In this document: positions 1 through 64,000 of the stretch, piece after piece
Layout of the letters: each line of letters opens with the position of its first letter
Numbering within the stretch: position 1 is the stretch's first letter
Translations under genes and position numbers: made by a program
Assembly (NCBI GenBank): GCA_963707435.1
Contig: CAVPPF010000005.1
Span: 578,714-642,713, forward strand
Length of the DNA stretch: 64,000 nt
Direction: 5' to 3'
From: an uncultured Actinomycetota bacterium
GTDB lineage: Bacteria; Actinomycetota; Acidimicrobiia; Spongiisociales; UBA4744
Notes under the pieces: generated by a model
The model's input: the letters and a program-made list of their open reading frames with translations, nothing else
Databases searched by the model: none
Told to the model about the DNA's origin: nothing

Positions 1-2768
1 TTGATGTGCCATACCGTTGTGCCTGTGACCTGTGCCATCAGCGACGGGTTGGCCATCCCGTAATCCAGGTAGCCGATCTGACCATCGAACACGTACGAGT
101 AGGCGTTCTCGCCGAGGAAGTTGTAGATCAGGTCCTCATAGCCGCCGGCTTTGAGCACATCGATCGGGTCTTCCTTGTCGTACGAGTTGAGGTCGCCGAT
201 GATCAAGTAGTCCGGATCGCCGCTGCGGGTTGGATCACCTGCCAGCCAATCGACCAAGGCTGCAGCAGCAGCCTTCCTGGTCAGGTTGCAGTTGCCCGCT
301 CCATCGCCGGTGTTGGGGTCGCCAACGTCATCGCAGGATGAGCCCTTCGACTTCAGATGGTTGACCGCAACGGTGACGAGCTCACCCGTCGCATTCTGCA
401 TGAACGTCTGAGCGAGGACGGGCCGGTTCTTGTCGTCGTTGAACCGCGAGTCCACCGTGGAGTCAAGCACTGCGAAGGCCCCCGCTGGCGTAACCGAGGC
501 CGGCTTGTAGATGAACGCAACCCGGATCGCATCACCACCAATAGGTCCGGCGGCGATGAAGTCGTAGGTCCCCGGAGCCGTAGCTGCGTTGAGGCCAGCC
601 ACAAGATCTGCCTCGGGTGTGTTGTCCGGAGCGTTCTCGATCTCGGTAAGGCCGACCACGTCGGCATCGATTGTCGCCAATGCGGCAATGATCTTGTCGC
701 GCTGACGTATGAACTCACCTGCGTCGTCGGCACCCCGGCAGTCTTGGTCGCCAAGTGGGCCACAGATTGGTCCACCGTTATCCAACGTAGTGAAGTAGTT
801 CAGCACGTTGAAGGTGGCCACCTGGAGAGAGCCACCGACTGGATCAGGAGCGGCCGTTCTTGGATTGGCGTTGGTGTAATCGGCTCCTTGCGTGGGCTGG
901 ATCCGGTACAGGTTGAACGCGTAGTCCATGACGCCGGTCACGTTTTCTACGGTGTCGCCACCCCGGAACAGGTTGGTCAGGTCGAACACGCCTCCATTCG
1001 GATGGATGGCCGGGTCCGAGTTCTGGCTGGTCCGCCCGTCGTCGAGCGTGATCCGGTCCAGCAGGTACTTCTGAGCCTCCAGGACCGCAGCGGGCCCCGG
1101 TTCGACCTCCGCCGTGGGGGTCAAGTTGCGCTGCGAGGTCAGCACGATCTCGTTGAACCGATCGAAGTTGAAGTACTCCGATATGACCAGCGCCTGCGGG
1201 AAGGTCACGTACATCCCCTCATACGCTTCGAAATCGTCGACCGCCGTCACCGGCAGCGACAAGGTGGCAGCTGTCGGCAGTGGGTTTCCACTACTCAGAA
1301 CGGTTACACCACTGAAAGAAGTGATCTCGGTCAAGTCGTTGAATTCGGAAACCGAACCTTCAACACGGACAAGATCACCGATTGCGACGTTGACCGCCGG
1401 CGAGCTTCCGTCAAATACGAAGATGCCTTCCGAAGTCATCGGATCGGCGTCGGCGTCGGCGTCTTCTTCCTGGACGTGGAAACCGTTCAGATCACCATTC
1501 GTTCCGCTGGCACCGTCCTGGAAATCGCCCACGACGATGCCCTCAATAACCACGGTATCCCCGACCAACGGACTCGCGGCTCCGCTGCCTTGGACCTCAT
1601 GGATCTTGACCTTGGTCACCACAATCGGTTCACAGTTGCTGTTCTCTGCTGTGTTGGCCTCACCAGGAGTGATACACCGTTGACTCAGATCGACGTTGTT
1701 CGCATTGGTATCCGTGCCGTCCGGGTAGCGAGAGATCCCAAGATCACCAACCGAAGAGTCGTCTTCCAGTCCCACACCCGACCCTTCTATGTATGGGGCC
1801 GCCGTGTCACCCTCATAACTGACCGCGTCGACCACCACAGTCCCCATCATCAAAGCAACTGCGTCCGGTGCGCCATTCTGTACAAGGTTGCTATTCGGCG
1901 TGACATCCAAGTCACAATTGTCGACATTGCCTGCGTCCCCACAAACAACGAAGTAATCGCCAGCAGCAAGAGTCACACTCGGAAGAGCAAAGTCCTCATA
2001 GACGGCTCCACCATTTCCGTTAACCAAAACCAGCGAGTACCCACTCAGATCGGCCGCAGCAGTCCCACTGTTGAAGATCTCAACAAACTCCGCCGTGTCC
2101 GTGCCCGGCTGGTCATAATCAACCTCATTGATCACCAGCTCTGCTGCTGGCGGTGGTTCACAGTTGCTGTTCTCTGCTGTGTTGGCCTCACCAGGAGTGA
2201 TACACCGTTGGCTGAAATCCACGTTGTTGATATTGGTATCTGCACCATTCGGATTGCGGGAGATCCCCAGATCAACAACAGACGGATCGTCCTCGAGACC
2301 GACACCCGACCCCTCCGTATACGGAGCGGCTGTGTCACCCTCATAACTCACCGTGTCGACCAACACCGACCCCATCATCAGAGCAACCGCATCCGGGGCG
2401 CCGTTTTGAATCAGGTTGGAGTCCGGAGAGACGTCCAGATCGCAGTTCTCGACATTGGCTGCGTCACCGCACACCACGAAATAGCCACCCGCCGGCAACG
2501 TCACACTCGGCAAAGCGAACGTCTGATAGCTGGCTCCACCACTGCCATTGACCAGCACCAGCTGGACACCATCCAGAGACACCACCGAGACCCCATTGTT
2601 GAGAATCTCAACGAACTCCGCCGTGTCCGTGCTCGGCTGGTCATAATCAATCTCATTAACCACCAACGTCGGTGGCGAAACCTGACCAACCGCTGGCACA
2701 ACGCCTACCGGCAAGAGTGCCGCCAGCATTCCGAATACCAATAGCAACGCAAGTCGTGTGCGTTTCAC
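1..2768 (-). CDS. ExeM/NucH-family extracellular endonuclease with signal peptide, two lamin-tail domains, OB-fold and EEP domain (3' end runs off the window)
   Basis: Manual minus-strand translation from GTG 2768 (SD GGAGG): MKRTRLALLLVFGML..., VNEIDYDQP/INEVDYDQP, KIHEVQGSG, ATFNVLNYF, VNHLKSKGS, IIGDLNSY, YSYVFDGQIGYLDY. Absent from the ORF track because there is no stop codon in the window. Confidence 0.9.
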   Translation of the reverse strand, partial: MKRTRLALLLVFGMLAALLPVGVVPAVGQVSPPTLVVNEIDYDQPSTDTAEFVEILNNGVSVVSLDGVQLVLVNGSGGASYQTFALPSVTLPAGGYFVVCGDAANVENCDLDVSPDSNLIQNGAPDAVALMMGSVLVDTVSYEGDTAAPYTEGSGVGLEDDPSVVDLGISRNPNGADTNINNVDFSQRCITPGEANTAENSNCEPPPAAELVINEVDYDQPGTDTAEFVEIFNSGTAAADLSGYSLVLVNGNGGAVYEDFALPSVTLAAGDYFVVCGDAGNVDNCDLDVTPNSNLVQNGAPDAVALMMGTVVVDAVSYEGDTAAPYIEGSGVGLEDDSSVGDLGISRYPDGTDTNANNVDLSQRCITPGEANTAENSNCEPIVVTKVKIHEVQGSGAASPLVGDTVVIEGIVVGDFQDGASGTNGDLNGFHVQEEDADADADPMTSEGIFVFDGSSPAVNVAIGDLVRVEGSVSEFNDLTEITSFSGVTVLSSGNPLPTAATLSLPVTAVDDFEAYEGMYVTFPQALVISEYFNFDRFNEIVLTSQRNLTPTAEVEPGPAAVLEAQKYLLDRITLDDGRTSQNSDPAIHPNGGVFDLTNLFRGGDTVENVTGVMDYAFNLYRIQPTQGADYTNANPRTAAPDPVGGSLQVATFNVLNYFTTLDNGGPICGPLGDQDCRGADDAGEFIRQRDKIIAALATIDADVVGLTEIENAPDNTPEADLVAGLNAATAPGTYDFIAAGPIGGDAIRVAFIYKPASVTPAGAFAVLDSTVDSRFNDDKNRPVLAQTFMQNATGELVTVAVNHLKSKGSSCDDVGDPNTGDGAGNCNLTRKAAAAALVDWLAGDPTRSGDPDYLIIGDLNSYDKEDPIDVLKAGGYEDLIYNFLGENAYSYVFDGQIGYLDYGMANPSLMAQVTGTTVWHI
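1627..2665. repeat. Intragenic tandem duplication (528-bp period) encoding two lamin-tail domains
   Basis: Identical 56-bp block at 1627-1682 and 2155-2210; 2107-2137 and 2635-2665 match at the same offset. Confidence 0.9.
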
Positions 2769-3011
2769 ATCACCCTCCAGTTCGCTTGTTCTCCCATTCA
2801 CCCCAAACAAGAGGGCCCACGGCACGAACGTGGACCCATGAACTGAATCGACCAGAAACAAAGCGCTCGGGGCATCGCAAAACACCCGAACACAAGCGGC
2901 ACTTGATCTCATCACGTGCAAGACATTCCCATCGCAATTCAGCCCGACGACCACCCTAGCGCATAGGAAACCACCCTGGGTGGGGCCCATGAATCCCCTA
3001 CCATTCAGACC

Positions 3012-3825
3012 ATGGACTTCCCTTCTGACGTCATCACCATCGACAAAGACGGCCACATCGCCACGGTCTGGCTGAATCGCCCGGACAAACTCAACGCCAT
3101 GAACGTGCCCATGTGGGAGGACCTTCCCCGGGCCATGGACCTCCTCGGGGCCGACCCCAAAACCCGGGTCGTGATCATCGCCGGCAAAGGCCGGGCGTTC
3201 ACCGCCGGAATCGACCTCCAGGCGCTGGCCATGGTCGGAGGCGGCCTCGAAGGCAATTCGGAAGTCGCCAAACGCCAGGCTCTCTACCGCCAGATCAAGA
3301 AGATGCAGCACACGATGACTTCGATCGCCGACTGCCCCAAGCCCGTCATCGCCGCCGTGCACGGGTACTGCATCGGGGCAGGCGTCGATCTCATCACCGC
3401 CTGCGACATCCGGCTGGCATCGGAAGACGCCACCTTCTCGGTCCGGGAAACCAAACTCGGCATGGTGGCCGACGTCGGGACGATGCAGACGGCTCCCCAG
3501 GGTGATCGCCCCCGGCCATGTGGCCGAGCTGGCCTTCACCGGCAAGGACATCACCGCACGACGTGCAAAAGACATCGGTCTGGTCAACGACGTCTTCGAC
3601 GACGTCCACGAGGCTGCGCTCGAACTTGCAACAGCGATCGCCGCGAACTCTCCCCTGGCCGTCCAAGGCGCCAAAGCGGTCCTCAAGGCAGGCGAGAACC
3701 GGTCTATCGAAGAAGCCCTCGACTATATGGCCCTGTGGAACGCAGCCTTCCTGCAATCCAACGACCTGCAAGAGGCCATGCTGGCCAACCTGGAAAAAAG
3801 GACGCCAGAGTTCAAAGGCGAGTAG
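3012..3825 (+). pseudogene. Crotonase/enoyl-CoA hydratase family gene with a +1 frameshift near 3489 (or a sequencing error)
   Basis: N-half has LNRPDKLNAM, AFTAGIDL and KPVIAAVHGYCIGAG; the C-half is in another frame (3502..3825). Removing A3489 restores GTMQRLPRVIAPGHVAELAFTG. Confidence 0.85.
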
Positions 3826-3863
3826 CCCATCGGTAGGGTTGACCAGAGCGACGGGAAGGGCTG

Positions 3864-4538
3864 ATGGAAGACCTCTCATTCCTCGACATGACGGTCCGCC
3901 TGCTGCTGGCCACGCTGCTCACCGGGCTGATCGGCTTCGAGCGCGAGGCAACCGGCAAGGCGGCCGGACTGCGCACCCATGCCATGGTCGGGTTCGGAGC
4001 CGCCCTCTTCACCATTGTCTCCATCGCCGGGTTCAACGAAGGAGACCCGGCCCGGGTCGCCGCGCAGATCGTCACCGGGATCGGATTCCTCGGGGCGGGA
4101 GCCATCTGGCGTAACGAATCCAACGTGAAAGGGCTGACCACCGCCGCCGGCCTCTGGGCGGCAGCTGCGATCGGCATGGGCATCGGATCGGGGATGCTGC
4201 TGGTGGCCACGATGGGGACCCTCATCACCCTGGGTGTCCTCCTCGGCATGCGGCGGATCGACCTTGCCATCGCCCGGAGAAACGCCGTTCCTCCCCAGCA
4301 GATCGGCGTCACCATCACCAGCGTGGAGCGCATCAAGCAGATCATCAAGATGGTGGAGAGGGTCGATGACAGCGTGGATGAGATCAGCTTTGAACGGAAT
4401 CAGGACGGTTCCGGAGTTCTGGTCCTGGCCGTCGAGCCCGATCGGGCCAAGATGGTCTCGGAAATGATCCATTCGATGAAGGGCGTCACCGATGTGGAGA
4501 TCATCAGCCCGCTCTATTGGAAACAACGCCAGAAGTAG
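3864..4538 (+). CDS. MgtC/SapB family membrane protein
   Basis: IGFERE, AAGLRTH, RVAAQIVTGIGFLGAGAI and GLTTAAGLW motifs. Confidence 0.92.
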   Translation: MEDLSFLDMTVRLLLATLLTGLIGFEREATGKAAGLRTHAMVGFGAALFTIVSIAGFNEGDPARVAAQIVTGIGFLGAGAIWRNESNVKGLTTAAGLWAAAAIGMGIGSGMLLVATMGTLITLGVLLGMRRIDLAIARRNAVPPQQIGVTITSVERIKQIIKMVERVDDSVDEISFERNQDGSGVLVLAVEPDRAKMVSEMIHSMKGVTDVEIISPLYWKQRQK

Positions 4539-4564
4539 GAGCCAAACCCGAGCGTGAGGACATC

Positions 4565-5650
4565 ATGATCATCCCAGTCATCCTTTCCGGGGGCGCCGGA
4601 ACCAGACTCTGGCCGGTCTCCCGGGAGCTGGAGCCAAAGCATCTCGTCGATCTCCTCGGCACCACCACCCTGCTCCAGAAGACGGTGGCCCGCCTCGAAG
4701 GGCTGCAAGACACTGAAGCCGCGATCGTGGTTGGTAGTCACGCTCACCATCAACTGGTGATCGACCAACTCGCCGAAGTCGGCGTCCAGCCCGCCGCCAT
4801 GCTCCTCGAGCCGATCGGGCGCAACACGGCCCCGGCCGCAGCCGTGGCGGCGATGGCGGCCGCCCGTAACGGCGAAGATCCCGTGCTGCTCGTCCTGCCT
4901 GCCGACCACATCATCGCCGACGTTGAGAGATTCCACGCAGCCGTGGAGGCCGGACGATCGGCTGCCGCCGACGGCTACCTGGTGACCTTCGGCATCATCC
5001 CCGAGAGCCCGCACACCGGCTACGGCTACATCCACAAAGGTGCCGTCCTGCCCGGCTCGCCGGCCTTCACCGTCGAACGGTTCGTTGAGAAGCCCGACCT
5101 GCCGACGGCAACCGAGTACGTGGAATCCGGCAATTACTTGTGGAACAGCGGCATGTTCATGTTTCTCGCTTCGCGATATCTCGAGGAACTCGAACAGTTC
5201 GACCCGCGCATGGTGAACGATTGCCGCCGGGCCATGGAAGTCGGAGAGGAAATCGACGGAGGGATCCGGCTCGATCGGACCGCCTTCCAGGCCATCAAAG
5301 GCAACTCGATCGACTACGCAGTGATGGAGCACACGGATCGGGCCGTCGTTGTCCCCCTCGACGCGGGGTGGAGCGACGTCGGGTCGTGGCCGGCGCTCTG
5401 GGAGATCACCTATCAGGATCATCACGGCAACGTGGTGCAGGGCGACGTGATGGCAGAGGGGACCACCAACTCATACCTGCGGTCGGAGGACCGCCTCGTG
5501 GCCGTCGTCGGGCTCGAGGACGTTGTGGTGGTCGAGACCGCAGATGCGGTGCTCGTTTGTCACAAGGACCGCGCTCAGGACATCAAGAAGATCGTCGAAC
5601 GCCTCCAGGAGGCCAACCGCGAGGAAGCCGCCAGAAGGACCGACCGGTAG
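4565..5650 (+). CDS. manC: Mannose-1-phosphate guanylyltransferase
   Basis: PVILSGGAGTRLWPVSR, EPIGRNTAPA, FVEKPD, WNSGMF, SIDYAVME, GWSDVGSW; ATG 4565 after GAGGA; no C-terminal isomerase cupin. Confidence 0.9.
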   Translation: MIIPVILSGGAGTRLWPVSRELEPKHLVDLLGTTTLLQKTVARLEGLQDTEAAIVVGSHAHHQLVIDQLAEVGVQPAAMLLEPIGRNTAPAAAVAAMAAARNGEDPVLLVLPADHIIADVERFHAAVEAGRSAAADGYLVTFGIIPESPHTGYGYIHKGAVLPGSPAFTVERFVEKPDLPTATEYVESGNYLWNSGMFMFLASRYLEELEQFDPRMVNDCRRAMEVGEEIDGGIRLDRTAFQAIKGNSIDYAVMEHTDRAVVVPLDAGWSDVGSWPALWEITYQDHHGNVVQGDVMAEGTTNSYLRSEDRLVAVVGLEDVVVVETADAVLVCHKDRAQDIKKIVERLQEANREEAARRTDR

Positions 5651-5731
5651 GCCTTACCCCCTCCCGGTCCGCTGATCGAGCCGCTACTCAGGCTGGACTC
5701 TCATGATCCACCGGGTCCGAATCGACTCCGG

Positions 5732-6913
5732 CTAGGCAATCGTGCGGCAGGAGTCGACCTCGACCAGGTCCAACGCCTTGGCAATCGCATCGATCAACTC
5801 GGCCCGGGTCGCGGACCGATGAGGTTCGAAGGGCAGCGGTCCGAGCGATGTGCAGACATCGAAGACATCGCCGGCCACCAGCGCATTGATCGAGTCCTGG
5901 GCGTAGTGGTCCTCGTCGTCATCGAAGTAATCGGCATCGGTCGGCTCAAAACCGAACGCGTTTGCGACGATTTCCGCCATATCCCCGCGCGTGATGACCT
6001 GCTCGGGACAGTACTGCCACTCCCCGCAGCCCAGTGCGACCTCCAGGTCGACATCGGGGCGGAAGGTTTCACGTTTCGGAATCGGGCGCGGTTCGAATTG
6101 GAGATACTCGCCGACGGGTACCTCAACCCCGAGAGCTGCCCCGAGCAAGTCCTCCACGTCGGCGCCGGTGAGTTCGGCGTCGGCACAGAGTTCCAGCCCG
6201 TAGGGACCGCAGCCCTTGATCAGCGCCAGCGACGCGAGCAGATCAGCGGTTTCCGCCACCTCCGCCTCATCGTCGTCCCAAAAGGCACCCTGGAAGTTCA
6301 CGGGAACGTTCTCATCGACCCAGGCTGCGGCACGCAAGCTCCGCAACGGGTCAATGGGTTCACCCCATGGTGTGCGCAGCTCGAAATGGAGATGCGGTGG
6401 GGTTGGTTCGGCGTTGCCACTGTCACCGACCCAGCCGATCACCTGACCGGCCGCTACCCGATCCCCTACCTGGAGGCCGGGGGCCACGCCACCACCCTGC
6501 CCGTCGTCGGTCAGATAGGTGTCGTTGTTGAGGTGGAGATACCACGAGCTCCAGCCGTCGTCGTGTCGCAGGAACACCGACACGCTCGATCGGTTGATCT
6601 TGGTCACCACCCCGTCTCTGACGGCCAGGACCGGTGTGAGGCGAGGAGCGGCGAGGTCGATTCCCTTGTGGTCACGTTCTCCGCCGTCGCGCTCGGCGCC
6701 GAACACCGACAGCACCTTGAGCGGGCCCGCCAGCGGCAACGTCATGCGATAGCGGATCGCCGGCGCGATGCCAACCGGAGCCGCCCGCAAGTCGCCTGCC
6801 GCCACGTTTGGTGGTGTCACAACGGCGGCCCCGGCGGGCAGCGGCATGGTCGGTACCAGCGCCGCGCACAGCACAAGCGCCAGCAGTATCGAGAGGAATC
6901 TGGTGCCCTTCAC
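5732..6913 (-). CDS. Secreted M23 family metallopeptidase with C-terminal SLH-like repeats
   Basis: Signal peptide; HKGIDL and PHLHFE zinc motifs; C-terminal YCPEQVITRGDMA and FEPHRSATRAEL. Confidence 0.85.
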   Translation of the reverse strand: MKGTRFLSILLALVLCAALVPTMPLPAGAAVVTPPNVAAGDLRAAPVGIAPAIRYRMTLPLAGPLKVLSVFGAERDGGERDHKGIDLAAPRLTPVLAVRDGVVTKINRSSVSVFLRHDDGWSSWYLHLNNDTYLTDDGQGGGVAPGLQVGDRVAAGQVIGWVGDSGNAEPTPPHLHFELRTPWGEPIDPLRSLRAAAWVDENVPVNFQGAFWDDDEAEVAETADLLASLALIKGCGPYGLELCADAELTGADVEDLLGAALGVEVPVGEYLQFEPRPIPKRETFRPDVDLEVALGCGEWQYCPEQVITRGDMAEIVANAFGFEPTDADYFDDDEDHYAQDSINALVAGDVFDVCTSLGPLPFEPHRSATRAELIDAIAKALDLVEVDSCRTIA

Positions 6914-6920
6914 CCAGGGT

Positions 6921-6947
6921 TCATCGGCATGAAAAAGAATGTCTTAA
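6921..6947 (-). promoter_or_regulatory. Candidate sigma28/FliA/WhiG-like promoter of the M23 peptidase
   Basis: Minus strand TTAA-N15-GCCGATGA, 7 nt before the GTG start. Confidence 0.45.
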
Positions 6948-7084
6948 TGGAAATCCCAATAGGTAAAGGGCTTCCGGGTGACCAGCAGCCCGTCGCCGTC
7001 GGGGTGGCGAGGTGCCGCCACCGAGTGCAACGCAACACCGCCGGCGAGACCTTCGGGGGGAAGGTCGGGATCCATGGGCCGTCC

Positions 7085-7224
7085 ACCCTCTCCGCTCCGC
7101 CGCCCTGAGGCGGCTACGCGCCTCTCCCGCCGGAGGTCGAGGCTACCCGCGGGAGTCCTACCCTGCCCCTTCCGACCGATTGCTACTCGCAATCGGCCAC
7201 CTCCCCCACCTTCGGTGAGGGAGG
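7085..7224. repeat. Two REP/CIR-like double-hairpin intergenic elements
   Basis: GCCGCC-ctga-GGCGGC (7099-7114) followed by cctctccc...gagg; CCGATTGC-tactc-GCAATCGG (7176-7196) followed by CCTCCCCCACC-ttc-GGTGAGGGAGG (7200-7224). Confidence 0.5.
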
Positions 7225-7231
7225 ACGTTGC

Positions 7232-7266
7232 CTGGAAACCGGCTACTGGAACCTGGGAACTGTTCT
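7232..7266. repeat. Degenerate 7-bp-period array (CYGGNNN)
   Basis: CTGG/CCGG/CTGG/CTGG/CTGT at 7232, 7239, 7246, 7253 and 7260. Confidence 0.45.
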
Positions 7267-8463
7267 TCAGCTCTCCAGGAAGGACTTCAGCTTGGCGATG
7301 CCTTCGTTGATCTCGTCTACGCCGATGCCGGAGTAGGCAAAGCGGATGTACTTCTCCGGTTCGCCCTGCTGGGCCCGGCCGAAGTGCAGCCTGGTCGTGA
7401 AGGACACTCCGGTGTTGTGGAGCACCGCCCGCCGGAACTCCTCGTAGTCCTGCATTCCCAGATTGGCCATCGCTTCGGTCACATTGGGGAAGAGGTAGAA
7501 GGTCGCGTTGGGCACATACGTACGGACCCCGGCGATCGAGTTGAGGCCGGCAGCCAGCACGTCCCGGCGTTCCTGCAGGGTGGTGAGGATGGCCTTGACT
7601 TCCGTCTGGTCGCCGGTGAGGCCGGCCACGGCGCCGTACTGGATGAAGTGGTTGGAGCAGGATTCGTCGTTGACATTGATCTTGGCGATCACGTCGACGA
7701 TCGGCTTGGGACCAATGCTGGCTCCCAGCCGCCAGCCCGTCATGGCGAATCTCTTCGAGAACGTATAGAGGATCACGGTGCGGTCCACCATGCCCGGCTG
7801 CTCGACGAATGACCGGCTCGTTCCCTCGTACCGCATGTCGAAATAGGCCTCATCGGCCAGGACGTACAGATCGTGGCGACGCGCCAGTTCGGCCAGCCGC
7901 TCATGCTCCGAAACCGAGCACTCGGCCCCCGTCGGGTTCTGCAGGTCGTTGATGATGAGCAAGCGGGTCTTGGGGGTGATCGCCCGCTCAATCGAGTCGA
8001 AGTCCAGACCGAAATTACGCTCCCCCTCCACGTACCCGTAGGGAACGGCCACGCCGCCATGGAACTCGATTTGTGATTCGTAGATCGGGTATCCCGGATT
8101 CGGGTAGAGCACCTCATCGCCAGGATTCATCAACGCGAGGATGAACTTGCCGATGGTCGGCTTGCCGCCCGGCTGGGCAACGACGTTCTCGGGTCCGTAG
8201 GCAACGTGGTGGGATGCAGACACGTCGGCGGCCAGCGCCTCGCGCAGCTGCGGGATACCGGCATTCGGGCAGTACCCGGTCTTCCCGTCCTTCAGCGCCT
8301 TCCAGCTGCCCTCCACCACCGTGGAGGGAGTGGCCAGGTCGAGATCCCCCAGGTGGAAGGGGTATACCTTGTTTCCCTCTGCGGCAAAGGCGTTGGCTTC
8401 ACCCGAAACGGCAAAGGCCGTCTCGGTTCCCAGTCGGGCAATACGGTCGGCAATGGTCACCAT
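7267..8463 (-). CDS. PLP-dependent class I/II aminotransferase
   Basis: GIPQLREALA, LQNPTG, LADEAY, TFSKRFAMTGWRLG (PLP Lys), YIRFAY. Confidence 0.93.
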   Translation of the reverse strand: MVTIADRIARLGTETAFAVSGEANAFAAEGNKVYPFHLGDLDLATPSTVVEGSWKALKDGKTGYCPNAGIPQLREALAADVSASHHVAYGPENVVAQPGGKPTIGKFILALMNPGDEVLYPNPGYPIYESQIEFHGGVAVPYGYVEGERNFGLDFDSIERAITPKTRLLIINDLQNPTGAECSVSEHERLAELARRHDLYVLADEAYFDMRYEGTSRSFVEQPGMVDRTVILYTFSKRFAMTGWRLGASIGPKPIVDVIAKINVNDESCSNHFIQYGAVAGLTGDQTEVKAILTTLQERRDVLAAGLNSIAGVRTYVPNATFYLFPNVTEAMANLGMQDYEEFRRAVLHNTGVSFTTRLHFGRAQQGEPEKYIRFAYSGIGVDEINEGIAKLKSFLES

Positions 8464-8472
8464 GGAGTTCTC

Positions 8473-9597
8473 CTATAAGTCTTCGGCGTTGACAATGCTG
8501 GGGGCGGCCCGCGGGATGTCTCCCGAGAGGAAGGGGGTGATGTCGTCGCCGTCCCAGACGGGATACCCCTGCAGTATGCCCGCAACGTTGGCGGCGGCCA
8601 GGCTGGACATCCCCTCTCGCGTCCACACGGTGGCCGAGGCGATATGCGGAACGACAACCACGTTGTCGAGTTCCGCCAGACCCGGCTTCATCGCCGGTTC
8701 GTCTTCGAAAACATCGAGGCCCACCCGGAACTCCGGGTTGTTCCGGCAGTGCTCGACCAGCGCCACCTCATCGATCACCGGACCGCGGCTCGAGTTCACG
8801 AGGACCGCATCTGGCTTCATGACCGCCAGCGCTTCGGCGTTGATCAGGTGGTGGGTACTGTCGTCCAAGACCGTGTGAAGACTGACGACGTCGGCTTCCC
8901 GCAGGACGTCCATCACCGAGTCCAGGCGCCGGCAGGTGAGCGGTCCCTCACCGCGGGCGACGAGGAAGGCGGAGTAGTCGGCGACGTACTGCTCGAGGGC
9001 CGGGTTCGGATAGAGGTCGTAGTAGACCAGATCCATCTTGTGCCCCTCGACCATCATGCGGGCGTAGGCACTCCCGATCCGGCCGGCGCCGATGACACCT
9101 ACCGTCGAGCCGACGAACCGCTTCCCCAGGAACATGGTGGGCAGCCAGCCCTTGTAGTGGCCGCCCCGCATGAAGCGATCGCCTTCGGTGACCCGCCGCC
9201 CGGCGGCAAACGTCAACGCAACAGCCATCTCGGCGGTCGTCTCCGTCAGGACACCCGGGGTGTTCCCGACGGGAATGCCGTTGGCGGTTGCTGCCGCGAC
9301 ATCGACGTTGTTGTAGCCGACGGCCCCGTTGCTGTAGGCCCTCCCTCCGGCTGCCGCCAGCGCTGCGAACAGGTCTGCGTTCCAGTCCTCGGTCAACTGA
9401 CCGATCACCCCGTCGCAGCGATCGCCGATCCGGGCGATGATTTCTTCGTTGGACAGCACAGCCGGGTCGGTGCAGATCTCAATCGAGCAGTCGGCAGATT
9501 GCAGAATCTGCTTCCAATGCTCGCCGGGCAGCGCCTTAGTCACAATGACCCGGCGGCTTCCTCCCGGATTGACGATGATCCATTCCTTCTCGGACAT
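8473..9597 (-). CDS. D-glycerate dehydrogenase / hydroxypyruvate-glyoxylate reductase (plant HPR1-like)
   Basis: CDGVIGQLTEDW, VGYNNVDV, GNTPGVLTETTAE, GVIGAGRIGSAYARMMVEG, NSSRGPVIDE, GLDVFEDEP, VPHIASA. Confidence 0.9.
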   Translation of the reverse strand: MSEKEWIIVNPGGSRRVIVTKALPGEHWKQILQSADCSIEICTDPAVLSNEEIIARIGDRCDGVIGQLTEDWNADLFAALAAAGGRAYSNGAVGYNNVDVAAATANGIPVGNTPGVLTETTAEMAVALTFAAGRRVTEGDRFMRGGHYKGWLPTMFLGKRFVGSTVGVIGAGRIGSAYARMMVEGHKMDLVYYDLYPNPALEQYVADYSAFLVARGEGPLTCRRLDSVMDVLREADVVSLHTVLDDSTHHLINAEALAVMKPDAVLVNSSRGPVIDEVALVEHCRNNPEFRVGLDVFEDEPAMKPGLAELDNVVVVPHIASATVWTREGMSSLAAANVAGILQGYPVWDGDDITPFLSGDIPRAAPSIVNAEDL

Positions 9598-9638
9598 GTG
9601 ATGTACCCCTTCTCTCACTCGGACCGGCGAAAGCTCCT

Positions 9639-10613
9639 CTACATGGTGAGCGCCATCACCGCCTTCTGCACGTGCAGACGGTTTTCGGCCTGGTCGAACA
9701 CCCGGCTCCAGCGCCCGTCGATGACGCCGTCGGTCACTTCGATGTTGCGGTCGGCCGGCAGCGGGTGCATGTAGATGGCATCCTCGTCGGCCAGTTCCAT
9801 GCGGCGCTCGTCGGCGATCCAGTCCTTGTACTTCTCGGAGATCTTGGCGGATTCCTCGTGGTCGGAGGTCGTCAGCATCGAGCCCCAGCTCTTGGCATAG
9901 ACAACGTCGGCACCCCGCATGCCTTCATCGAAGTCTTCGATGATCTCGAAGCTGCCGTGTGCCTTCTTGGCGTTCTCTTCGGCCTGAGCCACGATCTCGG
10001 GCATCAACTTGAACTCGGGAGGACGGGTCAACCGGACGTTCGCGCCGAAACGGGTCATGAGCAGGATGACGCTCTGCGGGACGCTGATCGGCTTCTGATA
10101 GCTCGCCGCATAGGCATAGCTCATATTGAAGGTCAGCTTGCGCGGATCGCCCTTTTGCTCGATGACGGTGAGCAGGTCGGCGAGGGCCTGAAACGGGTGG
10201 TACCAGTCGCATTGCATGTTGAGGACGGGCGTCCGGCTGGCCTCGGCAACTGCCCTGATGTAGTCGTTGCCGATTCCCCAGTCGACGTTGCGGATGGCGA
10301 TGCCGTCGTCGTAGCGACCCAGGATCTCGCCGATCTCCTTCCAGGTGTCGCCGTGGCCGATCTGAGTGCTGGTGCTGTCGAGGAACATGGCGTGGCCGCC
10401 CAACTGCGCCATGCCGGCTTCAAAGCTGGCCCGCGTCCGGGTGCTGGAGAAGAAGAAGAGCATCGCCAGTACCTTGTCCCGCAGCAACGCGTGCGGCTCG
10501 CCGAGCGCCCGCCTCCGCTTCAAGTCGAGAGCTACGTCGATGACGGTGTCGAGTTCGTCCTTGGTCCACTCCTGGGTGGTGATCATGTCCCGGCCGTGCA
10601 GGTATGTCTGCAT
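9639..10613 (-). CDS. YgeW-like (OTCase-superfamily) carbamoyltransferase
   Basis: SSTRTR, LNMQCDWYHPFQ, SYAYAASYQKPISVPQS (YgeW-type Pro-rich loop), YAKSW, HPLPADR. Confidence 0.8.
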   Translation of the reverse strand: MQTYLHGRDMITTQEWTKDELDTVIDVALDLKRRRALGEPHALLRDKVLAMLFFFSSTRTRASFEAGMAQLGGHAMFLDSTSTQIGHGDTWKEIGEILGRYDDGIAIRNVDWGIGNDYIRAVAEASRTPVLNMQCDWYHPFQALADLLTVIEQKGDPRKLTFNMSYAYAASYQKPISVPQSVILLMTRFGANVRLTRPPEFKLMPEIVAQAEENAKKAHGSFEIIEDFDEGMRGADVVYAKSWGSMLTTSDHEESAKISEKYKDWIADERRMELADEDAIYMHPLPADRNIEVTDGVIDGRWSRVFDQAENRLHVQKAVMALTM

Positions 10614-10626
10614 GTTCGCTCCTTGT

Positions 10627-11358
10627 CTAGGCCCCGGCTTTCCGCCGGATCAGGCGGAAGCGGAGCAGGTCATCTCTGAAAAATGAGGTGGATTTCACCA
10701 CCGGTTCGTTGTCCTGGTCGAAGCCGACCTCCTCAAAACTGATCGATGGAGTACGACGCGGCACCTCGAGTTGCCCGGCCTCGTGGTTCCCCAACGCTAC
10801 CGGGACGATCTCCGAGAGGTAGTAGGAAAGAAATCGCGAGCAGTGATCCTCGAGCAACTCGTAGAGCGGCTTCTTGCCGTCGGCGGCTCCGATCCGCACT
10901 GCAACGAGTTGCTCCGGGATTCGGTTCGTGGTGAGCACCACGGGCAGATCGTTCTCGAGGAACAGCTTCTCCATGACCACCACCGGCTCGCCGCTCTCGA
11001 TCTTCAATTCGGCCGCCAATTGGTGGTCTGCTGCTTCTGTCCGGATCTTCTCGACCCGCACGGAGGGCGTATACCCGTGGTCCCGGAGCAACTCCTCGTA
11101 CGACCACATCTCCTCGAGACGTGACTTGATCTGCAAGCCGGGTTCGTTCACGAAGGTGCCCGCCCCCTGCTTGCGGTAGATGGAGCCTTCCTGCTCCAGG
11201 CGGCTCAGCGCATCGCGGATGGTGGTCCGGCTGACCCCCAGATCCGTTGCCAGTTCGGTCTCGGAAGGGATCCGTCCTGCTTCGAAGTCGCCGCCGACGA
11301 TCCGCTCTTTGAGATGTGCCTTCACCTGTTCGGTGAGCGACGGATTGCGGGTGATCAT
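10627..11358 (-). CDS. GntR/HutC-family transcriptional regulator (wHTH + UTRA)
   Basis: IPSETELATDLGVSRTTIRDALSRL...GAGTFV; UTRA-sized C-terminus; TAGGAT -10 lies 7 nt before the ATG (leaderless). Confidence 0.93.
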   Translation of the reverse strand: MITRNPSLTEQVKAHLKERIVGGDFEAGRIPSETELATDLGVSRTTIRDALSRLEQEGSIYRKQGAGTFVNEPGLQIKSRLEEMWSYEELLRDHGYTPSVRVEKIRTEAADHQLAAELKIESGEPVVVMEKLFLENDLPVVLTTNRIPEQLVAVRIGAADGKKPLYELLEDHCSRFLSYYLSEIVPVALGNHEAGQLEVPRRTPSISFEEVGFDQDNEPVVKSTSFFRDDLLRFRLIRRKAGA

Positions 11359-11393
11359 CGAACGAATCCTAACTAGCCGGTCGGGTCATCATG

Positions 11394-11412
11394 TTGTATG
11401 CTTGTATGACAA
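11394..11412. promoter_or_regulatory. Candidate GntR operator in the divergent promoter region
   Basis: TTGTATG direct repeat (11394, 11402) and palindrome TTGT-ATG-ACAA (11402-11412); AT-rich within a GC-rich background. Confidence 0.5.
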
Positions 11413-11498
11413 ATCGTACCTGAGGTCCCCGTCGCTGTCCAGCGACCGGATCTCTTCCCGGGAAACCGCCCGGGACGGACAACCAAGAGGAGTGCTAC

Positions 11499-12449
11499 AT
11501 GCGCAGCTTCGCCGGACGGGACATTCTGTCGCTCAAGGATTTCGAGCGGAATGAGTTCTTCCACGTTTTCGAGATTGCCGACGAACTCGAGCCCATCGCC
11601 CGGGAACGTCGCAACACCGACCTGCTGGCCGACAAGACGATGGTCACCGCCTTCTACCAGCCCTCAACCCGCACCCGTCTGGCTCATGAGGCCGCCATGC
11701 ATCGCCTCGGCGGGCATGTCACCGGCTTCTCGGACGCCAAGATGACCCGGGCCGGAGACTTCTACCAGGAGTCCATCAAGGACACCGTCCACATGCTGGA
11801 GTACTACGGCGACGTGCTGGTCATGCGCCACTTCCAGCAGGGCGCCCCTCATGAGGCGGCTCGCTGGGCATCGATCCCGGTGATCAACGCCGGCGACGGG
11901 TGGGGCGAACATCCCACTCAGGTCCTCACCGACCTTTACACCGTGCAAAAGGAAACCGGCAGCGTGGACGGCAAGACGTTCGTCTGCATCGGCGACCACC
12001 GCATGCGCACCATGCACTCGATCGGATATGCCCTCAGCCAGTTCGACGCCGAGATGGTCATCCTGGCTCCCGAAGAGATGTCGCCCACGAAAGAGTTCCT
12101 GGCCGAACTCGACGAGAAGGGCACCTCGTGGCGCATCGTTGAGCACATCAACGACGTGATCGAAGAGGCCGACGTCATCTACATGGAACCGGTCGTCCAG
12201 CCCGACTACACGCAGTCGCGTCAGGAAAAGGCCGACGAGTACGGGACCACGCCCGCCAACTACCGGATCACCAAAGAGGTCATGAAGAAGGCCAAGGGTG
12301 ACTCGATCGTGCTGCACTCGCTTCCCCGGATGGACGAGCTGCTGCCCGAGGTGGACCAGCTCAAGCATGCCCGTTACTGGCAAGAGGCGTACAACGGCGT
12401 CGTCATGCGCATGGCACTGCTGGCGCTCGTTCTCGGCGTAACGGAGTAG
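11499..12449 (+). CDS. Atypical aspartate carbamoyltransferase-like enzyme
   Basis: FYQPSTRTR, INAGDGWGEHPTQ, HSLPR; aspartate-binding loops altered (YMEPVVQ in place of YMTRxQ). Confidence 0.85.
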   Translation: MRSFAGRDILSLKDFERNEFFHVFEIADELEPIARERRNTDLLADKTMVTAFYQPSTRTRLAHEAAMHRLGGHVTGFSDAKMTRAGDFYQESIKDTVHMLEYYGDVLVMRHFQQGAPHEAARWASIPVINAGDGWGEHPTQVLTDLYTVQKETGSVDGKTFVCIGDHRMRTMHSIGYALSQFDAEMVILAPEEMSPTKEFLAELDEKGTSWRIVEHINDVIEEADVIYMEPVVQPDYTQSRQEKADEYGTTPANYRITKEVMKKAKGDSIVLHSLPRMDELLPEVDQLKHARYWQEAYNGVVMRMALLALVLGVTE

Positions 12450-12452
12450 ACG

Positions 12453-13397
12453 ATGCCCAGAGCAGTCATCGCCATCGGCGGCAACTCGCTGATCACCGAC
12501 AAAGATCACCAGAGCGTCCAGGATCAGTACCTGGCCGCCGGTGAGACCGATCACCACATCGCCCAGATGGTCAAGGCCGGCTGGGACGTAGCGATCTCGC
12601 ACGGAAACGGTCCGCAAGTTGGATTCATCCTGCGCCGTTCTGAGCTGGCACGGGGCGAGCTGCATGAAGTGCCGCTCGACGTGTGCGGCGCCGACACACA
12701 GGGAGCGATCGGGTACATGCTCCAGCAGAACCTGATCAACGACTTCCGGGCCATGGGCCTGAACAAGCAGGTGGCGACCGTAGTCACCCAGGTCGAAGTC
12801 GGCGCCGACGATCCGGCCATGCTCAACCCGTCCAAGCCGATCGGCACCTTCTTCGACGAGGAAGAGGCCAAGGTTCGGCAGGAACGGGACGGCTGGGCGG
12901 TCGTCGAAGATGCCGGACGCGGCTGGCGCCGGGTAGTTGCGTCACCCAAACCGGTCCGGATCGTCGAGATCGAAGCCATCCGTACCCTGATGGATGCCGG
13001 GGTAATCGTCATCGCCGTCGGCGGGGGCGGCATACCCGTCGTGGCCGACGAGAACGGTGATCTGTACGGGGTCGCGGCCGTCATCGACAAGGACCTGGCT
13101 TCGGCCGTCCTGGCCAAAGACCTCAATGCGGACCTGCTGCTCATCTCCACGGCAGTCGAGAAAGTTGCGCTCCGGTTCGGAACTCCCGAACAAGAGTGGG
13201 TCGACCGCATGACCCTCTCCGAGTTGAAGGGGTACCTGGCGGAAGGCGGCCATTTCGCGGAAGGATCGATGGCACCCAAGATGCGGGCCGTCGTCCAGTT
13301 CCTCGAAGCAGGCGGCGAACGCGCCTTGATCACCAACCCGGAGAACATCGCCAAGGCCATCGCCGGCGACACCGGGACCTGGATCGTCCATGACTGA
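12453..13397 (+). CDS. arcC: Carbamate kinase
   Basis: IAIGGNSL, HGNGPQVG, GRGWRRVVASPKP, GGGGIPV, AVIDKD, GSMAPKM. Confidence 0.95.
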   Translation: MPRAVIAIGGNSLITDKDHQSVQDQYLAAGETDHHIAQMVKAGWDVAISHGNGPQVGFILRRSELARGELHEVPLDVCGADTQGAIGYMLQQNLINDFRAMGLNKQVATVVTQVEVGADDPAMLNPSKPIGTFFDEEEAKVRQERDGWAVVEDAGRGWRRVVASPKPVRIVEIEAIRTLMDAGVIVIAVGGGGIPVVADENGDLYGVAAVIDKDLASAVLAKDLNADLLLISTAVEKVALRFGTPEQEWVDRMTLSELKGYLAEGGHFAEGSMAPKMRAVVQFLEAGGERALITNPENIAKAIAGDTGTWIVHD

Positions 13398-14649
13398 CCA
13401 GGTCACCGGACTCGTCTGCGTGATTTGTGGGACTGCGTACCCGGCCGAGGAGGCCGGGTACGTGTGTCCGGATCACGGCAACGAGGGTATCCTCGACGTC
13501 CGGTACGACTACGACCTGATCGGGTCCCGGATCTCCCGGGAGTCTTTGCGCGAGGCACGCGATCCCACCATGTGGCGGTATCGCCCGCTCCTTCCGGTGG
13601 CGCCGGATGCAGCCGTACCCCCTCTCACCGTTGGGGGAACTCCCACCTACGACGCTCCCCGGCTGGCCGAAGCCCTGGGCATTCGCCGGGTCTGGGTGAA
13701 GGATGAGGGCCGCCAACCGACGGCCTCGCTGAAGGATCGCGCCAGTGCCATGGCCATCGTCAAGGCACGGGAACAGGGCGCCGAGGTGGTGACAACTGCC
13801 AGCACCGGCAACGCCGCTGCGGCGCTGAGCGGGTTGTCCGCCAGCATGGGCCAGAAGAACGTGATCTTCGTTCCGGAGACGGCCCCGCAAGCCAAGATCG
13901 CCCAGCTGCTCGCCTACGGCTCCGTCGTGGCGTTGGTCAAAGGTACCTACGGCGATGCCTTCGATCTCTGCATGGAAGCTGCCGCAGAATTCGGCTGGTA
14001 CAACCGCAACACCGGGTTCAACCCGTACATGACCGAGGGCAAGAAGACGGCCGGACTCGAGATTCTCGAACAGCTCGACTGGAAGATCCCCGATGCCATA
14101 TTTGTCAGCGTCGGCGACGGGTCGATCATCGGTGGCGTGCACAAGGCGATGAAAGACGCCGTCGCCCTCGGCTGGATCGAGCACTCCCCCCGCATCTTCG
14201 GCATCCAGTCGGCCGGGAGCGACTACCTCGTGCAGGCCTACGAGAGCGGCGAGGACGTCCTGACCAAGCCACCCATCTCGGCAACCACCATTGCCGACTC
14301 CATCAGCGCCGACCTGCCCCGCGATCGGATCAAGGCGATGGCCGCCGTTGTCGAAACGGACGGGGCCTACCTGCGGGTTGCCGACGAAGCCATCCTGGCG
14401 GCGGTTCCTATCCTGGCCCGCGGGTCGGGTGTCTTTGCCGAACCGGCCGGAGCGGCAGCCTATGCCGGCCTTATCGTCGCGGTCGAACGGGACCTCATCG
14501 GGCCGACCGATCGGGTGGTCGTGCTCTCCACCGGGAGCGGCCTCAAGGATGTGGCTTCCGCCATGAAAGCGGTCAAGGCCGCAGGAACAGAACCCATGGT
14601 GGTCGAACCCACGCTGGAAGCATTGAAGAAAGCTATGGAGAAGAAGTAG
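13390..14649 (+). CDS. Threonine synthase-like fold-type II PLP enzyme with N-terminal Zn-ribbon-like motif
   Basis: CVICG...CP, QPTASLKDR (PLP Lys), ASTGNAA, VGDGS, FAEPAGAA, TGSGLKD. Confidence 0.85.
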   Translation: MTDQVTGLVCVICGTAYPAEEAGYVCPDHGNEGILDVRYDYDLIGSRISRESLREARDPTMWRYRPLLPVAPDAAVPPLTVGGTPTYDAPRLAEALGIRRVWVKDEGRQPTASLKDRASAMAIVKAREQGAEVVTTASTGNAAAALSGLSASMGQKNVIFVPETAPQAKIAQLLAYGSVVALVKGTYGDAFDLCMEAAAEFGWYNRNTGFNPYMTEGKKTAGLEILEQLDWKIPDAIFVSVGDGSIIGGVHKAMKDAVALGWIEHSPRIFGIQSAGSDYLVQAYESGEDVLTKPPISATTIADSISADLPRDRIKAMAAVVETDGAYLRVADEAILAAVPILARGSGVFAEPAGAAAYAGLIVAVERDLIGPTDRVVVLSTGSGLKDVASAMKAVKAAGTEPMVVEPTLEALKKAMEKK

Positions 14650-14652
14650 AGA

Positions 14653-14682
14653 AGTACTCAGTACTCAGTACTCAGTACTCAG
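14653..14682. repeat. Heptamer tandem array (AGTACTC)x4
   Basis: Perfect AGTACTC at 14653, 14660, 14667 and 14674; intergenic. Confidence 0.95.
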
Positions 14683-14704
14683 AAACAAGGAACCGAGGAC
14701 TCAC

Positions 14705-16168
14705 ATGATTGATCTCACCATCCACGAAAAGACGCTCGCTTCGGCCGCCGCCCAGGCGAAGAACCGGTCGATTCGCATCCCCACTTTCAAGGAAATGCGG
14801 GATCCTTCGCTCATTCCCGATTCGATCAAGCAAGAGCTCAAGTCGGTTGGATTGTGGGACCTCGACCCGCGCAACCTGTACCGGATAACCTGGCACAACG
14901 AGCCCACCCCCACCGGCGGTGGCTACGGACCGGTCAACTTCGTCGAGCTTCCTTCCGAGCTGACCGGCACCCCCGCCCGGATTCTCCTCCTCGAGGGCAA
15001 GTGGTTTCCGACCGGCGCCCACAAGGTCGGGGCGGCCTTCGGCTGCCTGGTTCCCCGCCTCGTGACCGGTCAGTTCGATCCGGTCACCCAGAAGGCCGTC
15101 TGGCCTTCGACCGGCAACTACTGCCGGGGAGGCGCCTACGACTCCCATCTCCTGGCGTGCGAATCCGTTGCCATCCTCCCCGAGGGCATGAGCAAGGAAC
15201 GCTTCGAATGGCTCAAGACGGTGGCAGGAGAAATCATCGCTACCCCGGGGACAGAATCGAACGTCAAAGAGATCTTCGACAAGTGCAACGAGCTGCGGGC
15301 CTCGGGCGAAGACCTGGTGATCTTCAATCAGTTCGACGAGTTCGGCAACTATCTCTGGCACTACGCGGTGACCGGACCGGCCATGGTCGAAGTGCTCGAA
15401 GCCGCCATGCGGCCCGGCGACGAGTTCCGGGGCGTAACCCTGACCACCGGTTCGGCCGGGACGATCGCGTCGGGTGACTATCTCAAACAGCTCTATCCCA
15501 ACTCGAAGATCGCGGCCGGCGAGGCCATACAGTGCCCCACCATCCTCTACAACGGATTCGGGGAGCACCGCATCGAAGGCATCGGCGACAAGCACATCCC
15601 CTGGATTCACAACGCCAAGAACACGGACATGGCCATCGGACTCGACGATGAGGCAACGATTGCCCTCACCCGCCTGTTCAACGAGCCGGCCGGTCAGTCC
15701 TACCTGGCCGACCAGGGCGTAGCCCCCGAACTGATCGAGAAGCTCCCGCTGCTCGGGATCTCCGGAATCGGCAACATGCTCATGGCGATCAAGATGGCCA
15801 AGTACTACGAGATGGGCTCCCAGGATGTCGTCATCACCGTCGGGACGGACTCCATGGAAATGTACGGGAGCCGCCTGCGCGAGCTCAACGAGGAGCGGGG
15901 CGAGTTCACCACCCTGGACGCAGCGGCGGCCTACCACCGCTACCTGCTCGGGCAGGGCATCGACCACGTCCAGGAACTGGGCTACTACGACCGCAAGCGG
16001 GTCCACAACCTGAAGTACTACACGTGGGTCGAACAGCAGGGCAAGACCTACGAGGAGATCCAGGCGCAGTGGTACGACCCGGACTACTGGACCTCGATTC
16101 AGGCGATGGTCGACCCCATCGATGAGCTGATCGTGGCGTTCAACAAACAGGTCGCCAGCTTGAGTTAG
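14705..16168 (+). CDS. Uncharacterised fold-type II PLP-dependent enzyme (487 aa)
   Basis: FPTGAHKVG (PLP Lys), WPSTGNY, FNQF, TGSAGT, HRIEGIG. Confidence 0.8.
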   Translation: MIDLTIHEKTLASAAAQAKNRSIRIPTFKEMRDPSLIPDSIKQELKSVGLWDLDPRNLYRITWHNEPTPTGGGYGPVNFVELPSELTGTPARILLLEGKWFPTGAHKVGAAFGCLVPRLVTGQFDPVTQKAVWPSTGNYCRGGAYDSHLLACESVAILPEGMSKERFEWLKTVAGEIIATPGTESNVKEIFDKCNELRASGEDLVIFNQFDEFGNYLWHYAVTGPAMVEVLEAAMRPGDEFRGVTLTTGSAGTIASGDYLKQLYPNSKIAAGEAIQCPTILYNGFGEHRIEGIGDKHIPWIHNAKNTDMAIGLDDEATIALTRLFNEPAGQSYLADQGVAPELIEKLPLLGISGIGNMLMAIKMAKYYEMGSQDVVITVGTDSMEMYGSRLRELNEERGEFTTLDAAAAYHRYLLGQGIDHVQELGYYDRKRVHNLKYYTWVEQQGKTYEEIQAQWYDPDYWTSIQAMVDPIDELIVAFNKQVASLS

Positions 16169-16221
16169 GTTTAGTCACGACGACCCACAAGGGCCGCATC
16201 GAAACGGAGAAAGGCATCAAC

Positions 16222-17565
16222 GTGTCTGAGACTGTTGCGGAGTTCATGGACCGGGTTATCGCCCGGAGCCCCGGAGAGCCTGAGTTCCATCAGGCTGCGC
16301 ACGAAGTCATCGAGTCGATCTGGCCGGTGCTCGACCGGCATCCGGAGTTTCGGGAAGCCAACATCCTCGACCGGATCGTTGAACCGGAGCGGGTGATCAT
16401 GTTCCGGGTGCCCTGGGTTGACGACAAAGGGCGCACCCGGGTCAACCGGGGCTTTCGCGTCGAGATGAACAGCGCCATCGGGCCTTACAAGGGCGGCCTG
16501 CGGTTCCACCCATCCGTCAACCTGGGCGTGCTCAAATTCCTCGCTTTCGAGCAAGTCTTCAAGAACGCCCTGACCACGCTGCCGATGGGAGGCGGCAAAG
16601 GAGGATCGGACTTCGATCCGAAGGGGCGGAGCGACGGCGAGGTCATGCGCTTCTGCCAGTCCTTCATGAGCGAGTTGTTCCGCCATATTGGGGCACGCAC
16701 CGACATCCCCGCCGGTGACATCGGGGTCGGAGCCCGGGAGATCGGCTATCTCTTCGGGCAGTACAAGAAGCTCGCCAACGAGTTCTCGGGGATCCTGACC
16801 GGCAAGAGCCTGGAGTGGGGCGGGAGCCTGATCAGATCCGAGTCGACCGGGTACGGCACCATCTATTTCGCAGAGGAGATGCTGAAGACTCGGGACGACT
16901 CGATCCTGGAGAAGACCTGCCTGGTGTCGGGTTCAGGAAATGTTGCTCAGTACGCCGTGGAGAACATCCTTCGGCTGGGTGGTAAAGCCGTCACTCTGTC
17001 GGATTCGAGCGGGTTCATCTACGACGCCGAGGGTATCGATCACGAGAAGCTCGCCTGGGTCAAGGACTTGAAGAACGTGCGACGGGGTCGGATCGCCGAG
17101 TACGCCGACCAGTTCAACGCCGAGTACTACCCGGACCGGCGGCCCTGGGGGGTCGAGGGCGCCGAATGCGCTTTCCCCTGCGCCACCCAGAACGAACTGA
17201 GCGGCGAAGACGCCAAGCAACTGCTGGCCAACGGCGTGTATGTGATTGCCGAAGGCGCCAACATGCCGAGCGAACCCGAAGCGGTTGCGCAGTTCGTGGA
17301 ACAGAAGATCCTGTTCGGGCCGGGCAAGGCTGCCAACGCAGGCGGTGTGGCTACCAGTGGCCTCGAGATGGCTCAAAACGCGGTGTTCAGCAACTGGACC
17401 AGGGATGAGGTCGACCAGCGGTTGTTGATGATCATGGTCAGCATCCATCGGAGCTGCCAGGAAGCGGCCGAACACTATGGAACCCCAGGAAACTACGTCA
17501 ACGGCGCCAACATCGCCGGCTTCATCAAAGTAGCCGACGCCATGCTGGACCAGGGCGTTGTATAG
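16222..17565 (+). CDS. gdhA: NADP-specific glutamate dehydrogenase
   Basis: GPYKGGLRFHPSVN, PMGGGKGGSDFDPKG, DIPAGDIGVG, SGSGNVAQY, EGANMP, KAANAGGV. Confidence 0.96.
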   Translation: MSETVAEFMDRVIARSPGEPEFHQAAHEVIESIWPVLDRHPEFREANILDRIVEPERVIMFRVPWVDDKGRTRVNRGFRVEMNSAIGPYKGGLRFHPSVNLGVLKFLAFEQVFKNALTTLPMGGGKGGSDFDPKGRSDGEVMRFCQSFMSELFRHIGARTDIPAGDIGVGAREIGYLFGQYKKLANEFSGILTGKSLEWGGSLIRSESTGYGTIYFAEEMLKTRDDSILEKTCLVSGSGNVAQYAVENILRLGGKAVTLSDSSGFIYDAEGIDHEKLAWVKDLKNVRRGRIAEYADQFNAEYYPDRRPWGVEGAECAFPCATQNELSGEDAKQLLANGVYVIAEGANMPSEPEAVAQFVEQKILFGPGKAANAGGVATSGLEMAQNAVFSNWTRDEVDQRLLMIMVSIHRSCQEAAEHYGTPGNYVNGANIAGFIKVADAMLDQGVV

Positions 17566-17577
17566 GCAGGAGGCGTC

Positions 17578-17970
17578 ATGAGAAAAGACGTTGGATATTT
17601 CGAAGGAACCGACTCGACCCTCCTGACCGCCCTGGTCTGCGAAGGGTTCGACACCATCCCGATGTCGAACGGCTACGACAACCACGGTCGCCACGTGCAG
17701 TTGATCAATCAGGAGAACAAACCCGATTTGCTCATCGGCTACGTCCACAAGGTCTTTGCCCCCGACGACGGCGACCCCAACTACACGACCTACCAGGACA
17801 TCTTCCATACCTGTCGTATCTACGGGGTTCCCGTGTTGCTCGAGGTGCCCAAAAAGCTCCAGGAGAAGGCGCGGGCGCTATTTCAGGACGTACCCGACGT
17901 AGTCCAGTTCGTAGATCCGGACGACATGCTGAAGGTGGCAATCAACATCCTCGGAGACCCCCAGAAGTAG
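17578..17970 (+). CDS. Hypothetical protein co-transcribed with gdhA
   Basis: Strong SD (GGAGG), GC3-biased codons, 12 bp after gdhA. Confidence 0.75.
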   Translation: MRKDVGYFEGTDSTLLTALVCEGFDTIPMSNGYDNHGRHVQLINQENKPDLLIGYVHKVFAPDDGDPNYTTYQDIFHTCRIYGVPVLLEVPKKLQEKARALFQDVPDVVQFVDPDDMLKVAINILGDPQK

Positions 17971-18048
17971 CGGGCCCCGACGAGGCCCGAGGGCAAGACA
18001 GGAGAGGGTCAAGCGCTGGCCGGGCGATCCCCGACGAGCCTTGACCCC
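17971..18048. terminator. Hairpins between convergent operons (possible bidirectional terminator)
   Basis: CGGGCC...GGCCCG and GGGTCAAG...CTTGACCC inverted repeats; no U-tract. Confidence 0.4.
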
Positions 18049-18062
18049 ATCCACTCCGCCCA

Positions 18063-21000
18063 CTACTCCTGGTAGCCGGGACTTTCGATCTTGGTGCCCG
18101 CCTCCCCGGCCATGACCGGGAGATGGGCCATGGAGCCCTGCAAACCCCGCAGCAGCACGAACATGTCGGCGGCCGGGGTCAGCGACAACGCCTGGCCCTC
18201 GAGCGTGCCCGCGGCGGGCGTAGCTTCGAGCAGGCCGAACGATTCGAGATCCAGGCGGGCCGTGAACGAAGGCGACGAGTACTCGACGGCACCATTGACC
18301 GAGAGACGGTGCGTCTCCCCATTCCAGCGACCCTCCATCGAACCGTCCTCGAACACCATGAAGGCGTTGTCCTTCTCGGCTTCGAAATCGGCCCGGTCGA
18401 GGTACAAACGCGGTTTGTCCTTGTAGGGATCACCCGACGTCGGGCAGGCCGTCGTGCAGTTGCCGCATTCGTTGCAGAAGTCGGTGAGCACCGCAATCTG
18501 CAACGTTTGAGCCGCCCGATAGGCGTGCTTCTCGCCCGCCACCACGGAGTCTCCGTCCACCGCGAGAGCCGGCAGCGCCACGGCGAACGGATCCATCTCG
18601 TAGGTCATCAGGGCCATGTTGGGACATACCCCGACGCACAGGCTGCAGATCTCATGACAATCGAGACACCGGCTCGCCTCGGCGATGGCTTGCTCGGGCG
18701 TGTAACCCAGCACGGTCTCTTCGAAACCGTCGCGCCGATCGAGCGGTGAGAACTCGATCGGGACCCGGTACTCGCGCCGAGCCCGGCGGACGGTCATCTC
18801 GTGCAGATCGACCCGCACGGCTGCTGCTTCCTCCGGCGGGTCCGCTTGACCGTGAGCGGCGATGATCGCTGCCGCAACCGCCTTGCCATCCGCCGCCGCC
18901 TTGACGATTGAGGACGGGCCATCGGCCGCCACGTCGCCGCCGGCGTAGACGCCGGGAATCGAGGACTCGAATGTGAACGGATCGACCTCGATGTACCCGC
19001 GCTTGGTGAGCGCCGGTGTTTCCTCGCCGAAGAAGTCCAGCACCGAATGCTGGCTGATGGCCAGGATGAGGGTGTCGAGCGGAATCTCGAACTCAGAGTC
19101 CGGTACGTCGTGGGGGATCTTGCGGCCCGAAGCGTCGCGGTCGCCCCGGTACTCCGTCTTCGTGCAGATGAGTCCGGCCAGCTTGCCATCCTCAATGTGG
19201 AGGGCGTGCGGAGCAGCCAGTTCGAAGATGCCGATCCCCTCCTCTTTGCAGGCGTGGATCTCCTCCGGATCGGCCGGCATCTGATCGATCGTGCGCCGGT
19301 AAATGAGCGACGCCTGTTCTGCACCCACCCGGCGGGCCGAACGGACGGCATCCATGGCGGTATCCCCTGCCCCGATGACGCCCACCCGGGCGCCGATCGG
19401 CACGGGATTCTCTTCTCGAACGCTGCGCAGGAAGAGCAGCGCATCCATGATGCCTTCCGAGTCCTCCCCCTCGAGATTGAGCCGCTTGGCGAGCTGGGCG
19501 CCGACCGCCACAAAGATGGTCTCGAACCCATCGGCCCGGAGTCCGGCCATGGTGAAATCGACACCGGCCGTCTGGCCGTAGCGGATCTCCACACCCAGTT
19601 CCTGGAGGATCGCCATGTCCCGGTCGATCTCCGATTGGGGAAGTCGATAGCTGGGGATGGCTCCACCGACCATGCCGCCGGCGTAGGGGTGAGCTTCGAA
19701 AATCGTGACCGTGAACCCGGCGTACCCGAGCGCCTGGGCGGCGGACAGGCCGGCCGGTCCCGCACCGATGATGGCGACCTTCGGACCGGAGGCAGGCTTC
19801 TTGCGGAACATGACGGGCTGTTGCTCGTGCTCCATGATGAACCGCTTCATGTGCCGGATTGCCAGCGGCTGATCGAGGTGGGTCCGGATGCACGTGTTCT
19901 CGCAGAGGTGGTCGCAGACGCGGCCGAGAATGGACGGCAGCGGATTGTCCTCCCGGGTGAGCTTGACGGCTTCGAGAAACTCGCCGTTTCGGACGGCGTT
20001 CATGTACTGCGGAACCTTCTGATCGACCGGACACTCATCCAGGCACGGAGCCTCGATGCAGTCGAAGAAGCCCAGGGTGCGGGGTGTCTTGGATCGGTCC
20101 ATCCGGAAGGACTCTTTCTCGTAGCGCCAGTCCTTCCGAACCTTCTCTGCGTAGTGACGCAGGTTGAGACGGGCCATCACCTTGACGACCAGGTCGACGA
20201 GGGCCCCGGTTCGTTCCTGGTCGAACCCGTGCGCTCCCGCCCACGCTGAAACCCGGTCGGCGACGGGTCCCTCGCCTGCGGCGAGGTGCCCGGCCAACGC
20301 CGAACATGCGTCGCTATCGAGGGCCAGGCCGCTGTCGGTGAGGGCCGACCAGCGGAGCAGCGGCACGAACTCTTCATAGCCTTCGCGGGAGATGGCCGAG
20401 CGAGCGATGAAGTCGTCCATGTCGGATGCTCCGACCGCTTCGATCGCCGCTTCGAGGTTCTCCATGTACTGCAGCATGCGCAGGTAGCCGCCGGTCTTGA
20501 GCAGGTCGGAACACACCGTCACCGTCTTCATGCCGCCGGCCAGGAGGTCGGCCACGTTGAAGCAGTCGGCTCCCCCGGCGAAGGAGAGCATGAGGTCGCC
20601 CCGGAACTCCTCGCTGATCTTGGAGGCAAGGTTGGTGGTCACCGGGTGAAGGGCCCGGCCGGACAAGTACATCATCTCGTCCCGATCGAAGACCGTGCGC
20701 CAGTTGTCCACCTCCAGCGTGTTGGACAGCTTGAGGCCGAACTTCCGATCGTGCTCGGCGGCAATCCTGCGCAGGTTGTGGAACATGGGCACGGCGTCGA
20801 CGTACTTGAGGTCATGTCCGAACGCCTCATCCGGAACCGGGACGTCCACGAAGGCCAGATCCTCGTTGATGATCTTGCGGACCCGGTCGGCGCCCAGCAA
20901 GGTGGGGTTGCACTTCACCGAGGTATGCAGTTTGCGCTCTTCCAGGAGGTAGTGGGTGATCCGCTCGATTTCGTCGGGCGGGCATCCGTGCATCGTCGAA

Positions 21001-21623
21001 AGCGTGATGGTGTCCGAGACCAGCGCCGGGATCTCCAGGTCGCGCACCTCGGGATAGCGGCGGGCAACGATGTCGATGAACGCAGGCAGGTACTCCGAAG
21101 CGTCGAGCATCGTGTCGAGGTACCACTGCACGTTGGGTTTGAGGATCCCCTCCAGGTTGTAGCCGACGCTCATGTTGAAGATCATCCCGGGCCGGTCGCC
21201 CGGGAACCCGAACTTGTGGTGGAGCGCATGGATCAGGACCCAGGCCCGCAAATACTCGTCGAACGACTCGTAGACCTTGAGTTCCTGGGACCATTCGACG
21301 TTGTAGCCCTCATCTTCGATGTCGATGCACGGCTTGTTGACTTCGAGTTCGTCGAGCGTCTGCACGGTCTTCAACTCGATGAACCGGGCCCCGACGAGCC
21401 AGGAAACGATGATGTTCTGGGCCATCTGGGTGTGAGGACCGGCCGCCACTCCGAATGGTGTTTCGAGTATCTGACCGTATTTTTCGATACGGAACCGGTC
21501 GGTCTCCTTCGGGACGAAGAAAGCCGAGCGGGGCACGCCGAAGAGCGAGTCCTTCTGCTCCAGTTCGTCGAAGACCCAGTCGGTCAGCTGCTCCATCGAA
21601 ATGGGGTGGAATCGATCGGACAT
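18063..21623 (-). CDS. ygfK: YgfK-family flavin/Fe-S oxidoreductase
   Basis: MSDRFHP, GVAAGPHTQMAQNII, RFIELKTVQ, STMHGCPPDEIE, FGLKLSNT, GAGPAGL, and C-terminal CxxCxxCxxxCP clusters. Confidence 0.92.
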   Translation of the reverse strand: MSDRFHPISMEQLTDWVFDELEQKDSLFGVPRSAFFVPKETDRFRIEKYGQILETPFGVAAGPHTQMAQNIIVSWLVGARFIELKTVQTLDELEVNKPCIDIEDEGYNVEWSQELKVYESFDEYLRAWVLIHALHHKFGFPGDRPGMIFNMSVGYNLEGILKPNVQWYLDTMLDASEYLPAFIDIVARRYPEVRDLEIPALVSDTITLSTMHGCPPDEIERITHYLLEERKLHTSVKCNPTLLGADRVRKIINEDLAFVDVPVPDEAFGHDLKYVDAVPMFHNLRRIAAEHDRKFGLKLSNTLEVDNWRTVFDRDEMMYLSGRALHPVTTNLASKISEEFRGDLMLSFAGGADCFNVADLLAGGMKTVTVCSDLLKTGGYLRMLQYMENLEAAIEAVGASDMDDFIARSAISREGYEEFVPLLRWSALTDSGLALDSDACSALAGHLAAGEGPVADRVSAWAGAHGFDQERTGALVDLVVKVMARLNLRHYAEKVRKDWRYEKESFRMDRSKTPRTLGFFDCIEAPCLDECPVDQKVPQYMNAVRNGEFLEAVKLTREDNPLPSILGRVCDHLCENTCIRTHLDQPLAIRHMKRFIMEHEQQPVMFRKKPASGPKVAIIGAGPAGLSAAQALGYAGFTVTIFEAHPYAGGMVGGAIPSYRLPQSEIDRDMAILQELGVEIRYGQTAGVDFTMAGLRADGFETIFVAVGAQLAKRLNLEGEDSEGIMDALLFLRSVREENPVPIGARVGVIGAGDTAMDAVRSARRVGAEQASLIYRRTIDQMPADPEEIHACKEEGIGIFELAAPHALHIEDGKLAGLICTKTEYRGDRDASGRKIPHDVPDSEFEIPLDTLILAISQHSVLDFFGEETPALTKRGYIEVDPFTFESSIPGVYAGGDVAADGPSSIVKAAADGKAVAAAIIAAHGQADPPEEAAAVRVDLHEMTVRRARREYRVPIEFSPLDRRDGFEETVLGYTPEQAIAEASRCLDCHEICSLCVGVCPNMALMTYEMDPFAVALPALAVDGDSVVAGEKHAYRAAQTLQIAVLTDFCNECGNCTTACPTSGDPYKDKPRLYLDRADFEAEKDNAFMVFEDGSMEGRWNGETHRLSVNGAVEYSSPSFTARLDLESFGLLEATPAAGTLEGQALSLTPAADMFVLLRGLQGSMAHLPVMAGEAGTKIESPGYQE

Positions 21624-21652
21624 GTCGCTCCTCGTCTTGTTTGATCAGATAG

Positions 21653-22675
21653 TCATAGGCGGGCGTGCAGGCGGGCGGCTTGCTCGGCGGCTTTGGCGCG
21701 GATCTCGGCAGCATCGACCCTGGTGGGCTTGCCATCGGTGAAGACCACCTCGCCGTCGACCTTCACTTCCAGGGGCCGGACGCCCGGCGTGAACGCCAGG
21801 TGCCACGGATCCATCGGGTCGTACGACCACGTGACTTCGTCGTTGCGGGCCTCGGGCATGATGTCCCAGCCGGTCTCCAACCACGACCAGGCCTTGTCCG
21901 GTCCGCACGTGATATCGACGCTGCGCTGCATGACGTATGCCAGCCGGAAGGACTCAATGACGTTGGCACCAATGCCGTCCGTTCCCAACGCCACCGGGTT
22001 CTTGAACCGGGCCGGATTGGCATACCCAACGGCGTTGTTCAGGTTGGAGCGAGGGTTGTGCAGGATCGTTCCTCGCAAGGTGTGATCGGTGGGGAGATGC
22101 ACGCAGTGGCTCAGCAACCAGTTGTCCCGGGTCATGCCGTCGAGCCGTTGTGGAGCGTCGATATCACCGATTCCTTCGGCGACGTGAATGTGAACGCCCA
22201 CCCCGAGTTCCTCGGCAAGGCCGGCGGCAGCTTCCAGCGACTCATCGGTGCACGTGAAGGCCGCATGGATACCAACCAGCGCCTTGTTGCCTTCCTGAAC
22301 GAAGCGCCGGTTCTCCTCCAGGCCCCGCCGGGCACCGTCGGCCCCGTGCCGGTCGGTGATCCCGTAGGCGGGGAGAACCCGCACCCCGACCTCGGCACAT
22401 GCTTCGGCGATGACACTGAGGCTCCCCTCAATGGCGTTGGGAGATTCGTGATGATCGACGATGGCCGTCGTGCCCGACTCGAGCGCCTCGAGGGCACCAA
22501 GCATGGCGGACCAACGGATCATGTCCAGGTCGAGCGCGGTGTCCAGTCGCCACCAGATCTGCTCGAGGACCTCCTGGAAGTTGGTCGGGGTCTTGGGGGG
22601 CGGGGGCATACCGCGTGCCAGGGCCGAGTAGAGGTGGTGATGGGCGCAAACCAGGCCCGGTGTCGTGGCGGACAT
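21653..22675 (-). CDS. ssnA: SsnA-like amidohydrolase (short N-terminus)
   Basis: PGLVCAHHHLYSALARG, WWRLD, GTTAIVDHHESP, GIHAAFT, HIHVAEG, HNPRSNLNNAVG, LGTDG. Confidence 0.82.
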   Translation of the reverse strand: MSATTPGLVCAHHHLYSALARGMPPPPKTPTNFQEVLEQIWWRLDTALDLDMIRWSAMLGALEALESGTTAIVDHHESPNAIEGSLSVIAEACAEVGVRVLPAYGITDRHGADGARRGLEENRRFVQEGNKALVGIHAAFTCTDESLEAAAGLAEELGVGVHIHVAEGIGDIDAPQRLDGMTRDNWLLSHCVHLPTDHTLRGTILHNPRSNLNNAVGYANPARFKNPVALGTDGIGANVIESFRLAYVMQRSVDITCGPDKAWSWLETGWDIMPEARNDEVTWSYDPMDPWHLAFTPGVRPLEVKVDGEVVFTDGKPTRVDAAEIRAKAAEQAARLHARL

Positions 22676-22717
22676 ATGCTCCTCCGTTACGTTGCTACCC
22701 CAACCTACCCCTCGTGC

Positions 22718-25306
22718 TCATGCTCGTTTTTCGATGGGTTGGTGGATGGACATCGGGAGGCGGTTGCGCCATCGGCCGTCCACCTCGTGGAAGGCGGCCG
22801 CCACCGCACCCGCCGTCGGGACCAGGCCGATCTCACCGACCCCCTTGATCCCGTAGGGGGCACCGGGTTGCGGGGCCTCCACCAGGTGCACCTCGATCTC
22901 CGGGATGTCCTTGGCGCGCAAGATGCCCAGGCTCCGGAGGGTCATGTTGGTCGGCATCCCGGCGTCGTCCGTCGGGAACTCTTCGGAGAGGGCGTACCCG
23001 AGCCCCATGTGGACCGCGCCCTGGACCTGGCCCTCGCACAGAGTCGGGTTGACCACCCGCCCCACATCGTGGACGGCAACGACCTTGTCGATCGTGCCCG
23101 TTTCAGGATCGGCGATCACCAGCTGGGCCGCGTACCCAAACGTCGAATGGATGATCGGGTTCTCCACCCCATCTTCGAGGGAGTTGGTCCAGTCGACCCG
23201 GTACTCGCCGTAGTAGTCGACGCCGGGACGGCACTCGTTCTCGAGAGCCACATGACAGGCGGCTTTGACGCCACCTGCTCCCATCAGCGTGCCTCGCGAG
23301 CCGGTCGTCTGACCGGCCCCCAGTTCCCGGGTGGTGTCGACCACGACCCGGACCCGTTCGGGAGCTATGCCCAGTTCCTCCACGGCCACCTGCAGAGCCA
23401 CGGTATGGATCCCCTGGCCCATCTCCGTCCAGCAGTGTCGGACCTCGACGGTGCCGTCCTCTTCAAACCGCACCACCGCACCGGAGATCTCCTTGAAACC
23501 GTTGCCGAGCCCGGAGTTCTTGATTCCCATCCCGAGCCCGACCGCCTTGCCTGCCGCCCGGGCCCCGTCGTAGGCGTCTTTGATGGCATCCAGGCACAGG
23601 CGGGCTCCCCGGCTGCCCTCGTCCATGATTTGTCCGGGACCCCACACATCTCCGGGCTCCACCACGTTGCGGGACCGGATCTCCCAGCCGCTGATGCCCA
23701 CCTTTTCGGCCAGGCGATCGAGCAGCCCCTCCGTGGCGAACTGAGCCTGATTGGCACCGAAACCGCGAAAGGCGCCGCACACCGGGTTGTTCGTGCGGGC
23801 GGCGGTCGCCTCGACGTCGATGGTGGGGAACACATACGGACCGCTGGCGTGGCCGGCCGCCCGCTCCAGCACCTTCATCCCCACCGAAGCGTAGGGACCG
23901 CTGTCGCCGACCATACGGGCCCGCAAGGCGGTGAGTTTGCCGTCGGCGTCACAACCGGCGGTTGCCTCGATCCGGATGGGGTGCCGCTTGGCGTGCATCA
24001 GTAGGGATTGCTCCCGGGTCAGCGTGCACTTGACCGGCCGTCCCAGCAGGTGGGCAGCGAGCGCCGTCTGCGCCTGGTTGGACATGTCTTCCTTGCCGCC
24101 GAAGGCACCGCCGTTAGAAACCAGCTCCACGACGACATCGTCGTTGGAGATTGCCAGAACCTCTGCGATCTGATTGCGGTCGTCCCATACGCCCTGGCCA
24201 CCGGAATACACCATCATCGGTCCGTCGTCGTTCGGCACGGCCAGGGTCGATTCGGGTTCGAGGAAGGCGTGTTCGACGCGCGGGGTCAGGAAGGTCTCCT
24301 CGACCGTGAAGGCCGAGCCGGCTAGAGCAGCATCGACGTCCCCGCGGGCATAGACCGAGCGGGACAGAACGTTGCCGTCCAGCCCCCATACGGCATCTTC
24401 CTCCGAGGCCAGCGCGGAGTCGGCATCGACAAAGGGCGAGTGCACGACGTATTCCACTTCCACCTTCTCGGCCGCGGCCCGTGCCTGGGCCACCGACTCG
24501 GCGACGACGATCGCCAGGACATCGCCGAGGTACGAGGTGCGACCTCCCACCGGGATGAAGACGGGCCAGTCCCGGTGAATGATCCCAACTTTGAGCTCAC
24601 CGGGGACATCCGCCCCGGTGTACACGGCGACCACGCCGTCCATGGCCAGCGCCGCGGCCGTGTCGATAGAGACGACATCCGCCCGGGCATGGTCGGCCAG
24701 GCGCAGCGCACCATGCAGCATGCCGTCGACCCGCATGTCATCGACGTATCCTCGATCGCCGAGCGCCAGGCCGACTGCCTCATACTTGGAACCGCGCGAC
24801 CCGAGCCCGCCGAGCGGTTCGAGTTCCGGAATCGCGTCGTCGCGCAGCATCTCGATCGCCTCGAAGATCTTGGTGTATCCGGTGCAGCGGCACAGGTGTG
24901 CGCCCAACCGGCCCGCGGCCGTCTCGATGGTCAGGTCGCTGCCCTTCTGGTCGAGCAGGGCTTTCGTCCGGACGAGTATGCCGGGGGTGCAGAAGCCGCA
25001 CTGGAGGGCGCCCGCTGCGGCGAAGGCGGTCGCGAGCCGGTCACGGTCGTTCTGATCGAATCCTTCGAGGGTCGTAACCGTCTTGCCCTCAGCCTTCTCC
25101 ATCGGGACGAGACAGCTCTGGATGGCTTTGCCGTCCAGGAGCACGGTGCAGGCACCACATTGGCCCGACGGCGAACAGCCGTCCTTTGGGGACGTGATAC
25201 CCAGTTCCTCGCGCAACGCAGCCAACAGATGGGGGTGATCGGCTGCTACCGAAACCGGGCGGCCATTCACCACGAACGAACTGATTCCCGGAGTCGTTAG
25301 CGTCAT
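22718..25306 (-). CDS. Molybdenum hydroxylase with fused 2Fe-2S + Moco subunits (Se-dependent xanthine dehydrogenase type)
   Basis: KDGCSPSGQCGACTV, QCGFCTPG, LCRCTGY, EHAFLEPE, GGAFGGKED, AFRGFG, EMGQG, KGVGE; ATG 25306 after GAGAGGG. Confidence 0.9.
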   Translation of the reverse strand: MTLTTPGISSFVVNGRPVSVAADHPHLLAALREELGITSPKDGCSPSGQCGACTVLLDGKAIQSCLVPMEKAEGKTVTTLEGFDQNDRDRLATAFAAAGALQCGFCTPGILVRTKALLDQKGSDLTIETAAGRLGAHLCRCTGYTKIFEAIEMLRDDAIPELEPLGGLGSRGSKYEAVGLALGDRGYVDDMRVDGMLHGALRLADHARADVVSIDTAAALAMDGVVAVYTGADVPGELKVGIIHRDWPVFIPVGGRTSYLGDVLAIVVAESVAQARAAAEKVEVEYVVHSPFVDADSALASEEDAVWGLDGNVLSRSVYARGDVDAALAGSAFTVEETFLTPRVEHAFLEPESTLAVPNDDGPMMVYSGGQGVWDDRNQIAEVLAISNDDVVVELVSNGGAFGGKEDMSNQAQTALAAHLLGRPVKCTLTREQSLLMHAKRHPIRIEATAGCDADGKLTALRARMVGDSGPYASVGMKVLERAAGHASGPYVFPTIDVEATAARTNNPVCGAFRGFGANQAQFATEGLLDRLAEKVGISGWEIRSRNVVEPGDVWGPGQIMDEGSRGARLCLDAIKDAYDGARAAGKAVGLGMGIKNSGLGNGFKEISGAVVRFEEDGTVEVRHCWTEMGQGIHTVALQVAVEELGIAPERVRVVVDTTRELGAGQTTGSRGTLMGAGGVKAACHVALENECRPGVDYYGEYRVDWTNSLEDGVENPIIHSTFGYAAQLVIADPETGTIDKVVAVHDVGRVVNPTLCEGQVQGAVHMGLGYALSEEFPTDDAGMPTNMTLRSLGILRAKDIPEIEVHLVEAPQPGAPYGIKGVGEIGLVPTAGAVAAAFHEVDGRWRNRLPMSIHQPIEKRA

Positions 25307-25380
25307 GTCACACCCTCTCAATAGAGCCGGTTCTACGCAACCGTAGAGCGATCGCCCGGTGGTGTCATCTTGAGGTCGAT

Positions 25381-25395
25381 TTAACAGTTTGTCAA
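25381..25395 (-). promoter_or_regulatory. -35 box overlapping a palindromic operator upstream of xdh-ssnA-ygfK
   Basis: Minus strand TTGACA-AAC-TGTTAA; CAAGAT 17 bp after TTGACA. Confidence 0.6.
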
Positions 25396-25477
25396 CGGCT
25401 CACCTGAGGCGCGTTGATGTGGAAAACGGCCCCTCCGCACGAGGTAGAGTCCTGGGAACCGGTCGAGGAGTATCGAC

Positions 25478-25720
25478 GTGTCGTGCCGAGCGGAGTTCAC
25501 GATCGAGCCGTTCGAGGAAGGCTCTCCCGGTCGCCACGTCATGGCTGCCGTCGAGGCCGTTCGGGCCCTTGGTTTCGAACCCGAGCTGGGTCCTTTCGGG
25601 ACGTCCGTCGAAGGTGAACCTGCCCGGGTCATCGACGCAATCAGGGCGATGCTCGCCACCGTCGGCACGTCCGGGGCCTCCCGGATCACGCTGCACATCG
25701 ATCTGGACTATCAGCCATGA
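25478..25720 (+). CDS. Thiamine-binding/DUF77 (YkoF-like) small protein
   Basis: AEFTIEPF...ELGPFGTSVEGE pattern; SD GAGGAG; ATGA overlap with the next gene. Confidence 0.75.
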   Translation: MSCRAEFTIEPFEEGSPGRHVMAAVEAVRALGFEPELGPFGTSVEGEPARVIDAIRAMLATVGTSGASRITLHIDLDYQP

Positions 25721-26085
25721 CCGTTGCGACGACCCACCCTGTTCTGGTCGCCATCCAGCCACTCCTCGATGCCGTCGGCGGGACGATCATCCCGGCCGGT
25801 GGGCTCGACGCGGGCGACGTCCCCATCTCCTGGGAAGGGGAGGTGATCGGCGGTGTCCGACTGGACTCGCTTTCCGGGGCCCTCGAGCGGTTGGTTGCCA
25901 ACATCGAGGACGAGCTGGGTGGAAAGCTCGTGGACCTCCCCAGGAAGGAAAAACAGGCTGCCGTCCGCATGCTCGACGAACGGGGAGCGTTCTTCTTGAG
26001 AAAAGCAATCGAAGAAGTCGCCGCCATGATGGGAGTCAGCCGGATCACCATCTACAACTACCTGAACGTGATCAGGAATGATTGA
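25717..26085 (+). CDS. YheO-type C-terminal HTH (HTH_22) regulator
   Basis: RKEKQAAVRMLDERGAFFLRKAIEEVAAMMGVSRITIYNYL. Confidence 0.85.
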   Translation: MTVATTHPVLVAIQPLLDAVGGTIIPAGGLDAGDVPISWEGEVIGGVRLDSLSGALERLVANIEDELGGKLVDLPRKEKQAAVRMLDERGAFFLRKAIEEVAAMMGVSRITIYNYLNVIRND

Positions 26086-26105
26086 GCACCGGCGCCTGCA
26101 GCGAA

Positions 26106-26120
26106 TTGACATTTTGTTAG
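26106..26120 (+). promoter_or_regulatory. -35 box overlapping a palindromic operator upstream of the ABC transporter
   Basis: TTGACA-TTT-TGTTAG, same architecture as 25381-25395. Confidence 0.6.
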
Positions 26121-26177
26121 CCAACGACGACGCTACCGACGTGGCGTCGGTTCGGGGTCGAAGGGAGACGCGTTGGC

Positions 26178-27353
26178 GTGACTAGCGCGGTAGAGCAGCG
26201 TCGAAGCAAGTCGAGGTACCTTGCGTTCTTGATCCCGGTCGGTTCCGTCCTCGCGGCCCTCCTCATCGGAGCGATCATGCTGGTCGCGCTGGGTGCCAAC
26301 CCACTCGAGGGCTTCCGCGAGTTATTCAACGGGGCGTTCGGAAGCACCGACGCCCTCATCTCGACCGCTTTGAAGGCCACGCCTCTTCTGTTTGTTGGTG
26401 TGGGCATCACCATCGCCTTCCGGGCCAACGTCATCAACATCGGCGGGGAGGGCCAGATGGTGGCCGGTGGGCTCCTCGCTACGGTGGTAGCCCTGACCTT
26501 GCCCGACCTCTCCGCCTGGATCATGTTGCCGGCCGTTCTGATCGCCGGGCTGATCGGCGGAGCAGCCTGGGGAGCAGTGCCCGGAGCCCTCAAGGCCTAC
26601 TTCGGAGTCAACGAAATCCTCAGCACGATCATGCTCAACGTCGTCGCCGTGCAGCTCATGAACTATTTGCTCCGGGGACCCCTCATCGACCCGGGTGAGA
26701 TTGAACGCGGCACGCGAATCCCCCAGACGGCCCGGCTTCAGGAAGGGGCCGATCTACCGCTTCTGTTCGGGGATGGCCGCTTCCACATTGGACCGCTGCT
26801 GGCTGTACTGGTTGCCGTTGCGGCCTACATCCTCCTGTGGCGAACGCCCCTCGGATACCGGGTACGAGCGGTCGGATTGAACCCGGATGCCTCCAAATAC
26901 GCCGGCATCCCGGTCAAGCGGACCATCGTCCTTGCTCTGACGCTCAGCGGCGCAATGTGTGGACTCGCCGGGGCAGTGCTGGTCTTCGGGAGCGAGAGCC
27001 ACCGGATGGTCACCGACGGTTCCACGGCCGGATTCACCGGCAGCGCCGGATTCAACGGCATCGTCGCCGCCCTCTTCGGAGGACTCCATCCCATCTGGAC
27101 GATTCCTGCTTCCTTCCTGTTCGGCGGCCTCCTCGTCGGCGGCCTCGCCTTACAGCGAGCCGTGCAGGTGCCGTCGGCCCTGATCCTTGCCCTGAACGGC
27201 TTGGTCGTGGTGTTCGTGGTAGCGACCGACCGCTACCGCAAGCGCATGCTGGCCAGGGATGCCCGGGTGGACGCGCCGGAACCGCTTGCCCCTCCGTCGA
27301 GTTCTCCCCCGACAAATGGACCCGCGCCTCCTGGTGAAGGAGACTCCTCGTGA
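26178..27353 (+). CDS. Nucleoside/purine ABC transporter permease
   Basis: INIGGEGQ, GVNEILSTIMLN, RAVGLNPDASKYAGI, GFNGIVAALFG. Confidence 0.92.
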   Translation: MTSAVEQRRSKSRYLAFLIPVGSVLAALLIGAIMLVALGANPLEGFRELFNGAFGSTDALISTALKATPLLFVGVGITIAFRANVINIGGEGQMVAGGLLATVVALTLPDLSAWIMLPAVLIAGLIGGAAWGAVPGALKAYFGVNEILSTIMLNVVAVQLMNYLLRGPLIDPGEIERGTRIPQTARLQEGADLPLLFGDGRFHIGPLLAVLVAVAAYILLWRTPLGYRVRAVGLNPDASKYAGIPVKRTIVLALTLSGAMCGLAGAVLVFGSESHRMVTDGSTAGFTGSAGFNGIVAALFGGLHPIWTIPASFLFGGLLVGGLALQRAVQVPSALILALNGLVVVFVVATDRYRKRMLARDARVDAPEPLAPPSSSPPTNGPAPPGEGDSS

Positions 27354-28282
27354 GCGATTTCTTCACCACGGCCGTACTGGTCGCCACCGCCGCCTCCGGC
27401 ATCCGCCTCGCCGTCCCGCTGCTGTTTGCTTCCCTCGGCGAGACCTTCGGGCAGCGCAGTGGTGTGCTCAACCTCGGTGTCGACGGCATCATGCTGCTCG
27501 GGGCGTTCGGCGGCTACTACGCGGTGCTGCAGACGGGTAGCGTCTGGCTGGGGCTGCTGGTCGGAATAGCGGTCGGGCTCCTGCTCGGCCTGATCTCGGC
27601 GGTGATCTCCGTCACCCTGAAGGCCGAACAGGGCATCAGCGGTATCGGTATCTACCTGTTCGGGCTCGGCATGAGCGACCTCTTGTTCCAGAAACTGGTC
27701 GGTACCCCCCTGCCAATCACGAAATTCCCCAAATTGAACATCCCGGTTCTCAGCGACATCCCCATCATCGGCGAATTGCTCTTCCAACACAGCGTGGTCG
27801 TCTACCTGGCTTTCCTGGCCGTCCCGATCAGCATGTACATCATCAACAAGACCACCTTCGGGATGAACATCCGGGCGGTGGGCGAAAACCCGGAGGCTGC
27901 CGACAGTCTCGGGGTCAGCGTGAACCGGGTCCGCTATGCCACCGTCACGATCGGCGGCACACTGGCCGGTGTGGCCGGGGCCGCCCTGGCCATCGACCTC
28001 GGCATCTTCCAGCAGAACCTGACCAACGCCGCCGGGTTCATCGCAATTGCCCTCGTGTATTTCGGGGCATGGCGCCCGATCGGCGTGATGCTCGGATCAC
28101 TGCTGTACGGGTTCGTCAACGCGATCGTGCTGCAGCTCAAGACCCTGTCCATCATCCCGCCGGACTTGTCGAACTTCGCGGCCATGGCGCCCGCCATCTT
28201 TACGATTCTGGCGCTCGTGATTGTCGCCCGTCGCTTCAAGGCGCCGGCAGCACTCACGAAGCCCTACTCACGAGGAGAATGA
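27350..28282 (+). CDS. Nucleoside/purine ABC transporter permease
   Basis: LGETFGQRSGVLNLGVDG, RAVGENPEAADSLGVSV, GFIAIALVYFGAWRP. Confidence 0.92.
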   Translation: MSDFFTTAVLVATAASGIRLAVPLLFASLGETFGQRSGVLNLGVDGIMLLGAFGGYYAVLQTGSVWLGLLVGIAVGLLLGLISAVISVTLKAEQGISGIGIYLFGLGMSDLLFQKLVGTPLPITKFPKLNIPVLSDIPIIGELLFQHSVVVYLAFLAVPISMYIINKTTFGMNIRAVGENPEAADSLGVSVNRVRYATVTIGGTLAGVAGAALAIDLGIFQQNLTNAAGFIAIALVYFGAWRPIGVMLGSLLYGFVNAIVLQLKTLSIIPPDLSNFAAMAPAIFTILALVIVARRFKAPAALTKPYSRGE

Positions 28283-28318
28283 GCAAGGACCAGACGGTCC
28301 CCACAACGAGGAGGAACA

Positions 28319-29383
28319 TTGAAAAAGCACAGAATGACCTGGCTGATCTTGGTATTGGCGCTGGCACTGGTTGCCGCGGCTTGCGGCGATACGGCCGATG
28401 AAGAAACGACCACAACCGCCGCATCCGGCGAGACGACGACCACTGCGGCGTCGGGTGAGACCACCACGACGGGTGCGGCCGCAGAGGCCTTCCGTATCGC
28501 CATCGTGGCGCCGTCGGCACAGAATGACCTCGCATTCACTCAGTCGATCGTCGACGCCGTCAATGTGATCAAGGGTGAGATGGGGTTGGCGGATAGCGAT
28601 ATTCAGATCACCGACGGCACGTTCGTCGTTGAGGATGCCGCCGCCGCCATCCGCGCCTACGCCGCCGACGGCGTGGATCTGGTCATCGCTCACGGATCCC
28701 AGTACGGAGGTTCACTCCAGGAAATCGCCCCGGATTTCCCGGACACGTCCTTCGCCTGGGGTACGGCAGCAGACACGTTCGGGTTGGACAACGTCTTCTC
28801 CTACGAAGCGGCCTCCGACGAGGGTGGCTATGTGATGGGCGTCATGGCGGCAGCTCTGAGTGAGAGCGGCACGATTGGCATCGTCGGACCCGTCGAGGTA
28901 GGCGACGCGAAGCTCTATGTCGACGGATTCAAGGCGGGTGTGCTCGCCCAGGATCCCGGCGCCAACGTATTGGTCAACTACACGGACTCGTTCAGCGACG
29001 TAGCCCTCGCCTCGGAAGCTGCCCAGGCTTTCGCCGCCAACGGAGCAGACGTGATGTCGGGGACGGCTCAGATGGTCGTCGGAGCGGTGACCGTCGCCAG
29101 CGACACCGACATCCTGTGGTTCGGGACCCAGGCCAATCAGACCAGCCTGGCGCCGAGCATCGTCGTGGCGTCTCAGGTCTACCACTGGGAAGTTGTCCTG
29201 CGTGACATCGTCTCCAAGATCCAGGCCGGAACGCTCGGCGGTGAGATCTACGTGATCGATCTGGCCAATGGTGGCGAAGTGATCGAGTACAACGACGCAT
29301 TCGCGCTTCCTGCCGACGTCAGACAGCTTGGGGACGACACCGTTGCCGGCATCATCGACGGATCGATCACGACCGGCGGCTAG
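28319..29383 (+). CDS. BMP/PnrA-family substrate-binding lipoprotein
   Basis: TTG start after GAGGAGG; lipobox AAAC; Thr-rich linker; DLVIAHG and EGGYVMGVMAA. Confidence 0.9.
   Translation: MKKHRMTWLILVLALALVAAACGDTADEETTTTAASGETTTTAASGETTTTGAAAEAFRIAIVAPSAQNDLAFTQSIVDAVNVIKGEMGLADSDIQITDGTFVVEDAAAAIRAYAADGVDLVIAHGSQYGGSLQEIAPDFPDTSFAWGTAADTFGLDNVFSYEAASDEGGYVMGVMAAALSESGTIGIVGPVEVGDAKLYVDGFKAGVLAQDPGANVLVNYTDSFSDVALASEAAQAFAANGADVMSGTAQMVVGAVTVASDTDILWFGTQANQTSLAPSIVVASQVYHWEVVLRDIVSKIQAGTLGGEIYVIDLANGGEVIEYNDAFALPADVRQLGDDTVAGIIDGSITTGG
28403..28471 (+). repeat. Imperfect 27-bp coding repeat (ETTTTAASG)
   Basis: ETTTTAASG-ETTTTAASG-ETTTT after the lipobox. Confidence 0.8.
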
Positions 29384-29418
29384 GAGGAAGTGTGAGGAGC
29401 GGCTGCGAGAAGGACTGT

Positions 29419-29446
29419 CGTACTTTGTACTTCGTACCTGGTACCG
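29419..29446. repeat. Degenerate heptamer array with GTAC core (4 units)
   Basis: CGTACTT TGTACTT CGTACCT GGTACCG. Confidence 0.75.
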
Positions 29447-29468
29447 CGACCTCAATCGTGGCAGTCGA

Positions 29469-29494
29469 CCGGGGCGGGCGGCCGCTCGCCCCGG
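29469..29494 (+). terminator. GC-rich hairpin after the binding-protein gene (mRNA stabiliser or partial terminator)
   Basis: CCGGGGCGGGCG/CGCTCGCCCCGG inverted repeat. Confidence 0.5.
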
Positions 29495-29516
29495 CTCACA
29501 ACCATGAGGTGGCAGT

Positions 29517-31046
29517 GTGAGCGAAACGCCGATGCTGGAGATGCGGGCGATCACCAAGCGGTTCCCCGGTGTCCTGGCCAACGACCGGGTCGACTTCGAC
29601 GTGATGGCCGGGGAAGTCCACACGCTGCTGGGTGAGAACGGGGCGGGCAAGAGCACCCTCATGAAGATCCTCTACGGGCTCTATCGCCAGGATGAGGGCG
29701 AAATCCTGCTGAACGGTTCTCCGGTTGAGATCCATAGCCCCACCGATGCGATCGACTTGAACATCGGCATGATCCATCAGCACTTCATGATGGTGGAGAG
29801 CCTGACCGTGGCCGAGAACGTGGCGCTCGGGCTGCCATCGAACCGGGGGTTCCGAACCGATCTTGACGCCGTTTCCGAAAGGATCACGGAACTCGGGTCG
29901 CGTTACGGCCTCAAGATCGATCCGAGTGCCACCGTCTGGCAGCTGTCGGTCGGTCAGAAACAGCGGGTGGAGATCATCAAGGCGCTCTACCGCAATGCCA
30001 ACCTGCTGATCCTCGATGAACCGACCGCCGTGCTGACCCCGCAAGAAGTGGACCAACTCTTTGCGACCCTCCGGCAAATGACGGCCGACGGTCGAGGCTT
30101 GATCTTCATCTCCCACAAGCTGCACGAAGTGCTCGCCCTCAGCGATCGCATAACCGTGCTGCGGCAGGGCCGCAAAACGGGTGAGGTACCGGTTGAGGGA
30201 GCAACCAGGGAAAGCCTCGCCCGGATGATGGTCGGGCGGGAAGTCAAGCTGGCACCGGACAAGCCGGAGGTCGAAACCGGGCGGGCGCGGCTCCGCATCG
30301 AAGGTCTGACCGTGCTGGGCGATCGAGGAGACGAGGCAGTCCGCGGCCTCAATCTGGAAGTCAAGGCGGGGGAAATTCTTGGACTGGCCGGCGTGTCCGG
30401 CAATGGCCAGCGCGAGATGGCCGAAACCATCGGTGGTCTTCGCTCACCGACCTCTGGATCGATCTTCATCGATGACGTCGACGTAGCCGGCAAGCTTCCC
30501 ATCGAGATCCGGCAAGCCGGTCTCTCCTACGTGCCCGAAGGACGCATGAAGAACGGCTGCATCGGCGAGTTCACGATTTCCGAGAACCTCCTGTTGGTCG
30601 ATCACAAGGACCCCCGTTTCGTGAAGAGGGGTCTGTTTGATTTTGGCGCCATCAAGGAGCATTCGGCTCAATTGGTCAAGGAGTATGCGGTCAAGACGCC
30701 GACCCTGGAGACCACCGCCCGCAGCCTGTCGGGTGGGAACATCCAGAAAGTGATTCTGGCGCGAGAGATCTCGGGGACGCCCAAGGTGCTGCTGGCATCC
30801 CAGCCCACCCGTGGTGTGGATATCGGAGCCGCCGAGTACATCCACAAACGTCTGGTCGGTCAGCGCGAAGCAGGCACCGCCATCCTGGTGATCTCTGAGG
30901 ACCTCGACGAGGTATTCGGGCTTTCCGATCGTATCGCGGTCATCTATGAGGGACAGATCATGGGCATCGTGGATCCGGCTACCACGAGCCGCGAGGAGAT
31001 CGGGTTGATGATGGCCGGCGTCCGACCGGAGTCTGCTGCAAGCTGA
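29517..31046 (+). CDS. Sugar/nucleoside ABC transporter ATP-binding protein (two NBDs)
   Basis: GENGAGKST, LSVGQKQRVEI, LILDEPT, LSGGNIQK. Confidence 0.95.
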   Translation: MSETPMLEMRAITKRFPGVLANDRVDFDVMAGEVHTLLGENGAGKSTLMKILYGLYRQDEGEILLNGSPVEIHSPTDAIDLNIGMIHQHFMMVESLTVAENVALGLPSNRGFRTDLDAVSERITELGSRYGLKIDPSATVWQLSVGQKQRVEIIKALYRNANLLILDEPTAVLTPQEVDQLFATLRQMTADGRGLIFISHKLHEVLALSDRITVLRQGRKTGEVPVEGATRESLARMMVGREVKLAPDKPEVETGRARLRIEGLTVLGDRGDEAVRGLNLEVKAGEILGLAGVSGNGQREMAETIGGLRSPTSGSIFIDDVDVAGKLPIEIRQAGLSYVPEGRMKNGCIGEFTISENLLLVDHKDPRFVKRGLFDFGAIKEHSAQLVKEYAVKTPTLETTARSLSGGNIQKVILAREISGTPKVLLASQPTRGVDIGAAEYIHKRLVGQREAGTAILVISEDLDEVFGLSDRIAVIYEGQIMGIVDPATTSREEIGLMMAGVRPESAAS

Positions 31047-31047
31047 G

Positions 31048-32220
31048 TCAGCCCCTCAGCGCTTGCTCGAGGTCTTCTTTCAGGTCGTCGACGTCCTCCA
31101 GGCCGACCGACAAGCGCACGAAACCTTCCGTGATGCCGACCGTCGCCCGCTCTTCGGGAGTCAACCTCGAGTGGGTCGTGGTGGCCGGATGGGTGGCAAG
31201 GCTCTTGGCGTCCCCCAGGTTGTTCGAGATGTCGAAGAGCTGCAGAGCGTTCATGAACCGGAAAGCTGCCGCCCGACCTCCCTCCAGTTCCACGGCAACC
31301 ATGGAGCCTCCGAGCGACATCTGCCGCCGGGCGAGTTCTGCCTGAGGATGTGAATCCGCTGTGGGGTACTGCGTCTTGAGCACTCCGGGCCGGGTTTCGA
31401 TGAACCGGGCCAGCTCGGCTGCCGACGTGGACTGTTGAACCACCCGCAGATCGAGCGTTTCGAGGCTCTTGGTGAGGACCCACGCATTGAAGGCGCTCAT
31501 GGTCGGCCCGGTATGGCGCTGAAACTCCCTGAACGGTCCGTCGATGAAGTCGAGTGATCCGAGAACCGCTCCACCCATGGTGCGACCCTGGCCGTCGAGG
31601 TGTTTCGTTGTCGAGTACGTGACCACATCGGCGCCTAGCTCGATCGGCCGCTGCACGACGGGAGTGGCAAACACATTGTCGGCAACGACGATGGCTCCGG
31701 CCGCATGGGCTCGCTCGGCAACTGCGGCAATGTCGATGATCTCCAGGAGCGGATTGGAGGGGGTTTCGAGAAACACCATCTTGGTGGGCGTTTCCAGGGC
31801 GGCCTCCCAGGCGTCGAGGTCCCGCCCGTCGACCAGCCGCGTATCGATCCCCCAGCGCGGCAGCAGCGTCCCGAGCACGGCCAGCGTGGATCCAAAGAGG
31901 GAACGAGAGGCCACGACCCGGTCGCCCGACGACAGGTTGCAGGCCAGCGCCGCGAAGACCGCAGCCATCCCGCTGGCGGTCGCTCGACAGGCTTCTGCAC
32001 CGTCGAGCAGGCGCAGACGCTCTTCAAAAACCGACACCGTAGGGTTTCCGTAACGGCTGTAGATGTAGCCGTCGCGATCTCCCTTGAACACGGCCGCGGC
32101 TTCCTCGGCCGTTTCGTAGACGTATCCGGACGTCAGGTACAGCGCCTCGGCAGTTTCGCCGAAAGCCGACCGTTCCAGTCCGCCTCGTACCTGGTTGGTT
32201 TTGGGTCGTCGCTCGCTCAC
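31048..32220 (-). CDS. metZ: O-succinyl/acetyl-homoserine sulfhydrylase
   Basis: ETAEALYLTSGY, YSRYGNPT, ASGMAA, YSTTKHLDGQGR, SNNLGDAKSL; GTG 32220 after GGGAGG. Confidence 0.9.
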   Translation of the reverse strand: MSERRPKTNQVRGGLERSAFGETAEALYLTSGYVYETAEEAAAVFKGDRDGYIYSRYGNPTVSVFEERLRLLDGAEACRATASGMAAVFAALACNLSSGDRVVASRSLFGSTLAVLGTLLPRWGIDTRLVDGRDLDAWEAALETPTKMVFLETPSNPLLEIIDIAAVAERAHAAGAIVVADNVFATPVVQRPIELGADVVTYSTTKHLDGQGRTMGGAVLGSLDFIDGPFREFQRHTGPTMSAFNAWVLTKSLETLDLRVVQQSTSAAELARFIETRPGVLKTQYPTADSHPQAELARRQMSLGGSMVAVELEGGRAAAFRFMNALQLFDISNNLGDAKSLATHPATTTHSRLTPEERATVGITEGFVRLSVGLEDVDDLKEDLEQALRG

Positions 32221-32265
32221 CGGATCCTCCCGCCTGCAACGGTAGTAGCAGTACGCTGTTGCGCC

Positions 32266-33537
32266 ATGGCTGTTCCACTCCCGCGTCACCTGCTGCCCGA
32301 TACCGGCGCCGTCGTCGACGGCCGCTTGACGATCGGCGGTTGCGACACACTCGATCTCGCCGCTCGGTTCGGCACTCCCCTGTTCGTCTACGACGAAGAG
32401 CACCTCCGGGCCCGCAGTCGAGAGGCGGTAGCCACCTTCGGCAATGGAGTTGCGTATGCAACCAAAGCCTTCCTGTGCAAGGCGATGGCCCGGCTCGCCC
32501 ACGAGGAAGGCATGCATCTCGATGTGGCCACAGGCGGTGAACTGTGGGTGGCCGTCCAGGCCGGAGTTCCGGCCGGACGCCTCGTCTTGCACGGCAACAA
32601 CAAGTCGCCTGCCGAACTCGCCATGGCCCTCGACGCCGGCGTCGGAAGGATCGTGGTCGACTCATTCGACGAACTCCACCGCCTGGAGAAGCTCGCCGCA
32701 GACCGCAACCAACCGGCCACCGTGCTGATCCGGATCACACCGGGGGTCGAAGCCCATACCCACGAGTTCATTTCGACCGGCCACAACGACAGCAAATTCG
32801 GGTTCACGGTGTCGACCGGGGACGCCGACCGGGCGATCAACCTGGCCGGATCATCGCCGGCGCTGCATCTGGTGGGATTGCATGCCCATATCGGCAGCCA
32901 GGTCTTCCGGCTGGCTTCCTTCGAAGAGGCGGCCCGCGTGGTGGCTCGAGCGGCCGCACCCTATGACCTGCCGGAGTTGTCCCTCGGAGGCGGCCTGGGC
33001 GTTCCCTACGTTCTGGGAGAAACCGCCCCGTCGATCAGCGAATGGGGACGAGCCATCATCGCCGCGTGCCGGGCCGAAGGTGTGACCGGACGCATCACGG
33101 CGGAACCGGGCCGGGCCATCGTGGCGACGGCGGCCGTGACCCTCTACACAGCCGGGACGATCAAAGACATCCCGGACATCCGAACGTACGTTGCCGTCGA
33201 CGGCGGTATGAGCGACAACCCCCGGCCCGTTCTGTATGGAAGTGGCTACGAAGCCTTTCTCCCGCGGGCGGTCGACCGCGAGCGAACCCGGGCCGTGCGG
33301 ATCGTGGGCAAGCACTGCGAGTCCGGCGACGTGCTGGTCCAAGAAGCCTGGCTGCCGGATGATCTCGAGGTGGGCGATGTCCTGGCGACACCGGTGACCG
33401 GCGCCTACGGGCATTCGATGGGCTCGAACTACAACAAGGTCCTGCGTCCCGCCGTGGTCTTTTGCCGGGACGGGGAGGCCCGTCACGTCGTGCGGCGCGA
33501 GACCTACGACGACCTTCTCACGACGGATCTCGGGTAA
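32266..33537 (+). CDS. lysA: Diaminopimelate decarboxylase
   Basis: FGTPLFVYDE, YATKAF, HGNNKS, HIGSQ, EPGRA, GKHCESGD, TGAYG. Confidence 0.95.
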   Translation: MAVPLPRHLLPDTGAVVDGRLTIGGCDTLDLAARFGTPLFVYDEEHLRARSREAVATFGNGVAYATKAFLCKAMARLAHEEGMHLDVATGGELWVAVQAGVPAGRLVLHGNNKSPAELAMALDAGVGRIVVDSFDELHRLEKLAADRNQPATVLIRITPGVEAHTHEFISTGHNDSKFGFTVSTGDADRAINLAGSSPALHLVGLHAHIGSQVFRLASFEEAARVVARAAAPYDLPELSLGGGLGVPYVLGETAPSISEWGRAIIAACRAEGVTGRITAEPGRAIVATAAVTLYTAGTIKDIPDIRTYVAVDGGMSDNPRPVLYGSGYEAFLPRAVDRERTRAVRIVGKHCESGDVLVQEAWLPDDLEVGDVLATPVTGAYGHSMGSNYNKVLRPAVVFCRDGEARHVVRRETYDDLLTTDLG

Positions 33538-33576
33538 CGGAACAGCTGCCGCAACGGCGCGGATCAACGATCCCCC

Positions 33577-33680
33577 TTGACACTCTGCTCCCTGCCACCT
33601 AGAAACGCACCTTGAGCACTTACCCCACGCACTGCCTCCGCTATTGCATCGGGACTCCCGATGTGCGGGAGGTCGCATGA
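33577..33680 (+). promoter_or_regulatory. metX promoter and structured leader (SD-sequestering hairpin, 22-codon uORF)
   Basis: TTGACA-17-TAGAAA (33577-33605); hairpin 33635-33672 pairs CCTCC with GGGAGG; TTG uORF 33612-33680 overlaps the metX ATG. Confidence 0.5.
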
Positions 33681-34840
33681 CTTCAACCTTGCCATCGGTT
33701 GGTTCCACCGAGACACAGTTCTTCACCCTGGCCGAGCCTCTCGTGCTCCGCAGCGGGGAGACGCTGACTCGGGTCACCCTGGCCTACGAGACGTACGGCA
33801 CACTCAACGCCGCCGGAGACAATGCGATTCTGCTCTTCCATGCGTTGACCGGCAGCCAGCACGCCGCCGGGTTCAACGAAGCCGTGCCGGATGCAGAGCC
33901 GTTTTGGGTGGACGAGATGCAGACCGGATGGTGGGACGAGTTCATCGGACCGGGCAAGGCCCTCAACACAGACCGCTTCTTCGTGATCTGCGTGAACTAC
34001 CTGGGTGGCTGCTACGGGTCGACCGGGCCCGCTTCGATCAACCCTGTCACCGGCCGCCCGTACGGCTCCGGGTTCCCGCGGATCTCCCTGTCCGACGTGG
34101 TCGATGCACAGATGGCGGTTCTGGACGGGTTGGGCGTTGGGACACTCCACGCCGCCATCGGCGGTTCCGTCGGCGGAATGATGTGCGTCAACCTGGCGAC
34201 CCGCTACCCCGAACGGGTCAAGAACGTGATTCCGATCGCAGCGGGACTGACCGTCACAGCATTGCAACGCATCCATATCTTCGAGCAATGCAATGCCATC
34301 GAGAACGATCCCCACTTCGCCGGCGGCGACTACTACGCCGGGCCCACCCCCGACCGGGGGCTGGCCCTGGCGCGCATGATCGGCCACAAGTCATTCGTCT
34401 CTCTGCACGCCATCGAGGAGCGGGCTCGAAACGAAGTCGTCGACCGGGACGAGACCGGCGGACATATCCAGATCGTCAACCCCATCGAGTCGTACATGTG
34501 GCACCAGGGAACGAAGTTCGTGAAGCGTTTCGACGCCAACAGTTACCTGCGCATCATGGAACTCTGGCAAACGTTCGACCTGGTCGATCAGGCAGAAGGG
34601 CCCGACCTTCCATCGGTTCTCCGACGCTGCCGGGACCAGCGGTTCATGGTGTTCAGCATCGACTCCGACGTCTGCTACTACCCCGACGAACAGGAAGACA
34701 TGGTCCGGGCCCTCAAGGGAGCCGGGGTGCCGGTGCAGAGGATCACAGTCCACTCCGAGAAGGGCCACGACTCGTTCCTGCTCGAACCGGAGCGGTTCGC
34801 CCCGCACCTGATCGACACGCTGGAATGGGAGCGATGGTGA
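33677..34840 (+). CDS. metX: Homoserine O-acetyltransferase
   Basis: AYETYG, HALTG, IGPGKALNT, GSTGP, IGGSVGGM, RFDANSY, GHDSFL. Confidence 0.93.
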   Translation: MTSTLPSVGSTETQFFTLAEPLVLRSGETLTRVTLAYETYGTLNAAGDNAILLFHALTGSQHAAGFNEAVPDAEPFWVDEMQTGWWDEFIGPGKALNTDRFFVICVNYLGGCYGSTGPASINPVTGRPYGSGFPRISLSDVVDAQMAVLDGLGVGTLHAAIGGSVGGMMCVNLATRYPERVKNVIPIAAGLTVTALQRIHIFEQCNAIENDPHFAGGDYYAGPTPDRGLALARMIGHKSFVSLHAIEERARNEVVDRDETGGHIQIVNPIESYMWHQGTKFVKRFDANSYLRIMELWQTFDLVDQAEGPDLPSVLRRCRDQRFMVFSIDSDVCYYPDEQEDMVRALKGAGVPVQRITVHSEKGHDSFLLEPERFAPHLIDTLEWERW

Positions 34841-34846
34841 GGGACA

Positions 34847-34923
34847 AGTACTCAGTACCTAGTACCTAGTACCTGGTACTCAGTACTCAGTACCTAGTAC
34901 CTGGTACTCAGTACTCCGTACGG
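34847..34923. repeat. Heptamer tandem array with GTAC core (11 units) between convergent metX and hisIE
   Basis: AGTACTC, AGTACCT x3, GGTACTC, AGTACTC, AGTACCT x2, GGTACTC, AGTACTC, CGTACGG. Confidence 0.95.
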
Positions 34924-34934
34924 ATCAGGGGTGG

Positions 34935-35546
34935 TTATCGAGAGCGGTCGCGGAGGACCGTCGCTACATCGCCTGGGGACAGGCCTCGTTCGGCCAGCAG
35001 CACCAGCAGGTGGTAGACCAGGTCGGCCGACTCCTCCGCAACCCGGCCGGCTGACCCGGTGCCGGCGGCGTGGTCCTTGGCGGCGAGCAGCACCTCGGTC
35101 GCCTCTTCGGTGATTTTCCGTCCCACGGCATCCACTCCCCCCTCGAGCAATGATGCGGTATAGGAACCCTCCGGTCGATCGGCCATCCTCTCGACGATCA
35201 CCGGCCACAGTTCGGGTGGCACCAGTGAATCCCGAAGCCCCCCGGCGGTATCGAAACAACCGACGGCACCGGTGTGGCACGCCGGTCCGGCCGGTACGGC
35301 CTGGATGAGCAGCGCGTCGCCATCACAATCCGCACTGATTTCCTTGACGGTCAAGGTGTTACCGCTCGTGGCGCCCTTGTGCCAGATCTCCCGGCGCGAA
35401 CGGCTCCAGAAGTGCACCTCTCCCGTCTCCCGGGTGAGTTCGAGGCTGTCCCGGTTGAGGAAAGCAACCATCAAGACCTGCCCGGTGCGGGCATCCTGGA
35501 CGATCCCGGGAACAAGACCCTCGGCGTCGTATCGCACGGCCGTCAC
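34935..35546 (-). CDS. hisIE: Bifunctional PR-AMP cyclohydrolase / PR-ATP pyrophosphatase
   Basis: [47 protein letters not shown]. Confidence 0.95.
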
Positions 35547-36316
35547 GACGTCACCTCCATGGGTCGAACAGGGATCCCGGCGGCGGCCAGGCCCTCCTTG
35601 AGGTCGGCAATGGCGATCTCGCGGCGATGGAAGATCGAGGCGGCCAGCACGGCGTCTGCCCGGTTGTGATCCAGGGCTTGCACGCAATGATCGATCGTTC
35701 CTGCTCCGCCGGAAGCGATGACCGGCACCGGAACTGCGGACCGCACCGCTTCGAGCAGTTCGAGGTCGTATCCGTCCTTGGTTCCATCCCGGTCCATGGA
35801 GGTCAGCAAGATCTCACCGGCTCCCCGGCGGGCTCCCTCGACGGCCCAGGCGACCACATCGAGTCCGGTCGCGGTGCGTCCGCCGTGCGTATACACGTGC
35901 CATGCGTCGCGGATCGTGCGCTTGGCGTCGATAGCCAGAACAACGCACTGGGAGCCGAACGCTCCGGCACACTCGGTGATCAAAGCAGGTCGTTCGACCG
36001 CTGCGGTATTGACCGTGACCCGGTCCGCTCCGGCACGCAAGGTGGCTCGCATGTCCTCGACGGTTCTCACTCCCCCGCCCACCGTGAGCGGCACGAAGAC
36101 CTGTTCGGCTGTGCGCCGCACCACATCGAGCATGGTGTCCCGACCTTCGTGGGAGGCCGTGATGTCGAGAAAACAGATCTCGTCGGCGCCTTCGGCAACG
36201 TAGCGGGCGGCCAGTTCGACCGGATCCCCTTCATCGGTCAGGTCGACGAACTGGACCCCCTTCACGACGCGCCCGTCGTGGACATCGAGACACGGGATGA
36301 TCCGCCTACGCAGCAC
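35543..36316 (-). CDS. hisF: IGP synthase cyclase subunit
   Basis: [41 protein letters not shown]. Confidence 0.96.
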
Positions 36317-36923
36317 CGGCCACCTGCCCGCACTCGTCGACGAAATTGCCGAGTATGCGCAGCCCCGCCCGGCCGCTCCGCTCCGGGTGGAATTGCACTC
36401 CGACCCGGTTGGCCGACCGGACCGCAGCAACGAAGTCGCTGCCGTAGGTAGCGGTGGCGATCACGCCGGCGGGGTCCCGGGGAACCGGGGCGAAGCTATG
36501 AACGAAGTAGAACGTTGAACCATCGGGAATCCCCGCAAAGAGCGGATCGGCTCCGATTTCGAGGTCGTTCCATCCGATGTGCGGGAGACGAGGAGCAGAC
36601 GTCAACCTCCGCACCGAGCCGGGAATCAATCCCAGCAGCGCCCGCCCACCGTCTTCTTCCGAAGTGTCGAAGAAGAGTTGCAGCCCGACACATATCCCCA
36701 GAAGAGGTCCGGGCCAATCGGTCAGTGGCTCAATCAGGCCTGCCCGGCGGAGACGGTCCATGGCCGCCCCGGAAGCACCGACCCCCGGAAGAACGATTCC
36801 GTCTATCCCGGCCAGATCGGCGGGAGCCCCGGCAACGGTGACCAGGGCTCCCCGGTCCTGGAGGCCCTGCGCGATAGAAACGAGGTTCCCCGCGCCGTGG
36901 TCGATCACGGCGATCCGGGTCAC
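36306..36923 (-). CDS. hisH: IGP synthase glutaminase subunit
   Basis: [29 protein letters not shown]. Confidence 0.96.
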
Positions 36924-37504
36924 GCGGTGCCCTTGGTGCTCGGCACCCCGTCCCGGCGCGGATCGTCGGCAACGGCCGCCCGCAATGCCCGGGCGAGCGC
37001 TTTGAAGGCCGCCTCGGCAACGTGATGATCGTTCTGCCCCCGGGCGGTCAGATGCAGGGTGAAGCCGGCCGTCCGGGCCAGCGCCTCGAGAGCGTGGGGA
37101 ATCATCTGGGTGCTCAAGGCTCCGATCCGATCGGACGAGAAAGCCAGATCCAGCATCGCAAAGGGACGGCCACCCGCGTCGACCACCGCTGTGGCCAGTG
37201 CCTCGTCCATCGGAACGGAGGCGTCGCCGTACCGAACGATACCGGCCCGATCACCGAGCGCCTCGGCGAACGCCTGACCGAGCACCAGGGCGGTGTCTTC
37301 AACCGTGTGGTGATCGTCGATTTCGAGGTCTCCCTCGGTTTTCACCTTCAGGTCGAAGAGCCCGTGGTGAGCAAGGGAGGTGAGGAGGTGATCGAAGAAG
37401 CCGACCCCGGTCGCGACCTCGCCACGACCGGTCCCATCCAGTTCCAGGGTCAGGTCGACCCTGGTTTCACGAGTAGTTCGTTCGACGCGGGCAGATCGGC
37501 TCAT
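36920..37504 (-). CDS. hisB: Imidazoleglycerol-phosphate dehydratase
   Basis: RTTRET, DDHHTVED, PMDE, NDHHVAE, PSTKG. Confidence 0.96.
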   Translation of the reverse strand: MSRSARVERTTRETRVDLTLELDGTGRGEVATGVGFFDHLLTSLAHHGLFDLKVKTEGDLEIDDHHTVEDTALVLGQAFAEALGDRAGIVRYGDASVPMDEALATAVVDAGGRPFAMLDLAFSSDRIGALSTQMIPHALEALARTAGFTLHLTARGQNDHHVAEAAFKALARALRAAVADDPRRDGVPSTKGTA

Positions 37505-38553
37505 TTCAATCTCCTTCGAAGGGCAGCGAGCAATCGGTCGTGGGCTGCGGGCGACCGCACGGTGAAGCGGAGGTAGGCGGCCAGCGGCCCATCAGCTGGA
37601 AAGGTCCTGGTCACCAGTCCTTCGCCCATCAGCGCATCCGCCACCGCCCGCGCCTGCGGTCCCACCTCGCACAGGAGGAAGTTGGTCGACGACGGCATCA
37701 CCCGCAGTCCCAGATCGTCCAGTCCGGCGGCCAATCGCGAACGCTCTTCGATGATGGAAGCGACGGCAGATCGCATCCGATCGGGTGCCTCGAGGCCGGC
37801 GAGCGCCAGATCGACGGACAGGCTCGAAATGCTGCCGGGAGGACGGACCCCGTCCAGGGCGGCAATCAGGTCCGGGTGGCCGAGGCCGAAGCCGACCCGC
37901 ACCCCGGCCAGCCCGTATGCCTTCGACATAGTGTGCAGCACCAGCAGGTTGTGGTACCGGTCTACCCAGGGTGCCCAGTCGTCCCCGCAGAACTGCGCGT
38001 AGGCGGCATCGACCACCACCACGCCGTCGGTGGCGGCGATCACCGCCGCAATCTCTTCATCGCCCGGCCGATTTCCGATTGGGTTGGAGGGAACGCAGAG
38101 CCACACGATCTCGGCGTCGCGCGCCCCGGCCACCACGTCGTCGATGGGAAATGCAAAATCCGGAGGCTCGGCCCGAACGCTCACGGTCCGGCCGCGCACC
38201 TGGGCGGTGGCGATCCTGTACATCGGGTAGGTGGGATCCACCACGACGGCGTTCTGCCCGGGCTCGAGAAACGCCCGGGCGGCCAGCAGGATCAGCTCGT
38301 CGGCGCCGGCACCCGGGATCACCGAGTCGGGGTCCAGGCCGGTGACCCCGGCAACCGAGCGGCGAAGCGACTCGTAGCTGGCTGCCGGATACTCATTGAG
38401 ACGGGCACTCCCGCGCACAACAACATCGGCGGCCCAGTCGGTCGGAAAGGGCGATGTGTTGTGGTCGAAACGCTCGACGAGTCCGGGTTCAATCCCGGCC
38501 GCGGCAGCAATCTCTGCAGATGTCGGTTGCCACCGGTACTTGGGAAACTTCAC
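37501..38553 (-). CDS. hisC: Histidinol-phosphate aminotransferase
   Basis: GADELI, PSNPIG, TMSKAYGLAGVRVG; operon context. Confidence 0.92.
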   Translation of the reverse strand: MKFPKYRWQPTSAEIAAAAGIEPGLVERFDHNTSPFPTDWAADVVVRGSARLNEYPAASYESLRRSVAGVTGLDPDSVIPGAGADELILLAARAFLEPGQNAVVVDPTYPMYRIATAQVRGRTVSVRAEPPDFAFPIDDVVAGARDAEIVWLCVPSNPIGNRPGDEEIAAVIAATDGVVVVDAAYAQFCGDDWAPWVDRYHNLLVLHTMSKAYGLAGVRVGFGLGHPDLIAALDGVRPPGSISSLSVDLALAGLEAPDRMRSAVASIIEERSRLAAGLDDLGLRVMPSSTNFLLCEVGPQARAVADALMGEGLVTRTFPADGPLAAYLRFTVRSPAAHDRLLAALRRRLK

Positions 38554-39848
38554 CGGTTCTCCTCAAACCGCACCTCAACGGCCAGGCGGTGGGCTGTCAG
38601 CCCCTCGACGCCTGCCAGTTCCTCAATGGTGGGGCGGAGCGCGCTCAGGCCGGCCCGGGTCAGTTCCTGAACCTGGCGCCACGAACCGAAGTCCTCAACC
38701 GAGAGGGGCCCGTACGAACGGGCCAGTCCGCCCGTAGGAAGGACATGGTTGGCCCCGGTCGCATAGTCTCCGGCGGACTCCGGCGCCCACTCGCCGACGA
38801 AGACCGACCCCGCCGACGTCAGTCGTTTCGCCACCGACGGGGCGTCCGCCGTGTGCACACTCAGGTGTTCGGGGGCGAATTCGTTGGAAAAAGCAATCGC
38901 GGTCTCGAGGTCGGGCGCAACCGCCACCAGTCCGTGGTTCTCGAGTGCGGAACGGATGATCCCCTCGCGCGGCAGACCCCGGAGCATGTCCTCGGCAGCA
39001 GCCAGAATCCCGGGAAGCTGTTCGGGAGCGGTGGTGAGGAGCACCACCGGAGATTCGTCACCATGTTCGGCCTGACACAGCAGATCGACGGCCACGATCC
39101 GATCATGCGCGGAACCGTCGGTGAGGACCAGCGCTTCGCTCGGCCCGGCGGGCAGGTCGATCCCGCACACACCGAACACCGCGAGTTTGGCGGCGGTGAC
39201 CCAGTCGTTCCCGGGCCCGACGATCTTGTCGACCGGCGCAATCGTCTCCGTCCCGTAGGCCAGCGCAGCTATGGCTTGCGCTCCCCCCATCGCATACACT
39301 TCGTCGATCCCCAGCAGCGCCGCCGCCCCGAGGGTCGCTTCGTTTGGCGTACCGTCCGGGCCTGCCGGGCTGACCACGGCGATGCTCTCCACACCCGCCA
39401 CCTGGGCGGGGACCACGCCCATCAAGACCGACGACGGGTACGCCGCCCTTCCACCCGGTGCATAGACACCGACCCGGCGCAGGGGACTCCAGACTCTGGC
39501 GATCTCCACACCCGGTACCGGCGTCGCCAGGCCGTCCCGGGGCCGCTGCTGCTCGTGGACGGAGCGGATGTTGGCGATGGCGGCCTCGAGCGCCGCCACG
39601 GTCTCCTCCGGAAGATTGGTCAGGGCCGCCGTGATCCGCTCCGGGGAGATCCGGACCTGCCCGGTCGAGAGTCCGCCACCGTACTCCCGGCCGGCCGCCT
39701 CCACGGCAACATCGCCTCCGGCGGCAACGAGTTGAACGATCACTGCGGCTCGCTCTCGAATCGTCTCGTCCGGCACAACCGAGCGCCGTACCAGCGAAGA
39801 CCGCTCGGCCGGGCCGAGGGTGCTCAGATCGATCTGACGGATATCCAT
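38550..39848 (-). CDS. hisD: Histidinol dehydrogenase
   Basis: [50 protein letters not shown]. Confidence 0.96.
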
Positions 39849-39860
39849 CAGGTCATCCCC

Positions 39861-40718
39861 CTATACGATCAGCGACTCGATGGGCAGCACCAGGATCCCG
39901 CCGGCGCCTGCTTCCTTCAGACGCGGCAGGACCTGCCACACGTCCTGCGCGTCGACCACCGAGTGCACAGCCACCTTGCCGTTGTGGGCCAGCGGCACCA
40001 CGGAGGGCGCTTCAATTCCCGGAATGATCTCCTCGATCGCTGCGAGCGCTTCCAGGGGAGCATTCATGACCACGTACCGTTTGCTGCGAGCGGCGACGGC
40101 AGCCAGCAGCATCGTCACCACCTCTTGTTGCGCCACCGTCAGCCCATCTGCCGAGCCACGAGCGACGAGCACGGCTTGCGATTCGAGCAGCGTCGCGATT
40201 GGTCGCAGCCCGTTGACCATCATCGTGCTCCCGCTCGAAACCAGGTCGACGATCGTATCGGCCACGTCCAGCTTGGGAGCCACTTCGACCGACCCGCGCA
40301 GGGGAATCACCGTGACATCGATCCCCTGCTTGGTGAAGAATTCACCGGTGACCCGGGGATGGGCAGTCGCGACCCGCATCCCTTCCAGCCCGGCCAGGTC
40401 GTCGATCGGCGATGCGTTGGGGACGGCCGCGGTCAACCGGCACCTGCCGAACCCGAGTTCGCCGACCACCTGCAGATCGGCACCGCTTTCCTGGAGAAGG
40501 TCGAGACCGGTCACCCCGAGGGCGGCCACCCCGTCCGCCACCATCTCGCACACATCTTCTGCACGGACGAACAGCAGTTCCATGTCCACATTGGCAACCG
40601 GGGCGGACAGCGATCGCTCGGTACGCTCATACATCAGCCCGGCCTGCGAGAGCAAGCCGGCAGTGGGATTCTGCAGCCGACCCTTGTTCGGAATCGCCAA
40701 ACGCAGCACCGGCTTCAT
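39861..40718 (-). CDS. hisG: ATP phosphoribosyltransferase (long form)
   Basis: LAIPNKGRL, GSVEVAP, IVDLVSSGSTM, C-terminal regulatory domain. Confidence 0.95.
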   Translation of the reverse strand: MKPVLRLAIPNKGRLQNPTAGLLSQAGLMYERTERSLSAPVANVDMELLFVRAEDVCEMVADGVAALGVTGLDLLQESGADLQVVGELGFGRCRLTAAVPNASPIDDLAGLEGMRVATAHPRVTGEFFTKQGIDVTVIPLRGSVEVAPKLDVADTIVDLVSSGSTMMVNGLRPIATLLESQAVLVARGSADGLTVAQQEVVTMLLAAVAARSKRYVVMNAPLEALAAIEEIIPGIEAPSVVPLAHNGKVAVHSVVDAQDVWQVLPRLKEAGAGGILVLPIESLIV

Positions 40719-41020
40719 GCCGGTGCTCCCGAAGATCGCTCGAGCATCATCTGGTACCCGCCGGTACCGTGCTGAAGCCATTGATTGATCCGGGTCACGG
40801 TCGCCGTCGAGGCGCCGGTCCGCTCGGCAATCTCCCGGTAGGCGATCCCCTGCGCGAGAAGTCGCACGACGGCCCAGCGCTGGGTTATCTCCTCCAACTC
40901 CCGCAGGGTGCAGAGGTCGCGCAAGAACGCCGCTGCTTCTTCAACCGTGCGCAGCGACACGATCGCTTCGAGCAGCGGGAGGGTCTCGGCGGTCTGCCAG
41001 TCGTCACCCGGAGTCGTCAT
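40715..41020 (-). CDS. YerC/YecD TrpR-like regulator (putative HisR)
   Basis: FLRDLCTLRELEEITQRW, YREIAERTGASTATVTRI; first gene of the his operon (alternative start at 41032). Confidence 0.9.
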   Translation of the reverse strand: MTTPGDDWQTAETLPLLEAIVSLRTVEEAAAFLRDLCTLRELEEITQRWAVVRLLAQGIAYREIAERTGASTATVTRINQWLQHGTGGYQMMLERSSGAPA

Positions 41021-41043
41021 GTGCGTTCCCATTCCTTGTACGT

Positions 41044-41063
41044 TGTTTTAGCGTGATAGCACG
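41044..41063. promoter_or_regulatory. Candidate TrpR-like (HisR) operator between the his operon and hisA
   Basis: Imperfect palindrome TGTTTTAGCGTGATAGCACG. Confidence 0.5.
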
Positions 41064-41095
41064 TTAGCATGTTGCAACACCTAGAGGGGAAGCGA

Positions 41096-41821
41096 ATGGA
41101 GTTGCTGCCGGCGGTCGATGTGCTCAACGGAGCCGTGGTACGGCTCCGTCAGGGCAGAGAGAACGATGCAACGGTCTACGGAATCGACCCTTCTGCCCAA
41201 TTGCTGGCGTGGGAGGAGCAGGGCGCCCGCCTGGTGCATGTTGTCGATCTCGGAGGGGCCCTCGAAGGGGCCTGGGACGGCAGTCTGTGGCGAGAACTGG
41301 GGACCACAGGTGTTCGGTTCCAGGCGGGAGGGGGCATCCGGTCGCTCGAAGCGGCCACCGCGACCATCGACGCCGGTGCCGAACGTGTTGTTCTGGGTTC
41401 CACCGTCGTCTGGGACCCGGAGATGCTGGGCTCGGTCGTCGACTCGTTGGGGCCGGACCGGGTTGTGGCGGCGGTGGACGTACGGGACGGGATGGCGGTC
41501 GGGGCCGGGTGGACCGACCGCGGGCAGCCTCTCGACCGAGTGCTCGACCGGCTGGCCGAGGCAGGCGTCCCCCGGGCCCTGGTGACCGGAATCGCCGGGG
41601 ACGGGATGCTGACCGGCCCCGCCTTCAATCTCCTCGATCACTGTGTCGAAAGGGTGCCGGACATCGGGATCATCGCCTCCGGTGGTGTCGGCACCCTCGA
41701 CGATCTCCGGAAGCTGCGGTCGATGCCCCTCGCCGGCGTCATCGTCGGAAGGGCGCTCTACGACGGCGCCTTCACCCTCCGTGAAGGACGGGAGGTTCTC
41801 GCCGGGCGATTGAATCCCTAG
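41096..41821 (+). CDS. hisA: ProFAR isomerase (HisA/PriA family)
   Basis: LPAVDV, VRLRQG, HVVDLGGA, QAGGGIRS, DGMLTGP, IASGGV, VGRALY. Confidence 0.93.
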   Translation: MELLPAVDVLNGAVVRLRQGRENDATVYGIDPSAQLLAWEEQGARLVHVVDLGGALEGAWDGSLWRELGTTGVRFQAGGGIRSLEAATATIDAGAERVVLGSTVVWDPEMLGSVVDSLGPDRVVAAVDVRDGMAVGAGWTDRGQPLDRVLDRLAEAGVPRALVTGIAGDGMLTGPAFNLLDHCVERVPDIGIIASGGVGTLDDLRKLRSMPLAGVIVGRALYDGAFTLREGREVLAGRLNP

Positions 41822-42948
41822 GCGGGCGAGCTCGGCTCCCGCTCGGCCAGATCCACCACGACGTCCGGATCCTCTCTGCGCGCGGTCTTGAGAGGAGAAA
41901 GCGTCCCGAGCGATTCCGCCACCACGACGGCGTCGTCTCCCTGCTCGAGACGAAAATCGGTCGGCGGGTTGATGAACGAGGACCCGTTCCGGCTCACCGC
42001 CAGGACCGTCGCCTGATGGTCGCGGCGCATACGCGTCGAGAGCTCATCGATGGACACCCCGAGGTAGTCGTCGGGCAGCTCAACCCGGTACAGCTCGGAT
42101 CCCTCCCCGCCGGCGACCATGTCGGCTACCACCCGCGAAAGGCCCGGGTACATGGCGGTGCGAGCCAGGAGGTGGGCGGCCAGACGGGAGCTCACCAGCA
42201 CCTCATCGACCTTGGCGCGGCGGAAATGTTCAACGTGCTTGGGATTGTTGACTTCGACGACCGTCCGCACGTCCGGCGCCAGGTTTTCGATCGCCAGAAC
42301 GGTGAGAATCGAACGCATGTCGGCTTCATTGGAACCATCGGTCGGGCAGATGATGGCCGCCGCCGCCTCCTCGATGCCGGCCCGTTTCAGATCGTCGCCA
42401 TTGGTCGTGTCACCCCGGACGAAGTACGCGTCGTCGCCTGCCGGATTCCGATCGGCTTCATGAACGACCACGACCTTCCGGTCGAATTCATCCGAACGGA
42501 GCTCATCGATCAGGTCGCGAGCGGTGGCGTTCCATCCGCACACCACGATGTGATCCTTGTGTCCCGCTGCACCCATGCCCTGACCCTCCTTCAACAAGAA
42601 ATCGATGACAAACCCAACCAGCGCCCCGGTGATCGTCGCGAAGATGCCGATTCCGAAGAGTGCCAGCAGCCAGCCGACCACCCAGCCCAGCGGCGTCGTC
42701 ACGTGCGAGGCATCTCCCTGGCCGAGCACCGTCGTGATCCCCCAGTAGAACGACTCGGCCAACGCCGCCACCGTGAAGTCTTTCTCCAGGAGCGTGATGG
42801 CAATCGCGGCCAGCGAGACCACCACCACAAGACCGGACAGAAGGCCGAAGAAGAAACGACGGTCGACCTGTTTGGCAACGCGCCGGACGTGCCACTTGAT
42901 CCGCCGCAGCAAAGCCGAATGAAAAAGCTTGCCGATACGCTCTCTCAC
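41818..42948 (-). CDS. 2-TM ion channel with RCK (TrkA-N/TrkA-C) domain, non-canonical filter
   Basis: Two TM helices flanking FYWGITTVLGQGD; HIVVCGWN and FVRGD...LKRAGI. Confidence 0.85.
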   Translation of the reverse strand: MRERIGKLFHSALLRRIKWHVRRVAKQVDRRFFFGLLSGLVVVVSLAAIAITLLEKDFTVAALAESFYWGITTVLGQGDASHVTTPLGWVVGWLLALFGIGIFATITGALVGFVIDFLLKEGQGMGAAGHKDHIVVCGWNATARDLIDELRSDEFDRKVVVVHEADRNPAGDDAYFVRGDTTNGDDLKRAGIEEAAAAIICPTDGSNEADMRSILTVLAIENLAPDVRTVVEVNNPKHVEHFRRAKVDEVLVSSRLAAHLLARTAMYPGLSRVVADMVAGGEGSELYRVELPDDYLGVSIDELSTRMRRDHQATVLAVSRNGSSFINPPTDFRLEQGDDAVVVAESLGTLSPLKTARREDPDVVVDLAEREPSSPA

Positions 42949-43031
42949 GGAGTCCTCCCTCTCCCGACCAGGAAACTACTCGACCAAACTGCGGGGTGAC
43001 GGCCGGAGAACGAGAAAGAGGAGCAAACAGA

Positions 43032-43856
43032 ATGGATGGACACGGGCGCCGGATCCGACGTTTCTCCTTGATCGTGTCCATTGCAGGACTGACCGTTGCG
43101 GGGTTCTGGTACGGGCTCAGCGCCCTGATCGGACATCCCCTCACCAACGAGGTGCTCCTGATAGCCCATCGGGGTGGGCCCATCGACCATCCGGAGAACA
43201 CCCTCGTTGCGTTTCGCCAGGCCATCGCCGGAGGAGCCGGGTGGCTGGAGTTCGATGTCCAGATGAGCAAGGACGGTGAACTGGTCGTGATCCACGACAC
43301 CACCGTGGATCGCACCACCAACGGGGCCGGTTCAGTCGCCGACCTCACGTTCGAGGAACTGCGTTCCCTCGATGCGGGGGACGGTCAGTCGATCCCCAGC
43401 TTCACCGAAGTCCTGGACGCGGCCAGAGAGGGTGGCGTCGGTGTCATGCCGGAACTGAAATCTCCGGACCTCTATCCCGGAATCGCCAAGAAGCTGGTTG
43501 ATGTTGCCGTGGCGATGGGGTTTCGGGACCGCATGATCATCCAATCGTTTTCCGCCGAAACCCTCGATGAACTGAATCGGATCGATCGTGACTTGTCTCT
43601 CTGTGCTCTGTACGGCCCGGGAACGCTGACGGTGGGGCGTGACCAGCCGGGCGATGCGGCCTATGTGTGTCCGACCTCGCGTAGCGTCCTGATCAACCCG
43701 TGGATGATCCAGCAAGCCCATGCGCAGAAGCGGCAGGTTCTGGTGTGGTTCGGTTCGGACGAAGACGCACTGGTTGTCCGTACGCTCCTCGCACTCGGCG
43801 TCGACGGCCTCATCGTCGACGACACCCCTGCCGCCCGACGCCTGCTCGGGGATTGA
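43032..43856 (+). CDS. Glycerophosphodiester phosphodiesterase
   Basis: IAHRGG, PENTL, EFDVQMSKDG, VIHD, ELK; N-terminal TM anchor. Confidence 0.92.
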   Translation: MDGHGRRIRRFSLIVSIAGLTVAGFWYGLSALIGHPLTNEVLLIAHRGGPIDHPENTLVAFRQAIAGGAGWLEFDVQMSKDGELVVIHDTTVDRTTNGAGSVADLTFEELRSLDAGDGQSIPSFTEVLDAAREGGVGVMPELKSPDLYPGIAKKLVDVAVAMGFRDRMIIQSFSAETLDELNRIDRDLSLCALYGPGTLTVGRDQPGDAAYVCPTSRSVLINPWMIQQAHAQKRQVLVWFGSDEDALVVRTLLALGVDGLIVDDTPAARRLLGD

Positions 43857-43907
43857 AGCGGTCGGCCGCACCACATAGCTCTCTTCCGCTTCGGGTAACC
43901 TCCCCGG

Positions 43908-44543
43908 ATGTTCGCCGTGTCCGTACAAGTCGGAGCAGCCCGTCCCCTGGATCTTGGGGAGCGGACGGTGACTACCGGCATCCACAAGCAGGCCGTCGAA
44001 CAGGTCAGGCTCGAGGCGGAAGGCATTGCCGGCGATGCGGTGGTGAACACCAAACACCACGGAGGACCGGATCAGGCCGTCTACGTGTATTCGGCGGAGG
44101 ACTACGAGTGGTGGAAGACTGAGCTGGGCCGTTCGCTGCAACCCGGGACATTCGGCGAGAACTTGACAATCTCGGCGACTCCCGAGACGGTCCGGATCGG
44201 CGACCGGATTCAGATTGGAGACACGCTGCTCGAGGTGACGGCTCCCCGGATTCCCTGCGCGACCTTTGCCGCCCGGATGGGCGAGACGGGTTGGATCCGC
44301 CGGTTTCGCGATGCCAACCGTCCCGGCTTCTACTGCCGGGTCCTGCAGACGGGCACCGTGCGACCCGGCGACCGAGCGAAGTGGGCCGCTGCGCCCGAAG
44401 CCAACGTCACGTTGGATGAGATGGTCGAGCACTTCTACGCAACCGAAGTCCCCCTGTCGGATGTCCATCGGGCTCTGGCTTCACCGATCGCGATTCGTTC
44501 CCGAACCGAATACGAGGCCCGGCTCACCGCTTCCGTCGATTGA
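43908..44543 (+). CDS. MOSC-domain protein (YiiM-like)
   Basis: TGIHK, HHGGPDQAVY, FGENLT, PRIPC, GFYCRVL. Confidence 0.92.
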   Translation: MFAVSVQVGAARPLDLGERTVTTGIHKQAVEQVRLEAEGIAGDAVVNTKHHGGPDQAVYVYSAEDYEWWKTELGRSLQPGTFGENLTISATPETVRIGDRIQIGDTLLEVTAPRIPCATFAARMGETGWIRRFRDANRPGFYCRVLQTGTVRPGDRAKWAAAPEANVTLDEMVEHFYATEVPLSDVHRALASPIAIRSRTEYEARLTASVD

Positions 44544-44636
44544 CCGAACCGCAAGCTCACGCAATGCCCGCTCCTGGATTCATGCACGGCACCACGAAAT
44601 ACGCCACAATGTCCCGACCTTCGCAGAAATGGCACC

Positions 44637-46328
44637 GTGATCAATTTCGCTCTTGAAGTCGCAGCCCAGACCGAGGCCGCGGAGAACATCGACTACTTCC
44701 TCCTGGCCGTTGGATTGCTCGGGGGACTCGCCATCTTCCTCCTGGGGATGGACAAGATGACCGAGTCGATGAAGCTGCTCGCCGGCGGAAGGCTGCGGGG
44801 GATCCTGCTCCGCATGACGTCGGGCCGCTCGGCAGGACTCGCTACCGGCGCCGGCATCACCGCCCTCGTCCAATCATCGTCCGTCACGACCGTTCTGCTC
44901 GTCGGCTTCGTCACCTCGGGGCTCATGACGTTCGAACAGACCCTCCCGGTCATCCTCGGAGCAAACATCGGTTCGACGGTCACGGCGCAACTCATCGCTT
45001 TCAAAGTGACCAGCTATGCATTGCTCGCCGTAGTGTTCGGATACGCGATTTCGTTCCTTTCGAAGAGCGGACCGCGGCAGGCCCAGGGAACTGCCCTGAT
45101 GGGATTGGGGCTCGTGTTCTTCGGTATGAGCCTCATGGGTGACGCCATGTCACCCCTCCGCTCGGCCGATTCCTTCATCGACGCTATGGCCCGGATGGAA
45201 AACCCCCTGCTGGGTATCGCCGTTGGAGCCGGGTTCACTGCCCTCGTTCAATCGTCGGCTGCGACGACCGGCATCGTCATCGTGCTGGCCCAGCAGGGCC
45301 TAATCACCCTGGACTCAGGAATCGCTCTCATCCTGGGCGCCAACATCGGAACCTCGGTTACTGCCTTGCTGGCAGCCATTGGAAAGCCACGTGAGGCCTT
45401 GCGAGCCAGCGTTGCTCATACCCTCTTCAACGTCGGCGGGGTGCTGGTGTGGCTGCCGCTGGTCGGAGTGCTGGTGACGATCGTCCAGAGCATCGGAGGA
45501 GGGATCGGTCGTGAAATTGCCAACGCCCACACCATCTTCAACCTGATCAACGCCTTCCTGGTGATCGGGTTCGTCCCGGCCTTCGCCCGTCTCGTGCAGC
45601 GCCTGGTCAAGGACCGGCCGGAGGGCCTCGAACAGGTGATCACCGCCAGGTACCTCGACCGCGAACTGCTGAAGACGCCCACCCTGGCCCTCGATCGTGC
45701 CCGGCTGGAACTGCTCCGGATGGCCGACCGGGTGCGTGACATGCTCCGACAGATACTTCCGGCGCTGCTCACGGGCGACCGCTGGACGCTCCTCGATCTC
45801 GAGTCTCTGGACGACGAGGTAGACGCACTCCACGGTCATATCATCAGCTACCTGGGACAGATCAGTCAGACGCGCCTCAGCGCAGAAAGCACCCAGGAGT
45901 TGATCGATCTCATGGAAGCCACCAACGACCTCGAAGCGATCGGTGATCTCATCGAGACCAACCTGGTGGGTCTCGGTATGACCCGCATGGAGGAAGGCCT
46001 GACGGTGAGCGCCAAGACCCGGACCGTCTTGACCGAATTGCATGCGGCGGTGGCCGAGTCGCTCGATCTGGCGATGATGGCGCTGACCCAGAAAAACGCC
46101 GACGCCGCCCGCCGGGTGGGCAAGATGAAGAAGCAGATCAACAGCATGGAGCGGTCCGCCGCCGCCCACGAGGCATCACGCCTGGTGGCCGATGCCCCCG
46201 ACCGGATTGCCCACTACCGGTTCGAGATCGACGTCATCGCCGCCCTGAAGAGGATCTACTACTTCTCCAAGCGTATTGCCCGGGTATCGGTACCTGAAGC
46301 TGAGAAGGCGGCCATGACCGAGGAGTAG
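44637..46328 (+). CDS. Na+/Pi cotransporter family protein with PhoU-like C-terminus
   Basis: Two QSSS/QSSA...GANIG repeats; ANAHTIFN; DLEAIGD. Confidence 0.92.
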   Translation: MINFALEVAAQTEAAENIDYFLLAVGLLGGLAIFLLGMDKMTESMKLLAGGRLRGILLRMTSGRSAGLATGAGITALVQSSSVTTVLLVGFVTSGLMTFEQTLPVILGANIGSTVTAQLIAFKVTSYALLAVVFGYAISFLSKSGPRQAQGTALMGLGLVFFGMSLMGDAMSPLRSADSFIDAMARMENPLLGIAVGAGFTALVQSSAATTGIVIVLAQQGLITLDSGIALILGANIGTSVTALLAAIGKPREALRASVAHTLFNVGGVLVWLPLVGVLVTIVQSIGGGIGREIANAHTIFNLINAFLVIGFVPAFARLVQRLVKDRPEGLEQVITARYLDRELLKTPTLALDRARLELLRMADRVRDMLRQILPALLTGDRWTLLDLESLDDEVDALHGHIISYLGQISQTRLSAESTQELIDLMEATNDLEAIGDLIETNLVGLGMTRMEEGLTVSAKTRTVLTELHAAVAESLDLAMMALTQKNADAARRVGKMKKQINSMERSAAAHEASRLVADAPDRIAHYRFEIDVIAALKRIYYFSKRIARVSVPEAEKAAMTEE

Positions 46329-46446
46329 TCGGCTCCCTTCAGATGACCTCACAACAACCCGGGGAGCGCACGAACCCCTCTTCGCCGGGTTGACCCAGTT
46401 CAGGTGCACCTGCTCCGGCGCCACATAGCGGCATCTCGACTGGCGT

Positions 46447-47304
46447 TCAGACGGTTCGCCAGTGGGTCAAGTCACGACCCAGGAGGTTCTCGAGTTCGAG
46501 GATGTCTGCCTCGAAGAGGGGCAGAAGGGCTGCTCGCTCCTCAGGAGTGATGTATTGCCGCTCGAGATTGGCGTTCTTGGCCCTCCGGAGCGACTTGATG
46601 ATCCGCTTTGGCAGAAAGGGAGTCAGCACCTTCTTGATCGGGTTCTTGCCCGCCAGCAACCAGTGCAGCCCCTTCACCTTCGGAACTCCCGAAACGGTGA
46701 GCTGGATGTCGGTATCGACGGGGACATCGGGGTCAATCCTGAGGAACGCAAAGACCTCTCGTACCACTCTGGGCGCATCGGACTTGAGGTCGTCGTTGAG
46801 GACCACCTTGATCTGCTCGGCAGGGAATACGGACAAGAACCTGGACAGGTGCCGGTGATAGAGGCCGGTCGTGATGTAATTGATGCGCTGGCCATCTGGG
46901 CGCTCCGGATCGGCCTCGATGGCCTCGAGGAAGCTCTCTTCGGGTTCGCTCTTTCGCATGCGTTGAAATACGAACTCCGAGAATGCTCGTGCGCATGGGT
47001 CCCGCAGAATCGCGACCAAACGCACATCGGGAATGAGTTCGAAGATCCTGCCCGCCGCCTGATCGTCCGCCAGGTAGGTGGGAGAGCCGTCTCCAACGGC
47101 CGGGTAGTTTTCCGAACCCTCAAAGAGCTTCTCGTAACTCTCGAGCGTCTGCGCCTTGCCCTCTTTGTAGATCTTGCCGGCCCAGAAGTACCCGGGTTCC
47201 TTGTGTCCACCGGGAAAGACGTCCGGGTGCTGACGCAGGTAGTGCCAGAGAGATGTCGTACCCGCCTTGGGCGCACCGATGACCATGAAATTGGGAAGGG
47301 GCAT
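46447..47304 (-). CDS. PAPS-dependent sulfotransferase
   Basis: PNFMVIGAPKAGTTSL, KEPGYF, LRDPCARAFS. Confidence 0.9.
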   Translation of the reverse strand: MPLPNFMVIGAPKAGTTSLWHYLRQHPDVFPGGHKEPGYFWAGKIYKEGKAQTLESYEKLFEGSENYPAVGDGSPTYLADDQAAGRIFELIPDVRLVAILRDPCARAFSEFVFQRMRKSEPEESFLEAIEADPERPDGQRINYITTGLYHRHLSRFLSVFPAEQIKVVLNDDLKSDAPRVVREVFAFLRIDPDVPVDTDIQLTVSGVPKVKGLHWLLAGKNPIKKVLTPFLPKRIIKSLRRAKNANLERQYITPEERAALLPLFEADILELENLLGRDLTHWRTV

Positions 47305-47440
47305 GAAGTCCTCTAGATCTTTTGCCGCAAGCCTAGGCCGCCGCCCCGGAGCGATCGGATCCGGCCCCCGCAGTTCGCCGGTACACTCGCGGCCAATTTG
47401 GCTCGTGGGCCTACCTGCCCATCCCGAAGGAAGTGCGCGT

Positions 47441-49618
47441 GTGAGCACAACATCCGACCGTTCGCCGAGCAACGGTGCCGGTCTCGGCACGTTCGGTGGA
47501 GTCTTCACACCGTCGATCCTCACCATCCTCGGCGTCATCATGTACCTGCGCTTCGGGTGGGTGGTCGGCCAGGCGGGTCTCACGGGGTCCCTGGTCATCG
47601 TTACCATCGCCACCCTGATCACTTTCCTGACCGGCCTTTCCATTTCACAGATCGCCACCGATCAGCGGGTCCGGGCCGGTGGGGCGTACTACATGATCAG
47701 CCGGGCATTGGGCGTCGAAATCGGGGGCGCCATCGGCATCCCCCTCTACCTTGCCCAGGCACTCTCGGTCGCCCTCTACACCATCGGATTTGCCGAGAGC
47801 GTCGCCCGGGTGTTTCCGCTCAACGAGCGGATAGTCGGTTTGGTCACGACGATCCTGATTACCGTGATTGCCCTCATCTCCGCCAGGGTGGCGATCCGGG
47901 CCCAGTACTTCATCATGGGCGGCATTGCCCTCTCACTCCTGTCGTTCTTCTTCGGGCAAACGGCAACCGTTGAGGCTGCCGCCACGTTTGATCCTGTGCC
48001 GTTCTGGCAAGTCTTTGCGGTCTTCTTCCCGGCCGTGACCGGGATCATGGCCGGTGTCAACATGTCCGGCGACCTGGCCAACTCCCGCCGGTCCATTCCG
48101 CGGGGCACCCTGGCTGCGATCAGCGTCAGCTACCTCATCTACATGGCCATTCCCATCTTCCTTTCCGATCGGGCCACCCCCGAGCAGCTGGTAGCCGACC
48201 CGCTCATCATGCGGAACATCGCCATCTGGGGCGATGCCATCCTCATCGGTGTTTGGGGAGCGACGTTGTCGAGCGCTCTGGGCAGCATTCTGGGGGCTCC
48301 CCGGATTCTCCAGGCAATCGCCCGGGACAACATCCTTCCCAAGCCGCTGCGGTTCTTGGGCCGGGGGAACGGACCGAACGACGAACCCCGGATCGGCACG
48401 TTCGTGACCCTGGGCCTAGCTCTCACCGCCGTCGCCCTCGGCGACCTCAACGTCATCGCACCGATCCTGACCATGTTCTTCCTCGCTACCTACGCCGTGG
48501 TCAACATCGTCTCGGCGGTCGAGCGCCTTCTCCGCAGCCCTTCGTTCCGGCCCACGTTCCGGGTTCCGTGGTTCTTCTCGTTCATCGGTGCCGTCGGGTG
48601 TTCGGTCGTGATGGTCCTCATCGACGCACCGGCCACGGTGCTGGCCGCCGTGGTCATCACCGGGGTCTATCTATGGCTGAAGCGGCGCGGACTGCAAAGC
48701 ACGTGGGGAGACGTCCGCCAAGGAGTATGGCAAGCAATGATCCGCTGGGGACTCTTCAACCTGCGCGGTGAAGTGGAGGCTCGCAGCTGGCGACCTCACT
48801 TCCTGGTGTTGGCCGGGAACCCGCAGAAGCGCTGGTACCTCATCGATCTGGCCAATACCATCTCCCACGACCGCGGGATACTCAGCGTGGCGACCATCCT
48901 GCCGGCCTCCGCTGCTACCACCGAACGCAAGAACAGCCTGGCCGCTACGATCCGGGATCACCTCGAAGAACGCAACGTCGATGCCCTCGTGCGCGTGGTA
49001 TCCGCCGCGACGCCCTACAAAGGCGCCGCCACATTGGTTGAGGCATACGGGCTCGGCTATCTGGTCCCCAACACCGTCTTGCTGGGGGACGGAGAAGGCA
49101 CCGAAGATCCCATCGAGTACGCGCAGATGATCGCCAGCTTCTACAAGGCAAACCGGAACGTCGTGATCGTGAGAGCCGACGAGGAACGCCTCTTCGGACG
49201 GCGCCGCCACATCGACGTTTGGTGGCAGAGCATGCGAGGGAACGGAAGCCTGATGGTCACCCTCGGCCATCTCATCTCCAGCAGCCTCACCTGGAGCAAC
49301 GTGGGGCTCCACGTCCGCATGATCGTGCGGGACCAGGAAGGCGCCGCCGGGGCCCGGGCGAATCTCGCCAAGTTGATCTCCGCAACGAGAATGGACGCGG
49401 CCGTCGACGTCCTCGTCGATCAACGTCCACCACTCGAGGTCATCAAGACCACCTCGACCGCCGCCGACTTGACCTTCATCGGGCTCCCCCGTCCGACCGA
49501 TGACATCGAGGCATTCGCCGACCATCTCCGCAACCTGATCAATCAGACTCGCGACCTTCCGGCCGTCGCATACGTTCTGGCAGCCGAAGACGTCGAGTTC
49601 GACCGGATCCTCCGCTGA
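47441..49618 (+). CDS. Prokaryotic cation-chloride cotransporter (SLC12/NKCC-like)
   Basis: GTFGGVFTPSILTILGVIMYLRFGWVVGQAG, GGAYYMISRALG, FFPAVTGIMAG, WRPHFLV, PNTVLLG, IDVWW. Confidence 0.9.
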   Translation: MSTTSDRSPSNGAGLGTFGGVFTPSILTILGVIMYLRFGWVVGQAGLTGSLVIVTIATLITFLTGLSISQIATDQRVRAGGAYYMISRALGVEIGGAIGIPLYLAQALSVALYTIGFAESVARVFPLNERIVGLVTTILITVIALISARVAIRAQYFIMGGIALSLLSFFFGQTATVEAAATFDPVPFWQVFAVFFPAVTGIMAGVNMSGDLANSRRSIPRGTLAAISVSYLIYMAIPIFLSDRATPEQLVADPLIMRNIAIWGDAILIGVWGATLSSALGSILGAPRILQAIARDNILPKPLRFLGRGNGPNDEPRIGTFVTLGLALTAVALGDLNVIAPILTMFFLATYAVVNIVSAVERLLRSPSFRPTFRVPWFFSFIGAVGCSVVMVLIDAPATVLAAVVITGVYLWLKRRGLQSTWGDVRQGVWQAMIRWGLFNLRGEVEARSWRPHFLVLAGNPQKRWYLIDLANTISHDRGILSVATILPASAATTERKNSLAATIRDHLEERNVDALVRVVSAATPYKGAATLVEAYGLGYLVPNTVLLGDGEGTEDPIEYAQMIASFYKANRNVVIVRADEERLFGRRRHIDVWWQSMRGNGSLMVTLGHLISSSLTWSNVGLHVRMIVRDQEGAAGARANLAKLISATRMDAAVDVLVDQRPPLEVIKTTSTAADLTFIGLPRPTDDIEAFADHLRNLINQTRDLPAVAYVLAAEDVEFDRILR

Positions 49619-49685
49619 GCCCCGACGGTGAACGCTCAACGCTCCCGGCGGCTTAGGCTGACGCCTTCAACCACGGAGCACTGAG

Positions 49686-50600
49686 ATGGCGTCGCGAATC
49701 CTCAGCACGTCGGTCGGCACCAACCGGGATGCGTTCGCCCCGGGCGATTGGGTTCTGTTCGTCTCGATTGGTGTTATCTGGGGTTCTTCGTTCCTGCTGA
49801 TGGACATCGGGCTCGAAGCCTTCCACCCCGGATTGATCACCTGGCTCCGGGTGGGACTCGGTGCATTGGTGCTTGCCTTCGTTCCGGGAGCCCGACGGCG
49901 GATCGAACCGTTCGACCGCCCCCGGTTGATCGCCCTGTCGTTCGTCTGGGTGGCCATCCCCTTCACCCTCTTCCCGATCGCCCAGCAGTACATCAACTCC
50001 GCCGTGGCCGGGATGCTCAACGGGGCCATGCCGATCTTTGCCGCCATCGTTGCCACCCTCATGCTGCGCAAGCTCCCCCGGGGCGCCGTGCTGGTTGGTC
50101 TCCTCCTCGGCTTTGTAGGAGTTGCAGCCATCAGCCTGTCCTCGGGATCAGGCGGATCATCGGAGGCGCTGGGAGTCGGGCTGGTCCTATTTGCCACTCT
50201 CTGTTACGGCCTGGCGGTCAACATCGCCGCACCCATCACCCAGCAGTACGGTTCTCTGGCCGTCAACGCCCACATGCTGGCCTACGCCTCCCTGTGGACG
50301 GCGCCACTCGGCGTGAGCGGGCTGCTGCGTTCGACGTTCGCCTGGGATTCATTCCTGGCCATTGCGGCGGCGGGGGCAATCGGCACCGGCCTCGCCTTCG
50401 TCATCATGGGCTCGCTCGTCGGCCGGGTCGGCTCCACCAGGGCATCGTTCATCACCTACATGATCCCGGTGGTTGCCCTGGTGCTCGGGGTCGTATTCCG
50501 CAACGACACGGTGACCATCGTCTCCGTCGTCGGGATCGTGCTGGTCATCGTTGGTGCCCTGCTCGCCGCCCGGCGGGAATCGATCGATCTGAGGGCATAG
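49686..50600 (+). CDS. EamA/DMT family transporter
   Basis: IWGSSFL, about 10 TM segments, ASFITYMIPVVA. Confidence 0.9.
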   Translation: MASRILSTSVGTNRDAFAPGDWVLFVSIGVIWGSSFLLMDIGLEAFHPGLITWLRVGLGALVLAFVPGARRRIEPFDRPRLIALSFVWVAIPFTLFPIAQQYINSAVAGMLNGAMPIFAAIVATLMLRKLPRGAVLVGLLLGFVGVAAISLSSGSGGSSEALGVGLVLFATLCYGLAVNIAAPITQQYGSLAVNAHMLAYASLWTAPLGVSGLLRSTFAWDSFLAIAAAGAIGTGLAFVIMGSLVGRVGSTRASFITYMIPVVALVLGVVFRNDTVTIVSVVGIVLVIVGALLAARRESIDLRA

Positions 50601-50638
50601 ACAGAGCAGAACTGCAACTCACGGCCCGGTTTCGTTGT

Positions 50639-51058
50639 TCAGACGGCTCGAACCCGGTTGTTGCGGGGGTTGTGTTCCAACTCAACGAGACCGAGCACCT
50701 CGAGCACGGGAGTGACGTAGTTGCCGACCCTGCCCCGGAGGCCCTTCTTGAGGCCGTACCAGCCTCCGATCGGGTTGTCTGCCGAGCGAGCCCAGGCTTC
50801 CACGGAACCCTCCTTGGCCGGCTTCTGCTCGTCGGCATTGCCGAGTTCCATCCAGTCGCCGTGCTCTTGCAGCATGGCGTACATGTCGTCGATGATACGC
50901 AGGTCGTAGTGCAGAACGGTCTTGCCGACGGTGCACACCAGGATCGGCGGATCGGCTTCCTGATCGCGGTACATCTCAAACGACGACGTGAGGCTGGGTG
51001 TCTGCAGCACCCAGGGGTCCGTCTTCGTGCCCGATCCTGTTGCTTGTGATCCCGACAA
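50639..51058 (-). CDS. Conserved hypothetical protein (DUF6855-like)
   Basis: GTKTDPWVLQTP, NPIGGWYGLKKGLRGR, EHNPRNNR; SD AAGGAGG. Confidence 0.7.
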   Translation of the reverse strand: MSGSQATGSGTKTDPWVLQTPSLTSSFEMYRDQEADPPILVCTVGKTVLHYDLRIIDDMYAMLQEHGDWMELGNADEQKPAKEGSVEAWARSADNPIGGWYGLKKGLRGRVGNYVTPVLEVLGLVELEHNPRNNRVRAV

Positions 51059-51244
51059 TGGATCCTCCTTGGTGGATAGCCCGCCGGGCGACGACCTGGA
51101 ACGACTCTATCGGGTTCCAGTCCATCGTGGTCTTCGGGGCAGGCATGTGGGCGCGGGGCTTCCATCCGTCCCCGCAGGAGCGAGCCCGAACGCCCCGCTT
51201 CCCCGGCCCTGCCGGCCACGCGGTACGCTCCGCTCGAGGTAGTT

Positions 51245-51697
51245 GTGATCAACATCACCGTACGAACCGAAATCAACGTCGCCGCGGACGAGGCCTTCGC
51301 CTACACAGCCGATCACGCAAACAACGCCGCCTGGCAGCGTGGGATTCAATCAACCACCTGGACTTCCGCTCCCCCGATCCGGGTCGGATCAACCTACAAC
51401 CAGACGGCCGATTTCAAGAGCACGGTTACGGCCTACGAGGTAACGGCACTCGATCCAGGCCACTCGATCACGACCGAGTCGCGTCGCGGGGCCACCTTTC
51501 CCGTCACTGTGACTCGCACCGTGGTCCCGCTGGGTGAGGCTCGCTGCCGCGTCACCGTCGACCTGGCCGGCCGTCCTCGGGGGCTCCGGTGGCTCCTCCA
51601 GCCGCTCGTCGCCAACATGGTGCGCAAGTCGATTGAAGCGGACTACCGGCGACTGAAGCGATTGCTGGAAACGACCGACGAACCCGCCGAACCCTGA
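51245..51697 (+). CDS. SRPBCC/START-like protein
   Basis: AFAYTADHANNAAWQ ... DYRRLKRLLE pattern. Confidence 0.8.
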   Translation: MINITVRTEINVAADEAFAYTADHANNAAWQRGIQSTTWTSAPPIRVGSTYNQTADFKSTVTAYEVTALDPGHSITTESRRGATFPVTVTRTVVPLGEARCRVTVDLAGRPRGLRWLLQPLVANMVRKSIEADYRRLKRLLETTDEPAEP

Positions 51698-51705
51698 GGA
51701 GCCAG

Positions 51706-52404
51706 ATGCGTACCAAGCTCGTTGCCTTCGTCGGAATCACCGGTGTGCTGGCCCTGCTCGTTCAGGCATATGAGCGCTGGTTCTTCCCCAGGGACCCCGA
51801 TCGTACGTTCGCGCAGCTTGCTGCGATCGTCGCTCCGGCCGACGGGCGAATCGTGTATGTGACGCCGGTGGAACAAGGCCGCGTGCCCATCTCCATCAAG
51901 GGGAAGACCGAGATCCCCCTCGACGACATCGTCAAAGGCCAGAACAGGCCGGATTCGGGGATCCTCATCGGGATCTTCATGTCGCCGTTCGACGTTCACT
52001 ACCAGCGCAGCCCGATCGCAGGAACCGTCACAGAAGTCTCGTACCACCCGGCCGCCTTCAACTACGTCATGGGCAGCATGTTCCTGCGCAATCTGTTCCG
52101 TATTCAACCGATGTACTCGCGCTCGCCACACATCATTGAGAATGAGCGGAACGTCATCCATATCGTCGGAGAGGAACACCAGGCGTTTGTCGTCCAGATC
52201 GCCGACCAGCAAGTCAACAAGATCGACTGCTACGTCCGGCCGGGAGACGAAGTGAACATCGGTCAGAAGCTAGGAATGATCCGCCGCGGCAGCCAGGTGG
52301 ACCTCTACCTGCCGGGCATGGAGATCCACGATCTTCCCGGCATCGAAGTCGGGCAGAAGATTCGTGGCGGTGAAACCACTATCCGGATGCAGGCCGGAAG
52401 CTGA
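51706..52404 (+). CDS. psd: Phosphatidylserine decarboxylase proenzyme (short type)
   Basis: FPRDPDR, APADG, IFMSPFDVH, ENERN, VVQIA, GS cleavage motif RRGSQVDLYLP. Confidence 0.85.
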   Translation: MRTKLVAFVGITGVLALLVQAYERWFFPRDPDRTFAQLAAIVAPADGRIVYVTPVEQGRVPISIKGKTEIPLDDIVKGQNRPDSGILIGIFMSPFDVHYQRSPIAGTVTEVSYHPAAFNYVMGSMFLRNLFRIQPMYSRSPHIIENERNVIHIVGEEHQAFVVQIADQQVNKIDCYVRPGDEVNIGQKLGMIRRGSQVDLYLPGMEIHDLPGIEVGQKIRGGETTIRMQAGS

Positions 52405-52405
52405 C

Positions 52406-53503
52406 TCAGAGACTTGCCCGCCGGGAAACGACGATCGTTTCCCCCGACGCTCCGGAGAACCGGCCCCCGAAGTAGATCTGGAACGCCCATCTCGACAATC
52501 GCTCTCCGGCAAGACGGTATTTGAGCTGGTTGCTGTACAGCTGGAGAAGGTAGATCTTCTGGCGTCCATCGGCTTCGGTATACCGGTCCTTGGTTGCGTT
52601 CCAGATCCCGCCGTAGCCGACGTAAGCCAGGCCCTCCCGTATCGCGAAGCCGATCGACTCGGCCATGATCGCTTCGTAGGCGTGGTGCGTGTCCCGGGAG
52701 CGATCGAACCCGCCCTCGGACAGCTCCAGCCGATCCCTGTGCCGGACAAACGACTGCAGGCCGGTGAGGCGGCCATCGTTCTCGGTGTAGATGTGCACTG
52801 CGTCGCGGCAGTTGACAAAGAAGGAACCGCAGACCCGGTGCGCGTACTCCTTGAACTGCCAGAAGCCCGCACCACCGTGATGGCGATAGGTTGAGAGGAC
52901 CAGATCCGAGAATCGACGGGCCAGGGCCGCATCGACCGGCCCCTCGTGGACCCGGATGGTCCCGCCTGCTTTGTCGTGATCGCGGAGGTTTCGACGAAGC
53001 CGCTTGTGGAGAGCAAGGAAGTCATCCAGCCGGCCGTACTGTTGGCAGTCAATCTCACCCAACCGGTAGTCGGTCTCGAGGAGGCGGTGCCGTACCATTG
53101 GCAGCGCGGCCCGGACATCATCGTCGATCCGGCCGAAGAACATCGCGTAGTAGAAGCTGCGACGGGCCATGGCCCCGAGGAGGGCTGCTGCGACGGTCGG
53201 ACGGTCCACGCCCTCGGCGTAGTACATGGTGGTGTCCCAGCCAACATGGTTGCCCTCCCCCAGCATTTGTTTGATCGACACAAAGGGCCGAAAGCTCATC
53301 AGGCTGGTCACACCCAGCAAGTCTCCCCGCGGGCCGACCGCCCGCAGCAGTTGGAAGAACCGGCCGGCCGGAGGGATGATTTCCAGCATGCCCGGTGCAA
53401 TTCCGCGCCGTTGGAGATCCGGCAGGAGGACCGACTTTTCCCTGTCGTTCAGCGGATCAGCAGAGACGACTACCCGCACCGGGTCATCTCTGGTAGCCGC
53501 CAC
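52406..53503 (-). CDS. GNAT/FemAB-like acyltransferase-fold protein (uncertain)
   Basis: GTG 53503 after GAGGAG; DDFLALHKRLRRNLR and AESIGFAIREGLAYVGYG...TKDR resemble Acetyltransf_6/Fem-like proteins. Confidence 0.55.
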   Translation of the reverse strand: MAATRDDPVRVVVSADPLNDREKSVLLPDLQRRGIAPGMLEIIPPAGRFFQLLRAVGPRGDLLGVTSLMSFRPFVSIKQMLGEGNHVGWDTTMYYAEGVDRPTVAAALLGAMARRSFYYAMFFGRIDDDVRAALPMVRHRLLETDYRLGEIDCQQYGRLDDFLALHKRLRRNLRDHDKAGGTIRVHEGPVDAALARRFSDLVLSTYRHHGGAGFWQFKEYAHRVCGSFFVNCRDAVHIYTENDGRLTGLQSFVRHRDRLELSEGGFDRSRDTHHAYEAIMAESIGFAIREGLAYVGYGGIWNATKDRYTEADGRQKIYLLQLYSNQLKYRLAGERLSRWAFQIYFGGRFSGASGETIVVSRRASL

Positions 53504-53612
53504 GTGTAACTCCTCGTTTGCGCAGCCCCAAGGGTATCGACCAGAAAAGGCCCGGAAGCCGCCGATCCTCTCGGGAGCTCCTATCCGGAGATTCCTGGCG
53601 AATCGATGCCGG

Positions 53613-54464
53613 TCAGTATCCGGGGGACAACCGCTCCCGGCTCGTTCCAAAGGCATCGATGATCCGCGACTCGAGCAGTTCAAATCGCCGCCGGAACAGT
53701 TCCTCGTCCCGCAGGTCCATCACGTGGACGAAGAGGCGGGAGTCCTGCACCTCGAGCGCCACGGTGCCGGGGGTAAACGTGATGACGTTCATCAACAACG
53801 CCAACTCGGTGCGGGAGGTGATCCGGAGCGGCACCCCGACGACGGCCGGTTCTACTGAGCGGCGCTGCACCACGGCGCCTGCTACCTCGAGGTTGGCCTG
53901 CACGGTGGCCCACACAAACGTCCCGACAAAGCGAACAGCGGCCAGGGGCCGGAAGATACCCTCCGGCCAGCGCGGCCGGTAGGCGGGAAGGGTCAGGGCG
54001 ACGAGCAGAGCAACACCGACGGCGCCCACCAGCACCGCCGGAGACCCGGAATCGGAGAGCGCAATCCAGACGATGATCAACCAGCCGATCAGCAGACCCG
54101 CCGCACCGGGCCGGTCTCCCAACGAGGGAGGCGCTTCGCCTGCCGTCAAGCCGGCCAGGTCATCCCTGCCCGACAGCACCCGGGGAGTGGGCGGATCGTG
54201 GTAGGCGGCCCGGGCGAGCAGGCTGGCCCCCAGGGGAACCGACAGAAAGAGAAACGCTGAGACCAGCACCAGCAGCGTCACCGCCGCAACCGTGTCTACC
54301 TCGAGCGCGGCAGCCACCGTGGTAAGGATCATGCCGAGCGACGCCGCCTTCGTGGAAGCGTGCATCCGGGTGAAGACATCGGGGAACCGCACTAAACCAA
54401 CGGCGCCGAGCAGCGCCAGGAGAGCCCCAACCAGCACGGCCGTAGCGGCAATGATGTCGATCAT
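53613..54464 (-). CDS. Mrp antiporter MrpG-MrpE fusion
   Basis: N-terminal GLVRFPDVFTRMHASTKA (MrpG); C-terminal ANLEVA...NVITFTPGT...LFVH (MrpE). Confidence 0.85.
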   Translation of the reverse strand: MIDIIAATAVLVGALLALLGAVGLVRFPDVFTRMHASTKAASLGMILTTVAAALEVDTVAAVTLLVLVSAFLFLSVPLGASLLARAAYHDPPTPRVLSGRDDLAGLTAGEAPPSLGDRPGAAGLLIGWLIIVWIALSDSGSPAVLVGAVGVALLVALTLPAYRPRWPEGIFRPLAAVRFVGTFVWATVQANLEVAGAVVQRRSVEPAVVGVPLRITSRTELALLMNVITFTPGTVALEVQDSRLFVHVMDLRDEELFRRRFELLESRIIDAFGTSRERLSPGY

Positions 54465-54721
54465 CGGGCCTCACTCTCGATCGCGCGAGCAACCACCAGG
54501 GTGCCGACGAACGCCACGATGGCGATCACCACTATGACCGGTACGAAAGCAGTCTCGCCGGACCGCACCACATAGGTGCCGAGACTTCCGGCGCCAACGA
54601 ACAACAGCGTGTCGAGCGCCACCATGCGATCGGCCAGGCTGGGTCCCATCCAAAGGCGGATCACCGCGATAGCCCCGGCCATGGCGAAAATCGCAAAAGC
54701 AACGTTGGTGGCGGCCATCAT
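54461..54721 (-). CDS. mrpF: Mrp antiporter subunit F
   Basis: RLWMGPSLADRMVALD; 3 TM segments. Confidence 0.9.
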   Translation of the reverse strand: MMAATNVAFAIFAMAGAIAVIRLWMGPSLADRMVALDTLLFVGAGSLGTYVVRSGETAFVPVIVVIAIVAFVGTLVVARAIESEAR

Positions 54722-56178
54722 GTCGAAACCCCCAACACTGGTGCCGGGCCGCTCAACAGATCGGAGGCGGCCCGCGTGGCGATCTCAATGAGCGGCTGGC
54801 CGGCCAACCCGATCAGCAAGCTGAGGCCAACCAATCCGGCCGTCGCAATCACCATGACCGAACCCGGCCGGCGCCGGAGGTTGGCGGTCGGGCTACCCCA
54901 GAAGGCCGCCGACCAGATCTTGGTCATCGAGAACAACGTGAGAAGGCTCGCCACCAGTGAGACACCGACGACAACCCAGCGGCCTGCGTCGAAGCCCGCC
55001 TGCATGAGCGCCAGCTTCCCCACGAAGCCGGAGAACGGAGGGAGACCGGCCAGGCTCAGAGCGGCGGGGAGGAACAGAAGCGCGATCACCGGGAACCGGT
55101 GGAGCACCCCGGTGACGTCCTTGAGGCGCCCGGTTCCCGACGCCGATTCGACCAGACCACCGACCAGGAACATCACCGTCTTGACGATCACCTGATGGAC
55201 GATGAACACGATGGCGGCGGCGATCCCTGCCACAGTGAAGAATCCCAGGCCCATGATCATGTAGCCGATCTGGCTGACGATGTGAAACGACAGGATGCGC
55301 TTGATATCTCCCTGGGAGATGGCGCCGAGGACGCCGACGATCATGGTCAGGCCGGCGATCAGCAGGATGGGAGTTGAAGGACCTTCCAGGGGGAACAGCA
55401 GAGTCTGGGTGCGGATGATCGCATACACACCCACCTTGGTGAGGAGCCCGGCGAAGATGGCGGTGACGGGCGTGACGGCCGTCGGGTACGAATCCGGGAG
55501 CCAGAAGAACAGCGGGAAGATGGCCGCCTTGATCCCGAACACCATGAAGAACAGCCACCCCAGGGCGGTTCGGACGGCCGGATCGACATCAACCAATCGC
55601 TCCGACACTTCGGCGAGGTTGACGGTTCCGGTGGCTGCGTACACGAAGCCGATGCCCAGCAAGAACAAGGCGGAAGCGACCAGTCCCACCACCACGTAGG
55701 TCATGGTGGCCCGAACCTGACGGGCCCCGGCCCGATGGGTGATGAGGACGTAGGAGGCGGTGAGCATGATCTCAAATGCGACGAAGAGTGTGAAGAGGTC
55801 GCCGGTCAAGAATGCCAGCGCCACACCTGCCGCCAGACTCTGGTACACCGCGTGGAAGGCCGGAAAGGCCTCATCGGTATCTCTCTGCCCGACAGCGAAC
55901 GCCAGCACACCCAACAGCGCCGCAGCCGAGACACTCAGCATGAGCGCCGAGAACCGATCGGCAACGAGGGTGATCCCCAGCGGGGCCTCCCATCCTCCCA
56001 CGGCCACCGTGATCGAGCCGTCGGCGTCCACGGTGAAGAGGACGATGAGCGCGATCACGAGCGATGCGCTCGAGGACAGCAACGAGATCAGGCGCCGAAC
56101 CCACAGCGTGCGTTGCAGCAGCGCCAACGCCACGGCGCCGAGCGGTAACGCAATCAGGAGCGAAACAACGGCCGTCAT
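54718..56178 (-). CDS. mrpD: Mrp antiporter subunit D
   Basis: TGDLFTLFVAFEIML, KAAIFPLFFWLPDSY, LLTKVG, PPFSGFVGK. Confidence 0.93.
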   Translation of the reverse strand: MTAVVSLLIALPLGAVALALLQRTLWVRRLISLLSSSASLVIALIVLFTVDADGSITVAVGGWEAPLGITLVADRFSALMLSVSAAALLGVLAFAVGQRDTDEAFPAFHAVYQSLAAGVALAFLTGDLFTLFVAFEIMLTASYVLITHRAGARQVRATMTYVVVGLVASALFLLGIGFVYAATGTVNLAEVSERLVDVDPAVRTALGWLFFMVFGIKAAIFPLFFWLPDSYPTAVTPVTAIFAGLLTKVGVYAIIRTQTLLFPLEGPSTPILLIAGLTMIVGVLGAISQGDIKRILSFHIVSQIGYMIMGLGFFTVAGIAAAIVFIVHQVIVKTVMFLVGGLVESASGTGRLKDVTGVLHRFPVIALLFLPAALSLAGLPPFSGFVGKLALMQAGFDAGRWVVVGVSLVASLLTLFSMTKIWSAAFWGSPTANLRRRPGSVMVIATAGLVGLSLLIGLAGQPLIEIATRAASDLLSGPAPVLGVST

Positions 56179-56537
56179 GCCGCTTCCTTCCTCGCGAGGG
56201 CGGCAATACGCCGATCTTCCGGGTCGTCTTCGACCGCGTCCGAATCCGTCAGCACATGGCTGCGGTACGCCAGAGCCAGCAGGAAGGCCGTGACCCCGAA
56301 CGTGATGACGATGGCGGTGAGAACGAGGGCCTGTGGGAGCGGATCGGAAATCGCTCCGGTGGACCCGCCGACGATCGGGGCGGCCCCCGGTCTTCCACCG
56401 GACCCGAGCAGCGCCAGATTGGCACCGTGGGCGATGAGGCCGAGGCCGATCACGATCCGCGTGAGCAACCGCTGCATGATCAGGTAGGTGCCGGACGCGA
56501 ACAGCACGCCGGCGGCGAGGGCCAGTGCCACGCTCAC
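56175..56537 (-). CDS. mrpC: Mrp antiporter subunit C
   Basis: DPLPQALVLTAIVI. Confidence 0.93.
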   Translation of the reverse strand: MSVALALAAGVLFASGTYLIMQRLLTRIVIGLGLIAHGANLALLGSGGRPGAAPIVGGSTGAISDPLPQALVLTAIVITFGVTAFLLALAYRSHVLTDSDAVEDDPEDRRIAALARKEAA

Positions 56538-56971
56538 GTCGACTCTCCTTCCGTTTCGCCCAGCCGAAGCAGCACCGTGGCCACCAATCCGACCACCACG
56601 AGATAGACGCCGCTGTCGAAGATCAGCGCTGAGCCCACTTCGAGTTTGCCGAACCATCGGAGGTCGAGGTCGAGCTTCCCGGAGGTGAGCAAGGTCCCCC
56701 CGAGCACCAATCCACCAAGGGCGGTGGCCGTCGCCAGGGCGATCCCCGACCCGATGAGCGTGGCCGTTCGCACCGGCAGCAGCTCTGCAACGGCCTTGCT
56801 GCCTCCCGTGAGGAAGACCACCAGAAGGCCGGATCCCGCCAGCAAGCCGCCGACGAACCCTCCCCCCGGGGCGTTGTGGCCGACAACGAGAAGAAACAGC
56901 GAAACCACGAGCAGGGTCGGAACAATCGTCCGTGAGCCGGTCTCCAGCAGGTGTGAGGACTGAATCTTCAT
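56534..56971 (-). CDS. mrpB: Mrp antiporter subunit B
   Basis: GHNAPGGGFVGGL, FDSGVYLVV. Confidence 0.92.
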   Translation of the reverse strand: MKIQSSHLLETGSRTIVPTLLVVSLFLLVVGHNAPGGGFVGGLLAGSGLLVVFLTGGSKAVAELLPVRTATLIGSGIALATATALGGLVLGGTLLTSGKLDLDLRWFGKLEVGSALIFDSGVYLVVVGLVATVLLRLGETEGEST

Positions 56972-59283
56972 GGCTGATCCCCGACCCTTTCCTTCAGTCC
57001 ACGAACGAGTACCGCCACTCCGAGGGCGGCGATGCCGAGCACCGTGATCTCCCCAAGGGTGTCGAGAGACCGAAAGTCGGTCAGGATCACGTTGACGACA
57101 TTTGTTCCTCCGGCACCGGGAGCCAGTGCGGCGTATTGTTCCGAAACGGGCCGGGCGGTCCTCTGGCCGGCCGCGATGAGGGTTCCGGCCGCCACGAAGA
57201 TGCCCACCGCGGACGCAACCGTCCCCCGCACCCATCCCCGGATTCGCCATTTCCGAATCTCGAACCGGCGCGGAAGTCTGGTGAGCACGAAGGCGAAGAT
57301 GGCAACGGTGATGGTTTCGACCAGTAGCAGCGTCAATGCCAGGTCGGGAGCGCCGTACGCAACAAACAGGCCTGCCACGGTGTAGCCGACGGCCCCGAGC
57401 AACAGCACGGCAGCCAGGCGACTCTGCGCCCGGACGACTGCAATCGAAACAGCCGCCACGAAGGCCACCAGAACGGCCTCGGCCGCGGAATACGACCACG
57501 GCGAGTCCTGCCATGCACCGCCGGCAAAGGCCCACGCAACGGCCGGAACCCCGACCGCAACGCTCAAGATGATCGCCAAATAGATAGGCAGCGAGCCGTT
57601 CTGAACGATCCCCGTGATCCGGTCGGCGAAGAGGTTCAATCCGGAGACGGACAGCTCATAGCTGCGCTGCGCGGACGGAACGCGCAGCGTTTCCTTGGCC
57701 CAGCGCGCCGACGACCGCTGCAGGCGGCTCACCGTCTCCCGCTGCAGGTGCACAACCAGTCCGGCCACCAGGATCAGGCCGGATACTGCCAGAGCGAGCT
57801 TCCAACCCGGCCAGAGAACCAGTTTCCCGCCGGGCGCGGCAACGGATACCACCCGGTCCAGAGTGCCCGGCAGCAAACCGAACACCAACCCAACCACCGC
57901 GAGGACCAGCGGCGGTGCCACCAGACCGGCCCCGGGCAACGCAACGGCGCTCTGGCCGGATCGCGATTCGGGATGCTCCGGCTTGGTGCCAAAAGCACCC
58001 CACCAAAACCGTAGTGCGTACCCGACCGTCGCGATCGAGGCAACGGCGATGACCAGCATCGTGACCCACCGGCCGTCCTCAATGAGCGCCCCGATGGCAG
58101 CCTCCTTGGCGACGAAACCAAGCAGCGGGGGTATCCCAGCCATCGACGCGGCAGCCAGGCCCCCTGCGAAAGACAGAACCGGCAGGCGCTTGCCCAGGCC
58201 AGAGAGCAACCGGAGATCCCGGGTACCAGCGGCGGAATCCACCGTGCCCAATGTGAGGAACAGCGCCGACTTGAAGAACGCGTGCGCGACCACGATCGCA
58301 ACCGCTGCGTGCAGGACCAGTGGCGAGCCGACCCCCGCCAGCGCCGTCATGAGCCCGAGCTGGCTGACCGTCCCGTAGGCGAGGAGCAGCTTGAGGTCGG
58401 TCTGGCGAAGGGCCCGCCACGCCCCGATCACCATGGTCACCAGGCCAACCGTCACCACGACGGGTGTCCACATTGGATCACTAGCGAACCCGGGCGCCAG
58501 GCGAATGAGCAGGAAGATACCGGCCTTGACCATGGTCGCCGAGTGCAGATAGGCACTGACCGGAGTGGGGGCGGCCATCGCGCCGGGAAGCCAGAAGTGG
58601 AAGGGTGCCTGGGCGGATTTGGTGAAAACTCCGAGCAGCACCAAGCCCAGCGCCGCGGTGACCACTCCTCCGGTCGGCGGAGCGGCAACGATCTCGGCCA
58701 ATGATGTTGTCCCGGCGGCTTGAGATAGGAGGACCAGACCGGCCAGGAGGGCGAGCCCGCCCAGCCCGGTGGTCAACATGGCCTGAAAGGCAGCTGCCCG
58801 GGCGCTTCCCTTGCGGTCGTCGAAACCGATCAACAGATACGACGTGACCGTCGTCAGTTCCCAGAACACGAAGAGCCCGAACACGTTGTCGACCGCCACG
58901 AGGCCACTCATGGCCGCGGCAAACAGAACGAGCAGAGCAAGGAAACGTCCGGGACGGGAGGCCTTCTTCATGTAGCTCCCGGAAAAGACAACGATCGCAA
59001 GACCCACTCCGGAAATGAGCGTCAGGAAAATGAGGGAGAGGGCGTCGATCCGGAGGGCCAGCGAAACCCCGAGCGCCGGGATCCACTCGAAGTCGGCGGC
59101 CAGCGCTAGACCGTCGAGCACACTCCCCGTGAGGACCGCAGCTACCGCCCATACGAACAGAGATGCCGCCGGCAGGGCGCCAAGGAGGACGGCGCGGCGA
59201 TGCCCGAGCCTCAGCACGGCCAAAGCGCCGGCCACGGCAATGTGACCGGCGATGATCGCCACAAACCAGGTCGTCGCTTCCAT
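56968..59283 (-). CDS. mrpA: Mrp antiporter subunit A
   Basis: FWELT, KSAQAPFHFWLPGAMAAPTPVSAYLHSATMVKAG, NVVNVILTDFRSLDTLGE. Confidence 0.95.
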   Translation of the reverse strand: MEATTWFVAIIAGHIAVAGALAVLRLGHRRAVLLGALPAASLFVWAVAAVLTGSVLDGLALAADFEWIPALGVSLALRIDALSLIFLTLISGVGLAIVVFSGSYMKKASRPGRFLALLVLFAAAMSGLVAVDNVFGLFVFWELTTVTSYLLIGFDDRKGSARAAAFQAMLTTGLGGLALLAGLVLLSQAAGTTSLAEIVAAPPTGGVVTAALGLVLLGVFTKSAQAPFHFWLPGAMAAPTPVSAYLHSATMVKAGIFLLIRLAPGFASDPMWTPVVVTVGLVTMVIGAWRALRQTDLKLLLAYGTVSQLGLMTALAGVGSPLVLHAAVAIVVAHAFFKSALFLTLGTVDSAAGTRDLRLLSGLGKRLPVLSFAGGLAAASMAGIPPLLGFVAKEAAIGALIEDGRWVTMLVIAVASIATVGYALRFWWGAFGTKPEHPESRSGQSAVALPGAGLVAPPLVLAVVGLVFGLLPGTLDRVVSVAAPGGKLVLWPGWKLALAVSGLILVAGLVVHLQRETVSRLQRSSARWAKETLRVPSAQRSYELSVSGLNLFADRITGIVQNGSLPIYLAIILSVAVGVPAVAWAFAGGAWQDSPWSYSAAEAVLVAFVAAVSIAVVRAQSRLAAVLLLGAVGYTVAGLFVAYGAPDLALTLLLVETITVAIFAFVLTRLPRRFEIRKWRIRGWVRGTVASAVGIFVAAGTLIAAGQRTARPVSEQYAALAPGAGGTNVVNVILTDFRSLDTLGEITVLGIAALGVAVLVRGLKERVGDQP

Positions 59284-59405
59284 TCACTCCCCTAGAAATA
59301 CGATGATCTATTTACGAATTGTGCAACGTATAAGACGCAGATAGTACGAAGCTGATTCGTGATTCAGATTTCGTTTGTTTGAGAGAATCAACCGAGGAGC
59401 ACGCC

Positions 59406-60350
59406 ATGCAGCGTTTCAGAAATATCCTGGTGAAGGCCTCACCCGACGCAGACATGACGCAACTCATGCAGACTGCGGAAGGGCTGGCGGCCGCCAACCA
59501 TGCCCGGGTCACCGTCTTCGATGTCGTACCGCCTCTCCGCGCCCGCCGGCCCGGCAGCTTGGGGGGATACCGACCCGGGCATTTGCAACAGCTGATTGAA
59601 AAGGACCGCCGGTCCGAACTCGAAGAGATCGCCGGTTTGGCCCCGAGCGTCCCGGTGGAGGTGGCGCTTGCCGCCGGCACACCGTTCATCGAGGTCATCC
59701 GCCGCGTGCAATCGCACGGCCACGACCTCGTCATCATTTCTCCCGATCAACCAGCCGGTCTGGCCGGTCTGGCTCGCGCCTCGACCACCATGCATTTGCT
59801 CCGGAAGTGCCCGGTTCCGGTGTGGGTCTTCCGCCCGGAGGTGCCTGCCGATGGCGACGTGCTGACGGCTATCGGCCCCTTCGTAGACGAAAGCCCATCC
59901 CCTCTCGACGCCAAGCTCGTCGAGCTCGGCCGATCCCTCGCCCAACGACAGGGAAGCGGCTTCCACATCGTTCACGGCTGGAGACTCGACGGAGAGAGCC
60001 TCCTCCGCAACGGTCGTGTCCGGATGCGGGCGGCAGATGTCGATGCCCTCGTGAGGCAGGAGGAACTCGTGGCTCGCGACGCGATTGCCAAACTCCTGGC
60101 AGCGACGGGTACCCCGGAGGATGAGGTCAACCTCCACATCCGCAAAGCCAGGCCGATCGACGCGATCGCCGATGCGGTCGCAGCGATTGACCCGGGTGTC
60201 GTGGTCATGGGGACCCTGGCCAGGAGCGGCGTGGCCGGATTGCTGATGGGGAATACCGCCGAAACCACGCTCGGTTCACTGCGATCGAGCATCATCGCGG
60301 TCAAGCCCGACGGCTTCCTCTCCCCGGTTACCGCCGGAGCCGCACCATGA
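59406..60350 (+). CDS. Tandem universal stress protein (UspE-like)
   Basis: LLRKCPVPVW, VVMGTLARSGVAGLLMGNTAE. Confidence 0.92.
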   Translation: MQRFRNILVKASPDADMTQLMQTAEGLAAANHARVTVFDVVPPLRARRPGSLGGYRPGHLQQLIEKDRRSELEEIAGLAPSVPVEVALAAGTPFIEVIRRVQSHGHDLVIISPDQPAGLAGLARASTTMHLLRKCPVPVWVFRPEVPADGDVLTAIGPFVDESPSPLDAKLVELGRSLAQRQGSGFHIVHGWRLDGESLLRNGRVRMRAADVDALVRQEELVARDAIAKLLAATGTPEDEVNLHIRKARPIDAIADAVAAIDPGVVVMGTLARSGVAGLLMGNTAETTLGSLRSSIIAVKPDGFLSPVTAGAAP

Positions 60351-60422
60351 TGCTGCCGCTCGACGTAGTACCGGGCAGCGGCCTCACACGCCTACTGCCA
60401 TTCGTGAACGAGGGGGCATAGG

Positions 60423-60725
60423 ATGGCGCGCACGGAAACCGGCGGCTGGACATTCTTGACGAACCACGCCCATGTCCTCCACTGCATTTCCAAGAATCCT
60501 GAGATTCGACTCCGGGACGTCGCCGAACAGGTGGGGATAACGGAACGGGCAGTGCAGCGAATCGTCGCCGAACTCGAGCACGACGGCTACCTCGAACACG
60601 AACGAGTCGGGCGCCGCAACCAATACGAGGTCCACACCGATCTCCCGCTCCGCCATCCCCTCGAAAACCACCTTGAAGTGGGCGCCATCCTCAACGTCCT
60701 GACCGGCGGAAAGAAGCAGGAGTAG
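60423..60725 (+). CDS. Winged-HTH transcriptional regulator
   Basis: WTFLTNHAHVL...RLRDVAEQVGITERAVQRIV...GRRNQY. Confidence 0.88.
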   Translation: MARTETGGWTFLTNHAHVLHCISKNPEIRLRDVAEQVGITERAVQRIVAELEHDGYLEHERVGRRNQYEVHTDLPLRHPLENHLEVGAILNVLTGGKKQE

Positions 60726-60858
60726 CCCGACAGCCTGCCATCCCCGAAGCAGCGGCGGCGGGCTCCTCTGGAATCAGCTCGTTGCGGCGGCCGGCGACTC
60801 GCCGCGATTGGTTCGCCGGACCTACGGTGACCTGCGAATCCTCCGTGCGACGCAAGCA

Positions 60859-60910
60859 GTCTCCATCCGGTCCCCCGAGGTCTCCGCACCGAGTTCACAA
60901 GTTCTCCACA
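60859..60910 (+). promoter_or_regulatory. Phased direct repeats, candidate OmpR/BaeR-family binding sites
   Basis: TCTCCAT (60860), TCCCCCG (60871), TCTCCGC (60881), TTCACA (60894), TCTCCAC (60903). Confidence 0.35.
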
Positions 60911-60952
60911 TCGGCAGAAGATCCTGGGCTCATCGAATCAAGAAAGGAATCG

Positions 60953-61354
60953 ATGATGTTTCTGCGTCGTAGCCCGCTCGGGTTGTTCCTGATGATGGGA
61001 TTTGGCCTTCTCCTCGGGGCAGCCCTGTTCGGCGGAATCGGAGCGGTCGGAAGCGTGATAGCTGCACCCTTCCTGGTGGTGGGATTCATGTTCAAGGTCA
61101 TTCTGTTCTTCGTCCTTTTCGGCCTGTTGGCCAGGATGCTGGCCGGTTGCTCCACACGAGATCGTCGACCAAGGACCTGGCCCGGCCCCAACCGGGGATC
61201 GTGGTCTGACGAGACCCGCTCCCCCTGGTCTGGACGGCGTCCACCGTCAGAACGCGACGAGGAGGAAAGCCGGAATGATCGCTTCGAGGAATGGCATCGG
61301 ATGGCCCACGCCCGCCAGGAAGTCGACGACCATACGCCGCCTGTTGAAGACTGA
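60953..61354 (+). CDS. Hypothetical membrane protein
   Basis: SD AAGGA; two hydrophobic segments; C-terminal FEEWHRMAH. Confidence 0.7.
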   Translation: MMFLRRSPLGLFLMMGFGLLLGAALFGGIGAVGSVIAAPFLVVGFMFKVILFFVLFGLLARMLAGCSTRDRRPRTWPGPNRGSWSDETRSPWSGRRPPSERDEEESRNDRFEEWHRMAHARQEVDDHTPPVED

Positions 61355-61372
61355 GCGACCACACTATGAGTC

Positions 61373-62053
61373 ATGAAGACGATCCTGGTCGTTGACGACG
61401 AACTGAAGATCACCCGCCTGCTGCGCGATTATCTGCAGCAGGCGGGCTTCCGCGTGGTCACCGCCGCCGACGGCCCCGCCGCGCTGACCGTGGCCCGGGC
61501 AGAGCGACCGGACATGATCGTCCTGGATCTGGGGCTGCCGGGTCTGGACGGCCTGGATGTGACCCGCACGCTGCGCAGGTCCTCCGACGTGCCCATCATC
61601 ATGCTGACCGCCCGCGCCGAGGAGGCCGATCGTATCGTCGGCCTCGAGCTGGGTGCCGACGACTACCTGGTCAAACCGTTCAGCCCGAAGGAACTCGTCG
61701 CCCGGGTCCGGGCCGTGCTCCGCAGGGTCGACGCGTCGGTCGCAGCACCCGACCTGGTACGAGCAGGCAACCTCGAGATCGATACGGTGAAACGCACCGT
61801 GACGGTGGACGGCCGGGCGATCGACCTCACTCCCACCGAGTTCGAACTCTTGATCCATTTGGCCAGATCACCCGGCCGGGTCTTCACGAGGTCGCAGCTC
61901 CTCGACGCTCTGCACGGCGTGGCGTTCGAGTCGTACGAGCGAGCCATCGACGCCCACGTGAAGAACCTGCGCCGCAAGCTGGAACCGGATCCGGGCCATC
62001 CTCAGTATCTGCTGACCGTGTACGGAGTGGGGTACAAGTATGCCGATGGGTAG
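61373..62053 (+). CDS. OmpR-family response regulator
   Basis: ILVVDDE, LDLGLP, GADDYLVKPF, LTPTEF, TVYGVGY. Confidence 0.95.
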   Translation: MKTILVVDDELKITRLLRDYLQQAGFRVVTAADGPAALTVARAERPDMIVLDLGLPGLDGLDVTRTLRRSSDVPIIMLTARAEEADRIVGLELGADDYLVKPFSPKELVARVRAVLRRVDASVAAPDLVRAGNLEIDTVKRTVTVDGRAIDLTPTEFELLIHLARSPGRVFTRSQLLDALHGVAFESYERAIDAHVKNLRRKLEPDPGHPQYLLTVYGVGYKYADG

Positions 62054-63131
62054 CCAATTCCGCGGCGGACCGCAGTGGTGGCCGGAGGGCGAGCACTGGC
62101 CTCCGCGCGGTGGGCGAGGTCAACAAGATTGGGCAGGATTCGGACGCCGGGTCTTCAAGGGTGTGCTCGCCTTCGTGATCTTCCTCGGGTTGGTTGCAGC
62201 CCTGATCGGAGCGCTGATCGCAACCGCCGTCGCGGGCGTGGCATCCGCGGGTCGGGCGGGCGTCGTCCTGGCGACCGTGGTGGCGCTCGTCGCGGGCGGA
62301 CTTCTGCTCCGGTCGTTGGTTCGGAGGACCTGGAGCCCGGTACGCGACCTCATCGGTGCCGCCGGGCGGCTGGCGGATGGTGACTACAGCGCCCGGGTGG
62401 ATGAGCGCTCTTCGGCGGCGATGCGGGCGGTCGGATCTTCGTTCAACTCGATGGCGAAGCGACTGGAGGAGGCCGATGAGCAGCGCCGGCGGTTGATGTC
62501 CGATCTCGGCCACGAGCTTCGCACTCCCCTGGCGGTCATTCGCGGCGAGATCGAAGCGGTGATCGATGGCGTCCACGAAGGCGGTCCCGAGCACATGGCA
62601 TCGCTGCTCGACGAGGTCGAAGTCCTGGAGAGGTTGATTGAAGATCTGCGCGTCCTGACCCTGTCCGAAGCGGGGAAGTTGCCCCTGCAGACCGAGCAGG
62701 CCGACCTGATGAAGGTGGTCGAAGAGATCGCGAATTCGTACCGGTCGACGGGCGCCGCCTCCGGGATCGAAATCGTGGTGGAGGCACCGGCGACGGTTCC
62801 GGACGTCGAGATGGATCAGGTGAGGATCCGACAGGCGCTCACCAATCTGGTCGTGAACTCGATCAGGGCCATGCCGGGCGGAGGCCGGATCAAGCTCAAC
62901 GTGACGGTTGAGGACGATCGTGTGGTGACCGCCGTCATCGATACCGGTCCGGGTATCGAACCTGGCCGGCTCGAAGAGGTGTTCGGCCGCTTCGAGAAAT
63001 CCAAAGACTCGCCCGGGAGCGGCCTGGGCTTGTCGATTGCGCGGGGGCTTGCTCGAGCACACGGCGGCGATGTGGAGATCATCGCCAGCGGACCCGACGG
63101 CACGACCGCTTCGTTGTGGATACCACGATGA
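62046..63131 (+). CDS. HAMP-domain sensor histidine kinase
   Basis: Two TM segments, HAMP, HELRTPL, NLVVNS, DTGPGI, GSGLGL. Confidence 0.95.
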   Translation: MGSQFRGGPQWWPEGEHWPPRGGRGQQDWAGFGRRVFKGVLAFVIFLGLVAALIGALIATAVAGVASAGRAGVVLATVVALVAGGLLLRSLVRRTWSPVRDLIGAAGRLADGDYSARVDERSSAAMRAVGSSFNSMAKRLEEADEQRRRLMSDLGHELRTPLAVIRGEIEAVIDGVHEGGPEHMASLLDEVEVLERLIEDLRVLTLSEAGKLPLQTEQADLMKVVEEIANSYRSTGAASGIEIVVEAPATVPDVEMDQVRIRQALTNLVVNSIRAMPGGGRIKLNVTVEDDRVVTAVIDTGPGIEPGRLEEVFGRFEKSKDSPGSGLGLSIARGLARAHGGDVEIIASGPDGTTASLWIPR

Positions 63132-63223
63132 CCCCCACGTTGGAGGACGGATCAGCCCAGACTCCCCATCGATACCCGGTGATGGCGAGGTAGTACATTT
63201 GGTCGATTGATCGAGAGGACCAT

Positions 63224-64000
63224 GTGACGACCCACCGAGATCCTCGCTACGACGTGCTCTTCGAACCGGTCCGGATCGGACCCGTCACCGCTCGGAACCG
63301 GTTCTTCCAGGTTCCACACTGCAACGGAATGGGTTATCGAGACCCCAACGCCCTTGCCGCAATGCGCGGCATCAAGGCAGAGGGCGGCTGGGCCGTTGTG
63401 GCAACCGAGGAAGTGGAGATACACCACACTGCGGACGTCGCTCCCTACATCGAGGGTCGGTTGTGGGACGACCACGATCTTCCGGCGCACGAGCTGGTCA
63501 CGAATGCCATCCATGCACACGGATCGCTGGCGGCGATCGAGCTGGTTCACACCGGCATGGCGGCGAACAACATGTACACGCGCATCCCACCGATGGGACC
63601 GTCCCACCGTCCAACCTCGGGCGATCTCTACCCGATCCAGGCACGACGGATGGACAAAGGCGATATTGCGGACCTGCGAAACTGGCATCGCCGGGCTGTG
63701 CTCCGTTCGCTGCGGGCGGGCTACGACATCGTGTACGTCTACGCCGGACACAACCTGGCGACCCTCCAGCATTTCCTCTCCCCTCGATTCAACGACCGGA
63801 CGGACGAATACGGAGGCTCGCTGGAGAACCGGGCCCGCCTGCTTCGCGAGGTCTTGGAAGACACCCTGGAGACCGTCGACGGCAGAGCGGCCGTGGCCTG
63901 CCGGATCGTGGTCGACGAACTCATCGGCGATGCAGGATTCACCCGCAACGAGATGGTGGAACTCCTCGGCATGCTCGGCGAGCATCCCGACCTGTGGGAC
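63224..64000 (+). CDS. Trimethylamine/dimethylamine/histamine dehydrogenase family flavoprotein (5' part; runs off the window)
   Basis: Manual translation from GTG 63224: RDPRYDVLFEPVRIGPVTARNRFFQVPHCNGMG, KAEGGW, DIVYVYAGH, NDRTDEYGGSLENR. Confidence 0.88.
   Translation, partial: MTTHRDPRYDVLFEPVRIGPVTARNRFFQVPHCNGMGYRDPNALAAMRGIKAEGGWAVVATEEVEIHHTADVAPYIEGRLWDDHDLPAHELVTNAIHAHGSLAAIELVHTGMAANNMYTRIPPMGPSHRPTSGDLYPIQARRMDKGDIADLRNWHRRAVLRSLRAGYDIVYVYAGHNLATLQHFLSPRFNDRTDEYGGSLENRARLLREVLEDTLETVDGRAAVACRIVVDELIGDAGFTRNEMVELLGMLGEHPDLWD

Follow-up and report, generated by a model that had tools for sequence, protein, structure and literature searches.

Analyzing a window of 64,000 nucleotides (positions 578,714–642,713 of contig CAVPPF010000005.1, assembly GCA_963707435.1; contig and host genome labelled C5 and G000), we found what is probably a variant of the known reductive urate (2,8-dioxopurine) pathway whose lower half is undescribed. 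Its conserved core comprises an ATCase-like and an OTC-like carbamoyltransferase (ATCL, OTCL), a carbamate kinase (CK), a threonine-synthase-like PLP enzyme (ThrCL) and a CysK-fold PLP enzyme (CysKL), and this two-transferase core, in a cluster with no YgeW, YgeY or HyuA, departs from the published pathway as a sequence-only reading of the window had claimed. Genes were called by Pfam and NCBIfam profile searches, with bit scores held against model cut-offs, and the whole set named in that reading (Xdh, an ssnA-like gene, ygfK, carbamate kinase, two carbamoyltransferases, two fold-II PLP enzymes, an aminotransferase, a reductase, GdhA and a BMP importer) lies where it had been placed:

7267–8463, minus strand: class I/II aminotransferase (AT), 398 aa (PF00155, 178 bits)
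8473–9618, minus strand: D-2-hydroxyacid dehydrogenase (HPR), glyoxylate/hydroxypyruvate-reductase-like, 381 aa (PF02826 and PF00389)
9639–10613, minus strand: OTCL, OTC-like carbamoyltransferase, 324 aa (OTC model, 265 bits, cut-off 306)
10627–11358, minus strand: GntR/UTRA regulator of HutC type, transcribed away from the ATCL operon (PF00392 and PF07702)
11499–12449, plus strand: ATCL, ATCase-like carbamoyltransferase, 316 aa (TIGR00670, 267 bits, cut-off 237)
12453–13397, plus strand: carbamate kinase, 314 aa (TIGR00746, 377 bits, cut-off 358)
13390–14649, plus strand: ThrCL, threonine-synthase-like PLP enzyme, 419 aa (PRK08197, 296 bits, cut-off 303)
14705–16168, plus strand: CysKL, CysK-fold PLP enzyme with N- and C-terminal helical extensions, 487 aa (cysK model, 76 bits, cut-off 351)
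16222–17565, plus strand: GdhA, NADP-specific glutamate dehydrogenase (PRK09414, 747 bits, cut-off 536)
17578–17970, plus strand: 130-aa protein at the end of the plus-strand unit (matches neither Pfam nor NCBIfam)
18063–21623, minus strand: YgfK, 2,8-dioxopurine reductase, 1186 aa (TIGR03315, 892 bits, cut-off 835)
21653–22675, minus strand: SsnAL, short SsnA-type amidohydrolase, 340 aa (SsnA models, 260 and 247 bits, cut-offs 444 and 455)
22718–25321, minus strand: Xdh fusion of 2Fe-2S and Mo domains, 867 aa (TIGR03311, 832 bits, cut-off 830.45)
25717–26085, plus strand: small HTH_22 (YheO-like) regulator (PF13309, 63.5 bits)
26178–31046, plus strand: BMP/PnrA-type ABC importer of two permeases, binding protein and ATPase (PF02653 twice, PF02608, PF00005)

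The remaining large open reading frames of the 64-kb window are unrelated genes. Near-identical proteins carry the name Acidimicrobiia, in keeping with the likely actinobacterial origin that had been proposed. The counts below come from two surveys, one of 41 genomes of the host's order and a wider one of 80 CysKL loci from other phyla with flanks of at most 10 kb, some of them shorter (4 of 28 OTCL-bearing loci are cut at an edge); in both, related genomes are non-independent samples.

Among the upper pathway genes, the Xdh fusion is of the selenium-dependent type. A genome-wide look for xdhB and yqeB, which the sequence-only reading had proposed, found no FAD-binding subunit adjacent to the fusion, with such subunits encoded only on contig C7, and found YqeB, with SelD also encoded in the genome. 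SsnAL, whose start is preceded by an in-frame stop upstream, aligns over residues 5–263 to SsnA profile positions 58–340, and in alignment with SsnAs of 425–466 aa it is short of ~55 aa at the N-terminus and of three internal segments, while its His and Asp positions are invariant, including the initial HxH. The HTH_22 regulator is kept beside Xdh in G001, G028, G030 and G031, and a BMP-type transporter lies inside the module in 18–24 of the 80 loci.

The direct observations on the lower half (gene identities, paralogy, active-site changes, operon fusion and alternation patterns) start from three extra paralogs: ATCL, OTCL and ThrCL, with PyrB (C7:412686, beside a PyrC-like match), an ArgF-like gene (C7:435705) and ThrC (C4:185563) encoded elsewhere in the host genome. 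By their sequences, these paralogs have lost the binding residues for the beta-carboxylate of aspartate, for the ornithine moiety and for the phosphate of the substrate, with specificity residues altered in all orthologs examined (22 ATCL, 37 OTCL, 61 ThrCL) and carbamoyl-phosphate and PLP motifs retained. OTCL had been called YgeW-like; we rejected this assignment, since the protein scores best on the OTC subfamily model and far under the YgeW cut-off (190 bits, cut-off 453), and it is thus OTC-like, albeit below both cut-offs. Across 37 orthologs it retains the CP motif, carries AKSWGxM in place of the ornithine motif DVWASMG of the host's own ArgF and, in most, HPLP in place of HCLP. ATCL is 31–34% identical to the host's PyrB, and in 22 orthologs EPVVQ stands in place of the TR.QKER segment and the KGES loop reads TRAGDFYQES. 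Carbamate kinase is a single copy in the host genome, its gene directly follows OTCL in most other loci mapped, and 11 of the 80 loci have GntR/UTRA homologs at the edge of the module. In ThrCL, the Arg of NPxR(I/L)EG, which is present in four solved ThrCs and in the host's own ThrC, is Met or Thr in the commonest forms listed (61 sequences, G000 included).

CysKL is 63–78% identical across at least 6 phyla, and its AF2 model (pLDDT 93) finds CysK, beta-cyanoalanine synthase and CBS as best PDB folds. It has the common fold of the CysK/beta-cyanoalanine synthase/CBS/O-ureido-L-serine synthase family (TM-score 0.79–0.88, normalised to target) and, like O-acetylserine sulfhydrylases and other beta-substituted alanine synthases, retains the PLP lysine (K107) and Asn loop, but it differs from them in its low identity (only 20–27%), its ~100 extra residues at each end and its location in purine-degradation clusters. 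In 15 of the 80 CysKL loci, 5 of them with full 10-kb flanks, the available flank holds no module gene.

Chloroflexota, Desulfobacterota and Bacillota are among the phyla in which the core recurs together with purine genes. The core adjoins ssnA, ygfK or xdh in many genomes, which upholds, for the core, the conservation on which the earlier interpretation had hung: in L018 and L020, from other genera, a single co-directional string runs SsnAL-YgfK-ATCL-OTCL-CK-ThrCL-CysKL, and in L024 the order is ATCL-OTCL-CK-ThrCL-CysKL-SsnAL-YgfK. Within the host's order, a CysKL ortholog occurs in 31 of 33 SsnAL-positive genomes versus 0 of 8 SsnAL-negative ones, and OTCL (26 of 41 genomes) and ATCL (25) are always adjacent where mapped. 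Three alternations are seen, namely ATCL versus YgeY (M20), OTCL versus YgeW and ThrCL versus DpaL. The mutual exclusion of the ATCase-like gene and ygeY, which had been put forward as a test, largely holds: at the 28 of 80 loci with OTCL at ≥60% identity, the position upstream of OTCL alternates between ATCL and an M20 gene (16 with ATCL only, 7 with M20 only, both in L081, 4 edge-cut), and a complete Anaerolineaceae chromosome carrying ATCL and OTCL has neither YgeY nor DpaL. ThrCL adjoins CysKL in 53 of the 80 loci; DpaL occurs in 3, never in the same locus as ThrCL. No DpaL is encoded anywhere in three other-phylum genomes that have both ThrCL and CysKL, and in the single genome where DpaL adjoins CysKL, that locus shows no ThrCL. 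The proposal that PLP enzymes stand in place of YgeY and DpaL may hold for ThrCL with respect to DpaL, with which it alternates, and fails for CysKL, which in one Bacillota genome lies inside a complete canonical set (YgeY, YgeW, HyuA, DpaL). In a sister lineage (G020, G028, G030, G031), two CN-hydrolase genes beside Xdh-SsnAL replace ATCL, OTCL and CK.

The accessory genes are far more local. AT (no NCBIfam model at cut-off; 9 nt from the gene upstream) closes the minus-strand unit GntR-OTCL-HPR-AT, HPR scores 231 bits on the glyoxylate reductase model (cut-off 455), and GdhA is a single genomic copy in the same operon as CysKL; among the loci examined, only G001 shares with G000 this position after CysKL. 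The 130-aa protein is 85% identical in G001. The earlier inclusion of AT, the reductase and GdhA in the variant lower pathway is not supported in that form: among the loci examined they stand beside the core only in same-genus G001 and the close relative L036.

Canonical genes were sought by family-level profile searches of the whole genome for hyuA, ygeY and dpaL, which gave zero above-cut-off matches inside C5:578714–642713, as the reading had it for the window, and no YgeY anywhere in the host genome. DpaL is not missing from the host: it lies at C5:542438–543763 (535 bits), 36 kb upstream of the window, and a dihydropyrimidinase (553 bits) lies in a pyrimidine operon on C6; given this canonical DpaL, the host has no need of ThrCL for the DpaL reaction. 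DpaL turns up in only 6 of the order's 41 genomes, just 4 of them above cut-off; most cluster-bearing genomes are without it, whereas both of the SsnAL-positive genomes that are without CysKL (G009, G029) have it. Eight relatives with the full cluster (92–99% completeness) have no hydantoinase-family match at E ≤ 1e-60, and a re-search of five relatives gave only a PyrC-like match in four, so that in these relatives the published route via ureidomethyl-hydantoin cannot be completed as described.

From these patterns we infer the following scheme, including all substrates, the sequence of its steps and its ATP yield. Its upper half matches the published one: the BMP-type ABC importer would take up the purine, the Xdh fusion would convert urate to 2,8-dioxopurine, YgfK would dearomatise it and the short SsnA would open the ring. 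OTCL, in YgeW's place, would phosphorolyse the 3-ureido group of 2,3-diureidopropionate, and ATCL would do the same to the alpha (2-)ureido group, a step for which the published pathway uses the hydrolase YgeY. Li et al. 2025 (PMC12507026) have YgeW acting on the 2-ureido group, an assignment under which our proposed regiochemistry would be inverted. The single carbamate kinase would turn both carbamoyl phosphates into ATP, giving two ATP per urate versus one; ATP formation by YgeW and carbamate kinase has been demonstrated by experiment (Liu et al. 2025 preprint, 10.1101/2025.04.24.650524). ThrCL may be the terminal lyase in DpaL's role, converting 2,3-diaminopropionate to pyruvate and ammonia, and CysKL would perform a further beta-substituted-alanine reaction, an extra step given its presence beside a complete canonical gene set. 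Weighing the sequence evidence, we lean toward both ureido groups leaving as carbamoyl phosphate and ThrCL doing DpaL's job; if true, this second half may double the ATP gain, and it would be an undescribed route widespread in environmental anaerobes.

It is unlikely, though it deserves weight, that the unlinked C6 dihydropyrimidinase (as HyuA) and DpaL carry out the canonical lower steps, leaving ThrCL, CysKL, AT, HPR and GdhA as a salvage or detoxification branch, not a DpaL replacement, that would turn albizziin or diaminopropionate into serine, cysteine or glycerate, with assimilation of the released ammonia. The strong host DpaL and dihydropyrimidinase scores fit this, as do the beta-replacement-enzyme fold of CysKL, its company with DpaL in three Bacillota loci, the tight operons holding AT, HPR and GdhA (gaps ≤53 nt) and a single-copy GdhA of NADP type; yet DpaL is rare in the order and absent from the three ThrCL- and CysKL-bearing genomes of other phyla, the host's own copy adjoins an MFS transporter and not purine genes, and no further locus examined, apart from G001 and L036, has the three accessory genes next to the module.

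We regard as improbable a module that degrades another cyclic ureide or ureido amino acid imported by its own BMP-type transporter and that only sometimes sits beside urate genes. Two ureido groups on one three-carbon skeleton are exactly what urate yields according to Li et al. 2025 (PMC12507026). Many Anaerolineae loci (e.g., L046, L055, L062, L073) do pair the module with a dihydropyrimidinase-like gene and an ABC importer while neither SsnA nor Xdh lies within 10 kb of it, and SsnA or Xdh lies in the flank of only 30 of 80 loci, but flanks reach at most 10 kb, SsnA is two genes downstream of the module in the complete Anaerolineaceae chromosome (L083), module and SsnAL-YgfK share one operon in several genera, and CysKL tracks SsnAL in the order. 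Very improbable is that the 7.3–18 kb block neighbors the urate genes by chance and serves an arginine/citrulline- or pyrimidine-type carbamoyl phosphate pathway. OTC with carbamate kinase is the arginine deiminase pattern, ATCL passes the ATCase model and OTC is the best-scoring family for OTCL; against this, housekeeping PyrB and ArgF-like genes lie elsewhere, the aspartate- and ornithine-binding residues are altered, no arginine deiminase is among the genes annotated in the window, and linkage to ssnA/ygfK is kept, in rearranged orders, across genera and phyla.

The published pathway of E. coli, C. sporogenes and C. difficile comprises XdhD or XdhAC, YgfK or UacX, SsnA, HyuA, YgeW or UacY, YgeY, YgeX (DpaL) and YqeA, as given by Li et al. 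2025 (PMC12507026) and Liu et al. 2025 (10.1101/2025.04.24.650524). The host shares with it YgfK, an SsnA-type amidohydrolase, carbamate kinase with a carbamoyltransferase next to it and a purine-type importer, and its selenium-type Xdh fusion without FAD subunit is like C. sporogenes XdhAC. It differs in that the genome is without YgeY, a second transferase, of ATCase descent, takes the position at which YgeY would act, ThrCL and CysKL replace a linked DpaL, and its SsnA is the 340-aa short form; unlike the gut anaerobes of that pathway, the host is an Acidimicrobiia bacterium, and DNA near-identical to its own occurs in sediment metagenomes. The proposed omega-ureido phosphorolysis followed by substrate-level phosphorylation resembles the arginine deiminase pathway (catabolic OTC plus carbamate kinase), an analogy drawn in the Liu et al. 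2025 preprint (10.1101/2025.04.24.650524), although OTCL is without the ornithine-binding motif of the genome's ArgF-like gene and the annotated window without arginine deiminase. In C. difficile the hydrolase UacY takes the place of YgeW and YqeA (Li et al. 2025, PMC12507026), such that ureido-removal steps swap between hydrolytic and phosphorolytic enzymes across lineages: C. difficile is fully hydrolytic with no ATP at these steps, the host cluster is, as we propose, fully phosphorolytic, and the sister lineage's two CN-hydrolases represent a third solution, hydrolytic again.

In a genome (G000) of 3.2 Mb and 64% GC, open reading frames, a coding-frame check and family profiles resolved positions 7.3-31 kb of the window (C5:578714-642713) into four tightly packed units, whose two carbamoyltransferases we term ATCL (ATCase-like) and OTCL (OTC-like), whose PLP enzymes we term ThrCL (ThrC-like) and CysKL (CysK-like), and whose short SsnA-type amidohydrolase we term SsnAL.

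Gene content of the four units at 7.3-31 kb of the window
Unit 1, minus strand: GntR/UTRA regulator, OTCL, 2-hydroxyacid dehydrogenase, aminotransferase (gaps of 9-20 nt)
Unit 2, plus strand, divergent from unit 1: ATCL, carbamate kinase, ThrCL, CysKL, NADP-GdhA, 130-aa protein without known family (gaps of -8 to 55 nt)
Unit 3, minus strand: Xdh 2Fe-2S/Mo fusion, 340-aa SsnA-type amidohydrolase (SsnAL), YgfK
Unit 4, plus strand: HTH_22 regulator, BMP-type ABC importer

Evaluating the genes against family models, we found that the Xdh fusion passes as a selenium-type (XdhD/XdhAC) molybdenum enzyme (TIGR03311, 832 bits vs a cut-off of 830.45), as do the YgfK reductase (TIGR03315, 892 vs 835.3 bits) and the carbamate kinase (TIGR00746, 377 vs 358 bits) for their own models, with the kinase and GdhA each present as one copy in the genome. 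SsnAL is a short form (340 aa) whose best-matching family is SsnA, at 260 and 247 bits and thus under the cut-offs of 444 and 455; aligned with SsnAs of 425-466 aa, it is missing ~55 residues at the N-terminus as well as three internal segments, its histidine and aspartate positions are invariant, and its start codon is preceded by an in-frame stop. YqeB (304 bits) and SelD (383 bits) are both encoded outside the window, the SelD match (C4:101808-102737) having one in-frame TGA, as expected of a selenocysteine-containing selenophosphate synthetase. Xdh FAD-binding subunits were confined to contig C7 in the genome family search, and a second Xdh-family gene group there (C7:338695-349200) has two of them with the YqeB maturation gene in between. 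Elsewhere in the window, a 795-aa ORF without Pfam family (357-2744) is overlapped by a 1228-aa ORF on the opposite strand, the stretches past the cluster (31048-33537 and 37501-40781) have an O-succinylhomoserine sulfhydrylase-like gene, diaminopimelate decarboxylase, hisG, hisD and an aminotransferase, and transporters and Mrp-antiporter subunits lie farther along.

The sequence-only reading had proposed a rewired lower pathway with no hyuA, ygeY or dpaL, which holds for all three genes within the window and, across the whole genome, for ygeY only. The best genome match to the YgeY M20 hydrolase reached 67.7 bits vs a cut-off of 321.5, while DpaL (YgeX) is present at C5:542438-543763, 36 kb before the window and beside an MFS transporter (535 bits vs a cut-off of 276). 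The gene that the same reading had called YgeW-like is OTCL, which scores 190 bits vs a cut-off of 453 with the YgeW model and is OTC-like instead. HyuA (D-hydantoinase family) was not found in the window, and its presence there as a hidden gene was ruled out by the genome family search and the annotation of the window's ORFs; the genome's single dihydropyrimidinase/hydantoinase (553 bits) is on contig C6. Its operon also has a CN-hydrolase, a class-III aminotransferase, methylmalonate-semialdehyde dehydrogenase and an F420-dependent LLM oxidoreductase, a gene content that looks like pyrimidine catabolism. The operon spans C6:309966-316092 (locus L015:6967-13093), its LLM oxidoreductase belongs to TIGR03842, and no classical dihydropyrimidine dehydrogenase is among its five annotated genes; orthologs of its CN-hydrolase (71-76%) are located inside the urate cluster of a sister lineage. 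Searching relatives for the hydantoinase family at E<=1e-60, we found none in 11 that possess SsnAL and CysKL, nor in 8 full-cluster genomes that are 92-99% complete, and among five relatives searched again the best match was PyrC-like in four (adjoining PyrB where mapped), with none in the fifth (G038). In these relatives, either the short SsnA would open both rings or an unrecognised enzyme would do so.

ATCL, OTCL and ThrCL are extra paralogs: the genome separately has an ArgF-like gene, ThrC and a PyrB that neighbours a PyrC-like match. ATCL passes the PyrB family model (TIGR00670, 267 bits vs a cut-off of 237) and is without the standard ATCase substrate residues, its TR.QKER segment reading EPVVQ and its KGES loop, with a three-residue insertion, reading TRAGDFYQES in 22 of 22 orthologs, in which the carbamoyl-phosphate motifs are kept. 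The genome's own PyrB keeps the standard TRIQKER-type segment and KGES loop, as do a solved ATCase (1ml4) and another canonical paralog, and from structural work on E. coli ATCase we take the Arg and Gln of this segment and the KGES loop to bind the side-chain carboxylate of aspartate. OTCL fails the OTC (ArgF/ArcB) models (265 bits vs a cut-off of 306; 252 bits vs 281) and, with the genome's ArgF-like gene and a solved OTC (1pvv) as reference, its ornithine motifs (D...SMG and HCLP) are altered in 37 orthologs, to AKSWGxM and, in most, HPLP. A 'second ATCase-like' gene (38-41%) beside the cluster in G029, a genome of the order, and in locus L052 keeps all canonical ATCase segments and was not counted as ATCL. 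The G029 copy (L033:1728-2639) adjoins an ABC importer-Xdh-SsnAL-YgfK cluster, and that genome has DpaL and is without CysKL, OTCL and ATCL.

The two PLP enzymes likewise depart from the families that they resemble. ThrCL fails the threonine synthase model (296 bits vs a cut-off of 303). The Arg of the NPxR(I/L)EG motif, which binds phosphate in threonine synthase, is kept by the genome's own ThrC and by four solved ThrCs; the commonest forms among 61 ThrCL sequences have Met or Thr in its place. CysKL has only the fold in common with CysK/CysM (75.8 bits vs a cut-off of 351); its structure model (pLDDT 93) has a CysK/beta-substituted-alanine-synthase core with ~100 extra helical residues at each end, and a fold search of the model matched the CysK-type core alone, with no match for the extensions. 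Its PLP lysine is conserved, and CysKL is the most conserved member, with a mean column identity of 77% over 17 sequences from several phyla. Four of its cysteines (window 14705-16168; C114, C140, C152 and C277) do not vary across 17 sequences spanning several phyla. Matches in the ESM Atlas were to generic 'PLP-dependent enzyme' clusters only, a complex prediction of CysKL with ThrCL gave no answer (score 0.00), and the CysKL family comprises 357 clusters at 50% identity (E<=1e-30). Both the CysK-like and the ThrC-like families are abundant as well as conserved. The modeled fold points to a candidate beta-elimination or beta-replacement on a beta-substituted alanine (e.g., albizziin or diaminopropionate).

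Both in the order, for which homolog names indicate Acidimicrobiia, and in the wider surveys below, many genomes are incomplete MAGs and relatives cannot be treated as independent. Surveying 41 genomes of the order including G000, we found SsnAL in 33, with a CysKL ortholog in 31 of these 33 vs none of the 8 SsnAL-negative genomes (two of the 8 being the unpublished G023 and G034, on which alone no claim depends). OTCL was present in 26 of the 41 and ATCL (at least 74% identity) in 25, and DpaL reached its cut-off in only four (G000, G007, G009 and G029), the last two of which are the only SsnAL-positive genomes without CysKL. Mapping the arrangement on 20 stretches from 14 genomes, we found the window's gene order in G001, a single co-directional string (SsnAL-YgfK-ATCL-OTCL-carbamate kinase-ThrCL-CysKL) in other genera (L018, L020), and permuted orders that take in the ABC importer (L019, L022) or place the module ahead of SsnAL (L024). 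As core neighbours in the mapped loci, the aminotransferase and reductase occur only in G001 and the close relative L036, and GdhA only in G001; together with the 130-aa protein they have the window's arrangement in the closest relatives only, and plausibly serve in putative ammonia assimilation and handling of a three-carbon product. A sister lineage (G020, G028, G030, G031) has Xdh-SsnAL with a short reductase matching only the first 400 residues of YgfK, and its mapped stretches have two CN-hydrolase genes and are without ATCL, OTCL and the kinase; ThrCL-CysKL is retained in G028 and G020, and the G031 cluster contains a DpaL-like gene.

At least 14 studies, with run labels of sediment, estuary, marine and soil metagenome, contain sequence words of the window. 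In two of these runs, contigs are 90-99% alike across the region. Contigs from two metatranscriptome runs of a single study, mostly 90-97% alike, cover parts of the reductase, OTCL, GntR, ATCL, kinase, ThrCL, CysKL and GdhA genes; such libraries can contain DNA and such contigs cannot rank genes, and we make no claim of expression and leave uncovered parts uninterpreted.

Beyond the order, a species-genome scan with CysKL gave 594 relatives, of which we examined the best 80 loci (63-78% identical), found in Chloroflexota (mostly Anaerolineae), Desulfobacterota, Bacillota, Synergistaceae, Atribacterota, Bipolaricaulota, SAR324, Terriglobia and others. Neighbours were counted in flanks limited to 10 kb around CysKL; 15 of the 80 loci had none of them, with full flanks in 5 of the 15.

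Neighbours within 10 kb of CysKL in the best 80 loci of 594 relatives
ThrCL: 53 of 80
Dihydropyrimidinase-like gene: 33 of 80
Carbamate kinase: 33 of 80
OTCL (at least 60% identity): 28 of 80
Xdh: 24 of 80
ATCL: 18 of 80
SsnA: 16 of 80
M20: 15 of 80
DpaL: 3 of 80

The typical Anaerolineae order is ATCL-OTCL-carbamate kinase-importer-ThrCL-(GT2)-CysKL-(209-aa unknown)-dihydropyrimidinase, followed on a complete Anaerolineaceae chromosome (L083) by SsnA and an F420 LLM oxidoreductase, an arrangement that agrees with a Chloroflexota variant noted in the text of Li et al. (PMC12507026). F420 genes (Fno-like oxidoreductase, CofE, CofD) and the LLM oxidoreductase come directly after SsnA there (L083:15841-20658). 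Loci of the L046 type have a GT2-family glycosyltransferase between ThrCL and CysKL, and their dihydropyrimidinase is flanked by conserved 209-aa and 516-aa proteins without Pfam family (L046:8962-9960, L046:11664-12293 and L046:13743-15293; about 30 Anaerolineae loci have homologs).

Three alternations emerged from these best 80 loci. Upstream of OTCL (28 loci), we found ATCL in 16 and M20 in 6, the exceptions being L052 (M20, with a canonical-type ATCase on the opposite strand), L081 (M20 and ATCL) and four edge-cut loci. Loci with a YgeW-type transferase (n=8; ~400 aa, 31-37% identity to OTCL) were always without ATCL, with M20 in view in 4 of 8 and, in L102, YgeY just upstream of the locus. 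ThrCL and DpaL never share a locus. The Bacillota genome of L102 has YgeY-YgeW-carbamate kinase-SsnA-YgfK-Xdh-HyuA-CysKL-DpaL, the full published set plus CysKL, without ThrCL in the locus. Whole-genome checks found YgeY, ThrCL and CysKL present and DpaL nowhere in the cultured Vallitalea maricola (L108) and in one genome each of SAR324 and Desulfobacteraceae, and found ATCL, OTCL, ThrCL and CysKL present with YgeY and DpaL both missing on the Anaerolineaceae chromosome. CysKL as a one-for-one substitute for YgeY, HyuA or DpaL is ruled out, since it is found together with each, and because it occurs alongside every canonical enzyme it represents an additional step.

The published route, as outlined by Li et al. 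(PMC12507026) and Liu et al. (10.1101/2025.04.24.650524), runs from urate to 2,8-dioxopurine, its dihydro form, ureidomethyl-hydantoin, 2,3-diureidopropionate, a mono-ureido acid, 2,3-diaminopropionate and pyruvate. On this route OTCL would be the equivalent of YgeW, ATCL that of YgeY and ThrCL that of DpaL, such that both ureido groups would yield carbamoyl phosphate and, through the kinase, two ATP; we infer every function assigned in this model. ATCase-type enzymes act on alpha-amino groups and OTC-type enzymes on distal amino groups. Because the ATCase-type enzyme alternates with YgeY and the OTC-type with YgeW, this family chemistry appears to favour, over the assignment of Li et al., the regiochemistry of Liu et al., in which YgeW acts on the 3-ureido and YgeY on the 2-ureido group. 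The ATCL/YgeY alternation is independent comparative evidence that the YgeY substrate bears an alpha-N-carbamoyl group; a commentary on the pathway lists ureido cleavage order and stereochemistry as remaining open questions. As a whole, we put forward only tentatively, and consider it somewhat doubtful, that a widespread environmental reductive uricolysis (Acidimicrobiia, Chloroflexota, Desulfobacterota, others) turns both ureido groups into carbamoyl phosphate for two ATP per urate, with a threonine-synthase-derived lyase replacing DpaL, the conserved CysK-fold enzyme as an overlooked ninth step, the second ring opened without hydantoinase in Acidimicrobiia, and the ATCase-type/YgeY alternation settling the regiochemistry (YgeY alpha-ureido, YgeW 3-ureido).

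The reductive urate pathway was elucidated only in 2025, in gut bacteria, and the two-ATP variant, if true, would interest efforts to engineer probiotics that degrade urate. The main texts of Li et al. (PMC12507026) and Liu et al. (10.1101/2025.04.24.650524) make no mention of a cysteine-synthase-like or threonine-synthase-like enzyme, though their supplementary gene-neighbourhood tables might list such genes; the main text of the Liu et al. preprint makes none of aspartate carbamoyltransferase, and the titles and abstracts from a full-text literature search describe no two-transferase variant. SsnA in Actinomycetota and Chloroflexota is noted by Li et al., whose neighbourhood survey, as described in the article, relied on only the broad families PF00185 and PF00291 to score YgeW and YgeX; ATCL, OTCL, ThrCL and CysKL are therefore not separable from YgeW and YgeX in that survey, and environmental clusters may have been mis-assigned there. 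Set beside the published pathway, these clusters suggest that its lower half can be modular, with each ureido group open to removal either by an energy-conserving transferase or by a hydrolase.

Follow-up and report, generated by a model that had tools for sequence, protein, structure and literature searches.

The open reading frame at positions 11499..12449 (+) of the window, by which we mean the whole stretch of 64,000 nucleotides analysed here, encodes a 316-residue pseudo-ATCase, termed pATC, that has the fold of aspartate carbamoyltransferase (ATCase) and has lost the site for the aspartate side chain, as seen in the reading frame, family models, alignments and a structural model. We propose, at roughly even confidence, that pATC is a catabolic carbamoyltransferase of the pseudo-ATCase clade that serves the lower part of the reductive 2,8-dioxopurine pathway. 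Its substrate is likely to be a purine ureide, and we would give even chances to the narrower reading that pATC removes a single ureido group from 2,3-diureidopropionate by phosphorolysis, most probably the 2-ureido group. We infer its substrate, regiochemistry and reaction direction from the fold, the site residues, a separate pyrB, the gene company and the co-occurrence pattern described below.

Active site and family of pATC

The AF2 monomer model of pATC (pLDDT 95.2) matches the PALA-bound ATCase of P. abyssi (1ml4) in Foldseek with a TM-score of 0.89, a comparison that confirms the fold only. The lowest-confidence part of the model is the 240s loop, with block means of 74 and 66. Active-site residues were mapped by BLASTP against PyrB of E. 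coli K-12 (38% identity) and by HMMER against 1ml4, with E. coli residue names following the list in the available excerpt of Shi et al. 2015. The motifs STRTR (residues 56-60), HPTQ (138-141) and HSLP (273-276) are present, and in the carbamoyl-phosphate site S56-T59 aligns with S52-T55 of the E. coli enzyme, R110 with R105, and H138 and Q141 with H134 and Q137 (HMMER, BLASTP). An ATCase fold with an intact carbamoyl-phosphate site, as claimed in an earlier sequence-only reading of this DNA, is confirmed at the level of model and alignment.

In ATCase, aspartate is bound by R167, R229 and Q231 together with K84 from the neighbouring chain (available excerpt of Shi et al. 2015). Among these four residues pATC keeps only R167, the alpha-carboxylate arginine, as R170 within GDHRMRTMHS (165-174). 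The position of K84 is occupied by Y89 within TRAGDFYQES (83-92), on which both alignments agree, and that of P266 by S274. Relative to PyrB, the 80s loop of pATC contains an insertion and its 240s loop, which carries YMEPVVQPDY (228-237), is longer; HMMER places P231 and V233 at R229 and Q231, whereas BLASTP treats EPVVQPDY as an insertion and places Q239 and R241 there, and neither alignment restores R-x-Q. The retained arginine and the replacement of both loops, read earlier from the letters of the sequence, are thus seen in the alignments as well. In 80 family rows (73-99% identity, several phyla), 121 of the 316 positions are invariant, which argues that the active-site changes are not due to chance. 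E230, P231, V232, Q234 and Y237 occur in all 80 rows and R241 in only 68, and R170 and R110 show no variation in an alignment of 49 pseudo- and true ATCases. With R170 and R110 fixed, and with Y89 and the invariant E-P-V-V-Q-P-D-Y standing in for K84, R229 and Q231, the site would suit an alpha-N-carbamoyl amino acid whose side chain is not acidic. Candidates for lining the side-chain pocket are D87, Y89, E230, Q234, D236 and Y237.

A second, divergent yet functional ATCase would explain why pATC scores 267.4 bits with TIGR00670 (cut-off 236.95), why it shares 38-41% identity with solved ATCases and why it goes under the name aspartate carbamoyltransferase in all sources that name it. We consider this very improbable, since the replacements at K84, R229, Q231 and P266 are invariant in the family, NF002032 stays below its cut-off (241.9 bits, cut-off 263) and the gene company in the best 80 of at least 584 related loci is catabolic. 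Furthermore, the same genome (G000) encodes a genuine pyrB that outscores pATC (321 bits) and lies within a pyrR-pyrB-pyrC string on contig C7, and, pATC itself aside, no pyrimidine-synthesis family was found among the 46 ORFs of the window compared with NCBIfam. The earlier view that pATC is no normal PyrB and has no pyr genes nearby, for which a search for a separate true pyrB had been proposed, is therefore borne out. The YgeW family models score far below their thresholds (37 and 33 bits, cut-offs 453 and 500). The uniform annotation of pATC as an aspartate carbamoyltransferase means that metabolic models built from genomes assign it to pyrimidine synthesis.

Pseudo-ATCases were noted by Barba, Dutoit, Legrain and Labedan in 2013 (PMC4016543) as ATCase-annotated paralogues beside a genuine ATCase, in which STRT and HPTQ are kept, H265-P268 is altered and R230-Q232 is lost. 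With a separate pyrB, STRT and HPTQ kept, HSLP in place of HPLP, and R-x-Q lost, pATC by its sequence belongs to these proteins, and the family is not new, contrary to what had been supposed. In a quick maximum-likelihood tree of 89 rows (four broken rows dropped), which differs from that of Barba et al. in both tree and rooting, the 42 rows without R-x-Q fall on one side of a branch with an SH-aLRT support of 86, an inner group of 35 rows has a support of 96 and the window family one of 99. An 80s loop of the T-R-A-G-D type is present in 33 of these 42 rows.

One subgroup of the pseudo-ATCases has been assayed and is ureidoglycine carbamoyltransferase (UGTCase); this subgroup 1 carries HPLA and AIA/AIS/SIA motifs and has allantoinase and carbamate kinase as neighbours (PMC4016543). 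pATC has HSLP instead of HPLA and no AIA-type motif, and carbamate kinase is present. It could nevertheless be a UGTCase like Rxyl_2847, acting on allantoate from oxidative urate breakdown: this is the sole assayed pseudo-ATCase, it too has carbamate kinase downstream of it within a purine cluster (PMC4016543), and an H(T/S)LP motif, to which HSLP of pATC conforms, is described in the available excerpt of Shi et al. 2015. We judge this to be improbable, as the genome (95.9% complete) yielded no uricase, HIU hydrolase or OHCU decarboxylase, no allantoinase scores over cut-off there, and pATC neighbours YgfK and an SsnA-like gene rather than uricase and allantoinase. In addition, P0197, the sole tree row with the HPLA motif of subgroup 1, falls in a sister clade outside the window family.

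Subgroup 2, exemplified by Nocardioides sp. JS614, has H[ST]LP and GX[SC] and adjoins a ygeW homologue, xdhABC and hyuA (PMC4016543). pATC is similar in its HSLP motif and in having a YgeW-like carbamoyltransferase and xanthine-dehydrogenase genes nearby, but distinct in that GX[SC] at R230-Q232 is absent from both alignments (PVV or QSR). V-Q-P, shifted by one residue, would suit subgroup 3, the gene context of which does not match; in each case pATC was compared with the description of the subgroup.

Gene neighbourhood and related loci

The stop codon of pATC (TAG) ends at 12449 and the ATG of a carbamate kinase (12453..13397, +; TIGR00746, 376.6 bits, cut-off 358) follows at 12453, so that 3 nt lie between them, as first noted from the sequence, with GGAG just upstream. 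A GntR/HutC-type regulator with a UTRA domain (10627..11358, -; family models) is divergent from pATC, and the region between the two holds a putative operator-like conserved element with TTGTATGACAA (11390..11420, no strand assigned), resembling an element found upstream of pATC in relatives. TC2 (9639..10613, -) is a second non-canonical carbamoyltransferase, OTC/AOTC/YgeW-like and under every curated cut-off, and downstream of it are a class I/II aminotransferase and a D-2-hydroxyacid dehydrogenase (7267..9618, -; family models). The carbamate kinase is followed by PLP1 (13390..14649, +), a fold-type II PLP enzyme that resembles threonine synthase and has a Cys-rich stretch at its N terminus, and by PLP2 (14705..16168, +), a 487-residue PLP enzyme that is distantly cysteine-synthase-like and alternates with YgeX in relatives. 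A sequence search of both against solved structures returned generic threonine-synthase and cysteine-synthase relatives and nothing closer. The co-directional string ends with an NADP glutamate dehydrogenase and a 130-residue ORF that matches no known family (16222..17970, +).

Beyond this string lie a YgfK-type flavin/Fe-S reductase (18063..21623, -; TIGR03315, 891.9 bits, cut-off 835), of the type responsible for dearomatisation in the 2,8-dioxopurine pathway, a short, 340-residue SsnA-like amidohydrolase (21653..22675, -; 247-260 bits, below the SsnA cut-offs of 444-455), the short form of which is also present in relatives, and a selenium-dependent xanthine-dehydrogenase-type Mo enzyme (22718..25321, -; TIGR03311, 832 bits, cut-off 830). 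A BMP-family ABC transporter comprising two permeases, a binding protein and an ATPase, all four under named cut-offs, occupies 26178..31046 (+). The reductase, the SsnA-like protein and the Se-type xanthine dehydrogenase are signature genes of the reductive 2,8-dioxopurine pathway, whose known ureide is 2,3-diureidopropionate (Li 2025, Liu 2025); the setting thus agrees with the earlier suggestion of that compound as a substrate.

Conservation was assessed over the best 80 of at least 584 related stretches, 42 of them at least 15 kb long and 38 under 15 kb, where absence of a gene means that it was not seen within the stretch covered. Among these best 80, carbamate kinase is present in 70 (directly downstream of pATC in 41 of the 70), TC2 at 60% identity or more in 69, PLP1 in 54, the GntR/HutC regulator at 50% identity or more in 44 and PLP2 in 40; further company includes XDH-type (25), 8-oxoguanine-deaminase-like (27) and SsnA-like (11) genes. 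The glutamate dehydrogenase and the 130-residue ORF are both found in seven of the 80, and the aminotransferase (nine) and D-2-hydroxyacid dehydrogenase (seven) in close relatives only. pATC, TC2, carbamate kinase and the two PLP enzymes form a conserved module beside YgfK, the SsnA-like gene and the Se-type xanthine dehydrogenase. This company bears on an anabolic role, in which pATC would make a ureido amino acid of the beta-ureidoalanine type for a secondary metabolite. Diaminopropionate and diaminobutyrate carbamoyltransferases are known from antibiotic clusters, but these are OTCase-like with an HDLP motif (available excerpt of Shi et al. 2015); biosynthetic genes, NRPS or other, were found neither in the window nor in the loci scanned, and the carbamate kinase, the XDH-type gene and the purine-type transporter point to catabolism, leaving the anabolic role with next to no probability.

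No hydantoinase is present in the 64-kb window, and the sole one over cut-off in the genome is located on contig C6 in a pyrimidine-type cluster. We note that this location outside the window counts against our main reading, as do the low model confidence of the 240s loop and its two alignments.

Sediment RNA libraries of two studies contain short contigs, 95-99% alike, that match portions of pATC and of the neighbouring genes, and no listed record bridges the junction between pATC and carbamate kinase. Since DNA may be present in libraries of this kind, the cover counts as weak evidence; gaps in it are uninformative, and strand and expression level cannot be read from it.

Distribution of YgeY and the proposed pathway

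Among 301 Actinomycetota genomes, pATC is present in seven (one of them, G273, an unpublished record), YgeY in 17 and both in none; the source genome has no YgeY over cut-off, and in all seven pATC-positive genomes pATC lies within about 10 kb of an SsnA-like gene. A TC2-like gene (50% identity or more) was found in 15 of 30 re-searched SsnA-bearing genomes, drawn from 43 other SsnA-matching genomes and including five of the 11 that scored over cut-off and none of the seven full-length low scorers. With the source genome these TC2-bearing genomes number 16, of which six have pATC only, eight YgeY only (four of them, G023, G125, G179 and G244, unpublished), two neither and none both; the two with neither carry tandem TC2 paralogues. 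Both states occur within a single family (f39), and two clusters, L100 and L101, have XDH, SsnA, LLM reductase, dihydropyrimidinase, TC2 and YgeX in common and differ in pATC versus YgeY. The variant of the reductive pathway that contains pATC is recurrent in Acidimicrobiia, Nitriliruptoria, Anaerolineae and Verrucomicrobia of sediment, soil and groundwater. Carriers in culture include Pelolinea submarina (strain MO-CFX1, locus L067) and a Leptolinea sp.

In Chloroflexota, 12 of 201 genomes carry pATC, a count that, like the seven of 301, represents few carriers and few independent lineages; YgeY is over cut-off in eight of these 12, and the gene order is YgeY-pATC-TC2-CK in six. In Verrucomicrobia, YgeY adjoins pATC at L064 and L070 and lies near it at L065, and the L070 and L064 genomes have a TC2-like gene of 53-56% identity, which in the L070 genome is beside carbamate kinase at another locus. 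The claim that pATC replaces a hydrolase thus agrees with the pattern in Actinomycetota, where no genome has both and L100 and L101 show the swap, but not with that in Chloroflexota or at two Verrucomicrobia loci, and is only partly supported.

We note that YgeY, pATC and TC2 amount to three ureido-cleaving enzymes for two ureido groups, which argues against a simple one-for-one replacement, and that an R (D) configuration has been proposed for the pathway intermediates, whereas ATCase uses L-aspartate; both observations speak against our main reading.

In the proposed pathway, the Se-type xanthine dehydrogenase, YgfK and the SsnA-like hydrolase would open the purine, and a hydantoinase encoded elsewhere would yield 2,3-diureidopropionate. 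The two ureido groups would then be removed with phosphate by two different carbamoyltransferases, pATC acting on the 2-(alpha-N-)ureido group of diureidopropionate or of 3-amino-2-ureidopropionate and TC2, as an OTC/YgeW-like enzyme, on the 3-ureido group. Each cleavage would produce carbamoyl phosphate, and from it ATP via the translationally coupled carbamate kinase, and the product 2,3-diaminopropionate would pass to PLP1/PLP2 or YgeX. The exchange of PLP2 for YgeX is independent of that of pATC for YgeY, with all four combinations seen, which places diaminopropionate downstream of pATC.

Alternatively, and with a rather low probability, pATC may use the same chemistry in the same pathway on another ureide, namely albizziin or diureidopropionate at the 3-ureido group, or a still-cyclic intermediate (ureidomethyl-hydantoin or 5-ureido-dihydrouracil) at its exocyclic ureido group, with TC2 and/or YgeY taking the 2-ureido group. 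YgeY adjoins pATC and TC2 in half of the 12 Chloroflexota carriers, and therefore the three enzymes may have three different substrates. SsnA yields two cyclic products that bear free ureido groups, and 2-ureido cleavage has been assigned to YgeW, a relative of TC2 (Li 2025); moreover, most loci are without a hydantoinase, a dihydropyrimidinase-like gene being seen in three of the best 80 of at least 584. Against this, R170 is invariant whereas omega-amino enzymes differ at that position (table in the available excerpt of Shi et al. 2015), and genomes with a TC2-like gene plus only YgeY or only pATC would miss a step unless the specificity of TC2 varies by lineage. The regiochemistry of YgeW and YgeY is disputed between Li and Liu (Percudani 2025), and thus offers no firm template for pATC.

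In the most specific form of our proposal, which we put forward tentatively, an ATCase has become a catabolic enzyme that acts specifically on the alpha-ureido group of 2,3-diureidopropionate or 3-amino-2-ureidopropionate and, together with TC2, gives a yield of two ATP. If so, pATC and TC2 would release two carbamoyl phosphates and provide two ATP per purine ring, compared with one in the E. coli route, and the pATC variant may draw energy from both of the urea units. Specificity for the alpha position, together with the alternation with YgeY in Actinomycetota, would favour action of YgeY on the 2-ureido and of YgeW on the 3-ureido group. Assigning a function to the pATC family would put many annotations right and provide further evidence on the disputed regiochemistry.

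Comparison with known systems

PyrB, as represented by the P. abyssi (1ml4) and E. coli enzymes, resembles pATC in fold (TM-scores of 0.87-0.89), sequence (36-41% identity), carbamoyl-phosphate site and R167. It differs in having K84, R229, Q231 and P266 intact, and pATC is without pyrI or pyrC nearby. Allantoate is the one-carbon-shorter analogue of diureidopropionate. The UGTCase Rxyl_2847 of Rubrobacter xylanophilus phosphorolyses allantoate at its alpha-ureido group (Barba 2013, PMC4016543; Percudani 2025) and is, like pATC, a catabolic enzyme with the ATCase fold that has carbamate kinase downstream of it in a purine cluster, whereas its clade in our tree, its motifs and its oxidative context (uricase, allantoinase) are distinct.

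The reductive uric-acid pathway was solved in 2025 in gut bacteria only and has one ATP-yielding step. ATP-yielding phosphorolysis of 2,3-diureidopropionate has already been shown for YgeW with YqeA in E. coli and C. sporogenes (Liu 2025), so that the chemistry, too, is less novel than the sequence-only reading had it. The upstream enzymes XdhD/DOPDH, YgfK and SsnA are common to that pathway and the pATC locus, and the coupling of ureide phosphorolysis to carbamate kinase, shown for YgeW and YqeA, is predicted for pATC. In contrast to pATC, YgeW is a knotted protein of about 396 residues on the AOTCase/SOTCase side, and where the YgeW system has one carbamoyltransferase and YgeY, the pATC locus has two carbamoyltransferases.

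Active site and family of the pseudo-ATCase

The pseudo-ATCase gene (pATC; window positions 11499-12449, forward strand) encodes 316 amino acids and is preceded by AGAGGAG 7 nt 5' of its ATG, and the ATG of a carbamate kinase gene lies 3 nt past its stop codon, as the sequence-only reading had noted. Both halves of the carbamoyltransferase fold are matched in Pfam, and among the NCBIfam models the protein scores above the cut-off of TIGR00670 for aspartate carbamoyltransferase (267.4 bits, cut-off 236.95) and below that of the second ATCase model, NF002032 (241.9 bits, cut-off 263). Every source that names pATC or its close relatives uses the label aspartate carbamoyltransferase.

Residues were mapped with HMMER against the P. 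abyssi ATCase and with BLASTP against the annotated record of E. coli K-12 PyrB (38% identity), using the E. coli site residues as given by Shi et al. 2015. The carbamoyl-phosphate site is retained, with S56-T59 of the STRTR motif (residues 56-60) corresponding to S52-T55, R110 to R105, and H138 and Q141 of HPTQ (138-141) to H134 and Q137. The α-carboxylate arginine is likewise present as R170 within GDHRMRTMHS (165-174), equivalent to E. coli R167. The aspartate side-chain determinants are altered: Y89 within TRAGDFYQES (83-92) takes the position of K84 in both alignments, in an 80s loop 1-2 residues longer than in ATCase, and S274 of HSLP (273-276) lies at P266. Within the 240s loop (YMEPVVQPDY, 228-237), R229 and Q231 are aligned with P231 and V233 by HMMER or with Q239 and R241 by BLASTP, neither of which restores R-x-Q. 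Thus, the site features read from the sequence stand, both those retained and those lost.

Among 80 family rows, comprising the window protein and 79 loci (73-99% identical), 121 of the 316 positions are invariant. All 80 carry T-R-A-G-D, Y-Q-E, E230, P231, V232, Q234, Y237 and S274; D236 is found in 79 and R241 in only 68. An AlphaFold2 model from 49 aligned sequences has a mean pLDDT of 95.2, with residues 231-250 as the sole weak stretch, and superimposes on the PALA-bound P. abyssi ATCase with a TM score of 0.89 and on E. coli chains with 0.87-0.88.

pATC has 11,504 matches at E <= 0.001 among 1.84 billion cluster representatives. A tree was computed from the 90 matches of 285-360 aa out of the best 150, with four broken rows dropped. 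The 42 rows without R-x-Q fall on one side of a branch with an SH-aLRT support of 86 (96 for an inner set of 35 rows, 99 for the three rows of the window family), and the T-R-A-G-D-aromatic-x-E signature of the 80s loop is present in 33 of them; 44 rows with R-x-Q-x-E-R lie outside. This group without R-x-Q corresponds to the pseudo-ATCases described by Barba et al. 2013 (PMC4016543), such that the family is already known and the newness claimed in the sequence-only reading is overstated. These authors divide the group into three on the basis of sequence motifs and neighbouring genes, with allantoate phosphorolysis demonstrated for Rxyl_2847 of subgroup 1, and with subgroup 2 (Nocardioides sp. 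JS614) adjoining a ygeW homologue, xdhABC and hyuA. The gene context of pATC fits that of subgroup 2, and its HSLP motif is compatible with subgroups 2 and 3, whereas the R230-Q232 region in the present alignments fits neither motif cleanly.

Gene neighbourhood and genome background

Divergent from pATC are genes for a GntR/UTRA regulator, a second non-canonical carbamoyltransferase (TC2; 9639-10613, reverse strand), a 2-hydroxyacid dehydrogenase and an aminotransferase. TC2 scores below every curated NCBIfam cut-off (OTC 265/306 bits, AOTC 245/288, YgeW 190/453), and among solved structures it is closest to the P. furiosus OTCase, followed by AOTCase and YgeW. It reads K..WGSML at the OTCase ornithine motif D..W.SMG, such that a lysine replaces the ornithine-binding aspartate, and its 120s loop is 4 residues longer. 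An operator-like element with TTGTATGACAA is located at ~11390-11420 between the GntR gene and pATC, and many related loci have a similar element (...GTATAGTATGACCAAT) upstream of pATC.

Co-directional with pATC are the carbamate kinase, two fold-type II PLP enzymes (13390-16168, forward strand), namely the ThrC-like PLP1 with a Cys-rich N-terminus and the 487-aa PLP2, a distant relative of CysK, and a glutamate dehydrogenase. The latter is followed by a 130-aa ORF (17578-17970, forward strand) with no family match, and the pair is present in 7 of the best 80 of at least 584 related loci. On the opposite strand lie YgfK (892 bits, over its cut-off), a short SsnA-like hydrolase (340 aa; 21653-22675, reverse strand) well below the SsnA cut-offs, and a Se-type xanthine dehydrogenase (XDH; 832 bits, barely over), after which comes a BMP-type ABC transporter. 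The match of the SsnA-like gene begins near profile position 58, and its start lies 42 nt past the XDH stop; the short form also occurs in Acidimicrobiia relatives, 11 of which have none of pATC, a close TC2 or YgeY. Sediment metatranscriptome contigs from two studies (95-99% alike) span the carbamate kinase/PLP1 junction and include parts of these two genes as well as of TC2, the regulator, pATC and PLP2, which is only a hint of expression because such libraries can hold DNA.

At least 584 stretches are related to the pATC locus. The best 80 derive from MAGs of Acidimicrobiia, Nitriliruptoria, Anaerolineae and Verrucomicrobia, and from the cultured Pelolinea submarina and Leptolinea sp. Within these 80, only 42 of which are 15 kb or longer, tblastn with the window proteins recovered carbamate kinase in 70 (directly downstream of pATC in 41), TC2 in 69, PLP1 in 54, PLP2 in 40, an 8-oxoguanine-deaminase-like hydrolase in 27, an XDH-type gene in 25, SsnA-like in 11, YgfK in 8, YgeY in 3 and YgeX in 2. 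Family scans of six loci bear out these identities and add a xanthine permease, a cytidine/dCMP-deaminase-family gene and CN-hydrolase genes. The 27 loci that combine the 8-oxoguanine-deaminase-like amidohydrolase with the pATC-TC2-carbamate kinase module are mostly Anaerolineae; one such amidohydrolase (L067, 7840-9228) scores 688 bits as 8-oxoguanine deaminase against a cut-off of 532. PLP1 and PLP2 accompany the carbamoyltransferase pair and alternate in relatives with the diaminopropionate ammonia-lyase YgeX, of which they may be a non-homologous replacement.

The source genome (3.2 Mb, 95.9% complete) has four carbamoyltransferase genes. Its top ATCase match, on contig C7 (321 bits), carries R-I-Q-A-E-R and is flanked by genes for a PyrR-like protein and a dihydroorotase. 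A genuine pyrB therefore exists besides pATC, and the objection that pATC might be the only pyrB does not apply. The genome holds no YgeY over the cut-off and no uricase, HIU hydrolase or OHCU decarboxylase, and a YgeX gene lies 36 kb upstream of the window. Its dihydropyrimidinase is found solely in a cluster on contig C6 (G000:C6:303000-322999) with a CN-hydrolase, an aminotransferase, methylmalonate-semialdehyde dehydrogenase and an F420-type LLM oxidoreductase; the cluster resembles pyrimidine breakdown and holds the sole hydantoinase-type enzyme of the genome that could open ureidomethyl-hydantoin. An allantoinase/hydantoinase-like cyclic amidohydrolase (G000:C2:445266-446656; L007 548-2241) is split over three reading frames by frameshifts or assembly errors; its C-terminal part matches allantoinase with 174 bits, and a CoA-transferase gene adjoins.

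Distribution of the pseudo-ATCase and YgeY

The reductive 2,8-dioxopurine pathway begins with XdhD/DOPDH, YgfK and SsnA, after which HyuA yields 2,3-diureidopropionate (Li et al. 2025; Liu et al. 2025 preprint). Its two ureido groups are taken off by YgeW (with phosphate) and YgeY, YgeW and the carbamate kinase YqeA together forming ATP, and YgeX converts 2,3-diaminopropionate to pyruvate (Li et al. 2025; Liu et al. 2025).

Among 301 evenly sampled genomes of Actinomycetota, pATC is present in 7, YgeY over the cut-off in 17, and both in none; all seven pATC genes lie within ~10 kb of an SsnA-like gene. Of 43 other genomes with an SsnA-like match, 30 were searched again and had no weaker pATC relative down to E 1e-35, and 15 of these (16 with the source genome) have a TC2-like gene of at least 50% identity. 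Among the 16, six have pATC only, eight YgeY only, two neither and none both. Without the unpublished genomes (G273 with pATC; G023, G125, G179 and G244 with YgeY), the carriers number 6 and 13 and the four groups 6, 4, 2 and 0. One family (f39) contains a genome of each state, and the swap is visible gene for gene between L100 (YgeX, XDH, dihydropyrimidinase, SsnA, LLM reductase, pATC, TC2) and L101 (LLM reductase, YgeY, XDH, SsnA, TC2-like, YgeX, dihydropyrimidinase, carbamate kinase). The alternation of PLP2 and YgeX is independent of this swap, all four combinations being seen.

The sequence-only proposal that pATC replaces a hydrolase thus fits the Actinomycetota but does not apply throughout: among 201 Chloroflexota genomes, pATC is present in 12 and YgeY over the cut-off in 37 (including the unpublished G450), and 8 of the 12 pATC carriers also have YgeY. 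Six of these eight have the order YgeY-pATC-TC2-carbamate kinase (L103-L107; L102 ends after pATC), and YgeY also adjoins pATC in L064 and L070 from Verrucomicrobia. Hence, replacement is a pattern of particular lineages and not a rule. The smallest sets seen always comprise a TC2/YgeW-type enzyme and one of pATC, YgeY or a second TC2, which fits pATC and YgeY catalysing one and the same step through distinct chemistries, both enzymes being retained in some lineages; the three-enzyme YgeY-pATC-TC2 operons are left unexplained by this reading.

Among the 16 Actinomycetota genomes above, the two with neither pATC nor YgeY have two TC2-like genes in tandem (G033:C10:51784-53846 and G213:C57:2714-4755) together with a full-score SsnA, and may represent another two-carbamoyltransferase solution. 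In a same-order relative (L098; G165:C1:530000-549999), the XDH and SsnA-like genes are accompanied by one PLP2-like and two CN-hydrolase genes, with no carbamoyltransferase at this locus, making an all-hydrolytic variant possible.

Proposed roles of the two carbamoyltransferases

We infer that the substrate of pATC is an α-N-carbamoyl amino acid, from which it would take the 2-ureido group. This is favoured because the α-carboxylate arginine is invariant in 49/49 aligned sequences, because the residues that bind the acidic side chain in ATCase (K84, R229 and Q231) are missing, and because the sole relative reported as assayed acts on the α-ureido group of allantoate. Judging from conservation, the invariant (for D236, nearly invariant) residues D87, E230, D236, Q234, Y89 and Y237 would be well matched to a side chain that is cationic or bears a ureido group. 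The earlier reading appears right in kind, pATC being a probable non-aspartate, catabolic, carbamate-kinase-coupled enzyme with a putative purine-ureide substrate. TC2, which is OTCase- and YgeW-like with a lysine at the ornithine-binding aspartate position, would take the ω-type 3-ureido group.

We found no function for the pATC subgroup in the literature searched on pseudo-ATCases, ureidoglycine carbamoyltransferase, YgeW/YgfK and diureidopropionate/albizziin, nor a description of a two-carbamoyltransferase version of the pathway; the family itself is known, but its place in such a version of the pathway, which was itself elucidated in 2025, did not emerge from these searches. In the network of Li et al. 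2025, any PF00185 neighbour is coloured 'YgeW', and two-carbamoyltransferase clusters would therefore not stand out there.

According to the commentary by Percudani, the two groups are at odds over which ureido group YgeW cleaves: Liu et al. assign YgeW to the 3-ureido and YgeY to the 2-ureido group, and Li et al. differ. The split proposed here between pATC and TC2 is in line with Liu et al. rather than with Li et al., and TC2 in this role would resemble a catabolic OTCase acting on a shorter homologue of citrulline.
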